Below are positions 1-57,453 of a DNA stretch of 57,453 nt, one piece after another. Both the position numbers and the translations under genes were made by a program. The notes under the pieces were generated by a model. That model was not told where the DNA came from, searched no databases, and saw only the letters and a list, made by a program, of their open reading frames with translations. The stretch is from a virus (taxonomy: Duplodnaviria > Caudoviricetes). Position 1 is the first letter of the stretch; the number at the start of each line of letters is the position of its first letter. The DNA lies in IMG/VR virus record IMGVR_UViG_3300043409_000487, positions 1 through 57,453 of that record; one strand, written 5' to 3'.

Positions 1-700
1 TCGCCAGTGGTATTGAGCCAGTTACTAACGTGGCAGGAACTACAGTACCAACAACGAAGTCAACTAACGTGATAACTGTCAACGGCAAACTTTACCGTTG
101 GAACGGAACTGCTTACGTTGCGAGTGTCGCCAGCACTGATATCAGTGGACAGTTGACAGCTGCGCAGATTGCATCAATTGCAGCCACACAAGTCACTGGG
201 CAGTTGACTTCTGCGCAGATTGCGTCATTAGACGCTACAAAGGTAGCAGGACAGCTGACAGCTGCGCAGATTGCATCAATTGCAGCTTCACAAGTCACTG
301 GACAGTTGACTGATGCCCAAGTGGCAGCTGTTAGTGCTGCCAAAGTCACTGGACAGTTGGTCAGTACACAGATAGCAGATGCAGCGATTACAGTTGCGAA
401 GTTCGCCAGTGGTATTGAGCCAGTTACTAACGTGGCAGGAACTACAGTACCAACAACGAAGTCAACTAACGTGATAACTGTCAACGGCAAACTTTACCGT
501 TGGGACGGAACTACTTACGTTGCGAGTGTCGCCAGCACTGATATCAGTGGACAGCTGACAGCTGCGCAGATTGCATCGATTGCAGCCACACAAGTCACTG
601 GACAGTTGACAGCCTCTCAAATAGCCAGTGTCGCTTCGACTCAAATCACTGGGCAGTTGACTGATGCCCAAGTGGTAGCTGTTAGTGCTGCCAAGGTGAC
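1..700 (+). repeat. 402-bp direct repeat module (1-402 vs 403-~700) built of 51-bp subunits; a shorter third copy at 57257-57453
   Basis: tcgccagtggtattgagccagttactaacgtggcagg... occurs at 1 and 403. The GQLTAAQIASIAATQVT 17-aa unit recurs. Confidence 0.9.
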
Positions 701-1925
701 TGGGCAAATAACAGGAACACAGATAACAGATGGTGCAATCAGCACAGCAAAACTTTCTGCAGGGGCAGTTACAGCCAATGAAATTGCAGCAGGAACCATT
801 ACCTCAGCAAACATTGCCTCTGGTGCAATCACCACTGCTAAGTTGTCAGCAGGGGCAGTGACCGCTACTGAATTGGCAGCAGGTTCAGTTGTAGCAGGTA
901 AGATTGCTGCGAGTGCAGTGACCGCTACTGAATTGGCAGCTGGAGCGGTGACTACTGCTAAGTTGTCCGCAGGTGCAGTAACCGCTGCGACAATAGCCTC
1001 TGGAGCAGTGACCGCTGGAGCATTGGCAGCGAATTCAGTGACCGCAAGTGCCATTGCTGCAGACGCCATCACAGCAGGTAAAATTGCAGCAGGGGCAGTA
1101 AGTGCGAGTGAAATTGCAGCAGGGGCAGTGACAGCGAGTAAGCTGTATGTCACTGATAGTAGTAACATCTACCCTGACTTCGATATGATTGACCCAGACT
1201 TCTATATGTCGGCTGGTACAATAACCTTCACAGGAACAACTTCTACCCCTCTTGGGCAAAAATACCTGAACATCGGAACGGCAGGTGCCACAGTCTATTC
1301 CGACTGGATAGCAGTCGATTCTGGCGAAGAATTCTGGGTAGAAGCCCTATCTTGGGTCGGTACAGCTGTGAGTGGGAACAGTTGTACAGTTGGGGTGCAG
1401 ACAGGCACTCTTGCCAGCACTGGTGTGGTCACTGCAACAAGGACATTGGCTGTTAAGAATAATGCGTTGGGGTTTGGTGCAACAACCTCCTTAGGCACTC
1501 TGTCAGTAACCACAACCACATCAGAACGTAGAATTAGATTCTACGCAACAAACAATGGTACGGGTGTTGATTCAAGAACAGGTGGGTGGAAGTTACGACG
1601 TAAGAACAATGCAGAACTGATTGTGGATGGAGCCATAACCGCTTCAAAAGTAGCCACAGACGCCATCACAGCCGTTAAGATTGCAGCTGGGGCAGTTACT
1701 GCTGACAAGATAACTGTTGGTAGTTTATCTGCAATTAACTCTAACCTAGGCACTATTACTGCTGGTTCATTGAGCATCAACAATAAGTTCATTGTTGATA
1801 GTTCTGGCAATACAACTATCCGTTCAGCAACATCTGGTGCACGGACAGAAGTAACCAACTCAGTGATAAAAATCTTTGACGGCAGCGGTATACTACGTGT
1901 CAAAATTGGTGACTTGAGTGCTTAG
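3..1925 (+). CDS. C-terminal part of the central tail fibre / host-specificity J-like protein (continues from 54641..57453 across the contig break)
   Basis: Open frame from position 3 with the same repeats as the window end (GKLYRWNGTAYVASVASTDISGQLT). It has 17-aa and 10-aa repeats and a J-type C-terminus (LSAINSNLGTITAG...RVKIGDLSA). Confidence 0.85.
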   Translation, partial: ASGIEPVTNVAGTTVPTTKSTNVITVNGKLYRWNGTAYVASVASTDISGQLTAAQIASIAATQVTGQLTSAQIASLDATKVAGQLTAAQIASIAASQVTGQLTDAQVAAVSAAKVTGQLVSTQIADAAITVAKFASGIEPVTNVAGTTVPTTKSTNVITVNGKLYRWDGTTYVASVASTDISGQLTAAQIASIAATQVTGQLTASQIASVASTQITGQLTDAQVVAVSAAKVTGQITGTQITDGAISTAKLSAGAVTANEIAAGTITSANIASGAITTAKLSAGAVTATELAAGSVVAGKIAASAVTATELAAGAVTTAKLSAGAVTAATIASGAVTAGALAANSVTASAIAADAITAGKIAAGAVSASEIAAGAVTASKLYVTDSSNIYPDFDMIDPDFYMSAGTITFTGTTSTPLGQKYLNIGTAGATVYSDWIAVDSGEEFWVEALSWVGTAVSGNSCTVGVQTGTLASTGVVTATRTLAVKNNALGFGATTSLGTLSVTTTTSERRIRFYATNNGTGVDSRTGGWKLRRKNNAELIVDGAITASKVATDAITAVKIAAGAVTADKITVGSLSAINSNLGTITAGSLSINNKFIVDSSGNTTIRSATSGARTEVTNSVIKIFDGSGILRVKIGDLSA

Positions 1926-1934
1926 GAGAAAACT

Positions 1935-2234
1935 TTGGCATACGGCTTCAGCGTAACCACAGGGCAAGATGGTGGTGGAAAGGTTACTATTAGTGACCAA
2001 GACATTGCTCCAGGACTATGGTTGGACATGTTTGATGTTGCTTACGAGACGACTGTAAGCAAGTCCTACAGCCCAGCAAGTGGGAGTCAGCTGCTAGTTC
2101 AGTCGTATTCTCAGGCAAGCAATCTCTCTCCGATTGTTAACATAAGCATAAATGGTCTGAGTCTAACTGTAACCGTTCAGACTGGACGTAACACCAACCA
2201 AGTTGGTGCACGAATTATTGTTATGGTGGTTTAA
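1935..2234 (+). CDS. Small tail-tip associated protein
   Basis: TTG start behind AGGAG. MAYG.. N-terminus, beta-rich, directly after the J-like gene as in T1-like phages. Confidence 0.6.
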   Translation: MAYGFSVTTGQDGGGKVTISDQDIAPGLWLDMFDVAYETTVSKSYSPASGSQLLVQSYSQASNLSPIVNISINGLSLTVTVQTGRNTNQVGARIIVMVV

Positions 2235-2878
2235 TGGCATATGGAATTGAAGTCCGAGGACAAAACAATGAGTTGTTATTCTCAGATGGTACACCTTGTG
2301 TAGTCCTCTGGGGGAAGGTGTCTTTGGGCGGTGGTTCAACGACAGTGCAAACTTTCACCACAAATGCCCCAAACTTCCCAATTGTGTTCGCACATGGTGG
2401 AAACCCAGTGGGGGTGGTGTCTGTGTTGGGTAGTGCTGGGAACTGGTCTGTAACCGTGACTGGGGGTAGTGTCACGCTCTACATCTTCTGTAGGATACCG
2501 AATGTCGCACAGAACACAGGCTGGGGCTTGAATACGTATGATGCTTCCTCCCTAACATTCTCCACTAACTACAGAGTGCTAAGAATCGTTGGTAGGAAGG
2601 TTCTCAACAATAGTTCAATGGTTCAGAATCTTGACTTCGGTACGATACCAGATACCTACGCAGTGTCTTGTCCCTATGTTGGGTTTAGGATTGTTGCCTA
2701 TGGTTGTTACGGCATTGCCTTCAAACTAGCAGCAAGAAGATACAATGCTAGTCAACTCGAACTGTACATAACGACAGTAAGCGACAATCTGCAGGTTCCA
2801 GCAGTCTTTAATAGTGAAGCACCATTTTGGATACAGAACCAACTGGTGCTTTTCATCAACCCTTCGGAGTACGACTAA
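2234..2878 (+). CDS. Tail-tip / receptor-binding accessory protein
   Basis: Overlapping start. MAYGIEV... and internal GWGLNTYD motif are typical of post-J tail proteins. Confidence 0.6.
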   Translation: MAYGIEVRGQNNELLFSDGTPCVVLWGKVSLGGGSTTVQTFTTNAPNFPIVFAHGGNPVGVVSVLGSAGNWSVTVTGGSVTLYIFCRIPNVAQNTGWGLNTYDASSLTFSTNYRVLRIVGRKVLNNSSMVQNLDFGTIPDTYAVSCPYVGFRIVAYGCYGIAFKLAARRYNASQLELYITTVSDNLQVPAVFNSEAPFWIQNQLVLFINPSEYD

Positions 2879-3183
2879 TGGCATTTTACAAAGAGATACT
2901 TACTGACCAAGGTATAACTACTACGTACCACGTAGTGACAGTCATAGCCTTGGATAAAGAAGGTCAAGGCATAACTCAGCTTTTAATTGACAGCTGGATA
3001 ACAAAAGAGGCTAAGATGGAAGGTAAGTTGCCTTTTGAGCGTGGTACTGTGTTTATACCAGAACTCCCAGACCCGAACCTCACTGTTGCTGAACTTCCTT
3101 CTTGGGCTTATGGGTTATTGTCTAAGCCAGAGAATGCAAAATACTTTAACGTCGAAAAATACAGAAATGGAGAACCAGTATGA
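2878..3183 (+). CDS. Hypothetical protein, paralog of 3633..3938 (possible tail-fibre assembly factor)
   Basis: TAATG coupling. Shares YHV(V/I), a central S(W/F) and WAY motifs with 3633..3938. Confidence 0.6.
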   Translation: MAFYKEILTDQGITTTYHVVTVIALDKEGQGITQLLIDSWITKEAKMEGKLPFERGTVFIPELPDPNLTVAELPSWAYGLLSKPENAKYFNVEKYRNGEPV

Positions 3184-3587
3184 AATTACTATTAGTGTTG
3201 GTTACCTTAGCTCTCACAGGCTGTGCAACATTCCCAGAAAATGACCTGATGAAGTCTGCTAAAACTGAAATTTACAAACAGCAGAAGTATGCTTTGATTG
3301 CCCAAACATACATCAATAATCCAAATACCTCTATCCCGCAGTTCATGTTCTGGAAGATGGACGACAAGATTAAATTACGTGACGAAAGCATTGAAGGTTG
3401 CTTGCACAACACCAAGGTGTATAACAAACAGGCTCAATCTTTAGTTGGGGCAGCTGGCAATGAGTTCAAGAACCCACCTATCCTAGACGGTGGTCAATGC
3501 CTACCTTACTGTGACGATGCACGTCTGTGCTACAAAGGAATTGTCAAGCCGTCAAACGGCAAAGTGACAGTGATAACCGTAAACTGA
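3180..3587 (+). CDS. Lipoprotein, candidate Cor/Llp-like receptor-blocking (superinfection exclusion) protein
   Basis: Signal peptide II and lipobox MKLLLVLVTLALTG-C. Located immediately after the tail-tip genes. Confidence 0.55.
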   Translation: MKLLLVLVTLALTGCATFPENDLMKSAKTEIYKQQKYALIAQTYINNPNTSIPQFMFWKMDDKIKLRDESIEGCLHNTKVYNKQAQSLVGAAGNEFKNPPILDGGQCLPYCDDARLCYKGIVKPSNGKVTVITVN

Positions 3588-3632
3588 CTATAATTCAGTT
3601 AGTCTAACCACCAACCAAACTGGAGAAATACC

Positions 3633-3938
3633 ATGGGTATTAAGAAAAACGTCGAAGACCAAAATACAGGGGCAATTGCCCAGTACCACGTCATCAACGG
3701 TATTGCAACTGACAAGCTGAGTAATGTCACTGTAATCACTGTAACATCGTTTGCGTCAGAAGAGGCGTACAACGCCACACCTCGCAAGAATTCAATGGGT
3801 GTTGAGCAAATTGTCCTGCAGACAGTAGTCCCAAATGAAGTGGATATGTGGGCTTGGGCTTACAGTCAAGTTACTGATGCAAAGAATGTGGAAGCATTCA
3901 GCATGACTGATAAATTCGTTGGTGGTAAAAAGGTATAA
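3633..3938 (+). CDS. Hypothetical protein, paralog of 2878..3183
   Basis: GGAG RBS; shared motifs with 2878..3183. Confidence 0.65.
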   Translation: MGIKKNVEDQNTGAIAQYHVINGIATDKLSNVTVITVTSFASEEAYNATPRKNSMGVEQIVLQTVVPNEVDMWAWAYSQVTDAKNVEAFSMTDKFVGGKKV

Positions 3939-3943
3939 CTAAC

Positions 3944-4471
3944 ATGAAACTACTCCAAACACACGGTGTTCCAGACCGCAAGACCCTATCTAAGCGTTCC
4001 GTGATAATTGGTGCTGAGGCTGGTTTTATTTTGGCGGTTTTCTGTCAGCCAGTTATCATGATGTTGACAAAACAGACGGCAATACACCGATTCGTATTGG
4101 AGTACGGCTTCCCTGCTTGGGTGTTCGCTTGGGTTACGCTGTTCTGCTTGTCTGTGTTGATTTACGACACGTATTGTTCTATCAGCGATTTACGTAGAAA
4201 TACAAACTTCACAACCTCGAAACTATATAAAATCATCTCACGTTACCGTGGTTGGTTTATACTTATACCTTCGTTCTGGTCACTCATGATGATGACCACT
4301 GTAAAGGCTGAAAACGGCTATGGTGCTGTCCTTGCCTACGCTCTATTCTTTGTTGCGGACGCAGTCTTCGGACTTGTGCTTGCACTCAGAGATGGGTGTA
4401 TAGACAACCGCATACTGAAATACAGGACAGCATTATGTATGAATGGATTACGCAGCCACAAACCATACTGA
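3944..4471 (+). CDS. Multi-pass membrane protein in the lysis region
   Basis: About four hydrophobic segments; directly upstream of the holin candidate and spanins. Confidence 0.55.
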   Translation: MKLLQTHGVPDRKTLSKRSVIIGAEAGFILAVFCQPVIMMLTKQTAIHRFVLEYGFPAWVFAWVTLFCLSVLIYDTYCSISDLRRNTNFTTSKLYKIISRYRGWFILIPSFWSLMMMTTVKAENGYGAVLAYALFFVADAVFGLVLALRDGCIDNRILKYRTALCMNGLRSHKPY

Positions 4472-4776
4472 ATATACTCACAGCAATCATTGCCCTGACC
4501 TTTGGTGCATCCATGCGCACAATTCGCATACTGAAGTCTCCAAAGGTTCATGTTGAGCATTCTTTTGACTTGTGGTTGAAGACACAATCTGAGTCGCTGC
4601 CAATTGGCTTAATGGCTTTGTTTGGTGTGCCTCACTTCTACCCAGAAGTGCAACCTGCTGAAATGCTGGTTGTCATGTTGGGGGTTGGCTTCTTCAGTAC
4701 TGAGGCATTTAACTTCTTGAAGTCAAAGGTAGATTCAACAACGAAAGGTGACGACAATGAACAACCTCCTAGCTAA
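4435..4776 (+). CDS. Putative holin
   Basis: 113 aa with 2-3 hydrophobic segments and a charged C-tail; overlaps the Rz-like gene. Confidence 0.5.
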   Translation: MYEWITQPQTILNILTAIIALTFGASMRTIRILKSPKVHVEHSFDLWLKTQSESLPIGLMALFGVPHFYPEVQPAEMLVVMLGVGFFSTEAFNFLKSKVDSTTKGDDNEQPPS

Positions 4777-5359
4777 GTTGGCAAAGTCCAGTCTTGGTGC
4801 AGCCTTCTCTGTTGTACCTCCTTGGGCTTACATCCTACTTCTTGTCATTGGTTCTTGCTTGTTCGGTGGTTGGGTCAACGGCATGAGGGTGTCACAGCAG
4901 TACCAAACCAAAGTAACAGAACTCAAGACTCAGTATACTGCCAGAGAAAACGCACTCAATCTTGAATTGGCTGCACAACAACAGAAGGTGATTGTTGCTG
5001 TACAGAAGAACCAAGAACAGACGGCAGCGTTGGATGCGAAGTTCTATAAGGAGAAGCAAGATGCAAACAAAACTATTGATAACTTGCGTGCTCAGTTGCA
5101 CGCTGGCACTGTTCGGCTGCGCAAGCCAACAACCTCTGGTGGTGGCAGCACCCAACAAAGTGCAACCGACGAAGCCAGCAGCGTGGGCAATGGAGAAAAC
5201 TCCCAGCAAGGAACAAGTCCAACTGGAACTGAACAAGGTATTCTCGAGCACACCTTGAATATCGCAGAAATGGCGAACACCTGTATATCCCAACGGGGCT
5301 ACCTGCAGGAAAAGATTAAGACCGATACAGAAATGGAGACTGCAAAATGGGGGCAATAA
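4757..5359 (+). CDS. Rz: Inner-membrane spanin (Rz-like)
   Basis: N-terminal TM, coiled coil, IDNLRAQLHAGTVRLR motif, nested lipoprotein ORF. Confidence 0.85.
   Translation: MNNLLAKLAKSSLGAAFSVVPPWAYILLLVIGSCLFGGWVNGMRVSQQYQTKVTELKTQYTARENALNLELAAQQQKVIVAVQKNQEQTAALDAKFYKEKQDANKTIDNLRAQLHAGTVRLRKPTTSGGGSTQQSATDEASSVGNGENSQQGTSPTGTEQGILEHTLNIAEMANTCISQRGYLQEKIKTDTEMETAKWGQ
5061..5258 (+). CDS. Rz1: Outer-membrane spanin (Rz1-like), nested in Rz
   Basis: AAGGAG RBS, lipobox LALFG-C, Pro-rich mature part with PAAWAME, +1 frame inside Rz. Confidence 0.85.
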   Translation: MQTKLLITCVLSCTLALFGCASQQPLVVAAPNKVQPTKPAAWAMEKTPSKEQVQLELNKVFSSTP

Positions 5360-5670
5360 ATGTAGTGACTGGGGATACCCTATCCGTAACTGTTGAATTC
5401 TTGGAAGCAGACAATACAACCCCACGCTCAACACAAGGGTCTACAGTGCGGTGTGCCATACTCAATAAGCAAACCAAGGCGATAAAGGAACTGGGGATTG
5501 TGGAACTGGACTCAACACAAGGAGTATACCACATATCAGCCTCACCGCAACAAACCTCCACATGGGCTGTTGGTGAATGGGAACTTGAGATAGAACTCAC
5601 CACACCCAACGGTGTGGTCACCTCTTCTAAGAGAATATCATTTACTGTTCTAGGTGGTATTGTTAAATGA
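5347..5670 (+). CDS. Putative virion structural protein (BppU-N-like beta fold)
   Basis: GDT...TSTWAVGEWELEIELT...SS pattern. Confidence 0.5.
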   Translation: MGAINVVTGDTLSVTVEFLEADNTTPRSTQGSTVRCAILNKQTKAIKELGIVELDSTQGVYHISASPQQTSTWAVGEWELEIELTTPNGVVTSSKRISFTVLGGIVK

Positions 5671-6041
5671 GCAACATCAGACTGAGACAGAATAATACAC
5701 CACTAACTGTGGGAATTGGTTCTAGCACACTGTTCATCAGATTAACTAACCAATTGACACAGGCTGTTGTGAACACTGGACAACAACTAAGCTCATCAAT
5801 AAAACTCACGGTGAACAAGCCTGTAGATACAACAGTAACAAACACCCCAAATCAAGTTTTGAGGTTGTCACAAATGCTCAGAGGGGACAATGGCTCAATT
5901 CCAAACCACCGTTGGGTTGGGAATTCTCTGCAGGTGGAGACAGGTTCTGGTTGGGGTGAACTTTCTCCAGATTTACGTGGTGAAGGTATACAGAATTTTA
6001 GTGGTGACCCATTGGCAATATACATATTAGCAAAGTCTTAG
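5667..6041 (+). CDS. Putative virion fibre-associated protein
   Basis: HRWVGNSLQVE..WGE...DLRG and DPLAIYILAK C-terminus; translationally coupled. Confidence 0.5.
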   Translation: MSNIRLRQNNTPLTVGIGSSTLFIRLTNQLTQAVVNTGQQLSSSIKLTVNKPVDTTVTNTPNQVLRLSQMLRGDNGSIPNHRWVGNSLQVETGSGWGELSPDLRGEGIQNFSGDPLAIYILAKS

Positions 6042-6051
6042 GAGGACTATC

Positions 6052-6564
6052 ATGGCAACATTAGAGGAAAGATTAAATAGTTTAGCAGTTGGTATCGCAG
6101 CAGACTACAAGGCACTAAACCTAGCCAAGGGGGACTTGGGTTCTCTGTCAACCACGGCAAAAGGCAACTTAGTTGCTGCGATAAACGAAGTTATGTCGCT
6201 TGCATCCACAGGCACACAACTCATTAACGATTCTGCTGGTGATGGGGTTGTAAATAAGACTTGGTCTGCGGACAAGATAGGAGACACCATTCTTGGTGCT
6301 ATCACTTCTCTCAGGAACGAACTTACTGGTGGTGGTGCTGCTGCGTTAGACACATTCGCTGAGTTGGCTGCTGCCATTTCGAATGATGCAACTTTTGCAC
6401 AAACCTTGGCAACTTCAATGTCTAAGAAAGTTAGTGTGGAAGCCCAAACCTTTAGTTTGGCGGAAAAGTTGCAGGCTAGGGAAAACATAGGTGCTGTGGC
6501 TGTTGCAGATGTAGGTGACACAAATGTTGACTTACTATCTATCTACAACACAGCTAAGCAGTAA
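6052..6564 (+). CDS. Putative virion (head/collar fibre) protein
   Basis: AGGAGG RBS. GDLGSLSTTAKGNLVAAINEV and ALDTFAELAAAI motifs are typical of phage fibre proteins. Confidence 0.6.
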   Translation: MATLEERLNSLAVGIAADYKALNLAKGDLGSLSTTAKGNLVAAINEVMSLASTGTQLINDSAGDGVVNKTWSADKIGDTILGAITSLRNELTGGGAAALDTFAELAAAISNDATFAQTLATSMSKKVSVEAQTFSLAEKLQARENIGAVAVADVGDTNVDLLSIYNTAKQ

Positions 6565-6570
6565 TACAAA

Positions 6571-6825
6571 ATGTCTCTAGCTTCTATTCTAACTCAGGTT
6601 ATATCAGCTATTGGTGCTGATATAAAGCAATTGCGTGATGCTGGCACAACTAACTTGGTCGAGTACACTGATGCTGACCCAGCAGAGGCTGCTGTGGGTG
6701 CTCAATGGGTGAGAAAAAACTCAGTGGTGGAGGGTCAGTTGGTTGCATTAGTTGGTGGGGTTCCAGTGGTGTGTCAGGAACCAACCGTGTCTGTAAGAAC
6801 TAAAACTTCGTGGGGTGTCGTATGA
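6571..6825 (+). CDS. Hypothetical virion protein; N-terminus similar to 6052..6564
   Basis: AIGADIKQL resembles GIAADYKAL. Confidence 0.5.
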   Translation: MSLASILTQVISAIGADIKQLRDAGTTNLVEYTDADPAEAAVGAQWVRKNSVVEGQLVALVGGVPVVCQEPTVSVRTKTSWGVV

Positions 6826-7460
6826 CCAACACAAACGTAAAAATTCAAGAAGGTGGGGCTTCTAGTCTTTCAGCCTTCACCAACACCTCGGTTAGTGGGG
6901 AAAAGATTAGTGCAGTTGTTCCTGTGGATGAGGCTGGGAATGCCCTACACAACCTGCCACCAGATGTCTCACGGAGACACATAGTGGTTGCTGAAGTTGT
7001 CCCTACGATACTTACCTCTGGGGCTACCGTGTTAAGTTTACGTAACCCAACAACAAGTAAGCTGTATGTGTCAAGAATAGAAATTGTTTCACTGTTCCAT
7101 GGAACAGCTGCGGCAAGTAAGGCAGCATTCAGGTTCAAAAGGTTCTGGAACTGCACAGGTGTTACAGGTACACTAACAACAGTAACACCGTCGAAGAGAG
7201 ATTCTACTAATGCAGCTTCTCAGGTGGAATGTAGAATTGCTCCTGCAGGGATAACATTAACTGGAGCTACCGTCGAACCAGACGGCTTCTGTCAATTTAT
7301 GCACCCTAATCAACTTGGTGTGGTCATAGAAAAAGATTGGGAATTTAGCAAATTCCCAATAGTTATCAGACAAAACGAAGGTATTTGTCTACAGTTACAG
7401 GGCGCAATACTTGCCAACACCGCCATTTGCGCCTCAATCCAATACGGAGAAATACAATGA
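6822..7460 (+). CDS. Hypothetical (probably structural) protein
   Basis: ATGA coupling, beta-rich 212-aa ORF. Confidence 0.55.
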   Translation: MTNTNVKIQEGGASSLSAFTNTSVSGEKISAVVPVDEAGNALHNLPPDVSRRHIVVAEVVPTILTSGATVLSLRNPTTSKLYVSRIEIVSLFHGTAAASKAAFRFKRFWNCTGVTGTLTTVTPSKRDSTNAASQVECRIAPAGITLTGATVEPDGFCQFMHPNQLGVVIEKDWEFSKFPIVIRQNEGICLQLQGAILANTAICASIQYGEIQ

Positions 7461-7984
7461 AACATGTAGTAATAACCGCTGGGCATGGTGGTAAGGATAG
7501 TGGTGCTGTAAACGGCAACATCACAGAAGCCAACATTGCCACTGAGATGCGCAACATTATTGCTTTTTACCTGCAGCGTGACCACAACATCAAAGTGACC
7601 ACAGACGGTGAAGGTAATACAAACCTGAGTCTTGTTGAGGCTATTGCCCTAGCTAAGAAAGGGGAACTGGCAGTAGAAATTCACACGAACGCTGCATTTG
7701 ATGCACGTGCAAACGGTGTTGAATCAATCTCGAGCCCAGCCAAGAAGCGTTACGCCCAAGGGTTGTCCGCAGCTGTGTCCCGTGTACTTGGCTCTAAGTT
7801 GCGTGGTGATTCTGGGTACATAGACCAGAGTAAGAGTGCCCGTGGGCGTTTGGGCTATGTAAACCAAGCTGATGGTATTATCTTGGAGTTGTTCTTTATT
7901 TCAAACGCAACTGAACTGAAACAATACCAAGAAAAGAAATGGCTGCTTGGCAAAGAACTCGCAAGCACAATCGCTGGGTTTTAG
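7457..7984 (+). CDS. Endolysin, N-acetylmuramoyl-L-alanine amidase (Amidase_3)
   Basis: AGHGGKDSGA..E, EIHTNA and ILELFFISN Zn-amidase motifs; GGAG RBS. Confidence 0.9.
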   Translation: MKHVVITAGHGGKDSGAVNGNITEANIATEMRNIIAFYLQRDHNIKVTTDGEGNTNLSLVEAIALAKKGELAVEIHTNAAFDARANGVESISSPAKKRYAQGLSAAVSRVLGSKLRGDSGYIDQSKSARGRLGYVNQADGIILELFFISNATELKQYQEKKWLLGKELASTIAGF

Positions 7985-7987
7985 GGT

Positions 7988-8279
7988 TGTCTTCAATTTT
8001 TGAGTTTTGACTCAACTTTTCTAACAGAAGACAACAAGGTAAGTCACTCCAAACCCTCTAGCCCAGAGGGTTTGCACAAATCTGTCTTCACTAACTTCAC
8101 TAACTCAACCAAAATAAAATTGCTAGGTAAAACAGGAAAAGACTCAAAATAGGCTTCTAGACTATATCTCTCTCTCTTAATGAAGAGAGATAAGTATTTA
8201 AGTCAGCCCTGTAGAGACAACACTTTGCGGTGTCTTACCCTGTTGTCTTTTGTCTAAAGAATTGAGTCAGTGAAGACAG
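7988..8279. repeat. 292-bp palindromic intergenic element, copy 1
   Basis: Block-wise identical to 36346..36637. Inverted arms 8024-8046 / 8231-8253; internal hairpins. Confidence 0.9.
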
Positions 8280-8344
8280 CCAAATCAAGGACAACAAAGA
8301 ACCTCCTTTGGGCAATAATACAAACCAGAAAAGGAGTCCTAAGA

Positions 8345-9853
8345 ATGTACACCCCAAAACACAAGCCATTCCAACACCAAGCTGAACTCTTCGAGAAGAC
8401 CAAAGACCTCAAGTCCTTTGCCTTCTTCTGGGAACAAGGCACTGGTAAGTCCAAAGAGATTATTGACACGGCTGGGTATCTGTTCACCACGGACAAAATA
8501 GATGCACTGTTTGTGGTTGCACCCAACGGGGTTCACCGTAATTGGGTTGTGAACGAATGCCCAACTCACCTACCAGATTCAGTGCTGAAACAAACATACA
8601 TGCACTTTTACCAAGGTCAGAAGGCTCACACCAAGGGACACAAGACTGCCCTGCAGCAAGTACTGAAGCACAAAGGCTTTGCGGTGCTCACTATGTCGTA
8701 CAACAGTTTTATGACAGAGGCTGGCAAGAAGGTTGCAAAGGATTTTTTGTCGAAGCGTTCAGCACTGTATGTGCTGGATGAATCGTCAGCAATTAAAAAC
8801 CCAACTGCCAAGCGTACCAAAACGATTCTTGCTTCATCTTCGTATGGGGCGTACCGCAGAGTGCTTGACGGAACACCAGTTAGCAACAGCCCATTCGACA
8901 TTTACACGCAGCTGCAATTCCTGGAAAAAGACTTTTGGGTGAACCACAAGTTCAGCAGCTTCACTGTGTTCAAGCACCATTTTGGTATTTGGAAAAACGG
9001 GTTCAATTCACAAAGTGGCAGAGACTTTGAGTTCGTCGTTGGGTATCACCACTTACCAGAGTTGCACGAAATTGTAGACACCATATCTTCACGTGTGTTG
9101 AAGGAAGATGTGCTCGATTTACCACCGAAGTTGTACCAGAAGCGTTACTTCGATATGAACCCTGCCCAGCAGAAGGCATACGCAGAACTTCGTGACGAAG
9201 CCATCACGTTCCTTTCTGGGCTCAACGAGGAAGATCTAGAGGGCTTACCAGACGAAGATGCTGTGGAGTTGTTTGAGCAAAGTATGTCAAACGTGGTAGA
9301 GGCTCCTCTGGCAATTGTAAGACTGCTTCGACTGCAGCAAGTAACCTCTGGTTACGTACCCAACACAGAAGGTGAATTCTGGGAATTCGAAGGTGTAAAC
9401 GCCAGACTTGCTACGTTGGCTGAGGTTTGTGAGCAAACTGTAGGCAAGGGCATTATCTGGGCTAAATTCACCCGTGACATAGACCTGATAATGAAACTGC
9501 TTGGCGACACTGCCGTTCGATATGATGGACAAGTCACAGATGAAGAACGTGGTGAGTCCATCGAGAAGTTCCAAAGTGGCACTGCGAAGTGGTTCGTTGC
9601 GAACCCTGCTGTTGGTGCTACTGGGCTCACTCTCACTGCTGCCACAACAGTTGTCTTCTACAACAACACATTTAAGTTGTCACAGCGGTTACAGGCAGAA
9701 GACCGTGCACACCGTATTGGTCAAGAGCACCCAGTAAACTATGTGGACATAATTGCTGCAGAGACCATCGACGAGAAGATTGTACAGGCGTTGGTGAATA
9801 AGATGAACATTGCGTCACAGGTAACTGGTGATGTACTAAAGGAGTGGTTATGA
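8345..9853 (+). CDS. SNF2-family (SF2) DNA helicase
   Basis: EQGTGKS, LDES, GTP and QAEDRAHRIGQ motifs; AGAAAAGGAG RBS. Confidence 0.9.
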   Translation: MYTPKHKPFQHQAELFEKTKDLKSFAFFWEQGTGKSKEIIDTAGYLFTTDKIDALFVVAPNGVHRNWVVNECPTHLPDSVLKQTYMHFYQGQKAHTKGHKTALQQVLKHKGFAVLTMSYNSFMTEAGKKVAKDFLSKRSALYVLDESSAIKNPTAKRTKTILASSSYGAYRRVLDGTPVSNSPFDIYTQLQFLEKDFWVNHKFSSFTVFKHHFGIWKNGFNSQSGRDFEFVVGYHHLPELHEIVDTISSRVLKEDVLDLPPKLYQKRYFDMNPAQQKAYAELRDEAITFLSGLNEEDLEGLPDEDAVELFEQSMSNVVEAPLAIVRLLRLQQVTSGYVPNTEGEFWEFEGVNARLATLAEVCEQTVGKGIIWAKFTRDIDLIMKLLGDTAVRYDGQVTDEERGESIEKFQSGTAKWFVANPAVGATGLTLTAATTVVFYNNTFKLSQRLQAEDRAHRIGQEHPVNYVDIIAAETIDEKIVQALVNKMNIASQVTGDVLKEWL

Positions 9854-10185
9854 CAGTCTATGCTATCCAGAACCAACAACGTTGGGACGAGAAGTCACAA
9901 TCATTGGTTCCTAAATTCAATATTGATGCAGCCTATGAGTATGGCGAAGTAAAGTTCTTACTAAGCCCAAGTGCGTCGCCATTCAAAAGCGAATCAATTA
10001 TCCAGCAACTACGCACTGAGTTGGCTTCGTTTACGGATGATGACCACCTATTGCTTGTTGGCAACCCGTGCTTCATCGGTTGGGCTACTGCTATTGCTGC
10101 AGAGTTCAGTGGTGGAGAAGTGAATTTACTTCAGTGGTCTGGCAAAGACCAGAAGTACATACCCGTCAGAAGTAAACTATTCTGA
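9850..10185 (+). CDS. Hypothetical protein
   Basis: AGGAG RBS, coupled ORF. Confidence 0.65.
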   Translation: MTVYAIQNQQRWDEKSQSLVPKFNIDAAYEYGEVKFLLSPSASPFKSESIIQQLRTELASFTDDDHLLLVGNPCFIGWATAIAAEFSGGEVNLLQWSGKDQKYIPVRSKLF

Positions 10186-10240
10186 CAATAATTGGCAAAG
10201 TATGCCGTAACATTCAACTTGTAAAGAAAAGGAGCATTAT

Positions 10241-10783
10241 ATGCAACCCACACCAAACTACGACTACGGTGACACCGCTGCCAGCACTGACATATTGGCA
10301 CGTCTTGCCACACTGGCAGGTGAGCAACGTAAAGCAGAGATTGCTGTCTTGGAGGCTGAAGAAGCCTTGTCAAAAGCAAAGAAACACCTTGCGGACGTTA
10401 GCGAACGACAAATCCCTGAATTGATGGATGAGGCAGGTGTCGCAGAGTTCACCACTGCCGACGGACTCAAGATTCAAGTGCTGGAGAAAATACGTGCCAG
10501 TATCCCAAAGACCGCACAAGGGGCAGCGTTCGCATGGCTAAGAGAACATGGTCACGAATCACTTATCAAGAACATCGTTGAAGTCAAATTTTCAGCTGGT
10601 GAAGATGAAAAGGCTGAAGAAATTCTGCACCTACTGCAAGAGCATGGTACAGAACCTTCTGCCGAAAAATCAGTACACGCAAGCACACTTGCAGCCTTCA
10701 TCAAAGAGCAATTGACAGCTGGTGTTGAAGTTCCGTTGGAACTGTTTGGTGCATTCCGTCAGCGTTACGCTAAGATTAAGTAA
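10241..10783 (+). CDS. Conserved replication-module protein (coiled-coil N-terminus)
   Basis: Strong RBS; AFAWLREHG and VHASTL motifs seen in siphophage replication clusters. Confidence 0.65.
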   Translation: MQPTPNYDYGDTAASTDILARLATLAGEQRKAEIAVLEAEEALSKAKKHLADVSERQIPELMDEAGVAEFTTADGLKIQVLEKIRASIPKTAQGAAFAWLREHGHESLIKNIVEVKFSAGEDEKAEEILHLLQEHGTEPSAEKSVHASTLAAFIKEQLTAGVEVPLELFGAFRQRYAKIK

Positions 10784-10888
10784 AGAATACCGCCACATGG
10801 TTGGTTGTGGGCGTGGTCTGGCAGGACTAAATTCCATCGGCTACGGGAATTAAAAGTGCGTACCCATTTAAATGTAAAGGAGTCAGAA

Positions 10889-11707
10889 ATGACAAAGGCA
10901 AATGAAGTAGCAGAATTGAAGTCTAACTTACCAGTTGTTGCACATGACTACGGTGTCGATGCTGGGGCAGGCTTTGAAAACCAAACCTCTGAAGACTATG
11001 CAATTCCGTTTATCGGTGTGTTGCAAGCGTTGTCACCGCAAGTTGGTGACCCTTCTGATGGTGGTATTGAAGGTGCTAAGCAGGGTATGTTATTCAACAC
11101 TGTGACGAACGAACTGTTCGAAGCCAAATCAGGCTTGGGCTTCGTGCCAGCAACAACAACACATGTGTACGTCGAGTGGGTTCCACGTGACTCAGGTGGT
11201 GGTTTTGTTGGGGTTCATCAACTGGACAGTCAAGTTGTGCGTGATGCAAAATCAAACTCTGCATCATTTAATGGCTTGAAGACATCAACTGGCAATGACT
11301 TGGTAGAAACATTCTACGTGTATGGTGTCTTGCTGGATGAAGAAGGTGACCCTAGTGGTATGGGCGTGATTGCGTTCACGTCGAGCAAAATCAAGGTTTA
11401 CAAAAACTGGAACACCAAGGTGAAGATGTTTACCATCAAAACACCAGACGGTCGTAAAGTAAACCCACCGTTGTTTGCGCACCAAGTTCGTCTGACATCC
11501 ACAAAAGAAAAGTCAGCAAAAGGCGACTACCACAACTTTGCTATGTCCCCACTCAACGGGACTATTGCTGAGTCTTTATTGCCTCCTGACAGCCCAGTTC
11601 TGGCAGCTGCTAAGCAGTGTAAAGAAATGGTTGAAGGTGGTGTTGCACGTGCTTCGTATGAAACACAGGACGGTGGTGCTAAGTCTGACGTTGATGCTCC
11701 GTTCTAA
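10889..11707 (+). CDS. Putative ssDNA-binding protein
   Basis: IPFIGVLQALSPQ motif, acidic SSB-like tail SDVDAPF, replication context. Confidence 0.6.
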   Translation: MTKANEVAELKSNLPVVAHDYGVDAGAGFENQTSEDYAIPFIGVLQALSPQVGDPSDGGIEGAKQGMLFNTVTNELFEAKSGLGFVPATTTHVYVEWVPRDSGGGFVGVHQLDSQVVRDAKSNSASFNGLKTSTGNDLVETFYVYGVLLDEEGDPSGMGVIAFTSSKIKVYKNWNTKVKMFTIKTPDGRKVNPPLFAHQVRLTSTKEKSAKGDYHNFAMSPLNGTIAESLLPPDSPVLAAAKQCKEMVEGGVARASYETQDGGAKSDVDAPF

Positions 11708-11789
11708 GTAAGAATGGTATGAACTTATGTGCTGAGAACTTCCATTGAAGAGTAAGTAACACACGAGTGGGTGAGAAGCCCACGCCCAC

Positions 11790-11867
11790 ACGGCATTAGT
11801 TCAGTTGGATAGAACAGCAGTCTTCTACACTGCGTTGTCGGGGGTTCGAGTCCCTCATGCCGTGCCA
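11790..11867 (+). tRNA. tRNA-Arg (UCU)
   Basis: Acceptor ACGGCAT/ATGCCGT, G73 and encoded CCA. D-arm GTTC-AGTTGGATA-GAAC with A20. Anticodon stem GCAGT/ACTGC, loop CT-TCT-AC. T-loop TTCGAGT. Confidence 0.9.
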
Positions 11868-11998
11868 ACTGGAGAGTGTTTTGTGCTTTGTAGCGAAGGG
11901 TTGTTGCTTCGTGTGGATAACTCTTCGACACGTTGCTATGACAATCGACGCACAAGAGTAAGAGAGTTTGAGTGTGTCCCAGAACACTCCCCAGTTGG
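11865..11998 (+). ncRNA. Candidate structured RNA directly 3' of the tRNA
   Basis: 19-bp closing stem (11865-11883 / 11980-11998) with nested stems TTGTGC/GCACAA, GTAGC/GCTAT, CGAAG/CTTCG and CGTGT/ACACG. Confidence 0.45.
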
Positions 11999-12026
11999 GC
12001 TTTACAATTCAGAAAAGGAGAATCAT

Positions 12027-13238
12027 ATGCAGTTCAGCACCAAGCAACAAAAGGCACTTGCCGATGTTGAACGCTGGTACAGAAGTAAGACCAATGAGCA
12101 ACAAGTGTTCCGTGTCTTTGGGTACGCTGGCACGGGCAAGACTACGCTAGCCAGACACTTTGCTTCTAACATCGAAGGGCTTGTGTTGTTCGCTGCCTAC
12201 ACAGGCAAAGCAGCACACGTATTGCAACAGTCTGGGTGTGAAGGTGCAACAACAATCCACTCACTAATCTACATCTCAGCAGAAAAGAGCAAAGAACGAC
12301 TCAAGACCCTCAAGCAGCAGCTTGTGGAACGAACAGAATTCCTGCAGCAGCAAGGTAAGGATGTTGAATCGGACGTTCGTGTTCGTGAGTTGAAACGCTT
12401 GGTGGGTGAAGAGGAGAAGAGTGCAACCAGACCAATGTTCAGGTTGAACAACGACTCTCCTGTCAAGGGCGCAAAGTTAGTTGTCATTGATGAGTGCTCT
12501 ATGGTGGACGAACGGATGGCAGAAGACCTAAAGTCTTTTGGCGTACCAATTCTGGTTCTTGGAGACCCAGCACAGTTACCTCCTGTTGGTGGTGAAGGCT
12601 ACTTCACCAATGCTGAACCAGACGTCATGCTCACTGAGATTCATAGACAAGCCCAAGACAACCCAATAATCAGACTCGCAACCATGGCGAGAGAAGGCAG
12701 AAGACCTTCTTTGGGCGGTTATGGAGATAGCCTAGTAATACCCAAGGGGACAATCACCCCTGAACAGGCTTTGGCTGCAGACCAAATACTTGTTGGTAAG
12801 AACAAGACAAGACACTCAATCAATGCAAGAATTCGCAGCCTGAAGAATATGCCAATTGAACACCCAATAGTTGGTGACAGGGTAGTTTGCCTGAGAAACA
12901 ACCATGAATTAGGACTATTGAACGGTGCTGTCAGCGATATAATTGCTGTCACCGTCTATGATTCTGAAGAGATAATCATGACAGTGGATACCAATGGGAG
13001 ACCAACAGACGTTGTGGCTCACATGGCACACTTTCTTGGCAAAGAACTTGGGTGGTGGGAAAAGCGTGAACGTGAAGAGTTTGATTATGGGTACGCAATG
13101 ACCGTGCACAAGAGCCAAGGTTCACAATGGCAGAATGTCTTGTTGTTTGATGAAAGTTCATCATTCAGAACGGACTGGAATCGGTGGTTGTACACGGGTA
13201 TAACACGGGCTGCAGAAAAACTAACAATCGTTATCTAG
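12027..13238 (+). CDS. RecD/Dda-like SF1 helicase
   Basis: GYAGTGKT, IDECSM, GDPAQLPPV and YAMTVHKSQGS motifs. Confidence 0.9.
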   Translation: MQFSTKQQKALADVERWYRSKTNEQQVFRVFGYAGTGKTTLARHFASNIEGLVLFAAYTGKAAHVLQQSGCEGATTIHSLIYISAEKSKERLKTLKQQLVERTEFLQQQGKDVESDVRVRELKRLVGEEEKSATRPMFRLNNDSPVKGAKLVVIDECSMVDERMAEDLKSFGVPILVLGDPAQLPPVGGEGYFTNAEPDVMLTEIHRQAQDNPIIRLATMAREGRRPSLGGYGDSLVIPKGTITPEQALAADQILVGKNKTRHSINARIRSLKNMPIEHPIVGDRVVCLRNNHELGLLNGAVSDIIAVTVYDSEEIIMTVDTNGRPTDVVAHMAHFLGKELGWWEKREREEFDYGYAMTVHKSQGSQWQNVLLFDESSSFRTDWNRWLYTGITRAAEKLTIVI

Positions 13239-13246
13239 GAGTTAAC

Positions 13247-15043
13247 ATGACAACACTATCCCGTGAGCGTGACCAATTGCTCACTGACTTTGGAAAAGCA
13301 ACACTCAATGACCGCTACTTACTTCCAGGAGAATCCTACCAAGAAGCCTTTGCCCGTGTGGCTTCAGCCTACGCAGAAGACGAAGCCCACGCCCAACGAA
13401 TGTATGACAACATCAGTAAGTTGTGGTTCATCCCAGCGACACCTGTTATGTCCAACGGTGGAACAGACCGTGGGTTGCCAATTAGCTGTTACCTAAACAA
13501 CGTCGATGACAGTATGCAGTCAATCAGCGACAAGTGGACAGAGAATGTTTGGCTGGGTGCTGGTGGTGGTGGCATAGGTACATGCTGGTCAGACGTTCGT
13601 AGTATCGGTGAACCAGTCAAAGGTCGTGGGGGTTCTAGTGGAATTATCCCGTTCATTCGTATTTTAGATTCACAGGTGTTAGCAGTAAGTCAAGGTTCAT
13701 TAAGACGTGGTGCTGCAGCTGTGTACTTAGATGTGTCACACCCTGAAATTGAAGAATTCTTGGAAATTCGCAAACCCTCAGGTGACTTCAATCGCAAATC
13801 TCTGAACCTGCACCACGGAATCGTCTTGACAGATGCATTCATGGAAGCGGTTCGGGACAATCTGTCATGGGAACTTGTAGACCCACATTCGAATCAGGTG
13901 AAGAAGACTGTAAGCGCACGCAACATTTGGCAAAAGATTTTGGAAATACGTCTTCAAACTGGCGAGCCTTATTTATTATTCAAAGACAATGCCACCCGTG
14001 GTATGGCAGAGCACCAACGCCAGCTTGGCATGGAAGTTAAGCAATCAAACCTGTGCTGTGAGATTATGTTGCACACTGGCTTAGACCAACACGGCAAGGA
14101 CAGAACTGCGGTGTGCTGCTTGGGTTCTGTAAACCTAGAAAAGTGGTACGAGTGGAAGGATGACCCACAGTTCATCCAAGATTGCCTACTGTTCTTGGAC
14201 AATGTGTTGCAAGACTACATCGACCGCACCGAAGGTATGCAGGGGTTCGAGGCTGCACGCTATGCTGCATCACAGGAGCGTTCCGTTGGGCTTGGGGTCA
14301 TGGGCTTACATTCGTTATTCCAGCAGCGCAATATTCCTTTCGACTGTGCCATTGCCAAGAGCATGAACATGTCAATCTTCAAAAAGTTACGTGAAGACTG
14401 TGATGCTGCCAATGAGGCAATTGGAACACTGAAGGGTGCTTGTCCAGACGCTGCTCAGGTTGGCAAGAACTTAAGATTCAGTCATTGCATGGCGATTGCA
14501 CCAACTGCATCAATCAGTATTATTGGTGGTGGTGCTTCCCCGTGTGTTGAACCTTGGAACACGAACATCTTCACGCAGAAGACTCTTAGCGGTTCGTTCG
14601 AAGTGCGCAACAAGTACCTTGAGCAATTGCTTGAATCAGTTGGGGAAAACACAGAGAGCGTGTGGGATTCAATCCTAGAGGAACATGGTTCAGTACAGCA
14701 CCTGCCGTTCTTAACCCAAGAGCAAAAGGATGTTTTCAAGACTGCTTGGGAGATTGACCAACGCTGGGTGGTTGACTTCGCTGCAGACCGCACCCCACAT
14801 ATCGACCAAGGACAATCAATCAACCTGTTCCTGAAAGGTAACGTGGACAAGTGGGACTTGCACATGCTGCACTACACAGCGTGGAAGTCTGGGGTGAAGA
14901 GTTTGTACTACCTACGCAGCATGTCAACACAACGTGCTGGCTTTGTTGGTGGTGTGGAAAAAGATAACACAATTGAACGGGAACAGGTATTGGCACATGC
15001 TACTGGACGTTCGGACTATGAGGAGTGCTTAGCATGTCAGTAA
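13247..15043 (+). CDS. nrdA: Ribonucleotide reductase class Ia alpha subunit
   Basis: ATPVMSN, PISCY, QSNLCCEI, APTAS, KSLYY and C-terminal CLACQ; no ATP cone. Confidence 0.95.
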   Translation: MTTLSRERDQLLTDFGKATLNDRYLLPGESYQEAFARVASAYAEDEAHAQRMYDNISKLWFIPATPVMSNGGTDRGLPISCYLNNVDDSMQSISDKWTENVWLGAGGGGIGTCWSDVRSIGEPVKGRGGSSGIIPFIRILDSQVLAVSQGSLRRGAAAVYLDVSHPEIEEFLEIRKPSGDFNRKSLNLHHGIVLTDAFMEAVRDNLSWELVDPHSNQVKKTVSARNIWQKILEIRLQTGEPYLLFKDNATRGMAEHQRQLGMEVKQSNLCCEIMLHTGLDQHGKDRTAVCCLGSVNLEKWYEWKDDPQFIQDCLLFLDNVLQDYIDRTEGMQGFEAARYAASQERSVGLGVMGLHSLFQQRNIPFDCAIAKSMNMSIFKKLREDCDAANEAIGTLKGACPDAAQVGKNLRFSHCMAIAPTASISIIGGGASPCVEPWNTNIFTQKTLSGSFEVRNKYLEQLLESVGENTESVWDSILEEHGSVQHLPFLTQEQKDVFKTAWEIDQRWVVDFAADRTPHIDQGQSINLFLKGNVDKWDLHMLHYTAWKSGVKSLYYLRSMSTQRAGFVGGVEKDNTIEREQVLAHATGRSDYEECLACQ

Positions 15044-16023
15044 TACAACTAAAACAACAATCCGTTGGATACAAGCCGTTCCGTTACCCTTGGGCTTACC
15101 AGTTTTGGAAAGCCCAGCAGCAAGTCCACTGGCTGCCAGAAGAAGTGCCGTTGTCAGAAGACGTTCGTGATTGGGCGACAAGACTGTCAGACAACGAACG
15201 TGAACTGCTGACACAGATTTTCAGGTTCTTTACCCAGTCAGATATCGACGTGAATGACAACTACATGGAGAAGTACACGCAGGTATTCAAGCCCACAGAA
15301 ATTCGCATGATGTTGTCAGCGTTTTCAAACATGGAAACGATTCATGTTGACGCATATTCACTGCTGGTGGAAACTGTGGGCATGCCAGACGCTGAGTACA
15401 AGGCTTTCATGGACTATCAGGCAATGCGGGACAAGCACGACTTCTTAGGTCAGTTCAATGTCGACTCTGACAGAGACATCTTGAAGACTATGGCAGTGTT
15501 TGGTGCATTTACTGAAGGGCTTCAGTTGTTTGCTTCGTTCGCTATGTTGCTGAACTTCCCACGCTTCGGCAAGATGAAGGGTATGGGGCAGATAGTTACT
15601 TGGTCGGTGCGTGACGAGACTCTCCACTGTGAAGGTATTATCAAGTTATTCCACGAGTTTGCTGCTGAAACTGGTGCGCTGGACGAAGAACTGAAGCAAG
15701 AAATTCGCCAGATTGCACAACACGTGGTAGAACTAGAGGATAAGTTCATTGACCTAGCATTCGGTGTTGGTGGTATTGAAGGCATGACACCTGAAGACAT
15801 CAAGGCTTATATACGGTATGTTTGTGACTGGAGACTTAGTCAGTTGAAGCTGGAACCAGTGTTCGGCATAGATGTGCACCCACTGCCGTGGCTGAAGTCA
15901 CTGCTCAACGGTATTGAGCATGCTAACTTCTTCGAGACACGTTCTACGGAGTACAGCAAGGGTGCTACAAGCAGCACTTGGGAGGACACTTGGAATCATT
16001 TTGATTCTGTTGTGGTAAAGTAA
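15034..16023 (+). CDS. nrdB: Ribonucleotide reductase beta subunit
   Basis: HWLPEE, ETIH, EGLQLF, RDETLH and NFFETR..EY motifs. Confidence 0.95.
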   Translation: MSVIQLKQQSVGYKPFRYPWAYQFWKAQQQVHWLPEEVPLSEDVRDWATRLSDNERELLTQIFRFFTQSDIDVNDNYMEKYTQVFKPTEIRMMLSAFSNMETIHVDAYSLLVETVGMPDAEYKAFMDYQAMRDKHDFLGQFNVDSDRDILKTMAVFGAFTEGLQLFASFAMLLNFPRFGKMKGMGQIVTWSVRDETLHCEGIIKLFHEFAAETGALDEELKQEIRQIAQHVVELEDKFIDLAFGVGGIEGMTPEDIKAYIRYVCDWRLSQLKLEPVFGIDVHPLPWLKSLLNGIEHANFFETRSTEYSKGATSSTWEDTWNHFDSVVVK

Positions 16024-16079
16024 GATAGTTGGCAAAAGGCAACAAACTAAAATAATTTACAAAAGTATTGTTTTAGTTG

Positions 16080-16108
16080 TTGTCTTTTGTCGTTGTTGGA
16101 GGCATAAT
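16080..16108 (+). promoter_or_regulatory. Sigma70-type promoter driving the DNA-modification operon
   Basis: TTGTCT-N17-CATAAT, a downstream hairpin and an AGAAAAGGAG RBS. Same family as the sites at 29120, 31622 and 34536. Overlaps a long imperfect hairpin at 16031-16091. Confidence 0.7.
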
Positions 16109-16158
16109 GATGTCATGGTCGTGAATGTCATGACCCAACCCAGAAAAGGAGAATCAGT

Positions 16159-16683
16159 ATGTTTACTTTATCACAAATCACCGCCCTCACTTCTTCAGAA
16201 GAAACCAAAACAGCTGAGATGTTGTCTGTGTACAACGAACTCGCAACTGCGTTGGGCTTGAAGTCAGTTAATAAATTCGCAGACCGCAAAACAGCAGTTC
16301 GTCGCTTGAATGAAATTGTCACCCAAGCAAATGAAGCTGGCATTTTAGAATCAGAAAAGCCAACCAAAGTAACAAAGGTCAAAGAACCAAAAGAACGCAA
16401 ATCAATTGCTGTGAACTATCTTGGTATGCGTGCTGACCTTTACCCAAATGGCGTTCAACAAGTCCCAACACGTGGTGCAACTTGGCTGAAATGCTTTGAG
16501 TTGTTGCGTGCTGGTGCCACTGAAGAGCAGTTGCTTGGCGTGTGGGAAGGCAATCCAAAGGCTAAGACTAATGCTTACGAAATGACACGTATTTTCTGCA
16601 CTCGCTTCGGCTGGGGCACTCGTTCGGAAGACGGGAAAATCTTCTTAATAACTCTCGAAGAGAAACGCAATGCAAGCAAATAA
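16159..16683 (+). CDS. Basic hypothetical protein, possible DNA-binding
   Basis: KFADRKTAVRRL motif, Lys-rich linker; first gene of the modification operon. Confidence 0.6.
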   Translation: MFTLSQITALTSSEETKTAEMLSVYNELATALGLKSVNKFADRKTAVRRLNEIVTQANEAGILESEKPTKVTKVKEPKERKSIAVNYLGMRADLYPNGVQQVPTRGATWLKCFELLRAGATEEQLLGVWEGNPKAKTNAYEMTRIFCTRFGWGTRSEDGKIFLITLEEKRNASK

Positions 16684-17518
16684 GATGAAGATTGAGGAGT
16701 TCGGAGCAATGCTCCTCTCCACAAAAGACCTTGACCCTGTTTACGTGGCTTTGGTAAACAGTGGTTGGGATTCTGAAAAGATTAAGCGGTGGATGGTAGC
16801 CTACTGGTGTCTATACCACTGCGGTGTGTCCTGCCATATCTCAGAATTTGAAGGTAAGGAATTTTGGGACAAGTTGATGGAAGCAGCTAAGAATGAAACA
16901 GCTTCCCCAATTGGTGAGCGTTGGTCACGTGGTGCTGAACGGAGACATTGGCGTGGTCAACAGGCGGTATCTTCTGCGCAGGAATTGATGGACAAGTACG
17001 AACGTCCAGAGCAGATGGTGGACTATATTGCTGGTGAAGGTGGAACATTCGCTGAAATTAGCAAGCGTGCACAAACTCACCGTGGGTTTGGTGACTGGAT
17101 TGGGTTCAAAATTGCTGACATGTGCGAACGTGTGCTTGGCAAGCCAGTTGCATTTGACAATGCAGCGGTGTTCATGTTCAAAGACCCAGAGAAGGCTGCG
17201 TGGATGCTTTGGGCAGAACGTAACCCTGAAATTGCCAACAACCCACATGCAACACCCAAACGAGAAGTTGTGCTGAATGGTGTGGCAGACTACCTGATGA
17301 ACCACTTCGCAGGTTACACTGCTCCACCACTGCACGACAGACCAGTGAACATCCAAGAGGTTGAGACCATACTGTGTAAGTGGAAGTCACATATGAATGG
17401 ACACTACCCTGCAGTCAAGGACATTCGTGAAATTCGACACGGGTTGGAAGACTGGTTTAGTGCTTCTGTGTCCGCACAGCAACTATACGCAGCAATGCCA
17501 ACTGGAGAATCATCATGA
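16670..17518 (+). CDS. Amino acid:DNA transferase (aGPT-PPlase clade 2-like, HhH glycosylase fold)
   Basis: DLDPVY, RGAERRHWRG, GFGDWIGFKIADM and QEVETILCKWKSH motifs; cluster context. Confidence 0.8.
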   Translation: MQANKMKIEEFGAMLLSTKDLDPVYVALVNSGWDSEKIKRWMVAYWCLYHCGVSCHISEFEGKEFWDKLMEAAKNETASPIGERWSRGAERRHWRGQQAVSSAQELMDKYERPEQMVDYIAGEGGTFAEISKRAQTHRGFGDWIGFKIADMCERVLGKPVAFDNAAVFMFKDPEKAAWMLWAERNPEIANNPHATPKREVVLNGVADYLMNHFAGYTAPPLHDRPVNIQEVETILCKWKSHMNGHYPAVKDIREIRHGLEDWFSASVSAQQLYAAMPTGESS

Positions 17519-18369
17519 TTGCAGACACCATTGTAATTGGCAACGGCTTATTCGGTGCAATCATAGCCAAGTCTTTGAGAGCAATTGGACAAACTGTATT
17601 TGTCATTGACTCCAACGAAGAACGTGCTGGCAGTAAGCCAGCAGGGTGTTTGATGAAGCCAAGTTGGTACTCTGGACTTGGTAAAGAGGTTCATGAACCA
17701 AGTATGAAATTGCTTGATTCTTTGTACGGGGTGCAAACAGTCCAATTCAGCATAAAGCCAGTTGGTTCTGCAGAAGTGTATTGGATACCACCGTCCTCAA
17801 TACTCTCAGGTGAATATTGTGTCGGAAAAGTGACAGACATTAAACAAGCTGATGGTGGTTGGCTTGTTGCCGCAGATATTGGGGACTTTGAGATGTACCA
17901 CGCATGCAAGAATCTCGTGGTTGCTGCTGGTGTTTGGACGGAAAAGCTGCTTGAAAAACTTGGTGTATTCCCCAAAGGAGGTATGGCAGCCCAAACAGGT
18001 ATTAGCTGGGTGTGGGATGGTGCACTCAAAGAAAATACCATATCAGTGTGGGCACCATACCGTCAGTTAGTCGCTATGAACTTCGGTGAAGGCAAGTGTT
18101 GGGCTGGAGACGGAACGTCAATCAAGGATGTAAACTTCGGAGAGAAGCATGTACAAGCCAGCTGGAATAGATGCTCACCGTACGCAGAGGCTTCAGGTGG
18201 ATTTACTAACGGCAAGGGTATTATTGGCATGCGTCCATATATGAAGGGGCATAAGCCTTGCTATCTGGCAGAACCTCTGTCAGGACTTTGGGTTGCTACG
18301 GGTGGTGCTAAGAATGGTACTGTGGCAGCTGGTTATTGTGCACACGTTATAACGGAGGCTTTGAAATGA
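17515..18369 (+). CDS. FAD-dependent oxidoreductase/lyase (DAO/glycine-oxidase-like)
   Basis: VIGNGLFG Rossmann motif, VAAGVW, GMRP and GGAKNG. Confidence 0.85.
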   Translation: MIADTIVIGNGLFGAIIAKSLRAIGQTVFVIDSNEERAGSKPAGCLMKPSWYSGLGKEVHEPSMKLLDSLYGVQTVQFSIKPVGSAEVYWIPPSSILSGEYCVGKVTDIKQADGGWLVAADIGDFEMYHACKNLVVAAGVWTEKLLEKLGVFPKGGMAAQTGISWVWDGALKENTISVWAPYRQLVAMNFGEGKCWAGDGTSIKDVNFGEKHVQASWNRCSPYAEASGGFTNGKGIIGMRPYMKGHKPCYLAEPLSGLWVATGGAKNGTVAAGYCAHVITEALK

Positions 18370-18788
18370 TTACTATTCGAACGGCAGTGGTTGAAGACCA
18401 CAATGAAATACTGAAGGTTGCAAAGCAGTCTAAGTACACCAAGGACTTCAGCAACACGGTCATGTTTAGTTCACCCGAAGCCTATGCCAAGGGGTGGATT
18501 CGTGTTGCTGAAGAAGACGGCAAGGTTATTGGGTTTACCTGTATCCGTGAAAAAGTAAGGCAGCCAGAAACTGTGCTCTACTTCATAACTGTTGACAAGG
18601 ACACAAAGGGCAAGGGTGTGGGCAAACTGTTGATACAAGACATCATCGACAGAACTCGACACAATACATTGGCACTCAACGTGGCAAAGGACAACACTGA
18701 AGCCAAGCAGTTTTATGACACCCTTGGGTTTGTTGTGGTCGGTGAATCGCTTGCAGGCAAGGGCTGGGCTTTGCGCAAAAGTTGGTAA
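18366..18788 (+). CDS. GNAT acetyltransferase
   Basis: KGKGVGKLL motif A; N..AKQFYDTLGF motif B. Confidence 0.9.
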   Translation: MITIRTAVVEDHNEILKVAKQSKYTKDFSNTVMFSSPEAYAKGWIRVAEEDGKVIGFTCIREKVRQPETVLYFITVDKDTKGKGVGKLLIQDIIDRTRHNTLALNVAKDNTEAKQFYDTLGFVVVGESLAGKGWALRKSW

Positions 18789-18795
18789 CTTACGG

Positions 18796-18839
18796 ATTGA
18801 CCGTAACAAAAGAAAATGTATACTTCTGTTACGGTCAAT
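18796..18839 (+). promoter_or_regulatory. Internal sigma70 promoter embedded in a perfect 13-bp inverted repeat
   Basis: TTGACC-N16-TATACT; arms ATTGACCGTAACA (18796-18808) / TGTTACGGTCAAT (18827-18839). Confidence 0.7.
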
Positions 18840-18867
18840 GTTGGCTGAATTAGAAAAGGAGAATCAA

Positions 18868-19428
18868 ATGATTATCTCAATACGTGGAACCTCTGGTTCT
18901 GGCAAGACAACTTTAGTACGTTCCGTGCTGGAGAAATACCCAAATAAAGAACCAGAGTACATTCAAGGCAGAAAACAGCCGATTGGATACGTGATGTCTG
19001 GTTCTTCAGAACTTCGTGATTGCTATGTTGTTGGGCATTATGAAGCAGCCTGTGGTGGGTGCGACACAATCACATCTTACGAACAAGTGTTCGAAATTGT
19101 GCGTGAAAAGGTTCAGCAGTACCCAGCAGTGTTGTTCGAGGGTTTGCTCCTAACAGCAGAGAACAAGCGTTCAGCAGCATTGGCAGGGGATTACCCAGAC
19201 ACACACTTCGTGTTCCTAGACGTTCCTCTAGAGCAGTGCATTGCTCAGGTAAACCAACGTCGTTGGGCTAAAGATGCAAGCAAGCCTCCAGTGAACCCTA
19301 AGAATACTGCGAGTAAGCACAAAGGTGCTGTCTCCAACAAACGTCACTTGGATTCAGTTGGAGCTAATACATATTTACTGCCACATGCTGATGCAACAGC
19401 TAAGGTGTTGGAGTTATTGCATGTCTAA
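18868..19428 (+). CDS. P-loop kinase, putative 5-hydroxymethyluracil DNA kinase
   Basis: IRGTSGSGKT, GHYE..CGGCDT and LFEG motifs; cluster context; strong RBS. Confidence 0.8.
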   Translation: MIISIRGTSGSGKTTLVRSVLEKYPNKEPEYIQGRKQPIGYVMSGSSELRDCYVVGHYEAACGGCDTITSYEQVFEIVREKVQQYPAVLFEGLLLTAENKRSAALAGDYPDTHFVFLDVPLEQCIAQVNQRRWAKDASKPPVNPKNTASKHKGAVSNKRHLDSVGANTYLLPHADATAKVLELLHV

Positions 19429-20302
19429 GCAGCCAATGGCAGTTGAGCGTGTAGTTGACTTCTTCAACTATGCTGCCAAGCGTCAAGCCATAAAAGACGC
19501 ACGGGATGCTGGAGTTCCCTTCCCATACAACAACACAGACCCAATTCTGCAGAACTATCGATTCTGCAACGTGTTCCGTGAAGACGACACTGTCACAACG
19601 TGGTTCAGAGAAAACATCCGCAGCAAGTTAGAAGGCGATAGCAAGGTGTTCATTGCAACAGTTGCCTTCCGTTGGTTCAATCGTGTGACAACGGGGGAAT
19701 TGATTAAGGACGTTTTAGTCGACAAGGGCTGGGATGCTGCTGAAGTCACCCAACGGCTTACTGGTGTCAGTCCAGTCACAACTGGTGCTTACATGATAAA
19801 GACTCCTGCAAAGATGTCCAAGTTGGATGGCTTAGTTCAGTGTATAAACAACATTGCGATAGATGTGCAGTTGGAACCAGAAAAAGTTTTCAATATCACA
19901 GAAAACACCACATTAGAGCAAGTCTGGGAGCAGCTAAGAAAATACCCGTACATGGGTAACTTCATGGCATATGAAGTTGTCACAGACCTTCGACACACAC
20001 ACCTGCTGCGCAATGCACCCGACACCAACTCTTGGGCTTCCGTTGGTCCAGGAGCAGCCAGAGGTATTGAGCGCATACTTAACGTCCCTGTGGGCAGTAA
20101 GTATTCCTACGCTAGCCAAAAAGACATACCAGTTTTGCTTGAATACATGCAAGAACTGTTAGAACTCTCTCGTGTCTATTGGTCAGGTGACAGATTGTGG
20201 GAAATGAGAGAGGTAGAACACACACTATGTGAGTTCGACAAATACGAACGTGCCCTAACAGGCGAAGGTAAACCAAAACAAATCTTTAGAAAAGGAGTAT
20301 GA
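19421..20302 (+). CDS. aGPT-PPlase clade 1-like DNA-modifying enzyme
   Basis: DPILQNYRFCNVFREDD, FRWFN, GNFMAYEVVTDL, GPGAARG and EHTLCEFDKY motifs. Confidence 0.8.
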   Translation: MSKQPMAVERVVDFFNYAAKRQAIKDARDAGVPFPYNNTDPILQNYRFCNVFREDDTVTTWFRENIRSKLEGDSKVFIATVAFRWFNRVTTGELIKDVLVDKGWDAAEVTQRLTGVSPVTTGAYMIKTPAKMSKLDGLVQCINNIAIDVQLEPEKVFNITENTTLEQVWEQLRKYPYMGNFMAYEVVTDLRHTHLLRNAPDTNSWASVGPGAARGIERILNVPVGSKYSYASQKDIPVLLEYMQELLELSRVYWSGDRLWEMREVEHTLCEFDKYERALTGEGKPKQIFRKGV

Positions 20303-20883
20303 AAATGGCTACTATTAAGTTGTCAGAACGTCTAAGAGGCATGATTCAGAAACACATAGTCAATGATTCTGCACAAAAGGCTGCATTATCTGCAGTAAGG
20401 GAAGCACGACAAGAACACAACAAGACGTTCTATGAGGCGTGGTATACCAAAGAAGAACGTGAGTTACTTGCATCTTTGCCACGCACTTGGGTGAAGAATA
20501 AGCAGTATGCTGAGATATTCTTGGAAAATGACCGTGGTTGGGACAATTGTGACTTTGGTGAAGAAAAGCCACTTGATTATAACGGTGGGAACAGATTCTC
20601 AGTCCCCAAAGACCACCCGTTCAGTATTCGTTACTATCAGCTGAAGCGTAAGTTAGAGGAGGCTGAAACTGAACTTGGTGTACTGGAACTCAAGGTGAAG
20701 GGTGTGCTCAGCAGCTTTACAACAGTAGCAGCTTTGCAAAAAGGCTGGTCAGAAATTGAGCCGTATATTCAAGCAGCCTTGACCGAAAACGGTATGGACG
20801 GTGGTAAAGTTTACCTCCCAGCAATTCCAGTTGCTGAGTTGAACGACATCCTCAAACTTCCAAAACAAGGTGAACAACAATGA
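20299..20883 (+). CDS. Nmad5-like nucleotide-modification-associated protein
   Basis: SFTTVAALQKGWSE and LPAIPVAELNDILKLP C-terminal pattern; position in the cluster. Confidence 0.6.
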   Translation: MKMATIKLSERLRGMIQKHIVNDSAQKAALSAVREARQEHNKTFYEAWYTKEERELLASLPRTWVKNKQYAEIFLENDRGWDNCDFGEEKPLDYNGGNRFSVPKDHPFSIRYYQLKRKLEEAETELGVLELKVKGVLSSFTTVAALQKGWSEIEPYIQAALTENGMDGGKVYLPAIPVAELNDILKLPKQGEQQ

Positions 20884-21962
20884 TAGTTATTCGTGCTAAA
20901 AACGTACAAGATGCGTTGTGGCGTGGTATGGGCTTACTCGGAACTTCAGGTGTAAAGCGTGATTCCAGAAACGGTACTGTGTTGATGGCTCCAGAGCCTG
21001 TAACTACGGTTTATGAAAACCCAACGGAACGTGTGTTGTTCTGGCAACCACGTGATGCAAACCCATTCTTTCATTTGTTTGAAAGCCTATGGATGTTGGC
21101 TGGTAGAAACGACACCGCTTTTGTCTGTGAGTTTGTCAAGCGCATGTCCGACTATTCTGACGATGGTGAGACCTTCCACGGTGCGTATGGATACCGCTGG
21201 GTTCAACACTTTGGGTTTGACCAATTACAGCCAATAGTTGAAGCGTTGTGGAAAAATAAAGATGACAGACGTCAAGTGCTGCAAATCTGGGATGCTACTG
21301 CTGACTTAGGTAAACAAGGCAAGGACTTCCCCTGCAACATTGCGGTGCACTTCCAAGTGAATGTCAACGGTGCATTGGACATGTCTGTGTTCAACCGTTC
21401 CAATGACATGATATGGGGTGCGTATGGTGCAAATGCTGTTCACTTCTCCGTGCTTCAAGAATATATGGCAGGGGCAATTGGGATTCCAGTTGGTCAGTAC
21501 AGACAGGTGAGTGATAACTTCCATGCGTATACAGCAGTTTGGGAGCCTCTGGCTGAAGCCATGATGTACCAACCCCACGGTGAAGGCAGCATACTCAATA
21601 CCAACCACTACTTGAACCACACAACCCAAACCACCCCCTTGGGCGTTACACCAGAAAACCACGAAGAATTCATCCAAGACTGTATTGAATTCTGTCAGTA
21701 TGTTGTAACTGGAATTCCCAGTACATACACACCTAAGTCACAGTTCTTTAGCGGTGTGGTCATGCCAATGTTCATTGCCCACCAGAACTACAAACAAACT
21801 TCTGGTGTAGAAAAGTATGACTCCACCCTCCAGTTACTGGACGAGGTTACTGGACAAGATTGGGCGTTGGGTGCTTCCCTTTGGGTCATGTCAAGACGTG
21901 ACAAGTTCATGAAAGCCCAGCGGTTGCAACGTGCGCAGGACGATGGGGTATTCTATGAATAG
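20880..21962 (+). CDS. Thymidylate-synthase-family dUMP hydroxymethylase
   Basis: SRNG, NPFFH, GAYGYR, KDFPCN, NRSND..WG..N and NFHAY motifs. Confidence 0.85.
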   Translation: MIVIRAKNVQDALWRGMGLLGTSGVKRDSRNGTVLMAPEPVTTVYENPTERVLFWQPRDANPFFHLFESLWMLAGRNDTAFVCEFVKRMSDYSDDGETFHGAYGYRWVQHFGFDQLQPIVEALWKNKDDRRQVLQIWDATADLGKQGKDFPCNIAVHFQVNVNGALDMSVFNRSNDMIWGAYGANAVHFSVLQEYMAGAIGIPVGQYRQVSDNFHAYTAVWEPLAEAMMYQPHGEGSILNTNHYLNHTTQTTPLGVTPENHEEFIQDCIEFCQYVVTGIPSTYTPKSQFFSGVVMPMFIAHQNYKQTSGVEKYDSTLQLLDEVTGQDWALGASLWVMSRRDKFMKAQRLQRAQDDGVFYE

Positions 21963-22461
21963 CCTAGAACTTGTTCAAGAGTACAGAACTGCCACGAAGG
22001 TGGAGCGTTGTCACACAATACCCCACCATGGTTCTTACTCCATTGGACAACATTCTGCGGATGCCTTGGCTTTGTTATTTGCAATAAAGCCAACTGTCAG
22101 CGCAAACCTTTGCAAGGCTATGTTGATGCATGACTTTGCTGAGCAGTACCTTGGTGACTTGCCAGCAACTGCAAAGTGGGAAAACCCAAAGTTGAAGCAG
22201 GTGTATGAAGAGGCTGAAGAACAAGCGTTGAAGAGCCTCTGTGGTGACTTTGACCTGACGGAAGAGGAAGCTATTTGGCTCAGATGGGCTGACATTCTGG
22301 AATTCTTCTTTTGGTGCTTAGACCAACAACGTCTTGGCAACATGAATGTGCAGCAACCTTTGAAAAATGCAGCTGGGTGGATTCAGAAGAACTTGAATAC
22401 TGCACCAGAACAAATCATACAACTGATAGGAGAAATTACGGATGAGAACAAGCAAGCCTAG
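21955..22461 (+). CDS. HD-domain phosphohydrolase (YfbR-like nucleotidase)
   Basis: R.HT, QHS, MHDFAE...GDLP..AK and ADILE motifs. Confidence 0.8.
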   Translation: MNSLELVQEYRTATKVERCHTIPHHGSYSIGQHSADALALLFAIKPTVSANLCKAMLMHDFAEQYLGDLPATAKWENPKLKQVYEEAEEQALKSLCGDFDLTEEEAIWLRWADILEFFFWCLDQQRLGNMNVQQPLKNAAGWIQKNLNTAPEQIIQLIGEITDENKQA

Positions 22462-22642
22462 TCCAGCAGTTGAAGTGGACGTCGAAGTAAGACGTGAAAC
22501 GGAAAAGGCTTATTTGGTATTTTGTGTTGACAAGGAACATTGGATACCAAAAAGTCAAATCAGCGACACAGTCGAAGAGAATGGCAAAATAACTGCCGTC
22601 TTTATCCCAGAATGGTTAGCGAATGAAAAGGGCTTAATATGA
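22442..22642 (+). CDS. Small hypothetical protein
   Basis: ETEKA, WIPKSQI and IPEWLANEKGL motifs common in phages; AGGAG RBS. Confidence 0.7.
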   Translation: MRTSKPSPAVEVDVEVRRETEKAYLVFCVDKEHWIPKSQISDTVEENGKITAVFIPEWLANEKGLI

Positions 22643-22983
22643 CAACTGCGAATGATAAACAAGTTGGTGGAGAACACTACCAGAGTGAATACCAACACTG
22701 GGACTATGTCCCACAGGCTGAGTTGGACTACCACCAAGGGTGCGCAACAAAGTATTTGCGCTTTCGTAAAAAGAATGGCATGCAAGACCTGCAGAAGTTA
22801 CGGCACTATGTAGAGAAGTTGCAGGAGAAGCAGGAGAAGCGCAGAGAACTGTCCGAACGGTTTGGTGGGGCAAACGGCTTAACTGCCCAAGAGACAGCAC
22901 TAGCGGTTGCAATAGCCACGTCAGACTTTGATAAGGCTTTGCGTATTGTTGATGACTTAATCTTCGAGTGGGACGGAAAATGA
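22639..22983 (+). CDS. DUF3310-like (T7 gp1.7-like) putative nucleotide kinase
   Basis: QVGGEHY...KYL.R..KKNG.QDL.K..HY motif. Confidence 0.7.
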   Translation: MTTANDKQVGGEHYQSEYQHWDYVPQAELDYHQGCATKYLRFRKKNGMQDLQKLRHYVEKLQEKQEKRRELSERFGGANGLTAQETALAVAIATSDFDKALRIVDDLIFEWDGK

Positions 22984-24854
22984 TGCAAGGCATACTGTTC
23001 GAACCACAAAGTGCATGGACTCCACCCAACTTGGCGGACTTGCCAAGTTGGAAGGACGTTAAGCGTGTTGGGCTTGACACAGAAACAAAAGACCCTGACA
23101 TCAAGAAGTTTGGTCCAGGAGCGTTGCGAGATAACAGTTGGGTGGTGGGCATATCGTTTGCTTTTGAAGATGGCAAGTCTTACTACTTACCAATACGACA
23201 CAAAGGTGGTGGGAACTTGGACGAAGTTCAGGTGTTGAACTATCTACGTGAACAAGCTGAACACTTCACGGGTGAAATTGTCGGTGCCAACCTTTCTTAT
23301 GACTTGTTGTTCTTGGCTGTGGAAGACATCTGGTTCAAGTGGGCTACGTTCCGTGACATACAGATTGCTGACCCACTTATCTACGAGTTGCATGATTCTT
23401 ACAGCCTCAACAACATTGCCAAGCGGTATGGGTTCGAAGGTAAAGATGAACAGTTACTGCGTGAAGCAGCTTCAGCGTTTGGTGTTGACCCAAAGGCAGA
23501 CATGTGGAAACTGCATTCACGTTATGTTGGTGCATATGCAGAGGAAGATGCTGCATTACCACTGAAGATTTTGCGCAAACAAGAAGAAATAATTCTGAAG
23601 GAAGACTTGACAAGAATATGGGACTTGGAGTCCAAGGTATTGCCTGTTCTTGTCAAGTTAAAACTTCGTGGTGTTGCTGTGGACGAAGACAGACTCGAGC
23701 AAGTGGAACTTTGGTCAATGGAACAAGAGACCAAGGCACTTGAAGAAGTGTACGCCAGAACTGGGGTACGTATTGCAGTTGGGGACGTGTGGAAGCCAGA
23801 CGCAATTGCCCCAGCGATAAAATCCTTGGGCATAGACATGAGTCTAACAACCACAGGCAAGGTGTCCATCGATAAAGACTTTCTTGACAGCATAGACCAC
23901 CCCGTTGCCAAGGTTCTTGGTTGGGCACGTAAAACAAATAAACTGAGAACAACATTCGCAAATTCTGTACGTGTGAGGTTGATACACGGCAGGATTCACT
24001 GCTCATTCAACCAACTTGCAAGAGACGACGGAGAAGGTGGCGTCCGTGGTGCACGTTACGGTAGGTTGAGTAGCGAACAACCTAACTTACAACAACAACC
24101 TGCGAGGGATGAATTCGCAGCCATGTGGCGTGGTATCTATGTCCCAGACGGTGTTGGCAATTTATGGGCTGCATTGGACTATTCTCAGCAAGAACCACGG
24201 CAGTTGATACACTACGCAGAACTGTGTCAACTACCAAGGGCTTCTGAAGCAGCACAGCGATACCGTGATGACCCGAATACAGACAACCACCAGATGATGG
24301 CTGACCTTGCTGGCATTGCACGTAAGCCAGCCAAGGAACTATTCCTAGGTAAGTGCTATGGTATGGGCGGTGCGAAACTTTGCCACAAACTTGGACTGCC
24401 AACAAAACACATCACCACACGTGCTGGTAAGATTGTTGAAGTTGCTGGAGACGAAGGTCAGGCAATCATTGACAGGTTCGATAGTCAGTTACCTTTTGTC
24501 AATCAGTTGGCTAAGATGTGTGAGGCTTCTGCACAGCGCAAAGGGTACACACAAACCGTTGGTGGTCGCAAATGCCACTTCCCCAAAGATGTAAACGGCA
24601 ACTACGACTGGACGCACAAAGCACTAAACAGATTGATTCAGGGTAGTTCAGCAGACCAAACCAAGACGGCAATGGTTGCTGTGGATGCTGCTGGGTATGA
24701 GATTCAGCTGCAGGTGCACGATGAACTTGACTTGACTGTCAGTTCTAAAAAGGAAGCAGAAGACATTGCAGAGATTATGATGAACTGCTTACCACTGCGT
24801 GTACCTTCCAAGGTTGACGTGGAAGTTGGTGCTAGTTGGGGAGAAGCAAAATGA
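22980..24854 (+). CDS. polA: Family A DNA polymerase with 3'-5' exonuclease
   Basis: LDTET, NLSYD, GRLSS..PNLQQ, DYSQQEPR, YGMG and QVHDE motifs. Confidence 0.95.
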   Translation: MMQGILFEPQSAWTPPNLADLPSWKDVKRVGLDTETKDPDIKKFGPGALRDNSWVVGISFAFEDGKSYYLPIRHKGGGNLDEVQVLNYLREQAEHFTGEIVGANLSYDLLFLAVEDIWFKWATFRDIQIADPLIYELHDSYSLNNIAKRYGFEGKDEQLLREAASAFGVDPKADMWKLHSRYVGAYAEEDAALPLKILRKQEEIILKEDLTRIWDLESKVLPVLVKLKLRGVAVDEDRLEQVELWSMEQETKALEEVYARTGVRIAVGDVWKPDAIAPAIKSLGIDMSLTTTGKVSIDKDFLDSIDHPVAKVLGWARKTNKLRTTFANSVRVRLIHGRIHCSFNQLARDDGEGGVRGARYGRLSSEQPNLQQQPARDEFAAMWRGIYVPDGVGNLWAALDYSQQEPRQLIHYAELCQLPRASEAAQRYRDDPNTDNHQMMADLAGIARKPAKELFLGKCYGMGGAKLCHKLGLPTKHITTRAGKIVEVAGDEGQAIIDRFDSQLPFVNQLAKMCEASAQRKGYTQTVGGRKCHFPKDVNGNYDWTHKALNRLIQGSSADQTKTAMVAVDAAGYEIQLQVHDELDLTVSSKKEAEDIAEIMMNCLPLRVPSKVDVEVGASWGEAK

Positions 24855-25345
24855 CCGAATGGGATAAGCGTTTTATGCAGATGGCACAACTTGTGGCTTC
24901 TTGGAGTAAAGACCCAAGTACAAAGGTTGGTGCGGTATTGGTTGGGGAAGACCGCTCAATACTTTCTACTGGGTTTAATGGATTGCCTAGAGGGGTGGCG
25001 GACTTACAACAACGACTGGAAGACCGTCCGACAAAATATTCAATGACCGTGCACGCAGAAGTAAACTGTATAATTCAAGCACCAAAGTTAAAAGGCACAG
25101 AAACTCTGTACGTGTACCCTTTGTTCTGTTGCTCTGCTTGTGCTGGGGTGGTTATACAGTCTGGCATACGCAAGGTGGTATTCCCTGCAGGGGCAGTGGA
25201 CAACGAACGATGGACAGATTCATTCAACCTAGCCTCTGAAATGTTTAAGGAGGCTAATGTCACTATGGAGTTTATTGATGTCGGAGAAGTTGATGCGCAA
25301 CAAGGTTGTCCAGCTGCTCAAACGGCTGGATGCGGTTGCTGTTGA
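24851..25345 (+). CDS. dCMP deaminase
   Basis: SKDPSTKVGA, GFNG, HAE.N and C..C motifs. Confidence 0.9.
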   Translation: MTEWDKRFMQMAQLVASWSKDPSTKVGAVLVGEDRSILSTGFNGLPRGVADLQQRLEDRPTKYSMTVHAEVNCIIQAPKLKGTETLYVYPLFCCSACAGVVIQSGIRKVVFPAGAVDNERWTDSFNLASEMFKEANVTMEFIDVGEVDAQQGCPAAQTAGCGCC

Positions 25346-25676
25346 GAATCCAGCCTATCCTGGAACACCTGATGTGAACTACATTGGTGGTTGGGTAGAA
25401 CTGAAATACATGAGAGTTTGGACACACGGTGCTGGTGTTGTTAAGATACACCACTTCACACCACAACAACGGGCTTGGTTACACAGACGTTGGCGTAAGG
25501 GTGGTGCTGCGTGGTTGCTTCTGAAGGTTGGTACGCAATGGTTACTGTTTGATGGTGCAACAGCAGCGACAAAGGTCGGTAAGACCACGAGATTGGAATT
25601 AGAACGGTTAGCCAAACACACCAAGTTTGGACAACCCACAAGCGAGGAGTTAGAACAATGGTTATTGAGGAATTAG
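25278..25676 (+). CDS. VRR-NUC / PD-(D/E)XK nuclease, putative Holliday-junction resolvase
   Basis: GTPD...WVELK...QQRAW motifs. Confidence 0.75.
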   Translation: MSEKLMRNKVVQLLKRLDAVAVENPAYPGTPDVNYIGGWVELKYMRVWTHGAGVVKIHHFTPQQRAWLHRRWRKGGAAWLLLKVGTQWLLFDGATAATKVGKTTRLELERLAKHTKFGQPTSEELEQWLLRN

Positions 25677-26044
25677 AACTGACAGCAGGTGAGCGATTGT
25701 TCACGATGCGTCGTCGATTAAAATTACGGCAGAAATACTTAGCTGAATCCCTTGGGCTTACATACCACGAATACTCAAGTATGGAACACGATAAACGTCC
25801 TGTTGTGGGTGACGAAACTCTGCTAAACTTGGAAGAATTCCGTGAATTCAGAACAACCCAACGCACCATGAAAGAACTGGTGTTGGAAGAGTACGAGAAG
25901 TTAGTCATCCTGCGTAGACGTACTGGTGTTAAGCAAGTAGAAATTGCCCATGAGCTGAAACTCTCCAGAACTTGGCTTAACCGCATTGAGCGTGGTTTGG
26001 TGGATTGTTCACCCTTGCGGTGGTTCTGGGAGAACCGTGCATGA
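25658..26044 (+). CDS. Tandem XRE-type HTH protein
   Basis: Two HTH repeats: RRRLKLRQKYLAESLGL..YSSME and RRRTGVKQVEIAHELKLSRTWLNRIERG. Confidence 0.8.
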   Translation: MVIEELELTAGERLFTMRRRLKLRQKYLAESLGLTYHEYSSMEHDKRPVVGDETLLNLEEFREFRTTQRTMKELVLEEYEKLVILRRRTGVKQVEIAHELKLSRTWLNRIERGLVDCSPLRWFWENRA

Positions 26045-28422
26045 TACAGGACGCAATTGATTTTCTGAAAAAGTACGCACCAGAGGGTGCTTGGGTTCTG
26101 ACTTCAATTGACCCCAACAAACGTGGTATCCAAACTCGCACATTTTACCCTTCAGACGAACCTGTGCTGTTGGACTGGCTTGCCCAGAATAATGGTGAAC
26201 GTAACATATACTTCCACGTCAACAAAACAATCCGTGACCTTCAGAAAAAGGCAGAACGTGAAGACATTGAGAACATGGGTTGGCTGCATGTGGACATTGA
26301 CCCCAAGGCTGGGGAAGATATTGTGCAGGAACAAGAACGTGCCTTAGCACTGCTCAAAAACCCTCCTGGAAATGTCCCTGCCCCAACTGTTATTGTATTC
26401 TCTGGGGGTGGGTATCAAGGCTTCTGGAAGTTACGTGAACCAGTCCAAATCAACGGTGACTTGGGTAAGGCTGAAGATGCAAAACGCTACAACATGCAAT
26501 TAGAAGTGCTGTTTGGTGCGGACAATTGTCATAACATTGACCGTATCATGCGTCTTCCAGGAACGATGAACGTACCAGACGCACGCAAGCGCAAGAAGGG
26601 GCGTGTTGCTGTAGAAGCCAAGTTGGTGGAGTTCAATAGTGACCTTGTCTATGACATAACACAATTCACCCCTGCCCAAGCGGTACAACTTGCTTCTGAC
26701 TCTGGGTTTGGTGGTTCGAGTACTGTCAAGATTAGCGGTAACATCAAGCGTTTAGATTCGGTTGAAGAACTGGATTGTCCAGACCGAATCAAGGTCATTA
26801 TTGTGCAGGGCAGACACCCAGACGAAGGTGCAAAGGCTGGTGACGATTCACGCAGTGCGTGGCTGTTTGATGCAATCTGTGGCATGGTTCGAGCAGACGT
26901 ACCAGACGATGTTATCTTCTCAGTTGTGACAGACCCTGACTTTCGTATATCAGATTCAGTGTTGGACAAAGGCACAGCAGCAGAACGCTATGCACTAAGA
27001 CAGATTGAACGTGCCAAAGAAGAATCAATTGACCCGAACCTGCGAATACTGAACGAAAAGCACGCAGTCATCAGCAATATGGGTGGGCGTTGTAGGGTGG
27101 TTGAGGAGGTTATGGACTTTGCTCTCAACCGCACACGAATCACCAAGCAATCATTCGAGGACTTCCGCAACCGATACATGCACAAGTCTGTGCAAATAGG
27201 CACTGATTCAAAGGGCAACCCACAATTCATGCAGATGGGTAAGTGGTGGTTGCAGCACCCAAACCGAAAGCAATACGACACCATTGTCTTTGCTCCTGGA
27301 AAGGAAGTTCCTTCAGCCTTCAACCTTTGGAAAGGCTTCGCAGTAGAAGCACGTCCAGGAAATTTGCACCAAAAATACCTGAAACATATTCTTGACAACG
27401 TGTGTTCTGGTGACCAGTCCCATTTTGACTACACAATTGGCTGGATGGCTTCTGCGGTGCAAAAGCCCGATTCTCCAGGACAGACCGCAATTGTCCTGCG
27501 TGGGCGTCAGGGGACAGGTAAGTCGTTCTTCATTAAGATGTTTGGTCGTTTGTTTGGACGCCACTATATGCAAGTGTCAGACCCCAAACACTTGGTTGGC
27601 TCATTTAACAGCCATTTGCGTGACTGTGTGGTGCTGTTCGGTGACGAGGCTTTTTATGCTGGCGACAAGAAACACGAATCAGTGCTCAAAACACTAATCA
27701 CAGAAGAGACAATTACCATTGAAGCAAAGGGTGTTGATGCAGAGGCAGCAATGAACTGTACCCACGTGCTGTTGGCTTCGAACAATAGTTGGGTTGTCCC
27801 TGCTGGAGTTGATGAACGTCGCTACTTTGTGCTGGACGTTGGTGACCACCAGATGCAAAACTCAGGCTACTTCGAAGAGATTGCAAAGGAGTTGGAGAAT
27901 GGTGGGTTGGGCAATCTGTTGTTTTACCTGACACAGTATGACCTCAGTAAATTCAACGTGCGTAACGTGCCAAAGACGGCTGCACTACGTGAACAGAAAT
28001 TGTACACGCTGTCACCCGAAGAAGAATGGTGGTACAACAAACTGCAGGAAGGCAGACTCAACCAAGAATCAGAGGTTTGGGAGTCTGACATTCAAAAGGA
28101 CACACTATTCCTAGACTATGTGGAGCACCAGAAGTTGGTCGGTATCTTCCGCAGGGCAACCCCAACCACCTTGGGCAAATTCTTAGCCAAGGTTTGTCCA
28201 GAGGGCTATCCGAAGTCCCTCCAAAAACTAATCACCGTTAAGATACCAGACGGTCAGGGGTGGAGTAAGGAAGTTAAACGCAGACCGTATTTTTACCAGT
28301 TCCCAGACCTTGAGACGTTAAGAAGCCACTGGGACACACACTTCCAAACTGGCGAGGCGTGGCAGCAAGTAAGTCAAGAACCAGTACACCAACAGACAAT
28401 ACACCAAGGAGAACCATTCTAA
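26041..28422 (+). CDS. Primase-helicase (RepB'-like primase domain plus SF3-like NTPase)
   Basis: HVDID, SGGGYQ.FW, RIMRLPGT.N, GRQGTGKS, DEA and RRY motifs. Confidence 0.85.
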   Translation: MIQDAIDFLKKYAPEGAWVLTSIDPNKRGIQTRTFYPSDEPVLLDWLAQNNGERNIYFHVNKTIRDLQKKAEREDIENMGWLHVDIDPKAGEDIVQEQERALALLKNPPGNVPAPTVIVFSGGGYQGFWKLREPVQINGDLGKAEDAKRYNMQLEVLFGADNCHNIDRIMRLPGTMNVPDARKRKKGRVAVEAKLVEFNSDLVYDITQFTPAQAVQLASDSGFGGSSTVKISGNIKRLDSVEELDCPDRIKVIIVQGRHPDEGAKAGDDSRSAWLFDAICGMVRADVPDDVIFSVVTDPDFRISDSVLDKGTAAERYALRQIERAKEESIDPNLRILNEKHAVISNMGGRCRVVEEVMDFALNRTRITKQSFEDFRNRYMHKSVQIGTDSKGNPQFMQMGKWWLQHPNRKQYDTIVFAPGKEVPSAFNLWKGFAVEARPGNLHQKYLKHILDNVCSGDQSHFDYTIGWMASAVQKPDSPGQTAIVLRGRQGTGKSFFIKMFGRLFGRHYMQVSDPKHLVGSFNSHLRDCVVLFGDEAFYAGDKKHESVLKTLITEETITIEAKGVDAEAAMNCTHVLLASNNSWVVPAGVDERRYFVLDVGDHQMQNSGYFEEIAKELENGGLGNLLFYLTQYDLSKFNVRNVPKTAALREQKLYTLSPEEEWWYNKLQEGRLNQESEVWESDIQKDTLFLDYVEHQKLVGIFRRATPTTLGKFLAKVCPEGYPKSLQKLITVKIPDGQGWSKEVKRRPYFYQFPDLETLRSHWDTHFQTGEAWQQVSQEPVHQQTIHQGEPF

Positions 28423-29084
28423 TGACTATTCCAGCAACCCCATCCAACGCTCAACTTTGGTTCCACTGTGCAGGTTCTCTGACACTCCTAGAAGCCCAAA
28501 CGAACAAACGGAAGGCAAACCTCGGAACAGTGACCCATTCGCTTGCGGAGGTGTGTTACAAAGACGGTGCTGACCCATTTAAGTTGGCTGAATATGCAAA
28601 GTTCTATGTGGATTACATGCGTACCACTTTCAAAGACTGTGACGTTCGTTTAGAGCAGGAGTTTGACGTCAGTGACTGGATGTTGTCGCCAGATAAAACA
28701 CATGCGGCTAGACCAGACGCTGTCGTGTTCGGTAAGGAAGATGGTTGGGTTTACGTCACAGACCTGAAGACGGGACATGAAGCAGTTTATGCTACCAATA
28801 ATCCACAACTACGGTTGAGCGCACTTGGTGTTTGGGCTTCTGTTTATCGTGATGAGGAGACCTTTGGTAAGATTAAGGGCTTCGTATTGCAGATTATCCA
28901 ACCACCACACAAAGCAGTGGATGAAGAACGATTGACAGTAGAGGAGTTACTGGGTTGGGGTCAACTTGCCAAAGAACGCTACAAACTTATCCCTACAGAG
29001 CAGTTCTCTCCAGGATACTATTGTGGTAGGTGTTACGCTGCAAACCGTTGTCCTAACAAGCGTATAGAGGAAGCGTTGTTTTAG
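28422..29084 (+). CDS. Cas4-like / DUF2800 PD-(D/E)XK exonuclease
   Basis: N-terminal Cys, GT..H, PD..DLKTG, NPQL and C-terminal CxxCx5C. Confidence 0.75.
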   Translation: MTIPATPSNAQLWFHCAGSLTLLEAQTNKRKANLGTVTHSLAEVCYKDGADPFKLAEYAKFYVDYMRTTFKDCDVRLEQEFDVSDWMLSPDKTHAARPDAVVFGKEDGWVYVTDLKTGHEAVYATNNPQLRLSALGVWASVYRDEETFGKIKGFVLQIIQPPHKAVDEERLTVEELLGWGQLAKERYKLIPTEQFSPGYYCGRCYAANRCPNKRIEEALF

Positions 29085-29108
29085 AGCAACAAAAGTTCAC
29101 TTACTATG

Positions 29109-29189
29109 CAAAATAGTTGTTGTCTTTTGTCGTTACAGAAGACAAGATTCACTTACGGTTTGTGTGAACCGCAATTTAGAAAAGGAGCA
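29109..29189 (+). promoter_or_regulatory. 81-bp promoter-hairpin-RBS cassette, copy 1
   Basis: Identical to 34525..34605 except for one base. TTGTCT-N17-CAAGAT and AGAAAAGGAG. Confidence 0.85.
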
Positions 29190-29194
29190 ATATC

Positions 29195-29521
29195 ATGGGT
29201 GACCGAGTACTGATGCAAATTCATAGCAGTAAAACTGGTGAATTTGGTCCAGTTGTTTACGGACATTGGTCTGGTGGAAAAGCGGTTGAGATATGCGAAT
29301 CGCTAAAACAAAAGATGAACACAAGACAAGGTGATGTCAGCTATTCTTCAGCAAGATTGGTGCAGTTGATGATTCAACTTTCTGGCGTGGCTGATGAAAA
29401 CACTTCAGTCGGAATTTGGAACACAGAAAAGAAATTGACCAACGCAGATTCTCATGGTGATGAAGGTGTGTTCCTCATAGACTGTGATAACAACCACTCT
29501 TATGAACAAATCGGCAACTAA
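29195..29521 (+). CDS. Hypothetical early protein
   Basis: Directly behind the cassette RBS; MGDR...YGHW motif. Confidence 0.75.
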   Translation: MGDRVLMQIHSSKTGEFGPVVYGHWSGGKAVEICESLKQKMNTRQGDVSYSSARLVQLMIQLSGVADENTSVGIWNTEKKLTNADSHGDEGVFLIDCDNNHSYEQIGN

Positions 29522-29783
29522 TTCCCTAACCTGCAAATGCCCTGCATATCGCTTCCCTCATCGCTTCGGCTGGGGGAAGTGTACAGGATACTGGGTTGTT
29601 GAAGAACACTGGCAAAGAACCTACGGTGGTTGTGAAGATTGCAAACGCTGTAATTCACGAGACATCGAGAATGGAGAATGTCAAGTCGTCAGTGGACAAG
29701 AATCAGTAACTGAATGCACTGTTTGGCAAGAGTACGTCCACTTCAATGAGGCATATTTACCGAAGAGGCTTAGAAACAGATGA
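29502..29783 (+). CDS. Cys-rich hypothetical protein
   Basis: CKCPAYRFPHR..GKC and CxxCxxC. Confidence 0.65.
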   Translation: MNKSATNSLTCKCPAYRFPHRFGWGKCTGYWVVEEHWQRTYGGCEDCKRCNSRDIENGECQVVSGQESVTECTVWQEYVHFNEAYLPKRLRNR

Positions 29784-29983
29784 AACTGCTAATAATCGGA
29801 ACTATACTTTTGTCTGGGTGTGTTGTTACTCCAAAAGTGTACCAAACTTCACCAAGAGGTTGGTATGGGGAATTACCACCAGACCCAGTTCAGGTTGAGC
29901 CTGAGTGGTACAAAAAGCAGAAGGCTGATTGCTTTAAGCCTTCATTGTATGACAGACCTATTTGTGATGTTTGGAGAAAGTGA
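29780..29983 (+). CDS. Small lipoprotein
   Basis: Lipobox MKLLIIGTILLSG-C. Confidence 0.65.
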   Translation: MKLLIIGTILLSGCVVTPKVYQTSPRGWYGELPPDPVQVEPEWYKKQKADCFKPSLYDRPICDVWRK

Positions 29984-30579
29984 TGAGTGAAAAGAACCGT
30001 GAGCAATGGCTCAACGAAGGTATGGAACTGCTGAAGAACAAATACTTCGCAGAGTATGACACCACCGTTGGCAGGTTCCCTGAAAAACTTCGGGTGAGTG
30101 TTGGTTGGTGTCGTTCCAAGAAGGCAATTGGAGAGTGCTGGAAGCCAGAGTGCTCGACAGAAGATGCAGTAGAGATGTTTATTTCACCAAAACTGGAAGA
30201 ACCTATTGAAGTGCTGGCGACTTTGCTGCACGAACTGATTCATGCCTTTATTGGAAATGACAAGAAACATGGTGCTGAGTTCAAAGAACTTGCTAGAAAG
30301 TTTGGACTTGCTGGAAAGTTGACAGCAACTTATGCAGAACCAGAAAGTATCCTGTGGGTGGAACTGAAGGGGCTTGCTGAACAACTTGGTGACTACCCAC
30401 ACAAGGCAATGATGCTGAGTGGTTTGTTGGTGAAAGAACCTTCAACCAAAGAAAAACTTTGGGTACGCTATGTGTCCACTAAAATACCTTCGTACAAAGT
30501 CGTTGCTTCAACAAGGCAGGTAGACCAATACGGTGTTCCACGTGACCCACTCGGTGAAGAAATGGTGGTGGCAACATGA
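29983..30579 (+). CDS. SprT-like zincin metallopeptidase
   Basis: IGECW, LLHELIH and HG..F motifs. Confidence 0.75.
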   Translation: MSEKNREQWLNEGMELLKNKYFAEYDTTVGRFPEKLRVSVGWCRSKKAIGECWKPECSTEDAVEMFISPKLEEPIEVLATLLHELIHAFIGNDKKHGAEFKELARKFGLAGKLTATYAEPESILWVELKGLAEQLGDYPHKAMMLSGLLVKEPSTKEKLWVRYVSTKIPSYKVVASTRQVDQYGVPRDPLGEEMVVAT

Positions 30580-30767
30580 ACCACCCTTCTGTATTTATGG
30601 TGCATTGTGAGTACCCAACAGGGCAGCGTGAAAAGATTGCCGTCCCAGCCTACACACCAGACCAAGCAAGAAAGTCAATCAGTGAGATGGTTCGTGAGGG
30701 TTCTTTACCAGAACGCACGAAAATCCTGAAAATTAAACTGAAAATGAAGGGGGAAGGTGATGCGTAA
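30576..30767 (+). CDS. Hypothetical protein
   Basis: ATGA coupling. Confidence 0.55.
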   Translation: MNHPSVFMVHCEYPTGQREKIAVPAYTPDQARKSISEMVREGSLPERTKILKIKLKMKGEGDA

Positions 30768-30963
30768 CTTAGTCTCTGTGGTGTTGTTTGTGGCTCTAAC
30801 TGCTATTGTATTCTTAACTGCTTGCTGGGCACTTGACTTACCTGTTGTGTCTGTTGATTTTGAAGGTAACTGTGTGAAAGTGGAAACCAAAGAGGGCTTG
30901 GGTTCTTGTGACTCTTTGCCAGAAAAATATGATTTAGTCTATGTGAGAGGAAACTCGGAATGA
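30760..30963 (+). CDS. Small membrane/secreted protein
   Basis: N-terminal hydrophobic helix, two Cys. Confidence 0.6.
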   Translation: MRNLVSVVLFVALTAIVFLTACWALDLPVVSVDFEGNCVKVETKEGLGSCDSLPEKYDLVYVRGNSE

Positions 30964-31613
30964 ATGTAAACACCCTTAAACTTGTCGGTGAGTTCCAACA
31001 AGCGTTTGACCCAGCCAATGTTGGGCATGAACAACCAATCAAGCTGCCAGAAAGTATGCCAGACTTGGCTGTTTTGGCTACCAAGATGACAGAACTCGGT
31101 GAGGAACTACACGAGTTTGCCAGAATTAAAAAGGAAGCAGGAGAAACTCTCGAATCCACCTTGGGCTTAAGACTACAACTCTGCCAAGAAGAACTAGCTG
31201 AATTGGCAACTGCCATGTCCAGTGGTGACCAACTCGAATGTTTGGATGCACTGACTGATATGCAGTACGTGCTGGATGGAACGTACCACACCTTGGGCTT
31301 GGCTCACTTAAAAGGAGAGGCGTTCTTGGAAGTACAACGCAGCAATATGTCTAAACTGGGTGAAGACGGCAAACCAATTCGGAACGAAGCAGGTCGTGTT
31401 GTCAAGGGTGCAAACTACTCCCCACCAGACATAGAAAAAATCCTATCAAGTGGTGGTAAACCAAAGCAGGTGCAGCAAATCAGCAAATCCCACTTCTACC
31501 ATATGCAGTGTTCCAGCTGTAAGCAATGGTGGGCGGTTGAAGACCCCAACCACAACAAGTCAGAATACTACTGTCCACATTGTGGTGCAGAAAATAAAGT
31601 TGAGACAGCATAA
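30960..31613 (+). CDS. MazG-like all-alpha NTP pyrophosphohydrolase with C-terminal Zn ribbon
   Basis: EELAEL..DALTDMQYV, EVQRSNMSK and G..VKG.NY.PPD motifs; C-terminal CxxC...CPHC. Confidence 0.8.
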   Translation: MNVNTLKLVGEFQQAFDPANVGHEQPIKLPESMPDLAVLATKMTELGEELHEFARIKKEAGETLESTLGLRLQLCQEELAELATAMSSGDQLECLDALTDMQYVLDGTYHTLGLAHLKGEAFLEVQRSNMSKLGEDGKPIRNEAGRVVKGANYSPPDIEKILSSGGKPKQVQQISKSHFYHMQCSSCKQWWAVEDPNHNKSEYYCPHCGAENKVETA

Positions 31614-31621
31614 AATACTTG

Positions 31622-31697
31622 TTGTCTTTTGTCGAAGTTAGACTATAATGATATTCATGGTCAATGGTGACCATGAAACTGAACCCAGAAAAGGAGT
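31622..31697 (+). promoter_or_regulatory. Promoter-hairpin-RBS cassette (variant)
   Basis: TTGTCT-N16-TATAAT, perfect hairpin TTCATGGTCA/TGACCATGAA and AACCCAGAAAAGGAG, as at 16080. Confidence 0.75.
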
Positions 31698-31703
31698 AAC
31701 ACT

Positions 31704-32399
31704 ATGAGCCACTTTACCGTATTAGTCATTGGCGAAAACCCAGAACAGCAATTAGCACCATTCGACGAGAATGAAAGCGTCCCAGAGTATGTTCGATACA
31801 CCAAAGAACAATTGATTGAACGTGGTAAACAAGAAATTGCCAACTACAACACCAATGTGTACCAAAAATACTTGGCTGACAAAGAAGCCTACGCAGCAGA
31901 CTGCCGTAACCCAGACCACCTAACGTACCTTGAAACTGAATTCCCAGCGAAGTTAGGCTGGACAGAAGAAGAAATTTATCAGGACGCCATTAAGCACTGT
32001 GAGCCAGAAGAACTTAATGCTGAAGGTGGGATTCTGTCAACGTACAACCCACTGTCTAAGTGGGACTGGTACCAACTTGGTGGACGTTGGACGGGGTTCT
32101 TCAAGATGAAGGAAGGCTGTGTTGGAACCATTGGTGAGAAGTCTTGGGCTTCTGAACAACCTCCTGTAAACACAGCAGACCAAGCGTTGAAGCGTGACAT
32201 TGATTTTGCTGGTAGCCTCAACAACGGACGTACTTTTGCGGTATTGAAGGATGGACAGTGGTACGAACGTGGAGAAATGGGCTGGTGGGGTATTGTTATC
32301 GACGGTAAGGAAGATGAGCAGTGGGAACAGGAATTTGATAAACTGTTGTCTGAGTTGCCAGAAGACACGCTGTTGTCAGTGTACGACTGTCATATCTAA
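31704..32399 (+). CDS. Conserved phage hypothetical protein
   Basis: MSHF.VLVI, NP.SKWDWYQLGGRW and VYDCHI motifs. Confidence 0.75.
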   Translation: MSHFTVLVIGENPEQQLAPFDENESVPEYVRYTKEQLIERGKQEIANYNTNVYQKYLADKEAYAADCRNPDHLTYLETEFPAKLGWTEEEIYQDAIKHCEPEELNAEGGILSTYNPLSKWDWYQLGGRWTGFFKMKEGCVGTIGEKSWASEQPPVNTADQALKRDIDFAGSLNNGRTFAVLKDGQWYERGEMGWWGIVIDGKEDEQWEQEFDKLLSELPEDTLLSVYDCHI

Positions 32400-32407
32400 C
32401 TAAACCT

Positions 32408-32434
32408 GAGTAACTACCAAGTTGGTAGTTACTC
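32408..32434. terminator. Perfect 13-bp palindrome (terminator or operator)
   Basis: GAGTAACTACCAA-G-TTGGTAGTTACTC in an intergenic gap. Confidence 0.45.
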
Positions 32435-32455
32435 TCTTCAAACTTGGAGGTTATT

Positions 32456-32701
32456 GTGCCGCAAGTCACAAACATATACAGTCGTGATGTTTACTTCAAC
32501 CAAGTCTTCACGTGCAGCAACTGTGGTAAGAAACAACTGGGAGACAGAGTTTGCACAACAATCCATTGCAGTTCTCCCAGCGAAATTGCTGAACAACTTG
32601 AACGTATTCCACTCAACCCAAACAATATGCCTGTCGGTTGGGGTAGTGGTGGGCGTGGATTTTATAATTGTGGGTGTGGTTCTTCGGTAAGGGGTGGGTG
32701 A
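32456..32701 (+). CDS. Small Cys-rich hypothetical protein
   Basis: GGAGG RBS before GTG; CSNC. Confidence 0.5.
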   Translation: MPQVTNIYSRDVYFNQVFTCSNCGKKQLGDRVCTTIHCSSPSEIAEQLERIPLNPNNMPVGWGSGGRGFYNCGCGSSVRGG

Positions 32702-33015
32702 TGAACTTAGAACAATACTTGGCAACTCAGGGAATTTTCAACATCGTTGACAAGGGTGGTGTCATTTGTGGGCTGAACGACTACCTCACCACCCGTGCGA
32801 TTGTCGTTGGGCTTGGTGAACTTGGGTATGAACTGCGGTACTGTTACCCAACAAGGCAAGAAGCAGACGCTGCATTAGAACAGTGGGACGGTATTGGACA
32901 TCCTCCTGGAAATTGGGTAAAGGCAAAAGGTATTTATCAAGGAGAACCTGTAGACATGTTGAACCCTGAATACTTGGATTCAGTAGAACGCCCAAAGTCT
33001 TCTGGCAGGACTTAA
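32701..33015 (+). CDS. Hypothetical protein
   Basis: TGATG coupling; RYCY..A..AL..WDG.G.PPG.W motif. Confidence 0.7.
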   Translation: MNLEQYLATQGIFNIVDKGGVICGLNDYLTTRAIVVGLGELGYELRYCYPTRQEADAALEQWDGIGHPPGNWVKAKGIYQGEPVDMLNPEYLDSVERPKSSGRT

Positions 33016-33084
33016 AACTGCCACCAATCAATTTATGGAACGCACCTTTGATGTGGTTCCGAAACAGAGAAAAGGAGTAACAGC

Positions 33085-34311
33085 ATGCGTCATGTAGTAT
33101 TTAAGAATAGTGGTGTTCTAGACCCACGTTCAATCATTACCTTTGGTGTGTCAGCCAAGGCAGGTAAGTCCCCAATCGGTTACTTTGGTACTGGACTAAA
33201 GTATGCAATCGCTGTGTTGATTCGCAATGGTATTGACATCTCAGTGTTCTCTGGGGAACGACTTTACACCTTTGGTAAGGCAGAAGTCACTATCCGTGGC
33301 ACTGGGTTCAGCTTGCTGAAGATGTGTACGCATGACCTTGCTGGCGAGCTACTGTCAGAGCAGGAACTTGGCTTCACCACTGAGTTGGGTAAGAACTGGA
33401 CTGTGCGACAGGCGTTCCGTGAACTGTATTCCAATATGCTGGACGAAAGTGGCACTTGTGAACTTATGGGTGATGAACAGTTGGTAGACATACACCTTGA
33501 AGAAAACACGACAATTGTTGTCAGCGGTCAGCCATTCATTGACGTGTTCTACACCAAAGGTGAAACATTCTTGCAGACCCCAGCCAAACTTGAGTATGAG
33601 CGCATGGAAGTTCACTCTGGGGAACCAACTTGGGCGTATTACCGTGGGGTGCGAGTACATGAACTGCAAAAGCCCACTCGATTTACGTACAATTTAGTTG
33701 GTGCAGTAGAATTGACAGAGGACAGAACGCTAAAGTACTCCTTTTACTTCACGGACTGGCTTAAATACACAATCAGCCAAGCAACTGATGAAGAATTCAT
33801 TGAACAAGTCCTTATCTGTGGAGAAAACTACACAGAACATACGCTGGACTTCTCCTCAGTGGATGAAGAACCAAGTGAAGCGTACATGACAGTGCTATCA
33901 CGCTATGTGGATGACCGAAGCAGTCGCATAAACCATTCAATGATTACTTACTACAAGCGGTTCTCAGCTAAAACTGGTACTGTAAAGCAGGTTGAGCTGA
34001 CACCAGTAGAATTACAGCAGTTGGACAAGGCGAGAAAGTTTGTGGAGAACGTCCTTGGGATGAAGACAGACACATACCCAATATACGTTGTGGACTTCCT
34101 CGGTGACGACGTTCTAGGGCTTGCAGAGAACGGCTGCTGCTTTATCTCCAGACGTGTGTTCAGGCAAGGCACGAAACAGGTTGCTGCAACCCTGTATGAA
34201 GAGTTCTTACACCTTTCTGAGCACCTACAAGACTGTACTTATGGTATGCAGAACTATCTATTCGATGTCATTTGTTCGTTGGGCGAACAAATTCAAGGAG
34301 AACCGTTATGA
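33085..34311 (+). CDS. GHKL-ATPase-like protein with C-terminal zincin-like motif
   Basis: FGVSAK..IGYFGTGLKYA and RELYSN.LDE motifs; C-terminal LYEEFLH. Confidence 0.65.
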   Translation: MRHVVFKNSGVLDPRSIITFGVSAKAGKSPIGYFGTGLKYAIAVLIRNGIDISVFSGERLYTFGKAEVTIRGTGFSLLKMCTHDLAGELLSEQELGFTTELGKNWTVRQAFRELYSNMLDESGTCELMGDEQLVDIHLEENTTIVVSGQPFIDVFYTKGETFLQTPAKLEYERMEVHSGEPTWAYYRGVRVHELQKPTRFTYNLVGAVELTEDRTLKYSFYFTDWLKYTISQATDEEFIEQVLICGENYTEHTLDFSSVDEEPSEAYMTVLSRYVDDRSSRINHSMITYYKRFSAKTGTVKQVELTPVELQQLDKARKFVENVLGMKTDTYPIYVVDFLGDDVLGLAENGCCFISRRVFRQGTKQVAATLYEEFLHLSEHLQDCTYGMQNYLFDVICSLGEQIQGEPL

Positions 34312-34532
34312 GTAACACACCAACAAAAACTTACCTCCGTCCATGGTTCATCCTCCTTGTAGACCTCTTTGTTCTTTGGGTTATGGTTCGAGAAGGCTTC
34401 TTCAACGGCAATCCTTGGGTGTTCTTGTTGTTACTACTGTTGTTCCTAGGCACATTCTTTGCTGGTATTGCCTCTGGTATTGGTTGGGTTGGCAGTAAGC
34501 TGATTGAAACAATTGACAAATATTCAAAATAG
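34308..34532 (+). CDS. Small two-TM membrane protein
   Basis: Two hydrophobic segments; AAGGAG RBS. Confidence 0.6.
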   Translation: MSNTPTKTYLRPWFILLVDLFVLWVMVREGFFNGNPWVFLLLLLLFLGTFFAGIASGIGWVGSKLIETIDKYSK

Positions 34533-34605
34533 TTGTTGTCTTTTGTCGTTACAGAAGACAAGATTCACTTACGGTTTATGTGAACCGCAATTTAGAAAAG
34601 GAGCA
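34525..34605 (+). promoter_or_regulatory. 81-bp promoter-hairpin-RBS cassette, copy 2
   Basis: Direct repeat of 29109..29189. Confidence 0.85.
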
Positions 34606-34609
34606 TAAA

Positions 34610-34948
34610 ATGCTATCAGATATTCTTCGCAAACTCGCTGACGAACTTGAAGAACAGGAAAAGCCTGAACTTGGTACAGCGGTTGCTAAACTTGACAACA
34701 TCATCCCAATGTTCTACATCAAAGGCGTGGATGACGAAGGTGACCGCTTCAAGTGTCAAGTGCCTGCAGACACAGACCTCGAAGAAATTGAAGTCTTCAA
34801 CAACTTGATAGAACAAGGGTGCAGCGATATTACTGCGAAGGCAATTGCAGAATGTTGGGGCAAACACATTGTCATGATTCGCAAGGCAAAGGAAGCAGCA
34901 ATGGCAATGCACGCTTCTGAACGCCCAATCAGCAGCACTAAACACTAA
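34610..34948 (+). CDS. Hypothetical early protein
   Basis: Directly behind the cassette RBS. Confidence 0.7.
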   Translation: MLSDILRKLADELEEQEKPELGTAVAKLDNIIPMFYIKGVDDEGDRFKCQVPADTDLEEIEVFNNLIEQGCSDITAKAIAECWGKHIVMIRKAKEAAMAMHASERPISSTKH

Positions 34949-34995
34949 CCACTGAACACCCTCTGGGCTTCTGTTCAGAGGGTTGGAGAATCAAA

Positions 34996-35417
34996 ATGGG
35001 ATACGTATTATTGTTCGCAGCAACTGCACTTGTCATCTTCGGTATTTATAGACTTTTCACTAAACGTCCTGTAGTCGTGGAAGAACTTCGTTTGAAGAAC
35101 CCCCATTAGAAAAGTGGGAAGACTTGTACCCAATAGAACCTAAGGCGGTTCAGCATAAACCTGTGGTTGAAAAGCCCAAGCGGTATGACACACCACGTTC
35201 TTCAACGACATCTCATAGTTCAAGCAGCACCAGTAGCGATTCAATGCAGGACTTAGCTGTGCTGGCACTGATGACACAGCAGCCAATGGACTCTACGACT
35301 GAACGACTATTGGATAGGACAGAACCAACACCGACTTACTCTGGTGGGGGTGGTGAAGCAGGAGGGAGAAGGCTGCGTGAGCAAGAAAATACCCCACACC
35401 CACCACACACCGATTAA
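34996..35417 (+). pseudogene. Apparently frameshifted membrane-anchored Ser/Gly-rich protein (34996..35109 plus -1 frame to 35417)
   Basis: A TM ORF with GGAG RBS stops just after a C5 run (35100-35104). The -1 frame continues as a low-complexity SSSS...YSGGGG tail. Confidence 0.45.
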
Positions 35418-35886
35418 CAGACAAACAGCAATTGTAATGAATCAAAGTGGGTGTGAAGATAACATACTGGAAGACCAACAGACACAATTACTGCTGTTGC
35501 GCAGAAACCTAAAACTAGAGGCTGACAAACTTCAATCAGAAGTTATGGAACTAAACAATAGGTTGAAGCAAATAAAGCAGAAGTATGTTGGCAGAAGACC
35601 AGAACACACCAGAGGTAACTACCACACCAAAGTTGTACCATTGGAAAACAGAAGAAGGGAACTTGGGCTCAGGTTGCAGGAAATACACAAGAAGCTGAGA
35701 CAACTCCCAACTGAAACTGGCGGTAAGTGGGACAGGGTTCTTTTGGAAGAATTCATGGAAGTTGCACGGATGTCCTTGGCTCCTGAAGAATATCAAAAGT
35801 GGCTGGACATCAGCAACAAGAGAACTTTGGAACGTATGCGTAAATTACTTGACGAAGTAGGAGAATCAAATGAAAGTCGAACTTAA
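35377..35886 (+). CDS. Coiled-coil hypothetical protein
   Basis: GGAGG RBS before GTG; heptad-rich. Confidence 0.6.
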   Translation: MSKKIPHTHHTPINRQTAIVMNQSGCEDNILEDQQTQLLLLRRNLKLEADKLQSEVMELNNRLKQIKQKYVGRRPEHTRGNYHTKVVPLENRRRELGLRLQEIHKKLRQLPTETGGKWDRVLLEEFMEVARMSLAPEEYQKWLDISNKRTLERMRKLLDEVGESNESRT

Positions 35887-36199
35887 AGAATACCTGATGG
35901 TTCTTGCTGGAATAAACCCCAGCCTGACAATCTGCGAAACCTCATTCAAACAGATGTGCGAAGTTGAGGCACGTGCTGGCTGTGCACAAACTTCAATTAG
36001 TGTTCGTGCGGACTACGTAGAAAAGTTCAAGAAATTCGTTGAACAAACTGGACTTACCGCTGCGGAGTATAGATTCTTTGGTAACATCACATTTATTGTT
36101 GCTTGGGGGAAACTTCGTGACCCGTTGATGCACCCTGTCGCAAAATACAGACTGGGTTTTGACGGGAAGTTCACGTTGGTTCCACGACAAAATACCTAA
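35870..36199 (+). CDS. Hypothetical protein
   Basis: AGGAG RBS. Confidence 0.65.
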   Translation: MKVELKEYLMVLAGINPSLTICETSFKQMCEVEARAGCAQTSISVRADYVEKFKKFVEQTGLTAAEYRFFGNITFIVAWGKLRDPLMHPVAKYRLGFDGKFTLVPRQNT

Positions 36200-36218
36200 A
36201 ACAATCATTTTCTTACAC

Positions 36219-36250
36219 ACGGCTCTCAATCTGGGAGCCGTATTCATTTG
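36219..36250 (+). terminator. Probable intrinsic terminator ending the early region
   Basis: ACGGCTC...GAGCCGT hairpin followed by T-rich sequence. Confidence 0.5.
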
Positions 36251-36345
36251 TGGTTTGCGTTGGACTTTTGTTGTGAATCTTGTCTTTTGGTTGTTCTGCC
36301 ACGTGAAAATAGCCCAAAACGGGGCAAAATCTGACTCAATTTATC

Positions 36346-36637
36346 TGTCTTCAATTTTTGAGTTTTGACTCAGTTTTTCTAACAGAAGACAACAAGGTAA
36401 GACAGCTAAAACGCTGTGCCCGACAGGGTTTACGTCAATCTGTCTTCACTAACTTCACTAACTCAGCCAAAATAAAATTGCTAGGCAGAGAGCAAAAACA
36501 GCGAAAAACGGCTCCTAGTCTATATCTCTCTCTCTTAATGAAGAGAGATAAGTATTTAAGTCAAGCCTTTTGAGTACAGGGTTTGCGGTGTCTTACCTTG
36601 TTGTCTTCTGTCTAAAGAATTGAGTCAGTGAAGACAG
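36346..36637. repeat. 292-bp palindromic intergenic element, copy 2
   Basis: Perfect 23-bp inverted arms 36382-36404 / 36589-36611; homologous to 7988..8279. Confidence 0.9.
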
Positions 36638-36795
36638 ATTGAATTTTGGTGGTTTTGGATAAAAGAGGGGGCGATTTTGCCCTTACCTTGGGTCATGCAC
36701 CAGTGACCTAGGTTCTAGAGAAACGGACAAACCTTCTGGGCTTTCTGTCATATAATTACAGTTATTGATAATCATGAATCACAAGGTGTCCTTAC

Positions 36796-37332
36796 ATGAC
36801 GACAGAAGACAACGTAACACCGAAACCAATCAACGGTACGAAGATGACGCCTGAGAACAAGAGGCTATATTGCCAACGGTTGGCAGAAACTGGGATGCGC
36901 ACTGTGGCTTGTGGCTTTATTGGTGTGCGTCAAAACACAGTCATGAACCACATTGCAGCAGACCCTGACTTCGCACAGGCTGTTGAGGATGCTATGGCAT
37001 GCTTCCGTGATAAGTTGGAAGCTGAGGCTATTCGACGTGCTTACGGTGGGCATGAGAAGTTGGTGTTGTTCAAGGGTGAACTTATCGTTGACCCACGCAA
37101 GCCAATGGACGACGAGGGCAATCCAAACTATCTCACTGAGAAGGTATTCAGCGACAGGTTAATGGAACTTGTGCTGAAACGCCACATCCCAGAGTACAGA
37201 GAACGCTCTACGATTGACGCAAACATTAGCGGTGGGGTTTTGGTTATTCCGTCCACTGCAGCGTCTCCTGCAAGCTGGGAAGAGGAACATTTTGGTGAAC
37301 GTGAGTTGCCTACTGAACATGAGGACGAGTGA
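36796..37332 (+). CDS. terS: Terminase small subunit
   Basis: HTH-like N-terminus, DPDFAQA, LEAEAIRRA and SDRLMELVLK; precedes terL. Confidence 0.8.
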   Translation: MTTEDNVTPKPINGTKMTPENKRLYCQRLAETGMRTVACGFIGVRQNTVMNHIAADPDFAQAVEDAMACFRDKLEAEAIRRAYGGHEKLVLFKGELIVDPRKPMDDEGNPNYLTEKVFSDRLMELVLKRHIPEYRERSTIDANISGGVLVIPSTAASPASWEEEHFGERELPTEHEDE

Positions 37333-38873
37333 TGCAGGGTGCACGCATTGAATGGGTTGAAGAGGAATCTGGCTTAGTTGCATACTATGTCAACGAAGGT
37401 TCACGCATTCGTGCTGTCTGGGCACCACAAAAAGGTTCGCAGGAAGCGTTCCTCACATGCCCTATAGGTGAGGCTCTGTATGAAGGGACACGTGGTCCAG
37501 GAAAAACTGACACGCTACTGATGGACTTCGCACAGCACGTTGGCACTGGCTTCGGTGCAGAGTGGCGTGGTATTCTGTTCCGTAAAACATACCCAGAACT
37601 ACAGGACGTTATCGACAAGTCCAAGAAGTGGTTCCCACTCATCTTCAAAGGCGCATTCTTCAACGAAGCCAAGACCTTCTGGGAATTCAAGGACGGTGAG
37701 AAGCTGTTCTTCAGACAGTTTGCCAAGCCCAGTGACTATTGGTCGTATCACGGTCACGCATACCCTTGGATAGGCTGGGAGGAATTAACAACTTGGGCTG
37801 ATGACAAGTGCTACAAGTCGATGTTCTCCTGCTCTCGTTCCACTCGCAAGGGCATTCCAATCAAGATTCGTGCTACAACTAACCCGTATGGGGTTGGGCA
37901 TAACTGGGTGAAGAACCGCTGGCGTCTGCCAGTACCACCCAAACACATCATTGGTAAGATAATCGCAGACTCACGTGACCAAGACGGACATCTGGAACCA
38001 CCAAGAGTTGCAGTACATGGACACTTGCGTGAGAATCGCATACTATTGAATGCTGACCCCACTTACATCAGTCGTATTCGTGCAGCAGCCCGTAACCCAG
38101 CCGAACGTGAAGCGTGGTTGAATGGTTCTTGGGACATTGTGGCTGGTGGTATGTTCGATGACGTCTGGTACGAAGTACGCAACAAGGTTGTTGTACCAAA
38201 ATTCGTTGTGCCTGAGTCTTGGACAATTGACCGTTCGTTCGACTGGGGCAGCAGTAAGCCGTTCTCAGTGGGTTGGTGGGCAGAGTCAGACGGCACTGAC
38301 CTCAAATTCCCAGACGGTCGTGTGATGTCAACCGTCCGTGGAGACCTGTTCAGGATACACGAGTGGTACGGCTGGAGCGGTTCGCCCAACGAAGGTTTGC
38401 GCATGCTTGCCAAGGACGTTGCACGTGGTATTGTGGAGCGTGAACTACAGTGGGGTATCCATGACAGGGTAGTTCCTGGAGTAGCTGACACCAGTATCTT
38501 CGATGAGGAGAACGGTAACTCAATCGCAGAAGACATGGCTCAGGATGTCAGAATAGATGGTAAGATGTATGATGGCGTCTTGTGGGAACGTGCGGACAAG
38601 TCTCCTGGAAGTAGGAAGCAAGGTTGGGAACAAATACGTAAGTACCTTGCCAGCGTCCAACGCCCTGCAGGAAGTACCCGTGAACACGCAGGGCTGTTCA
38701 TATGCAACAACTGTGAGCAGTGGACTCGAACTGTGCCTTCCTTACCACGTTCCGACAAAGACTTGGATGACGTTGACACAGAAGCAGAAGACCATATTGG
38801 AGACGAAACACGTTACCGTGTCCGTCAAGAACGTAGAGTATCAAGAGTCAGTAAGTCAACTGGCTTGTACTAA
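37332..38873 (+). CDS. terL: Terminase large subunit
   Basis: GTRGPGKT, WEELT, TTNP.G.GH.W, DWG and EDHIGDETRY motifs. Confidence 0.95.
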   Translation: MQGARIEWVEEESGLVAYYVNEGSRIRAVWAPQKGSQEAFLTCPIGEALYEGTRGPGKTDTLLMDFAQHVGTGFGAEWRGILFRKTYPELQDVIDKSKKWFPLIFKGAFFNEAKTFWEFKDGEKLFFRQFAKPSDYWSYHGHAYPWIGWEELTTWADDKCYKSMFSCSRSTRKGIPIKIRATTNPYGVGHNWVKNRWRLPVPPKHIIGKIIADSRDQDGHLEPPRVAVHGHLRENRILLNADPTYISRIRAAARNPAEREAWLNGSWDIVAGGMFDDVWYEVRNKVVVPKFVVPESWTIDRSFDWGSSKPFSVGWWAESDGTDLKFPDGRVMSTVRGDLFRIHEWYGWSGSPNEGLRMLAKDVARGIVERELQWGIHDRVVPGVADTSIFDEENGNSIAEDMAQDVRIDGKMYDGVLWERADKSPGSRKQGWEQIRKYLASVQRPAGSTREHAGLFICNNCEQWTRTVPSLPRSDKDLDDVDTEAEDHIGDETRYRVRQERRVSRVSKSTGLY

Positions 38874-38885
38874 GGAGAATCAGAC

Positions 38886-40304
38886 ATGCCAGTAAACAGT
38901 AAACACCCTTCGTATGACAGATACGCACCAGACTGGAAACAGCTGAAGGACACCTATGGTGGTGAACGTGTTGTCAAAGAAGCAGCGCAGGAATATCTTC
39001 CACCAACAGCAGGTATGCGTGAAGACGGTATGGAGGCAGGTGCTGCTGGTGCTGCAGCATACAGCGCATACAAGACTCGTGCTGTGTTCCACGACTTTGT
39101 TCGACAAGCAGTTGAGGGCATGGTTGGCATTATGCACCGTGAACCTGCACACATTGAACTGCCAGCACAGTTGGAGTCATTGCGAGACTCAGCCACACCC
39201 TCTGGTGATTCTCTCCAAGGACTGTTGCGCAAGATTAATGAACAGCAGTTACTGCTTGGGCGTGTCGGTATCTTGGGTGAAGTACCTTCTGGCGTGACCG
39301 TGGACAAGGCAGTGCCCAAGATTCTGACATACACCGCTGACAACATCATCAACTGGGATACTGGGTTGGTCGTGCTTGACGAATCAGGCAGTGTTCGACT
39401 GGACAACTTCGAGTGGAAGCAGGAAACTCGCCACTTAGTGCTGATGTCTGGAACAGTAGCCCAACAGGTGGTTGGAACTGAGTTGGCTCCCAAGGCTGTA
39501 TACACAGTTGCTGTGGTAAAGAACAATGGCGACATTGCAGGTGCTGAGGTAGTACAGCCTCAGATAGGTTCTAACTTCCTCGAAGAAATTCCGTTCGTCT
39601 TCATCAACTCTGCGGACACGAACCCAGAACCAGACCAACCACCCCTGCTGGGCTTGTCGAACTTAGCCTTGGCAATCTACCGTGGTGAGGCTGACTATCG
39701 CCAGACCTTGTTTATGCAAGGTCAGGAGACGCTGGTCATTACCAACACCCGTGAATCTAAGGACGGTACAAGACGTGTTGGGGCTGGTGCAGTGCTGGAG
39801 TTACCCAAGGATTCAGATGCTAAGTTCATCGGTGTGAACTCCAGTGGCTTGTCAGAGCAACGTATGGCACTTGAAAACGACAAACGCCATGCCTCCACCA
39901 TGTCTAGCCAATTGGTCGATACTGGTGATTCAGGAACCTCTCAACAATCTGGGGAAGCACTAAAGACCCGTGTTGCTGCGCAAACAGCCAACCTAACTCA
40001 GATAGCGCAGACAGGTGCAGCTGCCTTACAAGATATGCTTAGAAAGTTAGCGGTGTGGGTTGGTGCAAATCCTGAAGAGGTTATTGTTGAAGCCAACACA
40101 GACTTTGCTTCGGAAACATTAGTTGGTCAAGAGTTGTTGGCGTTTATGCAGGCCAAACAGATGGGTGCTCCTCTCAGTATCCCTTCGATCCACAGGTTGT
40201 TGATGAAGCGTGACTTGACCACACTGACCTATGAGGAAGAATTGGCAGAGATTGAGGCTGAGGCTCCTCTTGTATCGAACACACCAGACAGCACACAACC
40301 ATGA
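38886..40304 (+). CDS. Portal protein (DUF4055-like)
   Basis: Follows terL; HPSY..W, YLP, Y..Y..RA and PPLL.L motifs. Confidence 0.85.
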   Translation: MPVNSKHPSYDRYAPDWKQLKDTYGGERVVKEAAQEYLPPTAGMREDGMEAGAAGAAAYSAYKTRAVFHDFVRQAVEGMVGIMHREPAHIELPAQLESLRDSATPSGDSLQGLLRKINEQQLLLGRVGILGEVPSGVTVDKAVPKILTYTADNIINWDTGLVVLDESGSVRLDNFEWKQETRHLVLMSGTVAQQVVGTELAPKAVYTVAVVKNNGDIAGAEVVQPQIGSNFLEEIPFVFINSADTNPEPDQPPLLGLSNLALAIYRGEADYRQTLFMQGQETLVITNTRESKDGTRRVGAGAVLELPKDSDAKFIGVNSSGLSEQRMALENDKRHASTMSSQLVDTGDSGTSQQSGEALKTRVAAQTANLTQIAQTGAAALQDMLRKLAVWVGANPEEVIVEANTDFASETLVGQELLAFMQAKQMGAPLSIPSIHRLLMKRDLTTLTYEEELAEIEAEAPLVSNTPDSTQP

Positions 40305-40474
40305 GCACAACCATGAACATAACCGTAAAGGAAGGCTCTAAGGAATGGGTGGAGTTGGAGAGTAAGATTGAATCCCACTTCTCGGAGATAGAACAGGCAC
40401 TGACTGACAAGAAGTCCACAGAGGGTTTTTCTCTCATCGGAACTAAGGTAGTGAGTACAGGGGAGGATGACTGA
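40301..40474 (+). CDS. 57-aa acidic ORF coupled between portal and MuF (not in the ORF track)
   Basis: MSTTMNITVKEGSKEWVELESK...GEDD; ATGA overlap with portal and TGATG overlap with MuF. Confidence 0.55.
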   Translation: MSTTMNITVKEGSKEWVELESKIESHFSEIEQALTDKKSTEGFSLIGTKVVSTGEDD

Positions 40475-42363
40475 TGCCAATCACCATATCCCCACTCACC
40501 CCTGTGCGGTTTGACCTGAAACAAAAGGCAGAGGAAATTGTGTCTCTGTACACTGAGCTCGCGAGTCAGATAGAATCCCTTGGGTTTGATGATGTGCTCG
40601 TCTCCTTCAACAACCCCCTTGGGGTTGGTACGAATGATGTGTTTGTTAGAATAGTGGCGTCTAATTCCACAGACAAAGAGAACAAGAATCTAACTGTAAG
40701 GAGAATATTAACAATAGACGGCAATGAACCTGAGAAGTCTTATCTAAAGAATTCCTTGTTGGAAATTGGCTCTGGTTCTAAGAACGCTGGGTTGTCAAAC
40801 TTAGTGAACGAGTACGGAGTGAAGGCACTTCACAAGATTGGCGGTACTGCAATTAAGGTAGTTGCAAACATCACAGACGGTGCATACGTGTGGCTCCGCA
40901 AGGGATATGTCCCAGATGGCAACCCTGTTGAGGTATTGTCCAACATCCTGAGGCAAAATAAAAATTGCCCAAAGAACTTACTGGCTAGGGTAGATAGATT
41001 GAACCCTTCTGAATTCAAGGAATTCGTAACCTCTGAAGAGTTTAGAGAGTACAAAGAATGGCTTTACAGAACTGACTGGAAGGGTAGTCTTGATATAACA
41101 GACGAACGCTCCGTAAAATTATTGACGAAGAAGTCATTCAAGGAACTTGGCATTGTAAAAGAGTCAGTTGTTGACACAGATGCTAACATTACTCAAAGTG
41201 CTAATGACAAGTACCTCGACGCAATGATTCGACACCAAATAGGGTTGAGTCGTTTGTCTGCTTCTATGAAGCAACGAATCATAGAACTGCTTGACGCAAC
41301 AGAACCAAAACTGCGTGAAGAGATTGAGAAACGCATGTCGCAGTTGGTTGGTCGTTCGTTTGGTGACACCATAACAGAACGCAGGTTACAGGCTCTCAAG
41401 GAATTGATTGAAAGCACCCGTGGTAAGGCATTTGACTCTGCGATTGCTGGCTTGAACGATGAGTTGAAAGACTTGACCGTTGCTGAAGCACAGTTTGTCG
41501 CAGGTACTGCTAACTCAGTGATGCCTGTGGTGCTGGAGACGGTTGTCCCAGCTACACCACTGCTGCACGCCTTGGTGTCCACGAACCCGTTTGAAGGTAG
41601 GGTGTTGAAGGAATGGGCTGCTGGGCTAAAGGCTGCTGACTCTGACCGAATACTACAAACAATTCGTATTGCCATGGTTCAGGGCAGCACACCACAACAA
41701 ACAGCAAGGGCAGTGTTTGGAACAATCTCCTTGGGCAAGAAGGATGCTGCTGTGGAGATGACCCGCAAGAACGTTGAGTCCGTTGTGCGAACAGCTGTGA
41801 ACCACTTCTCCAACCAAGCAAAGCAATTGACCTATGCAGCCAACCCAGACCTATATGAGTGGGAGTTGTTCGTTGCTACTTTGGATTCACGTACTACGCT
41901 CACTTGCATGGCTGAAGACGGTAAGAAGTACAGACGTGGGGAAGGTAGAATACCACCACTGCACTTCGCTTGCCGTTCTTTGCGAGTTGCCATACTAAGC
42001 AATGGATTGCCTATTGGCATGCGCCCAATGAAGCCGTATACTGAACGTATGTTGCTCGATGAATACAATGCTAAGTACGGCACTGAAGCCAAGTCCCGTG
42101 ATTCACTGCCCAAGGGACACAAGGGTAAGTTCGACGACTATGCAGGTTCGAGGGTTCGTGAACTAATTGGCAGAACACCTGCCTCAACGAACTACGGAGA
42201 GTTCCTGCAGCGTCAAACAGAGTCGTTCCAACGTGAGGTGTTGGGTAGTACAAGGTATGAACTGTGGAAGACGGGCAAAGTCTCGTTGGACAAATTCACA
42301 GACGGTTCTGGCAGAATTATCAAGGTTGCAGACCTGAAACAAATATATGATTTAGTAAACTGA
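40474..42363 (+). CDS. MuF / SPP1 gp7-like minor head protein with ~240-aa N-terminal extension (GNAT-like)
   Basis: C-terminal part has VRTAVNH, ATLDSRTTLTC and PPLHFACRS. The N-extension has SKNAGLS...ANITDGAYVWLRKGY. Confidence 0.85.
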   Translation: MPITISPLTPVRFDLKQKAEEIVSLYTELASQIESLGFDDVLVSFNNPLGVGTNDVFVRIVASNSTDKENKNLTVRRILTIDGNEPEKSYLKNSLLEIGSGSKNAGLSNLVNEYGVKALHKIGGTAIKVVANITDGAYVWLRKGYVPDGNPVEVLSNILRQNKNCPKNLLARVDRLNPSEFKEFVTSEEFREYKEWLYRTDWKGSLDITDERSVKLLTKKSFKELGIVKESVVDTDANITQSANDKYLDAMIRHQIGLSRLSASMKQRIIELLDATEPKLREEIEKRMSQLVGRSFGDTITERRLQALKELIESTRGKAFDSAIAGLNDELKDLTVAEAQFVAGTANSVMPVVLETVVPATPLLHALVSTNPFEGRVLKEWAAGLKAADSDRILQTIRIAMVQGSTPQQTARAVFGTISLGKKDAAVEMTRKNVESVVRTAVNHFSNQAKQLTYAANPDLYEWELFVATLDSRTTLTCMAEDGKKYRRGEGRIPPLHFACRSLRVAILSNGLPIGMRPMKPYTERMLLDEYNAKYGTEAKSRDSLPKGHKGKFDDYAGSRVRELIGRTPASTNYGEFLQRQTESFQREVLGSTRYELWKTGKVSLDKFTDGSGRIIKVADLKQIYDLVN

Positions 42364-42421
42364 CTAAAGCAGTAAAATATGATTGTCACAATGTGTGACT
42401 AACTTTCTATGGAGAAAAGAC

Positions 42422-43234
42422 ATGAAGTTGAAAAGCAAATACGCAACGAAGGCAGAAATTCCAGCAGGGTTTGAAAGCCTATTTGAAGAACAAGATGGTG
42501 AATTCGTACTCACTGGTATTGAAGGCGTTAAGACTGATGCTGACATTGCACGTTTGCAAGAGTCACTTCGCAAGGAACGCAGTGACCACAAAGAAACTAA
42601 GGAACGCTTGGCAAAGTTTGCCAATGTTGACGCTGAAAAGATTCACGATGACTTGGACGAATTGGAAGAGTTACGTGCGTTGAAGGACGCAGGTGGTGAA
42701 GGCAAGGGTGTTGACCAAGCCAAGATTGATGAATTGGTGCAAGCCCAAGTGAAGCGTAAATTGGCTCCAGTTGAGCGTGAACGTGACCAAGCCAAGTCGA
42801 AACTTGAAGAACTGACCAAGTCTAACGAACAATTGCAACAAACAATCACCACAACCAAAGTGCATGATGCGCTTCGTGCTGCAGCAACCAAGGCTGGTGT
42901 TACCCCAACCGCTGTAGAAGACATCCTTTTGCTGGGTGAACGTACATTTGAAGTGGCAGCAGACGGTGCTATCGTTACCAAAGATGGCTTGCCTGCAGAA
43001 ACATGGCTCTCTGACCAAAAGAACAACCGTCCTCATTGGTGGGCTGTTAGCCAAGGTGCTGGTGCACGTGGTAACGAAGGTCAGGGTGCTGGTGCAAACC
43101 CTTGGGCTAAAGACAACTGGAACTTAACTAAGCAAGGCGAATATGTGCGTCAACACGGTGTTGAAAAGGCTAAGGCTGCAGCACAATCCGCAGGTGTGGA
43201 ATTAGGTTCTACTCAACCCATGGCACAAAAGTAA
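42422..43234 (+). CDS. Head scaffolding protein
   Basis: Charged coiled coil, G.GA.G...NPW tail; precedes the capsid gene. Confidence 0.8.
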   Translation: MKLKSKYATKAEIPAGFESLFEEQDGEFVLTGIEGVKTDADIARLQESLRKERSDHKETKERLAKFANVDAEKIHDDLDELEELRALKDAGGEGKGVDQAKIDELVQAQVKRKLAPVERERDQAKSKLEELTKSNEQLQQTITTTKVHDALRAAATKAGVTPTAVEDILLLGERTFEVAADGAIVTKDGLPAETWLSDQKNNRPHWWAVSQGAGARGNEGQGAGANPWAKDNWNLTKQGEYVRQHGVEKAKAAAQSAGVELGSTQPMAQK

Positions 43235-43367
43235 GGTATAATGCCTCGCTTTGTTGTAAAATAGACAACTGGAGGATGAACCTATGGTTGTCACCCAAGC
43301 AAGAACTCGCCATGGGGCAGGGTATCAAAATTCTTTGAACTTATGCCAACGATAGGAGAATATCATC

Positions 43368-44420
43368 ATGGCGACTACTAAAATTGCAGACGTGATTGTT
43401 CCTGAGGTGTTTACACCTTATACCCAACAACTCACACAAGAAAAATCAGCGTTGATTCAGGCAGGTGTCTTGACACGTGACCCTTCAATGGACAGTAACT
43501 TGGCTGGTGGTGGCTTGACATTCAATGCCCCTTCATTCAATGACTTGGACAATGAAGATGAAAACGTGAGCACGGACAATGACGGCTCTAACTCAACACC
43601 TTCAAAAATCCAAACCAGTCTTGAAGTGGCAGTGCGTTTGAGCCGTAACAAGTCTTGGTCAAGCATGGACTTGGCGTCAGCCTTGGCTGGTGCTGACCCA
43701 ATGCAAGCGATTGCCTCACGTGTGTCCGAGTACTGGGCACGTCGCCTCCAAGCAGCGTATGTTGCTACGATGCAGGGTGTGTTTGCGGATAATGCTGCTG
43801 CTCCAACTGGTGCAGACAAGCATGCCCAAAACGACATGACCTTGAACGTGGCTGGTTCAGCGTTCAGTGCTGGTGTCACCAACTTTACTGCAGAAGCCTT
43901 CTTGGATGCAGCAGTAACAATGGGTGACAGCATGGAACAATTGACAGCAATCATGGTTCACTCTATCGTGTACAACCGTATGCAGAAGAACAACCTGATT
44001 GACTTCATTCCAGATGCTACTGGTCAGGTCAACATCCCAACTTTCTTAGGTCGTCGTGTGATTGTTGATGACGGTTTGCCCAACCCCGCAGGACGTGGTG
44101 CTGCCCAAACTTCAAGTGGTGTGTTCCACTCTTGGATTCTTGGTAGCAATGTTGCACGTTTTGGCTTAGGTCAGGCTAAAGTTCCAACGGAAGTTGAACG
44201 TAAGGCAGCTGCTGGTGACGGTGGTGGTCAAGACATTCTCCACAACCGTGTTGAGTGGGCGTTGCACCCTGTTGGTCATGCCTTCGTTGGTACGGCTGCA
44301 GCAGGTGGACCAAATAACACTGCGACAGCAGGTAACTTGGCTCATGCAGACAGCTGGCGTCGTGTCTATGGCGAACGTAAGATGATTCGTGTTGCACGTC
44401 TCATCACTCGTGAGTCTTGA
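43368..44420 (+). CDS. Major capsid protein
   Basis: T.IADVIVPEVF..Y, DPMQAIA and GRRVIVDD motifs; size and position. Confidence 0.9.
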   Translation: MATTKIADVIVPEVFTPYTQQLTQEKSALIQAGVLTRDPSMDSNLAGGGLTFNAPSFNDLDNEDENVSTDNDGSNSTPSKIQTSLEVAVRLSRNKSWSSMDLASALAGADPMQAIASRVSEYWARRLQAAYVATMQGVFADNAAAPTGADKHAQNDMTLNVAGSAFSAGVTNFTAEAFLDAAVTMGDSMEQLTAIMVHSIVYNRMQKNNLIDFIPDATGQVNIPTFLGRRVIVDDGLPNPAGRGAAQTSSGVFHSWILGSNVARFGLGQAKVPTEVERKAAAGDGGGQDILHNRVEWALHPVGHAFVGTAAAGGPNNTATAGNLAHADSWRRVYGERKMIRVARLITRES

Positions 44421-44431
44421 TAGACTGCCGT

Positions 44432-44460
44432 AAGCCCAGACTAACCCTCTGGGCTTCTTC
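44432..44460 (+). terminator. Hairpin after the major capsid gene
   Basis: AAGCCCAGA-N7-TCTGGGCTT. Confidence 0.45.
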
Positions 44461-44477
44461 CCAAGAACCTACTGGAG

Positions 44478-45071
44478 ATGAACATGACTAAAGTAGAAAA
44501 ACAAATTGTCGCAGCTTTGGGTTTGTTAGACCACAAAGACGACACACAATGGACAGATGATGGCTTGCCATTACTCGAAGTTGTGGCTAAGTTGGCAGAA
44601 CTGCCTGAAGTTACTCGTGAGCAAATCACCAAAGTGGCACCGAACTTGGTTCGTGAATTGGGTGACAAACCTGACGAAGGTGACAAACCTGACGAAGGTG
44701 ACAAACCTGACGAAGGTGAACTTACAGAACAGGAACAGCTGGAAGCTGTAATTGATGCAGCAACAAAGGCTGTTGATGCTGCTCGACAAGCCAAGGAAGA
44801 TGCAACCATTGCTCTTGAAAAGGCTGAAAAGGAACACACTGCATTGGTTGAAAAGCGTAACGCAGAGTTCCCTCCACTTTCTCAGGCTGAAGCAATTGCA
44901 CAGTTCCAAGCGTCACAACAAGCCCAACGGGAAGCACGTGCACAACACGTAAATGCTTTGCGGGAAGCAGGACTAAACCCGTCCGCAGTTGGTGCTGGGG
45001 TATCTGCTCTTGACCAGTCAATGGCACGTAAGCCTACATTAGGTACACAACGCCCACCTGCTCGAGTATGA
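44478..45071 (+). CDS. Hypothetical head-associated protein with 3x GDKPDE repeat
   Basis: LDH.DD..WT.DG.P motif; 18-bp tandem repeat at 44661-44714. Confidence 0.7.
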   Translation: MNMTKVEKQIVAALGLLDHKDDTQWTDDGLPLLEVVAKLAELPEVTREQITKVAPNLVRELGDKPDEGDKPDEGDKPDEGELTEQEQLEAVIDAATKAVDAARQAKEDATIALEKAEKEHTALVEKRNAEFPPLSQAEAIAQFQASQQAQREARAQHVNALREAGLNPSAVGAGVSALDQSMARKPTLGTQRPPARV

Positions 45072-45075
45072 TATC

Positions 45076-45204
45076 ATGGCTAACTTAACCCACGCACAAA
45101 GAGTTGCTGCCTACCTACGCAGTCAGTCACGTAAACGTAGGGTTGAGCAGTCACGCTTGAAGCAACAGCAGGAAAAGGAGCAGTCTAATGGCACTGGTTC
45201 TTGA
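45076..45204 (+). CDS. 42-aa basic ORF (not in the ORF track)
   Basis: MANLTHAQRVAAYLRSQSRKRR... fills the gap in the operon. Confidence 0.4.
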   Translation: MANLTHAQRVAAYLRSQSRKRRVEQSRLKQQQEKEQSNGTGS

Positions 45205-45679
45205 AGATGGAACTGGGTTGGTGAATGCCAACTCATACACATCACTCTCTGCAGCCAATGACTACCTCACCCTCCGTGGGCGTCCTGTCGTAGAAGAAGT
45301 ACACCTGATTCAGGCTACTGACTACATCGACACCCGTTGGGGTGACCAGTTTGTTGGTGAACCGCTGAAAGATACACAAGCATTGGCGTTCCCACGAACT
45401 CAAGTGACAGGAATACCCAAACAACTAAAGATTGCAGCTGCTGAGTATGCCTCATTTGTTCAGAGTGGTGGTGTGTTGTTGGGTGTTGTGGAGTCTGGAA
45501 ACATCCCAGTCTCAGAGAAGTCAGAGAAAGTTGGTCCAATTACTGAGACAACTAAGTACGCAGTAGAAGCACAACAGTCCTCTGGGCTTGTCGCTTCAAC
45601 CGTATACCCCGTCATCCCAGCTGCAGACCCACACATTGAAAGACTTTTACGTGGGTTTGTGTCGAGGGTTCTGAGATGA
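45188..45679 (+). CDS. Head-tail adaptor
   Basis: EDGTG..NANSY, ATDYID and QAL.FPR motifs. Confidence 0.8.
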   Translation: MALVLEDGTGLVNANSYTSLSAANDYLTLRGRPVVEEVHLIQATDYIDTRWGDQFVGEPLKDTQALAFPRTQVTGIPKQLKIAAAEYASFVQSGGVLLGVVESGNIPVSEKSEKVGPITETTKYAVEAQQSSGLVASTVYPVIPAADPHIERLLRGFVSRVLR

Positions 45680-46065
45680 GTCACACAACACTAGCGAACA
45701 CAGCCTCTAGGCTAATAGAGAAACACGGCAGGAGCGTCGTTTTGGTGACTAAGGGGAGTGCTTCCCCTGACCCAACAAAACCGTGGAGAACGTCTGCTGC
45801 TGAAGTTGAATCTACAATTCGTGGTGTTATGGTTGACCCATCAGACGGTTCATTTGGCTACATAACTCCAGCTGAATCAGCCCAGCTGATTGCAAGGGGT
45901 AGTAAGGTGTTCTTGGTAGCAGCAAAGTCAATTGATGATACGTTACCACCAGAAGACCTTTTGCGTATAAAGGATGATGATAATTCCTCGTGGAGAATAT
46001 TGTCGGCAGAACTTTTACGTCCTGGAAATGTTAAGATTTTGTGGAAGTTGGAGGTGCAGCGATGA
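45676..46065 (+). CDS. Head closure / neck protein
   Basis: A.RLI.K.G and C-terminal LEVQR; synteny. Confidence 0.7.
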   Translation: MSHTTLANTASRLIEKHGRSVVLVTKGSASPDPTKPWRTSAAEVESTIRGVMVDPSDGSFGYITPAESAQLIARGSKVFLVAAKSIDDTLPPEDLLRIKDDDNSSWRILSAELLRPGNVKILWKLEVQR

Positions 46066-46487
46066 GCCTTACCAGAGAACTTGCACGTGATGAAATGCTC
46101 ACAATTTTACAGTCAAAAGTGGCTGCATCAGAGTATAATTCAATTTTGGTGCTTTACGATGACCAAGGTGGCTCTGTCCCAGATAATGGTGCTGATTCTT
46201 ACCTTAGAGTTACTGTTAAGCACAATTTAGCTGGACAATCCACCATGGGTGGTGAATGTGTACGTTGGAACCGCAAGGGCTTGGTGTTCGTGCAGGTGTT
46301 CACAAAAACTGGAAACGGATTGGTATTGTCAGATAAACTGACTAAAATATGCGTTGACGCATTCGAAGGTCAAACAACACCAAGTGGTGTTTGGTTTAGA
46401 AATGTACGGTCAAACGAAGTTGGCGCAAATGGGTCATGGTATCAGGTCAATGTCATTGCGGAGTTTGAATACGACGAATTGAAATAG
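46062..46487 (+). CDS. Tail terminator protein
   Basis: G.VFVQVF...G.G and WYQVNV..EF.YD motifs. Confidence 0.75.
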   Translation: MSLTRELARDEMLTILQSKVAASEYNSILVLYDDQGGSVPDNGADSYLRVTVKHNLAGQSTMGGECVRWNRKGLVFVQVFTKTGNGLVLSDKLTKICVDAFEGQTTPSGVWFRNVRSNEVGANGSWYQVNVIAEFEYDELK

Positions 46488-46496
46488 GAGAGTATC

Positions 46497-47966
46497 ATGG
46501 CAACTTGCCCAACGAATAAAATCGATAGCAATATCACAGGATTACGTGTAGCAACTGAAGAATGCTTGAAGCAGTTACCTGCAACTGGTGTTGTTTGGAC
46601 TCCACTCGAACCGAATTCATACGGTGACTTCGGTGCACAATACAAGACAACCGCACGAAACGCCATCAACCCATCACGTCAGCGACAAAAAGGTGCTGTC
46701 ACGGACATGGACGCTTCTGTTAACTACCAGACAGACTTCACAGGAAACAGCCTACGCACCATGATGGACGGCTTCTTGTTCGCTGCGTGGCGAAATAAGA
46801 CCACTGCTGCAGTGACCGCAGTTATTGCTGGTGGCTATACAGTTGGCACAACTGCAGTTGCTACGTTCAACGTGGGAGACTTGGTGTTCGCTTCTGGATT
46901 CACGCTCCCTGAAAACAATGGCTTGAAGTTGGTAACGGCAAAAACCACCACAGCACTAACAGTAGCTGGTGTCACTGCAGAAGCAACAGCAGGTACTGTG
47001 CAAAAGGTTGGTGTTCAGGCAGGTGCTGGCGACTTAAATATCACCGTGACGAGTGGTATTGTTGCCTTGAATTCGACAACACTGAACCTTACCACCTTGG
47101 GCTTGATTCCAGGAGAATGGGTGTGGGTCGGTGGTGATGCTGCAGGAACTGCATTCACGGCAACTTCAAACAATGGATTCTATCGTGTGCAGACAATTGC
47201 AGCCAATAAGATTGTTTTTGACCGTGTGCCTTCTACTGCCGTTGCAGACGCTGGTACTGGTGCCACAATCCAAGTATTCATCGGTGATGTTGTCAAGAAT
47301 GAATCTGACCCAGCATTGATTAAGCGTACCTCGTATCAGTTTGAACGTAGTTTTGGTGCCACTGATTACGAATATGTAGCTGGTTGTGTGCCAAATAGCA
47401 TGGAAATAAACGTAAGTACTGCGGAAAAACTTACCGTTGACTTGGGCTTTTTGGGTTCGTCTGTTGAAACTACCATTGCAGCAAAAACAGGCACACGTCC
47501 TGCGTTGGTTGCGAAGGACGCCTTCAACAGTTCAAGCGACATGACCCGTTTACGTTTAGTCAAGGAAGATACCAAACAAACATTGTTCACTTATGTGACT
47601 GAACTTAAACTTAGTGTCAACAACAACGCTCAAGCGACAAAAGCGGTGGGAGTTCTGGGTGCGATGGATGTCTCTGTGGGTGACTTTGTGGCGTCTGGTA
47701 ACGTGACTGCTTTCTACACGTCCGCAGACGCAGCAAACGCAGTTAAAAACAATTCAGCGGTGTCGTTGGATTTTGGGGTGGCTAAGAACAACACAGGTTG
47801 GTTGTTTGATGTGCCCTACGTAGTATTGGGTGATGGTCGTCGTAAGGTTGAAAAAGACCAAGCGGTTCAACTGCCATTATCTGCTGAAGGTGCTGAGCAC
47901 CCAACACTTCATCACACAATGTTGGTGATGAATTATGCGTATTTGCCAACGGTGGCAGAACAATAG
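46497..47966 (+). CDS. Major tail (tube) protein
   Basis: LEPNSY.DFG and R..INPSRQR.KG motifs; precedes chaperones and tape measure. Confidence 0.85.
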   Translation: MATCPTNKIDSNITGLRVATEECLKQLPATGVVWTPLEPNSYGDFGAQYKTTARNAINPSRQRQKGAVTDMDASVNYQTDFTGNSLRTMMDGFLFAAWRNKTTAAVTAVIAGGYTVGTTAVATFNVGDLVFASGFTLPENNGLKLVTAKTTTALTVAGVTAEATAGTVQKVGVQAGAGDLNITVTSGIVALNSTTLNLTTLGLIPGEWVWVGGDAAGTAFTATSNNGFYRVQTIAANKIVFDRVPSTAVADAGTGATIQVFIGDVVKNESDPALIKRTSYQFERSFGATDYEYVAGCVPNSMEINVSTAEKLTVDLGFLGSSVETTIAAKTGTRPALVAKDAFNSSSDMTRLRLVKEDTKQTLFTYVTELKLSVNNNAQATKAVGVLGAMDVSVGDFVASGNVTAFYTSADAANAVKNNSAVSLDFGVAKNNTGWLFDVPYVVLGDGRRKVEKDQAVQLPLSAEGAEHPTLHHTMLVMNYAYLPTVAEQ

Positions 47967-47975
47967 GAGAAACAC

Positions 47976-48437
47976 ATGAAAGACCAAAAACCAGATACAG
48001 CAGAAGTTGCTGCACAAAGTCCATACGCCTTGTTCGGCACTGACCAGAACATGGAGAAGAAGGGTATTGTATTAGACTACGGTGGCTTTAGCATTCGCAT
48101 TGCACGTGCTGGTGGCTCCAACAAGTCATTTGCCAAGGCTCTTGAATTGAAGTTGAAGCCATATCGTCGTGCTATGCAAACAGACACCATGGACGAAGCC
48201 GTTGCTGACAAGTTGATGAAAGAAGCATACGCTGAGCAAGTGGTTCTTGGTTGGGCTTCAACGGCTTATGGTGAGGGTAAGATTCCTGGAAAAGATGGTC
48301 AGGCTGTAGCATTCACTAAAGAAGCGTGTATCCAATTGTTCTCCGACTTACCTGACCTGTACGCAGACATCCGTGAACAGGCGCAACGTGCTGTGTTGTT
48401 TAAGTCTGAAGAGACGGAACTCGACGCAAAAAACTAA
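47976..48437 (+). CDS. Tail assembly chaperone (G-like)
   Basis: IARAGG.N; ends in a slippery A AAA AAC. Confidence 0.85.
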   Translation: MKDQKPDTAEVAAQSPYALFGTDQNMEKKGIVLDYGGFSIRIARAGGSNKSFAKALELKLKPYRRAMQTDTMDEAVADKLMKEAYAEQVVLGWASTAYGEGKIPGKDGQAVAFTKEACIQLFSDLPDLYADIREQAQRAVLFKSEETELDAKN

Positions 48438-48772
48438 TTGACGTGCTTTTGTACTTCCTGGAGCACGGGGAAGTAGAAACTGCTCTGATAGAGGCTTGCT
48501 TCAAACGTAAGCAACCTCTTCCAGATGCGATACAGGAAGCACCAGAATTATATCCGTGGAATGCTTGGGTGTTCGAAGCGTTCCAAGAACTCGGAACTTG
48601 TAGGAATGTTGGCTTTTCAATTGGACAAATACCTTGGACTGCCATACATGAATATGCAAACAGATACGGAATTGTTGGGGATGACTTCGACGAGTTAAAT
48701 TACTTAATACGTTCGATGGACGATGCGTTCTTAGAATACAAAGAGGAGCATAAGAGTGAGCACTCTGGCTGA
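48428..48772 (+). CDS. Tail assembly chaperone extension (T-like), reached by -1 frameshift at A AAA AAC (48428-48434)
   Basis: The -1 frame is open from the slippery site into ORF 48443..48772 (IPWTAI..YA); classic lambda G/GT arrangement. Confidence 0.8.
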   Translation, partial: KKLIDVLLYFLEHGEVETALIEACFKRKQPLPDAIQEAPELYPWNAWVFEAFQELGTCRNVGFSIGQIPWTAIHEYANRYGIVGDDFDELNYLIRSMDDAFLEYKEEHKSEHSG

Positions 48773-49175
48773 ATTTTCTAGGCGTATTGCAGCAATTGAT
48801 GTTGTTGGTAACATTAACCGTGGAATGCACGAAGTAGCGATTGCCGTTGACCAAACAGTTGTCCTTGCTACTCCAGTGGATACTGGCAGAGCACGTTCCA
48901 ACTGGTTAGTGCAATTAGACAGCCCAACCAACGACACAGTGGAACCTGCTGGAGTTGGTGAGGCTGCAACTCAGCCCTCGATAGACGCAGCTAAAGCAAC
49001 AATCAAAACATATGATTGCAGAGCAAATACTGCAATCCACATCACAAACAACCTCCCATACATTGAACCCCTGAACAACGGACATTCTGCCCAAGCACCT
49101 GCTGGGTATGTGGAACAGGCTATCCAAGCTGGGGTTGAGGCTGTCAGAAACATCAGGGTGCTAAATGACAACTGA
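48756..49175 (+). CDS. HK97 gp10-like neck/tail completion protein
   Basis: TPVDTGRARSNW and NNLPYI..LN.GHS.QAP motifs. Confidence 0.85.
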   Translation: MSTLAEFSRRIAAIDVVGNINRGMHEVAIAVDQTVVLATPVDTGRARSNWLVQLDSPTNDTVEPAGVGEAATQPSIDAAKATIKTYDCRANTAIHITNNLPYIEPLNNGHSAQAPAGYVEQAIQAGVEAVRNIRVLNDN

Positions 49176-52100
49176 AAATATTGACATCCGCATACGGGAA
49201 GATGGCTCCAGAGTAGTTACACGTAACTTGCGTGAGATGGCTCAGGAGGCTATGTCTAGTGACCGTGCTGTCGGACTACTGAAGAAAAGTTTGTTGGGCT
49301 TGGCTTCTGGGTTTGCAATATCTCAACTTATTCGTGAAGCAACAACTGCCTCACGTGAATTTGGTAAGGCAGTTGCCAACGTAAACACGCTGTTGGACGA
49401 TACTCCAGGACAGCTGGACAAACTGACAAAGTCTATTAAAGAACAGGCAGTAGCCTTTGGTTCTGACCCAACAAAACAAGCAGAAGCCATGTACCAAGTG
49501 CTGTCAGCTGGTGCAACAGACGCTGCAGATGCCATGAAAACACTTGAGGCTGCAAACAAACTGGCAGTTGGTGGTGTGACTGATGTATTCGTTGCTGCTG
49601 ATGGCTTGACTTCCGTCATGGGTGCATACGGTGATGCTGTCGGTTCAGCCACTGAAGTCTCGGATTCTATGTTTATTGCAGCCAAGGCAGGTAAAACTTC
49701 CATCAACGAACTTGCTTCTTCATTAGGTAAGGTTGCTCCTCTAGCAGCAACAATGGGTGTGAGTCTAGACGAACTGAACTCATCAATCGCTGCACTAACT
49801 AATGGTGGTATCTCTACGAGTGAGGCAGTCACTGGGATGAGGGCTATTCTTGCAGCTGTTGCCAAGCCCAGTAAAGAGGCTGCGGACATGGCTAAGTCTT
49901 TGGGCTTAGAATTCAATTCAGCTGGTGTCAAGGCAAAGGGATTCACTGGGTTCTTGAAAGACCTGACTGAAAAGACTGGCGGTTCTATGGACAAGATGGC
50001 TGTCTTGTTCGGTGGGGTTGAGGCATTGGTACCAGTCTTGGCATTGGCAGGAAACGCAGGTGAAGATTTTGCCAAAACGCTAGAAATGATGAAAGAAAAG
50101 GGTGGTGCAACTGAAGAAGCCTTCCGCAAGATTACTGAATCTGGTGATTTTCAGATGAATCGTCTTGCAGCAGTCGTGAAGACCGCAATGATTGATATTG
50201 GTGACTCAATCATGAACATTTTAGCACCTGCTGCTAAGTTCATTGCTGACAACTTCGACAACATTGCGAAAGCAGCAGCAGTCCTTGGTGCTGCTTTGCT
50301 GGTGGCATTTGCCCCAGAAATAATCGCATTGATTGGTGTTGGTCTGACGGGTGCACTGTCACTGGCTACTGGTGCTGTTTGGACTCTTACTGCTGCCATT
50401 GCTTCCAACCCGTTGGGCGCACTTCTGGTTGCAATCACTGCTGGTATTACTGCACTTGTTATGTGGCGTGATGAAATATCTGTGACCGCAGATGGCTTGG
50501 TGTCACTTGGGGATGTTGGTACTGCTGTTTGGGAGATGATGGCTGGAGGTATCGAGGTAGTCACTAACTACATGGGTGAGGCTTGGGACACAGCAACAGC
50601 ATTCGTTAGTGAACTGTTTGCTGCTTTTGGACAGAATGCTGGTTCTGTGTTGTCAGCTGTTGCAAACTTCGCAAAGAACACCATTAACGCTCAAATTGGC
50701 TTCTGGGTGTTTGCCTTCAACAGCATTCTCTCCGTGTGGAGAGGCTTCCCAGCTGCTTTCGTGGACTTTGTCCTTAGTGCCGTCAACGGTGCTATTGGAC
50801 TGCTTGAAGGCTTAATAAATAAATCAGTTGCTGGTGTCAACAGAATCATTGGCATGATGAATTCAGTAAACGCAGCACTTGGTGGTGATGCTGCCTTTGT
50901 ACCAGAGGTAAGTGCAGTTGCTCTAGGCAGGGTGAGCAACTCGTACGCAGGTGCTGGTCGTGCGTTAGGTAGGGAAATAAAGGCTAACTTCATTGGAGCC
51001 ATGAAAGAAGACTACGTTGGGGACTTTACTAATGATGTCATGGCTAAGGCTAGAGCAGCTTCTGAGAAAAGACGTGCTGCTGCAGCTGCCAAGCCCACAG
51101 TGCCCAAAACAGCTGTTCAGGAACTTGGGGATGCTGCAGGTGGTGCTGACGGTAAAGGCGGTAAGGGTGGTGGTGCTGACGGTGAAGATAAAAAGCCAGA
51201 AGAAACTGAAGCAATGAAGTTGAAAGCCCAGCTGCTCAAGGAAATTACTGGGTATCAAACAGACTACAACATGAAGCAGCAAGCACTAAACGAACTGTTG
51301 AAAGAGGGTTCTATAACAAATGAACAGTATGCAGCTGCGTTTGATAAGATTCGTGTTGAATATCTGTTGGCTAAGGGCGGAATTGAGAACGGCATTGAAG
51401 CTGGGTTGATTAGTCTGCACAAAACTGCCCAAGATACTGCCAAGGGTGTTGCTTCTGCTATTGGGCAGATGTACAACGAGATTCGTGGCTATGAAAATGA
51501 CTACATGACCAAGCAACAAGCACTCGATGCTCTGCTGAAGAATGGTTCCATCACAAATGAAGAATATGCAACATCCTTTAGCAAGATTCGTGCGGAATTC
51601 TTGCTTTCACAAGGTGGGTTGATGGCTGGAGTTGAGGCTGGGTTCTTACGCATGCACAAGTCTTCCAAAGACTTGGCTACTGAGATGGCTTCTTTCACCG
51701 AAAGTGCCTTCGGCAAGATGGGTGATGCCATGGCAGAATTTGTGTTGACAGGTAAGGCAGACTTCAAGGGACTTGTTAGTTCAATCCTTTCTGACCTTGC
51801 ACGGATGTTGATGAAGTACTTGATTACACAGGCTATAATCAAGGCTACGACAGCCATGTTTGGCGGTGGTTTTGCCAACGGTGGAGCATTTAGTGGCGGT
51901 TCAGAAGTAACTGCCTTTGCAAACGGTGGTGTGGTGTCAAGCCCGACTATGTTCGGCATGTCGGGTGGTCGTGTTGGACTTATGGGTGAGGCAGGTGCTG
52001 AGGCAATCATGCCTTTACGTAGAACTAAGTCTGGTAGATTGGGCGTAGAACTGACTGGGGCGCATGGTGGAGGTTCTTCACAAAATGTGTTCTCACCTTC

Positions 52101-52260
52101 TGTTGTTGTGAATGTGGAGAGCAAGAAGGGTGAAGACAGTCAGAAAACTGGCGACAATATTGGCAAAGAAGTCAACCGTCAACTGGAACAAGCAATGGCT
52201 GAATTCGTGAGAAAACAACAACGTCCTATGGGCATGCTTAACGCTGGGAGCAAGATGTAA
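49165..52260 (+). CDS. Tape measure protein
   Basis: 1031 aa, Ala-rich helical, TP901-like core; lambda-like C-terminus FANGG..GEAGAEAIMPL. Confidence 0.95.
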   Translation: MTTENIDIRIREDGSRVVTRNLREMAQEAMSSDRAVGLLKKSLLGLASGFAISQLIREATTASREFGKAVANVNTLLDDTPGQLDKLTKSIKEQAVAFGSDPTKQAEAMYQVLSAGATDAADAMKTLEAANKLAVGGVTDVFVAADGLTSVMGAYGDAVGSATEVSDSMFIAAKAGKTSINELASSLGKVAPLAATMGVSLDELNSSIAALTNGGISTSEAVTGMRAILAAVAKPSKEAADMAKSLGLEFNSAGVKAKGFTGFLKDLTEKTGGSMDKMAVLFGGVEALVPVLALAGNAGEDFAKTLEMMKEKGGATEEAFRKITESGDFQMNRLAAVVKTAMIDIGDSIMNILAPAAKFIADNFDNIAKAAAVLGAALLVAFAPEIIALIGVGLTGALSLATGAVWTLTAAIASNPLGALLVAITAGITALVMWRDEISVTADGLVSLGDVGTAVWEMMAGGIEVVTNYMGEAWDTATAFVSELFAAFGQNAGSVLSAVANFAKNTINAQIGFWVFAFNSILSVWRGFPAAFVDFVLSAVNGAIGLLEGLINKSVAGVNRIIGMMNSVNAALGGDAAFVPEVSAVALGRVSNSYAGAGRALGREIKANFIGAMKEDYVGDFTNDVMAKARAASEKRRAAAAAKPTVPKTAVQELGDAAGGADGKGGKGGGADGEDKKPEETEAMKLKAQLLKEITGYQTDYNMKQQALNELLKEGSITNEQYAAAFDKIRVEYLLAKGGIENGIEAGLISLHKTAQDTAKGVASAIGQMYNEIRGYENDYMTKQQALDALLKNGSITNEEYATSFSKIRAEFLLSQGGLMAGVEAGFLRMHKSSKDLATEMASFTESAFGKMGDAMAEFVLTGKADFKGLVSSILSDLARMLMKYLITQAIIKATTAMFGGGFANGGAFSGGSEVTAFANGGVVSSPTMFGMSGGRVGLMGEAGAEAIMPLRRTKSGRLGVELTGAHGGGSSQNVFSPSVVVNVESKKGEDSQKTGDNIGKEVNRQLEQAMAEFVRKQQRPMGMLNAGSKM

Positions 52261-52607
52261 TGGCAACACCAACCTTACCCAATTACCCTGTCTCATACGG
52301 TTCTGACGTGTCCAGTGAAGCCAAGGTACTTCAGGCAGACTTTGGGGATGGCTACACCCAACGGGCTGGGGACGGCTTGAATAATGTCCGTAGAACGTGG
52401 GAGGTAAGTTGGGAGAATTACCCCAACGCCTCAATTGTGGAACTTGAGACATTCCTCAAGGGTCAGGGTGGTTACAAGTCATTCTTTTGGACTCCACCAA
52501 ATTCAACTATTGCTGCCAAGTGGTCGTGCAAGACTTGGAAAAGCAAGCCAGCTGGGTTCGGAATATCCACGCTGAGTGCAACATTCGTTGAGGAATTTGA
52601 CCTATGA
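52260..52607 (+). CDS. Distal tail protein, lambda gpM-like
   Basis: FGDGYTQR..DGLN and SFFWTPP motifs. Confidence 0.9.
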   Translation: MATPTLPNYPVSYGSDVSSEAKVLQADFGDGYTQRAGDGLNNVRRTWEVSWENYPNASIVELETFLKGQGGYKSFFWTPPNSTIAAKWSCKTWKSKPAGFGISTLSATFVEEFDL

Positions 52608-53314
52608 CAGATACAATTCAGTCCCTTAGCCAACAACCAGAAGCAGGTGACTTGGTGCAACTGTTTATTGTTGACTTGACAAATATCGGTGGGACAATCT
52701 ACAGGTTTACCCCAGCACCGCTTGACAGTCATACTGTCAAGCTGGGCGGTGCTGAGTTCTTCCCAGTACCTGTTGAGGCAGATGGCTTTGAGTGGAATGG
52801 CACAGGAACTTTACCCACACCAACTCTAAAAATATCCAATGTTGAGAACATTGTGTCTTCAGCGATTGCTGAGTATGGTGACCTCATCGGTGGTGTTGTC
52901 ACCAGAATTAGGACATTCAAGCAATTCTTGGATGACGGTGCAACCCCTGACCCAGACGCACTATTCCCATTAGATGTGTACACTATTGAACGCAAGGTTG
53001 CTCAGAACAAGACCTACGTTCAGTGGGAATTGTCTGCAGCCATAGACCAAGAAGGTGTCAAACTTCCAAAAAGACAAACATTGAGGGATGCTTGTACACA
53101 TAGATACAGGATATTCTTTGCAAGCACTGGGACTTTCGACTACAATAAGGTGACATGCCCTTACGTTGGTTCCAGTTACTTCGATAAGTTTGGAAATGCA
53201 ACTACGATAGACAAAGATTCCTGTGGTAAGAAACTGTCAGATTGCAAACTTCGCTTCGGTGAAGGTGCAGTACTCCCGTTTACAGGCTGTCCAGGAATGG
53301 CAAGGATAAGATGA
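52604..53314 (+). CDS. Minor tail protein, lambda gpL-like
   Basis: Cys pattern C..YR...C.Y.G...D.CGK.LSDC..RF. Confidence 0.9.
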   Translation: MTDTIQSLSQQPEAGDLVQLFIVDLTNIGGTIYRFTPAPLDSHTVKLGGAEFFPVPVEADGFEWNGTGTLPTPTLKISNVENIVSSAIAEYGDLIGGVVTRIRTFKQFLDDGATPDPDALFPLDVYTIERKVAQNKTYVQWELSAAIDQEGVKLPKRQTLRDACTHRYRIFFASTGTFDYNKVTCPYVGSSYFDKFGNATTIDKDSCGKKLSDCKLRFGEGAVLPFTGCPGMARIR

Positions 53315-54030
53315 TGCTGACCAATGAACAAGTATTCGAGATTAAGAAGGCATTTGTGGCTTCATACCCACAGGAGGCTGTATTTTTACTCACTAAAAGT
53401 GGACTTAGGCAAGTACCCAATGTTGCCCCAAACCCAGAAGAAGACTTTGCAGTGTCAAGAGAAGACACGATAGAAGCGCAGCGTGAAGGCTTACTGGCAG
53501 TCATACATTCTCACCCAGACGGACAAGAGTTCCCAAGTCTAAGCGACATGGAACACCAAGTTGCTTCCAATGTCCCTTGGGCTATTGCAGTTTGCAACGG
53601 TGAAGAATGTGCAGACCTCTTCTGGTTCGGTACAGAACAACGTGAGCCGTTGGTTGGACGTGGGTTTAGGTTCGGTGTGACTGACTGTTATTCAATAATC
53701 AGGGACTATTACCACGACGAAAAGGGAATTGAACTCCCAGAATTCCCAAGAGAATGGGAATTCTGGAACAAGGGCAAAAGTCTCTACGTGGACGGATTCG
53801 GCAAAGCTGGATTCAAGGTCATCGACGAAAGCGAAATTCAAGAAGGTGACGTGTTCCTTTCACAGATACGTTCCCCAGTACCGAATCACGGTGGTGTGTA
53901 CTTGGGTAATGGGTTGATTATCCACCACACCACCAGTACGTTACCTGTGGATATGTCAAAACTCTCTGCCAGAGAACCAATAACACGGTGGCAGCAATAC
54001 ATAACACACTGGTTGAGGTATATGGGATGA
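53311..54030 (+). CDS. Tail assembly protein, lambda gpK-like (JAB + NlpC/P60)
   Basis: HSHP...PS..D, DCY and NHGGVYLG..IIHH motifs. Confidence 0.9.
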   Translation: MMLTNEQVFEIKKAFVASYPQEAVFLLTKSGLRQVPNVAPNPEEDFAVSREDTIEAQREGLLAVIHSHPDGQEFPSLSDMEHQVASNVPWAIAVCNGEECADLFWFGTEQREPLVGRGFRFGVTDCYSIIRDYYHDEKGIELPEFPREWEFWNKGKSLYVDGFGKAGFKVIDESEIQEGDVFLSQIRSPVPNHGGVYLGNGLIIHHTTSTLPVDMSKLSAREPITRWQQYITHWLRYMG

Positions 54031-54632
54031 TTAGGACAATCTACTTGGACGGTGCACTTGGTGCAAAGTATGGAACACAATTTGAACTGGAAGTAGACAC
54101 TATACCAGAAGCAGTGCGTGCTCTTTCAATGCAACTCAAGGGGTTGAAGGAAGATATTGAGTCAGGTTCATTCTTCATCTCTAGAGGCTCTCTAGACATT
54201 GGAGCAGAGATGCTTGGCGTAACCTTGGGCAATACCAAAGAAGTACGCATAACTCCTGTGCTGGAAGGTTCTAAGAACAGTGGTGTAGGTAAAGTTATTA
54301 TTGGTGTGCTGATTATTGCTGCTGCCTTCTTTACCGCAGGTGCTTCACTTGCAGCAATGGGTGCTGTATCTGTTATGGGTGTTAGTATGACCTCAGTTGC
54401 AATGTATGGCTTGGCGATTGCAGTTGGTGGTATCGCACAGATGTTGGCTCCAACTCCTAATGTTGGTGATTATGGGAGTCGTGAAAAGGATGAGAAACAA
54501 TCGTTCCTGTTTAATGGCGCAGCCAATACTGTTGAACAGGGTGGTGCTGTGCCATTGATATATGGCACAAAAATCAGAACTGGTTCTGTGGTCATATCTG
54601 CAGGGCTTAGTGTTGAACAAATTGCGGTTTAG
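54027..54632 (+). CDS. Tail assembly protein, lambda gpI-like
   Basis: EAVRAL, NTVEQG..VPLIYG and GS.VIS motifs. Confidence 0.9.
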   Translation: MIRTIYLDGALGAKYGTQFELEVDTIPEAVRALSMQLKGLKEDIESGSFFISRGSLDIGAEMLGVTLGNTKEVRITPVLEGSKNSGVGKVIIGVLIIAAAFFTAGASLAAMGAVSVMGVSMTSVAMYGLAIAVGGIAQMLAPTPNVGDYGSREKDEKQSFLFNGAANTVEQGGAVPLIYGTKIRTGSVVISAGLSVEQIAV

Positions 54633-54640
54633 GTGCATTC

Positions 54641-57453
54641 ATGACAGATATTAAAAAGTTGCGTGGTTCAAAGGGTGGTGGTTCACAACATACTCCCGTA
54701 GATGACCCAAACACACTCCGAAGTAAGTCCATCGCACGATTGGTGGACTTACTTGGAGAAGGTGAGATTGGTGGATTGCTGAATGGATTGCAATCTGTCT
54801 TCTTGGATGGAACACCAGTACAAAACCCAGACGGGTCAATGAACTTCGGTGGGCTTCGCATCGAAGAGAGAAAAGGCACACCAACCCAAGACCACATTGC
54901 AGGGTTCACTGGTACTGAACGTGAAGTTGGTGTGGGCATTAAGTTGTCTTCCGGAATTGGACTAACTAGAACAATCTCTGACAGCAACATTGACGCTGTG
55001 CGCATTAAACTGCAAATGCCTTCTGCCCTAAAGGTAGAAGATAACGGAGACAGACACGGGGTATCCGTTCAGTTCAAGATTGAAGTCAAGAAAGACAACG
55101 GTGTTTTTACAGAGGTGCTGAACACAACACTGTCTGGGAAGACAACGGCTGCGTACGAAACTCAATATAGAATCAACTTACCTGCTGGTGGGACTTCGTA
55201 CCAGATAAGAGTGACCCGTGTTACTCCTGATTCAACAAACACACAAGTGTCCGACACTCTATACTGGTCGTCAATGACTTTACTGACAGACGTAAAACTG
55301 TCATACCCAGATATGGCATTGATTGGTATAGAATTAGACGCTTCAACATATGGTACGAATATCCCAGCAAGGTCGTATGAAGTTGCTGGTAAGATTATCA
55401 AAGTGCCAACAAACTATGACCCAGTGACCCGTGCTTACTCTGGGTTGTGGAATGGAACATTCAAGAATGTTGTATCAGACAACCCTGCGTGGGTTCTGTA
55501 TGATATTCTAACCAACACTAGATACGGCTTGGGTGAACAGATTCAAAGTTCTCAGGTAGATAAGTGGGCGTTGTATGAGGCTGGTAAGTATTGTGATGAA
55601 CTTGTGGACAACGGCAAGGGTGGGCAAGAACCACGCTTCACATTCAACACTGTAATTGCGACTCAAGAAGAAGCATACCGTGTGGTGAATGCCATTGCTT
55701 CTGCATTCAGGAGTATGACGTATTGGTCATCTGGCACAATCACCATAGCACAAGACGCACCTGCAGACCCTGTCAAGTTAGTCACCCCTGCCAACGTAAT
55801 TGGCGGTAACTTCGAGTATTCTGGCACTGGATTAAAAGCCAGACACACAGTAGCACTAGTAACTTGGAATGACCCTGACGACGAATACCGAACAGCCGTT
55901 GAAATTGTAGAAGACCCTGTGGGTATCCAAAAGTACGGGTGGAGGCAAATCGACGTTGTATCCTACGGATGTACTTCTCGAGGTCAAGCACATAGGCACG
56001 GCAGACATATCCTAGACACTGAGCAGAACGAAGTTGAAACAGTAACCTACCGTGCTTCATTCGACCACCTAGACATTCGTCCTGGAGCGATTATCGCTGT
56101 TGCTGACCCTGCCTACGCAGGTAAACGTATGGGTGGTCGTGTTCGTTCAGCCTCTGGAACTTCTATTGTGTTGGACAAAGCACCAGAATTGGTGTCTGGA
56201 CAAACACACAAACTGAAGGTTGCGTTGGAAGACGGTAGCATTGATGAACGCACAATTACTTCTTGGTCTGGAGATACTCTGCAACTAAACACTGCATGGA
56301 CAACCGTTCCGAAGACTAATGCTGTTTGGGTTATTGCTTCCACTGACCTAAAGCCAAGACCCTTCAAAGTCATCTCTGTCAACGAAGAATCACCAAACAT
56401 TTATGCTGTGACTGCATTGCAGCACGACTCAACTAAGTTTGCACGTATTGACGAAAATGTCAACTTACCTGTGGAGCCATACACCGCTCTGCCCACTGGT
56501 GAGTTGCCAAAACCGACACAACTGGTGTTTGCTGAGTACCAGTCAAAGAATGAGGGTGCACAATCAACAACCAAGGGGATGTTGAGTGCCACTTCTCCCA
56601 ATGATTCACGTGTGCGTTTGATTGAGTACCAGATGAAGTCAGAAGACGGAGGTGATTGGTTCGCCTTGGGCTTCTCTGGGGATGGTGGGGTAGAGGTAAA
56701 TGAACTGCAGGTAGGTATGACCTATTCGTTCAGAGCACGTTGTGTCTCCTACACCTCGTTGAAGTCTGCTTGGACTACTGTAACTTCTACCAACATTCAA
56801 GGCAACACGCTCATACCACAGGCTCCAACAAATGTTGTGGCAGCAGCTGGGGTGTACAGCGTCACCCTAAACTGGACGAACCCTGTCTTGTCTGACTTCA
56901 AGTACATAGAAGTCTGGGCAGCTGGTTCCAACAACATAAATGCAGCAACTAAAATTGGCACAACAACAGATAACTGGTATCTACATGAACCTGTTGCAGC
57001 TGGTGTCCCAGTCTTCTATTGGCTAAAGACTGTCATACACTCCCCCACCAACAATACTTCTCTGCCAAGTGCATCAGTCACAGCAACCCCAAGAAAGGTC
57101 ATAAACGGAGACCTAGAAACAGCTTCTGTAACTGCTGATAAGATTGCTGATGCAACTATCACCACAGCAAAGTTCGCTGCAAGTATCGAGCCAGTAACAA
57201 TCTGGTCTGGTGCGAGCCTCCCAACAACGAAACAAACTTCCACCATATTTTGGAATGGCAAACTTTACCGTTGGAACGGAACTGCTTACGTTGCGAGTGT
57301 CGCCAGCACTGATATCAGTGGACAGTTGACAGCTGCGCAGATTGCATCAATTGCAGCTTCACAAGTCACTGGACAGTTGACTGATGCCCAAGTGGCAGCT
57401 GTTAGTGCTGCCAAAGTCACTGGACAGTTGGTCAGTACACAGATAGCAGATGC
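54641..57453 (+). CDS. Central tail fibre / host-specificity protein J-like, N-terminal part (runs off the window end)
   Basis: GSKGGG, GEGEIGG, VPTNYDP..R.Y.G.W.GTFK, DNPAW and EPRF motifs, then FnIII-like domains and the repeats seen at the window start. Confidence 0.9.
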   Translation, partial: MTDIKKLRGSKGGGSQHTPVDDPNTLRSKSIARLVDLLGEGEIGGLLNGLQSVFLDGTPVQNPDGSMNFGGLRIEERKGTPTQDHIAGFTGTEREVGVGIKLSSGIGLTRTISDSNIDAVRIKLQMPSALKVEDNGDRHGVSVQFKIEVKKDNGVFTEVLNTTLSGKTTAAYETQYRINLPAGGTSYQIRVTRVTPDSTNTQVSDTLYWSSMTLLTDVKLSYPDMALIGIELDASTYGTNIPARSYEVAGKIIKVPTNYDPVTRAYSGLWNGTFKNVVSDNPAWVLYDILTNTRYGLGEQIQSSQVDKWALYEAGKYCDELVDNGKGGQEPRFTFNTVIATQEEAYRVVNAIASAFRSMTYWSSGTITIAQDAPADPVKLVTPANVIGGNFEYSGTGLKARHTVALVTWNDPDDEYRTAVEIVEDPVGIQKYGWRQIDVVSYGCTSRGQAHRHGRHILDTEQNEVETVTYRASFDHLDIRPGAIIAVADPAYAGKRMGGRVRSASGTSIVLDKAPELVSGQTHKLKVALEDGSIDERTITSWSGDTLQLNTAWTTVPKTNAVWVIASTDLKPRPFKVISVNEESPNIYAVTALQHDSTKFARIDENVNLPVEPYTALPTGELPKPTQLVFAEYQSKNEGAQSTTKGMLSATSPNDSRVRLIEYQMKSEDGGDWFALGFSGDGGVEVNELQVGMTYSFRARCVSYTSLKSAWTTVTSTNIQGNTLIPQAPTNVVAAAGVYSVTLNWTNPVLSDFKYIEVWAAGSNNINAATKIGTTTDNWYLHEPVAAGVPVFYWLKTVIHSPTNNTSLPSASVTATPRKVINGDLETASVTADKIADATITTAKFAASIEPVTIWSGASLPTTKQTSTIFWNGKLYRWNGTAYVASVASTDISGQLTAAQIASIAASQVTGQLTDAQVAAVSAAKVTGQLVSTQIAD

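Follow-up and report, generated by a model that had tools for sequence, protein, structure and literature searches.

Two non-coding 292-nt elements, one heading the replication module and the other preceding terS, were found in the window (the whole 57,453-nucleotide stretch analysed), a siphophage genome syntenic with the Mesyanzhinovviridae (YuA, Ab18, PaMx11). Judged from sequence comparison, the pair appears to be a conserved, hitherto undescribed putative control site at the start of the replication and packaging genes. We tentatively favour the reading that the elements are twin cis-acting promoter/operator hubs that would switch both ~28-kb modules together. This reading draws on the anatomy observed, a shared promoter box, the family-wide conservation of the pair and the promoter activity annotated in YuA at both homologous places. 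Twin replication origins are a serious rival, whereas there is little support for a structured RNA, a packaging site, a mobile element or a genome-splitting site.

Position and Structure of the Twin Elements

The two copies (Table 1) are ungapped direct repeats 28,358 bases apart, identical at 247 of 292 positions, with 45 substitutions and no indels. The earlier note had described conserved blocks separated by variable spacers of the same length, and this was borne out, as the differences are clustered: the variance of identical-run length was matched in 2 of 20,000 random placements, and five identical runs of at least 25 nt in none of 20,000. No third copy was found in the record, and a profile search likewise returned only two. 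Copy 1 lies between the endolysin (7385–7984) and SNF2 helicase (8345–9853) genes and copy 2 between the last early ORF and terS (36796–37332), in agreement with the placement of one copy ahead of the replication module and the other ahead of terS. The spacing had also been given as half the circle; the distance stands, but the fraction is only approximate, the record being classed as linear at an estimated completeness of 91%, with the cut falling within a repetitive tail-fibre gene.

Table 1. Features of the twin elements, dispersed promoters and candidate trans-acting proteins in the window.
Feature	Position	Strand	Remarks
Twin element, copy 1	about 7988–8279	+	Begins 3 nt past endolysin stop codon; 65 nt short of helicase ATG
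Twin element, copy 2	about 36346–36637	+	~100 nt downstream of terminator-like hairpin; 158 nt short of terS ATG
Terminator-like hairpin	36219–36241	+	Closes early region; upstream of copy 2
Left arm, copy 1	8024–8046	-	Minus strand reads promoter box TTGTTGTCTTCTGT, 9 nt, TGAGTCA (to 8008); outward-facing
Right arm, copy 1	8231–8269	+	Box TGTTGTCTTTTGT, 9 nt, TGAGTCA; oriented to helicase gene
Left arm, copy 2	36382–36404	-	Perfect 23-nt inverted repeat of 36589–36611; box outward-facing
Right arm, copy 2	36589–36627	+	Box, 9 nt, TGAGTCA; oriented to terS
Hairpin 1, copy 1	8051–8073	.	AAACCCTCT / AGAGGGTTT
Hairpin 1, copy 2	36409–36431	.	AAACGCTGT / ACAGGGTTT; one compensatory pair, one G-G mismatch
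Core block, copy 1	8082–8127	+	CTGTCTTCA unit, two tandem 9-mers (CTAACTTCA), sigma-70-like site, invariant GCTAGG
Core block, copy 2	36440–36485	+	Content as in copy 1 core block
CT/AG hairpin 2 and AGTATTTAAGTCA box, copy 1	8165–8205	.	Best-conserved block across the five phages aligned
CT/AG hairpin 2 and AGTATTTAAGTCA box, copy 2	36523–36563	.	Counterpart of copy 1 block
Dispersed phage-specific promoter	16074–16112	+	Box TTGTTGTCTTTTGTCG, 10 nt, CATAATGATG, then stem-loop and Shine-Dalgarno; box common to twin arms
Promoter cassette, repeat D8	29114–29189	+	98% identical to 34530–34605; box and inverted partner ACAGAAGACAA form a 26-nt palindrome
Dispersed phage-specific promoter	31616–31654	+	Box, 9 nt, TATAATGATA
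Promoter cassette D8, second copy	34530–34605	+	Partner of 29114–29189
Protein with two XRE-type HTH domains	25658–26044	+	Directly upstream of primase
D5/VapE-type primase-helicase	26005–28422	+	DUF5906, VapE-like domain

The inverted arms claimed earlier were confirmed as 23 nt and perfect in copy 2, where ACAGAAGACAACAAGGTAAGACA pairs with its own complement over a 184-nt loop, and as 24 nt with three mismatches in copy 1; at their full extent the arms reach 74 nt with 77% complementarity. The right end can instead pair with a middle block, as the earlier note had stated for copy 2, over 20 nt at 95% in copy 2 and over 15 nt in copy 1. The compensatory change reported for hairpin 1 holds for one pair (C-G to G-C), although copy 2 carries a G-G mismatch as well; Abidjanvirus and Epaquintavirus conserve the 3' half of the copy 1 hairpin, ACAGGGyTTGC. 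The shared CT/AG hairpin was located at 8165–8192 and 36523–36550. Repeated short units, also noted earlier, were enriched 17- to 60-fold within the elements in both orientations, with 5 of 7 genome occurrences of CTGTCTTCA, 5 of 9 of TGACTCA and 13 of 65 of TGTCTT lying there (0.08–0.77 expected). A sigma-70-like site, TTCACT-17-CAAAAT, matching the consensus at 8 of 12 positions, occupies the same alignment column in both cores (8087–8115 and 36445–36473).

Conservation of the Pair in Mesyanzhinovviridae

The comparison set comprised this phage and Ab18, PaMx11, Lucjan, Epa5 and YuA. Each of the five relatives carries a non-coding twin at the lysis/helicase and early genes/terS borders, with pairwise identities of 86% in Ab18 (84–388 vs 31294–31598), 76% in PaMx11 (370 nt), 77% in Lucjan (362 nt), 79% in Epa5 (209 nt) and 84% over 57 nt in YuA (blastn; local alignment score of 116 vs a shuffled mean of 25). 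The Ab18 element matched 18 phage records, in at least two places in 17 of them, the exception being a 32-kb partial record. The positions are fixed even though the proteins flanking the elements are only 33–50% identical between this phage and the family. A blastn search of this phage's element against the Mesyanzhinovviridae twin regions gave no similarity; the core blocks can nevertheless be aligned with those of Abidjanvirus and Epaquintavirus, and the tandem ACTT(C/G)A(C/G) unit, GCTAGG and the CT/AG hairpin are alignable in this phage and four relatives. In YuA, the top match of the core profile (33028–33081) lies at the terS promoter and is not significant (E = 3.7), which counts against the hub reading. 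Inverted arms with a 181–184-nt loop recur in both copies here and in the terS copies of Ab18 and PaMx11. The arm sequences of these copies differ. The retention of two copies at both borders and the recurring loop length support the spacing-constrained nucleoprotein site suggested in the earlier note. In the family literature searched, the pair was not described as twins; the cited part of the ZC01 paper merely lists three low-GC non-coding regions (PMC5418858).

The orientation of the copies is direct in this phage and YuA and inverted in four of the six phages, the helicase copy being flipped in Abidjanvirus and Epaquintavirus (Ab18, PaMx11, Lucjan, Epa5). The copies group by genome (100/100 for both copies of this phage and 100/100 for both Epa5 copies), indicating concerted evolution. 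These observations bear on the possibility of a recombination or mobile element, such as a MITE-like insertion, a genome-splitting site or a core flipping between inverted arms. Long terminal inverted repeats, the opposite orientation of the helicase-side core in Abidjanvirus and Epaquintavirus relative to this phage (in alignable elements) and the clustering by genome, which requires sequence exchange between both copies, would suit such an element. It is nonetheless considered very unlikely, as a target-site duplication is absent at both copies, the positions are fixed across diverged flanks and no recombinase was found among the 40 ORFs scanned. Exact-match scans of four blocks gave no further copy, the 33 matches being unrelated coding sequence. 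Two blocks and a gapped arm pattern were scanned in the viral collection, two blocks in the genome collection and one in the metagenome collection, so that every block was searched in one or two of the three. The earlier proposal of sites resolving the genome into two circles is disfavoured, since inverted copies, as found in four of the six phages, cannot yield two circles. No contig joined across the copies, a weak indication given that the contigs covered the region of one copy only; all four runs examined consisted of contigs, and none spans 36415–36691.

Packaging signals, with a pac site upstream of terS and a second copy at the other border, are the least probable of the readings weighed. 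The pac sites of P1 and SPP1 consist of short-repeat arrays flanking a central region, which the arrays in the elements resemble, and copy 2 does lie close upstream of terS. However, the other copy precedes the helicase gene and is inverted in four relatives, and opposite pac sites half a genome apart would be senseless. Dual packaging sites, raised in the earlier note, are further disfavoured by the cited passages of two sources, in which Ab18-group reads aligned as a circle lacked abnormal peaks (PMC4482731) and circular permutation and headful packaging are ascribed to the family (PMC11946847).

A Promoter Box Shared by the Arms and Dispersed Promoters

The sequence GTTGTCTTYTGT occurs nine times in the phage, in the four arms, at four plus-strand intergenic sites and once inside terS. 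The intergenic sites lie 76–84 nt upstream of a start codon, and two of the four have a CATAAT or TATAAT -10. Similarly, Ab18 and PaMx11 carry CTTGCYTTTT both within the elements and at scattered intergenic positions that have (C/G)A(G/T)AAT -10 hexamers, and CTTTACTTCTTCG is annotated in the YuA record as a 'sigma70 promoter requiring phage-encoded cofactor'. No -10 was found next to the arm boxes in any of the three lineages, nor at promoter spacing beside the right-arm box of copy 1, so the arm boxes have the appearance of operators, not promoters. Where the promoter consensus differs between phages, the arm sequence differs with it, which points to a shared protein and not to a base-paired stem; the presence of the phage's own promoter box in the arms, which the earlier note had not remarked, moves the weight toward transcription control.

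In YuA, promoters of 'medium activity (1000 MU), clear -35/-10' are annotated at 489–568, before the helicase gene gp02, and at 33014–33160, before the terS gene gp50. Both fall between inverted boxes, at 455(-)/715–726(+) and 32995(-)/33251(+), respectively. ONT-cappable-seq of YuA, in the portions of the study cited here, gave nine promoters that have one conserved motif and apparently depend on a phage factor, besides a single sigma-70-like promoter, P014 (PMC10914365).

A function at the RNA level was also weighed, in which a long imperfect hairpin in read-through RNA would terminate or insulate transcription between the modules or be processed there by RNase III. Alternatively, the part downstream of the core promoter would give both modules a common structured leader, such as an antitermination signal. 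Such signals are represented by putL/putR of HK022 and nutL/nutR of lambda. Both copies fold far better than shuffled sequences (z = -7.0 and -8.7, with 0 of 200 shuffles as good), copy 1 follows the endolysin gene without a separate terminator, and read-through control would be useful to elements heading two long one-directional operons. A structured RNA, as the earlier note had allowed for, was nevertheless judged improbable. Rfam gave no matches at E ≤ 1 for either locus, and there was no plus-strand folding bias (-94.5 vs -103.7 kcal/mol on the plus and minus strands of copy 1, and -110.1 vs -109.8 kcal/mol for copy 2). The covariation check of the conserved hairpin was likewise unfavourable, with two-sided change in one of ten pairs, a covariation term of +0.32 and balanced U-G (7) and C-A (8) cells. 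Additionally, the flipped copies of four relatives would yield complementary RNA, and the arms vary together with the promoter box of each phage.

Candidate Regulators and Proposed Joint Control of the Modules

Each element comprises an asymmetric conserved core, with a putative host-type sigma-70-like promoter aimed into the module, the GCTAGG box and the CT/AG hairpin, bracketed by two outward arms made of the phage promoter box (TTGTTGTCTTYTGT), a fixed 9 nt and TGAGTCA, without a -10. According to the hub reading, the core promoters would be fired by host RNA polymerase early in infection, and a phage factor recognising the box at the four dispersed promoters would also occupy the arms. 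As the arm boxes are ~207 bp apart, or ~20 helical turns, the factor could form a loop or block access to the core, and both modules would jointly leave early expression for middle or late expression. The scheme predicts that the promoters are active here, which protein binds, that looping occurs and in which direction regulation runs. The candidate factor is the tandem-HTH protein at 25658, whose syntenic counterparts are annotated as 'putative repressor' in YuA (gp25) and Ab18 (ORF21), and which may bind the boxes.

The position of both copies at module heads, ahead of the helicase gene and terS, the conservation of the pair with YuA promoters annotated in both twin regions, and the lack of indels despite the substitutions, together with the constant arm loop, speak for the hubs. 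Against them, the core promoter is weak by consensus and under the threshold of the promoter scan, and no promoter-like site was found at the core column in Ab18, PaMx11, Lucjan and Epa5. Abidjanvirus elements have a single, inward-facing box instead of two outward-facing ones, and the flipped helicase copy of four relatives ill suits a simple promoter-plus-leader, barring another promoter for the gene. An origin would be just as compatible with the iteron-like units, A/T-rich stretch and hairpins.

Twin replication origins, or an origin and a cis replication region, are a serious rival, though a somewhat unlikely one. The repeated units would be iterons recognised by a phage initiator, whether the primase-helicase or the tandem-HTH protein, and unwinding would take place at the A/T-rich stretch and CT/AG hairpin. 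Initiation could be activated or primed from the internal promoter. The other copy would serve as an additional origin, or as a barrier to forks that triggers the change to concatemer synthesis, a role proposed for oriR of SPP1. The enrichment of units in both orientations, the two tandem 9-mers, the AAAATAAAATT stretch and the conserved hairpins favour this possibility, and the occurrence of the helicase copy in either orientation across lineages is easier to reconcile with an origin than with a promoter-plus-leader. The phage also encodes its own replisome (PolA, primase-helicase, Dda-like helicase and SNF2 helicase), of which the primase-helicase is a candidate origin binder under this rival. 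The earlier label of the primase as RepB'-like was not upheld, since its domains are of the D5/VapE type and no RepB'-like match was found, leaving the parallel with RSF1010 ssi sites conjectural; no origin-binding domain was identified in it, the relevant match covering the helicase region only. The SPP1 precedent, with two similarly organised origins and one shared binding protein, is given in the cited parts of PMC6316719 and PMC3485210. On the other hand, GC skew is positive across the window with no origin signal (a low-power test, all genes being on one strand), the literature searched held no replication data for any family member, and the sharing of the arm motif with dispersed promoters points to a transcription factor.

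Comparison with Known Systems

The hub reading resembles phage control systems in which separate sites answer to one regulator. In phi29, early promoters are surrounded by several inverted sites for p4, which governs the early-to-late switch and controls other promoters too, and in lambda the homologous operator-promoter regions OL and OR head two early operons and can loop. Unlike in these phages, the sites here are ~207 bp apart within elements 28 kb apart, the arms resemble promoter boxes stripped of their -10, and the regulator is only a candidate. T4-type phages have promoter-early stem-loop (PeSL) cassettes, as well as middle promoters with a MotA box, which also function as origins. Here, a promoter, a stem-loop and a Shine-Dalgarno site are likewise combined in repeated cassettes at 16074, 29114, 31616 and 34530, with a phage-specific box replacing the consensus -35. 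The twin elements differ in being five times longer, in having inverted boxes on either side and in their fixed place at module heads.

Among replication systems, ori and crr of satellite phage P4 are two iteron clusters bound by alpha, an SF3-type primase-helicase, the second cluster acting regardless of orientation. The names ori and crr appear in the cited portion of PMC9942202. The D5/VapE-type primase of this phage would be the counterpart of the SF3-type enzyme; no sequence or iteron similarity was seen. In SPP1, as far as the cited text of PMC6316719 goes, oriL and oriR are similarly two far-apart sites in a siphophage genome, with repeats, an A/T-rich region and one initiator, and one of the two origins is found in a long intergenic stretch among late genes. 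SPP1 differs in using a DnaB-type helicase, a loader and the host polymerase and in having oriL inside a gene; here, both origin function and initiator are candidates only. A further comparison is with the twin regions of the Mesyanzhinovviridae, which share with this phage the same two positions, the two-copy rule and the plan of arms with a promoter box; in YuA, sigma-70 promoters are annotated within each of the two, and the Abidjanvirus and Epaquintavirus copies, unlike those described here, are inverted.

The Twin Element and Its Place in the Genome

The two non-coding regions that precede the SNF2 helicase (copy 1) and terS (copy 2) were found to be direct repeats of 292 nt each, ungapped, with 247 of 292 positions identical and no indels, which bears out the twin elements described in the earlier note. 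A search of the whole record revealed no third copy, and a profile of the core, the conserved blocks between the inverted outer arms, again returned only these two. Each copy is a large imperfect palindrome, with arms of 74 nt overall and 77% complementarity. In copy 2 the inner arms measure 23 nt and pair perfectly, whereas those of copy 1 measure 24 nt and contain 3 mismatches; the inner arms enclose loops of 182 and 184 nt in this phage, 183 nt in the terS copy of its relative Ab18 and 181 nt in that of PaMx11. The 45 differences between the copies are strongly clustered: of 20,000 random placements, 2 attained the observed variance of identical-run lengths and none gave five identical runs of 25 or more. 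Stop codons occur in all six frames, and the element is therefore not coding. Folded as a single strand, the copies were far more stable than shuffled sequences (z scores of −7.0 and −8.7, with 0 of 200 shuffles as good). Despite this, a role at the RNA level, one of the candidates first put forward, is distinctly improbable, since both loci gave no Rfam 15 match at E ≤ 1, the folding displayed no strand bias, and the conserved hairpin presented a two-sided change in only 1 of 10 pairs, with balanced U-G (7) and C-A (8) cells.

The flanks of the two copies agree with the proposal that each heads one module, copy 1 lying between endolysin and helicase and copy 2 between the early genes and terS. 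The module for replication and nucleotide metabolism comprises the SNF2 helicase, a Dda-like helicase, ribonucleotide reductase, PolA, dCMP deaminase, a tandem-HTH protein, a D5/VapE-type primase-helicase and an exonuclease, and the packaging, morphogenesis and lysis module runs from TerS, TerL and portal through to an Amidase_3 endolysin. All long ORFs, and every gene named by the family scan, are carried on the plus strand. The record (57,453 bases) is classed as linear with an estimated completeness of 91%, and is cut within a repetitive tail-fibre gene, both ends being alike. This tail-fibre-like gene (1–1925 and 54641–57453) is long and highly repetitive, with periodic repeats of 30 nt and 51 nt. 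Because 249–382 matches 57320–57453 at 99%, the two ends of the contig probably overlap, and the genome may be essentially complete, in circular or permuted form.

Location of the twin elements in this phage and its relatives, and of the promoters annotated in YuA
Phage or feature	Helicase side	terS side	Identity between copies	Relative orientation
This phage	7988–8279	36346–36637	247/292	direct
This phage, placement	3 nt past endolysin stop codon; end 65 nt short of helicase start	~100 nt past terminator-like hairpin; end 158 nt short of terS		
Ab18	84–388	31294–31598	86%	inverted
PaMx11	28241–28605	350–715	76%	inverted
Lucjan	within 25900–26900	within 57900–59433	77% over 362 nt	inverted
Epa5	within 14800–16300	within 48500–49800	79% over 209 nt	inverted
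YuA	595–651	33133–33189	84%	direct
YuA annotated promoter	489–568 (upstream of helicase)	33014–33160 (upstream of terS)		

Contigs from 4 of the 11 sequencing runs listed for this phage, none of them an RNA run, were compared with copy 2. Those of one run were identical over 36264–36414 and those of another carried 2 differences over 36222–36401; 36415–36691 is covered by no contig from those 4 runs, so that the core lies outside their reach, no starts or ends are listed for these contigs, and no joint touches the element. In a contig of the second of these two runs, a relative otherwise 95–99% alike, 161 unlike letters replace 36757–36918, the terS upstream region with the first terS codons, and this stretch just to the right of copy 2 looks like a local swap hotspot. 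DNA near-identical to this phage was found in freshwater and wastewater metagenome runs. Other features of the window include a tRNA-Arg (TCT) between early genes (11790–11867), a tRNA being the only Rfam match at the gathering score, and an ORF directly after the helicase (9844–10185) that matches the Pfam family 'Phage Pam3 gp32-like protein' (E 3e-32), named after a cyanophage. An 18-nt unit is repeated in three perfect tandem copies within a structural-region ORF (44661–44719). The gene set at 18715–22461 is like the thymidine-hypermodification cluster of YuA/M6-type phages, with a P-loop kinase of PHROG 800, a thymidylate-synthase-like enzyme of PHROG 5131 (in the YuA annotation, a putative dUMP hydroxymethyltransferase) and a phosphatase/HD-like protein, and the DNA of this phage may accordingly contain modified thymidine.

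Conservation of the Pair in Relatives

Among described phages, the nearest belong to the Mesyanzhinovviridae, siphophages of Pseudomonas (helicase ~50% and TerS ~33% identical), and Ab18, PaMx11 and YuA share the gene order of this phage, with all genes on one strand. This phage, Ab18, PaMx11, YuA, Lucjan and Epa5 each have two copies, one where the lysis genes adjoin the SNF2 helicase and one where the last early gene is followed by terS. In YuA, a wider local alignment of the twin regions scored 116, against a shuffled mean of 25. The Ab18 element matched 18 phage records, representing 13 distinct phages, in at least two places in 17 of the 18, the sole exception being a 32-kb partial record. 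In the 62-kb IMG/VR relative G001, blastn detected no long twin repeat, and the borders share only weak motif-level likeness (z 5.1); on its reverse strand (~48190–48700) an extra ORF, resembling an HNH/AP2-type homing endonuclease when its translation was judged by eye, lies between the non-coding region and the helicase. The twin pair is thus conserved across relatives, a comparison that rests on distant relatives only, and the finding of one copy or none, which the earlier note had named as refuting, was not made. The TerS protein query returned no IMG/VR relatives and 5 homologues at ≤42% identity among 5.8 billion proteins, and the helicase query 5 IMG/VR loci, the best at 45%; neither query thus yielded relatives close enough for covariation analysis. 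The literature surveyed, in the parts available, nowhere describes the twins as such.

This distribution bears on two further candidates. Dual packaging sites are scarcely credible, since the helicase-side copy does not fit such a role and, in the available text of the study concerned, no read peaks were reported for Ab18 or its group (PMC4482731). A mobile element, or recombination sites that split the genome, is very improbable: the positions are fixed across relatives, target-site duplications are absent at both borders, exact-match scans gave none of the further copies expected of a MITE, and the inverted copies of four relatives do not fit sites that resolve the genome. An inverton, or invertible promoter switch, would combine a site-specific recombinase with both orientations in one population; no recombinase was found among the 40 ORFs scanned, and the contigs compared stop short of the core. 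The scans of public collections returned no related copy (viral contigs 0 and 0, genome contigs 0, metagenome contigs 0 and 0); they sought exact matches to four blocks, each block in one or two of the three collections, and diverged copies would be missed. A single genome-contig match was rejected as chance, only a 20-mer being in common with an unrelated GC-rich sequence, and 32 viral loci with an arm-gap-arm pattern were also rejected, all belonging to a single unrelated gene for a protein, in which the span is 240 nt throughout.

Shared Core and Concerted Evolution

In a blastn search, copy 1 matched none of 50,697 phage records. By local alignment, both copies matched the copies beside terS in Ab18 and PaMx11 without a change of orientation (z 5.5–13.8), and the helicase-side copies of these two phages aligned with both only when flipped (z 6.1–11.3); these z scores, like that for G001, derive from mononucleotide shuffles and are not probabilities. 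Core homology in YuA or G001 was not significant by local alignment or core profile. Multiple alignments of 6 copies, and of 10 copies from 5 phages, revealed the shared core blocks: ACAGGGyTTGC (the 3' half of hairpin 1), tandem ACTT(C/G)A(C/G) units, an invariant GCTAGG, and lastly a CT/AG hairpin followed by AGTA..TA.AGTC. The blocks common to relatives are those identical between both copies in the window, and this coincidence indicates that the core blocks are under selection. In the tree of 10 copies, the two copies of this phage paired with each other (100/100), as did those of Epa5 (100/100), and some Abidjanvirus copies grouped by position and not by genome. The within-genome pairing implies that copies exchange sequence inside one genome over long times. 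The terS-side element of Lucjan (598–826 of its locus) has complementary inverted arms of 50 nt, unlike in sequence to those of Ab18 and PaMx11 at the same place; that complementarity was nonetheless kept suggests templated exchange between the two arms of this element.

The Arms and the Phage Promoter Box

The arm motif GTTGTCTTYTGT occurs 9 times in the window: once in each of the four arms, at four intergenic plus-strand sites (16079, 29119, 31621 and 34535) located 76–84 nt before a start codon, and once within the start of terS. The four arms thus have this box in common with four dispersed promoter-like sites, as operators would with further regulated promoters of the genome. Promoter spacing separates the box from CATAATGATG or TATAATGATA at 16079 and 31621, and at 29119 and 34535 it is followed by CAAGAT; in all arms of both copies it is followed, after 9 nt, by TGAGTCA. 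Dispersed intergenic promoters of the same class were found in Abidjanvirus, with the form GCTTGCCTT(T/G)TGC, 12–13 nt, (C/G)A(G/T)AATGA, and each Abidjanvirus twin element carries one such box without a −10, followed by CTAAAG, as in this phage. The YuA box CTTTACTTCTTCG, annotated as 'sigma70 promoter requiring phage-encoded cofactor', forms inverted pairs in both twin regions, also without a −10. Sharing of 11-mers is mostly noise in GC-rich genomes, and only recurrent, re-checked box matches were used. The arm sequence varies by lineage and, within each lineage, is that phage's own promoter box; this pattern would be predicted by a shared DNA-binding factor, and would not be by a base-paired stem.

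The four dispersed sites lie in cassettes (16074–16158, 29105–29189, 31616–31703 and 34521–34605) composed of the phage-specific box, a −10, a stem-loop and an AAGGAG Shine-Dalgarno. Two of the four are 98% identical over 85 nt, upstream of unrelated small ORFs, and homologous cassettes occur in Ab18 and PaMx11.

Possible Function of the Pair

The explanation preferred, though held tentatively and at somewhat less than even confidence, is that the elements are twin promoter/operator hubs. A host-type early promoter in the core would be bracketed by two operator-like copies of the promoter box ~207 bp apart, and the factor that activates the dispersed promoters could act on both early promoters simultaneously, by looping or by occlusion. 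The tandem-HTH protein adjoining the primase is a candidate for this factor, because YuA and Ab18 have syntenic counterparts with the annotation of putative repressor. When −35 and −10 hexamers with 16–18 nt spacing and pointing at the downstream gene were sought, a sigma-70-like TTCACT-17-CAAAAT was found at the same alignment column in both copies, pointing into the module and weak (8/12, below the scan threshold); Abidjanvirus and Epaquintavirus have no promoter-like site at that column. In the YuA record, two promoters of 'medium activity (1000 MU), clear -35/-10 consensus sequence' are annotated, each flanked by the inverted boxes of the twin region concerned. The available part of an ONT-cappable-seq study of YuA reports one sigma-70-like promoter (P014) and nine promoters with a common motif that seemingly need a phage factor (PMC10914365). 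The flipped helicase copy of four relatives, the single inward-facing box per element in Abidjanvirus and the weakness of the core promoter count against promoter/operator hubs.

Twin replication origins are somewhat unlikely, even though several characteristics agree with them: short units are enriched in both orientations and clustered as in iteron origins, together with hairpins and an A/T-rich stretch for unwinding, either orientation of the element is tolerated, the replisome is phage-encoded, and a precedent is described in the accessible text on SPP1, where oriL and oriR are bound by one protein (PMC6316719). GC skew displayed no switch over the window and was uninformative as an origin test. 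The suggested priming at RSF1010-type ssi sites would call for a RepB'-family primase; the primase of this phage matched DUF5906, a VapE-like domain, PHROG 1829 and, over the helicase region, the PDB 'Primase' entries 6k9e/6k9c, and no RepB' match was found. A combination of both roles is improbable: family-wide, each element would be an early promoter and a replication origin, bridged by the promoter-box factor, so that transcription and replication of the genome halves are coupled as in ori/crr, with copies kept alike by gene conversion and cores that flip between the inverted arms. Such flipping would account for the orientation being opposite in Abidjanvirus and Epaquintavirus and, if this reading is true, the pair would represent a hitherto undescribed type of phage cis element.

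Significance and Comparison with Known Systems

The family includes YuA, M6, Ab18 and PaMx11, phages of Pseudomonas aeruginosa that are well used in the laboratory, and the literature surveyed, as far as its text was available, contained no mapping of the family's replication origin or early-to-late switch. A conserved, paired and spacing-constrained element at the module heads is a concrete place to seek either, and the link between arm and box points towards the phage cofactor invoked by the YuA promoter studies. For annotation, the pair marks both module borders in uncultured relatives, and for phage engineering neither of these 'empty' intergenic regions is likely to be free for insertions. 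Among known systems, the four dispersed cassettes resemble the T4-type promoter-early stem-loop cassettes; for twin origins, SPP1 with its oriL/oriR is the named model, and the ori/crr of P4 provides a second comparison, of the iteron type.
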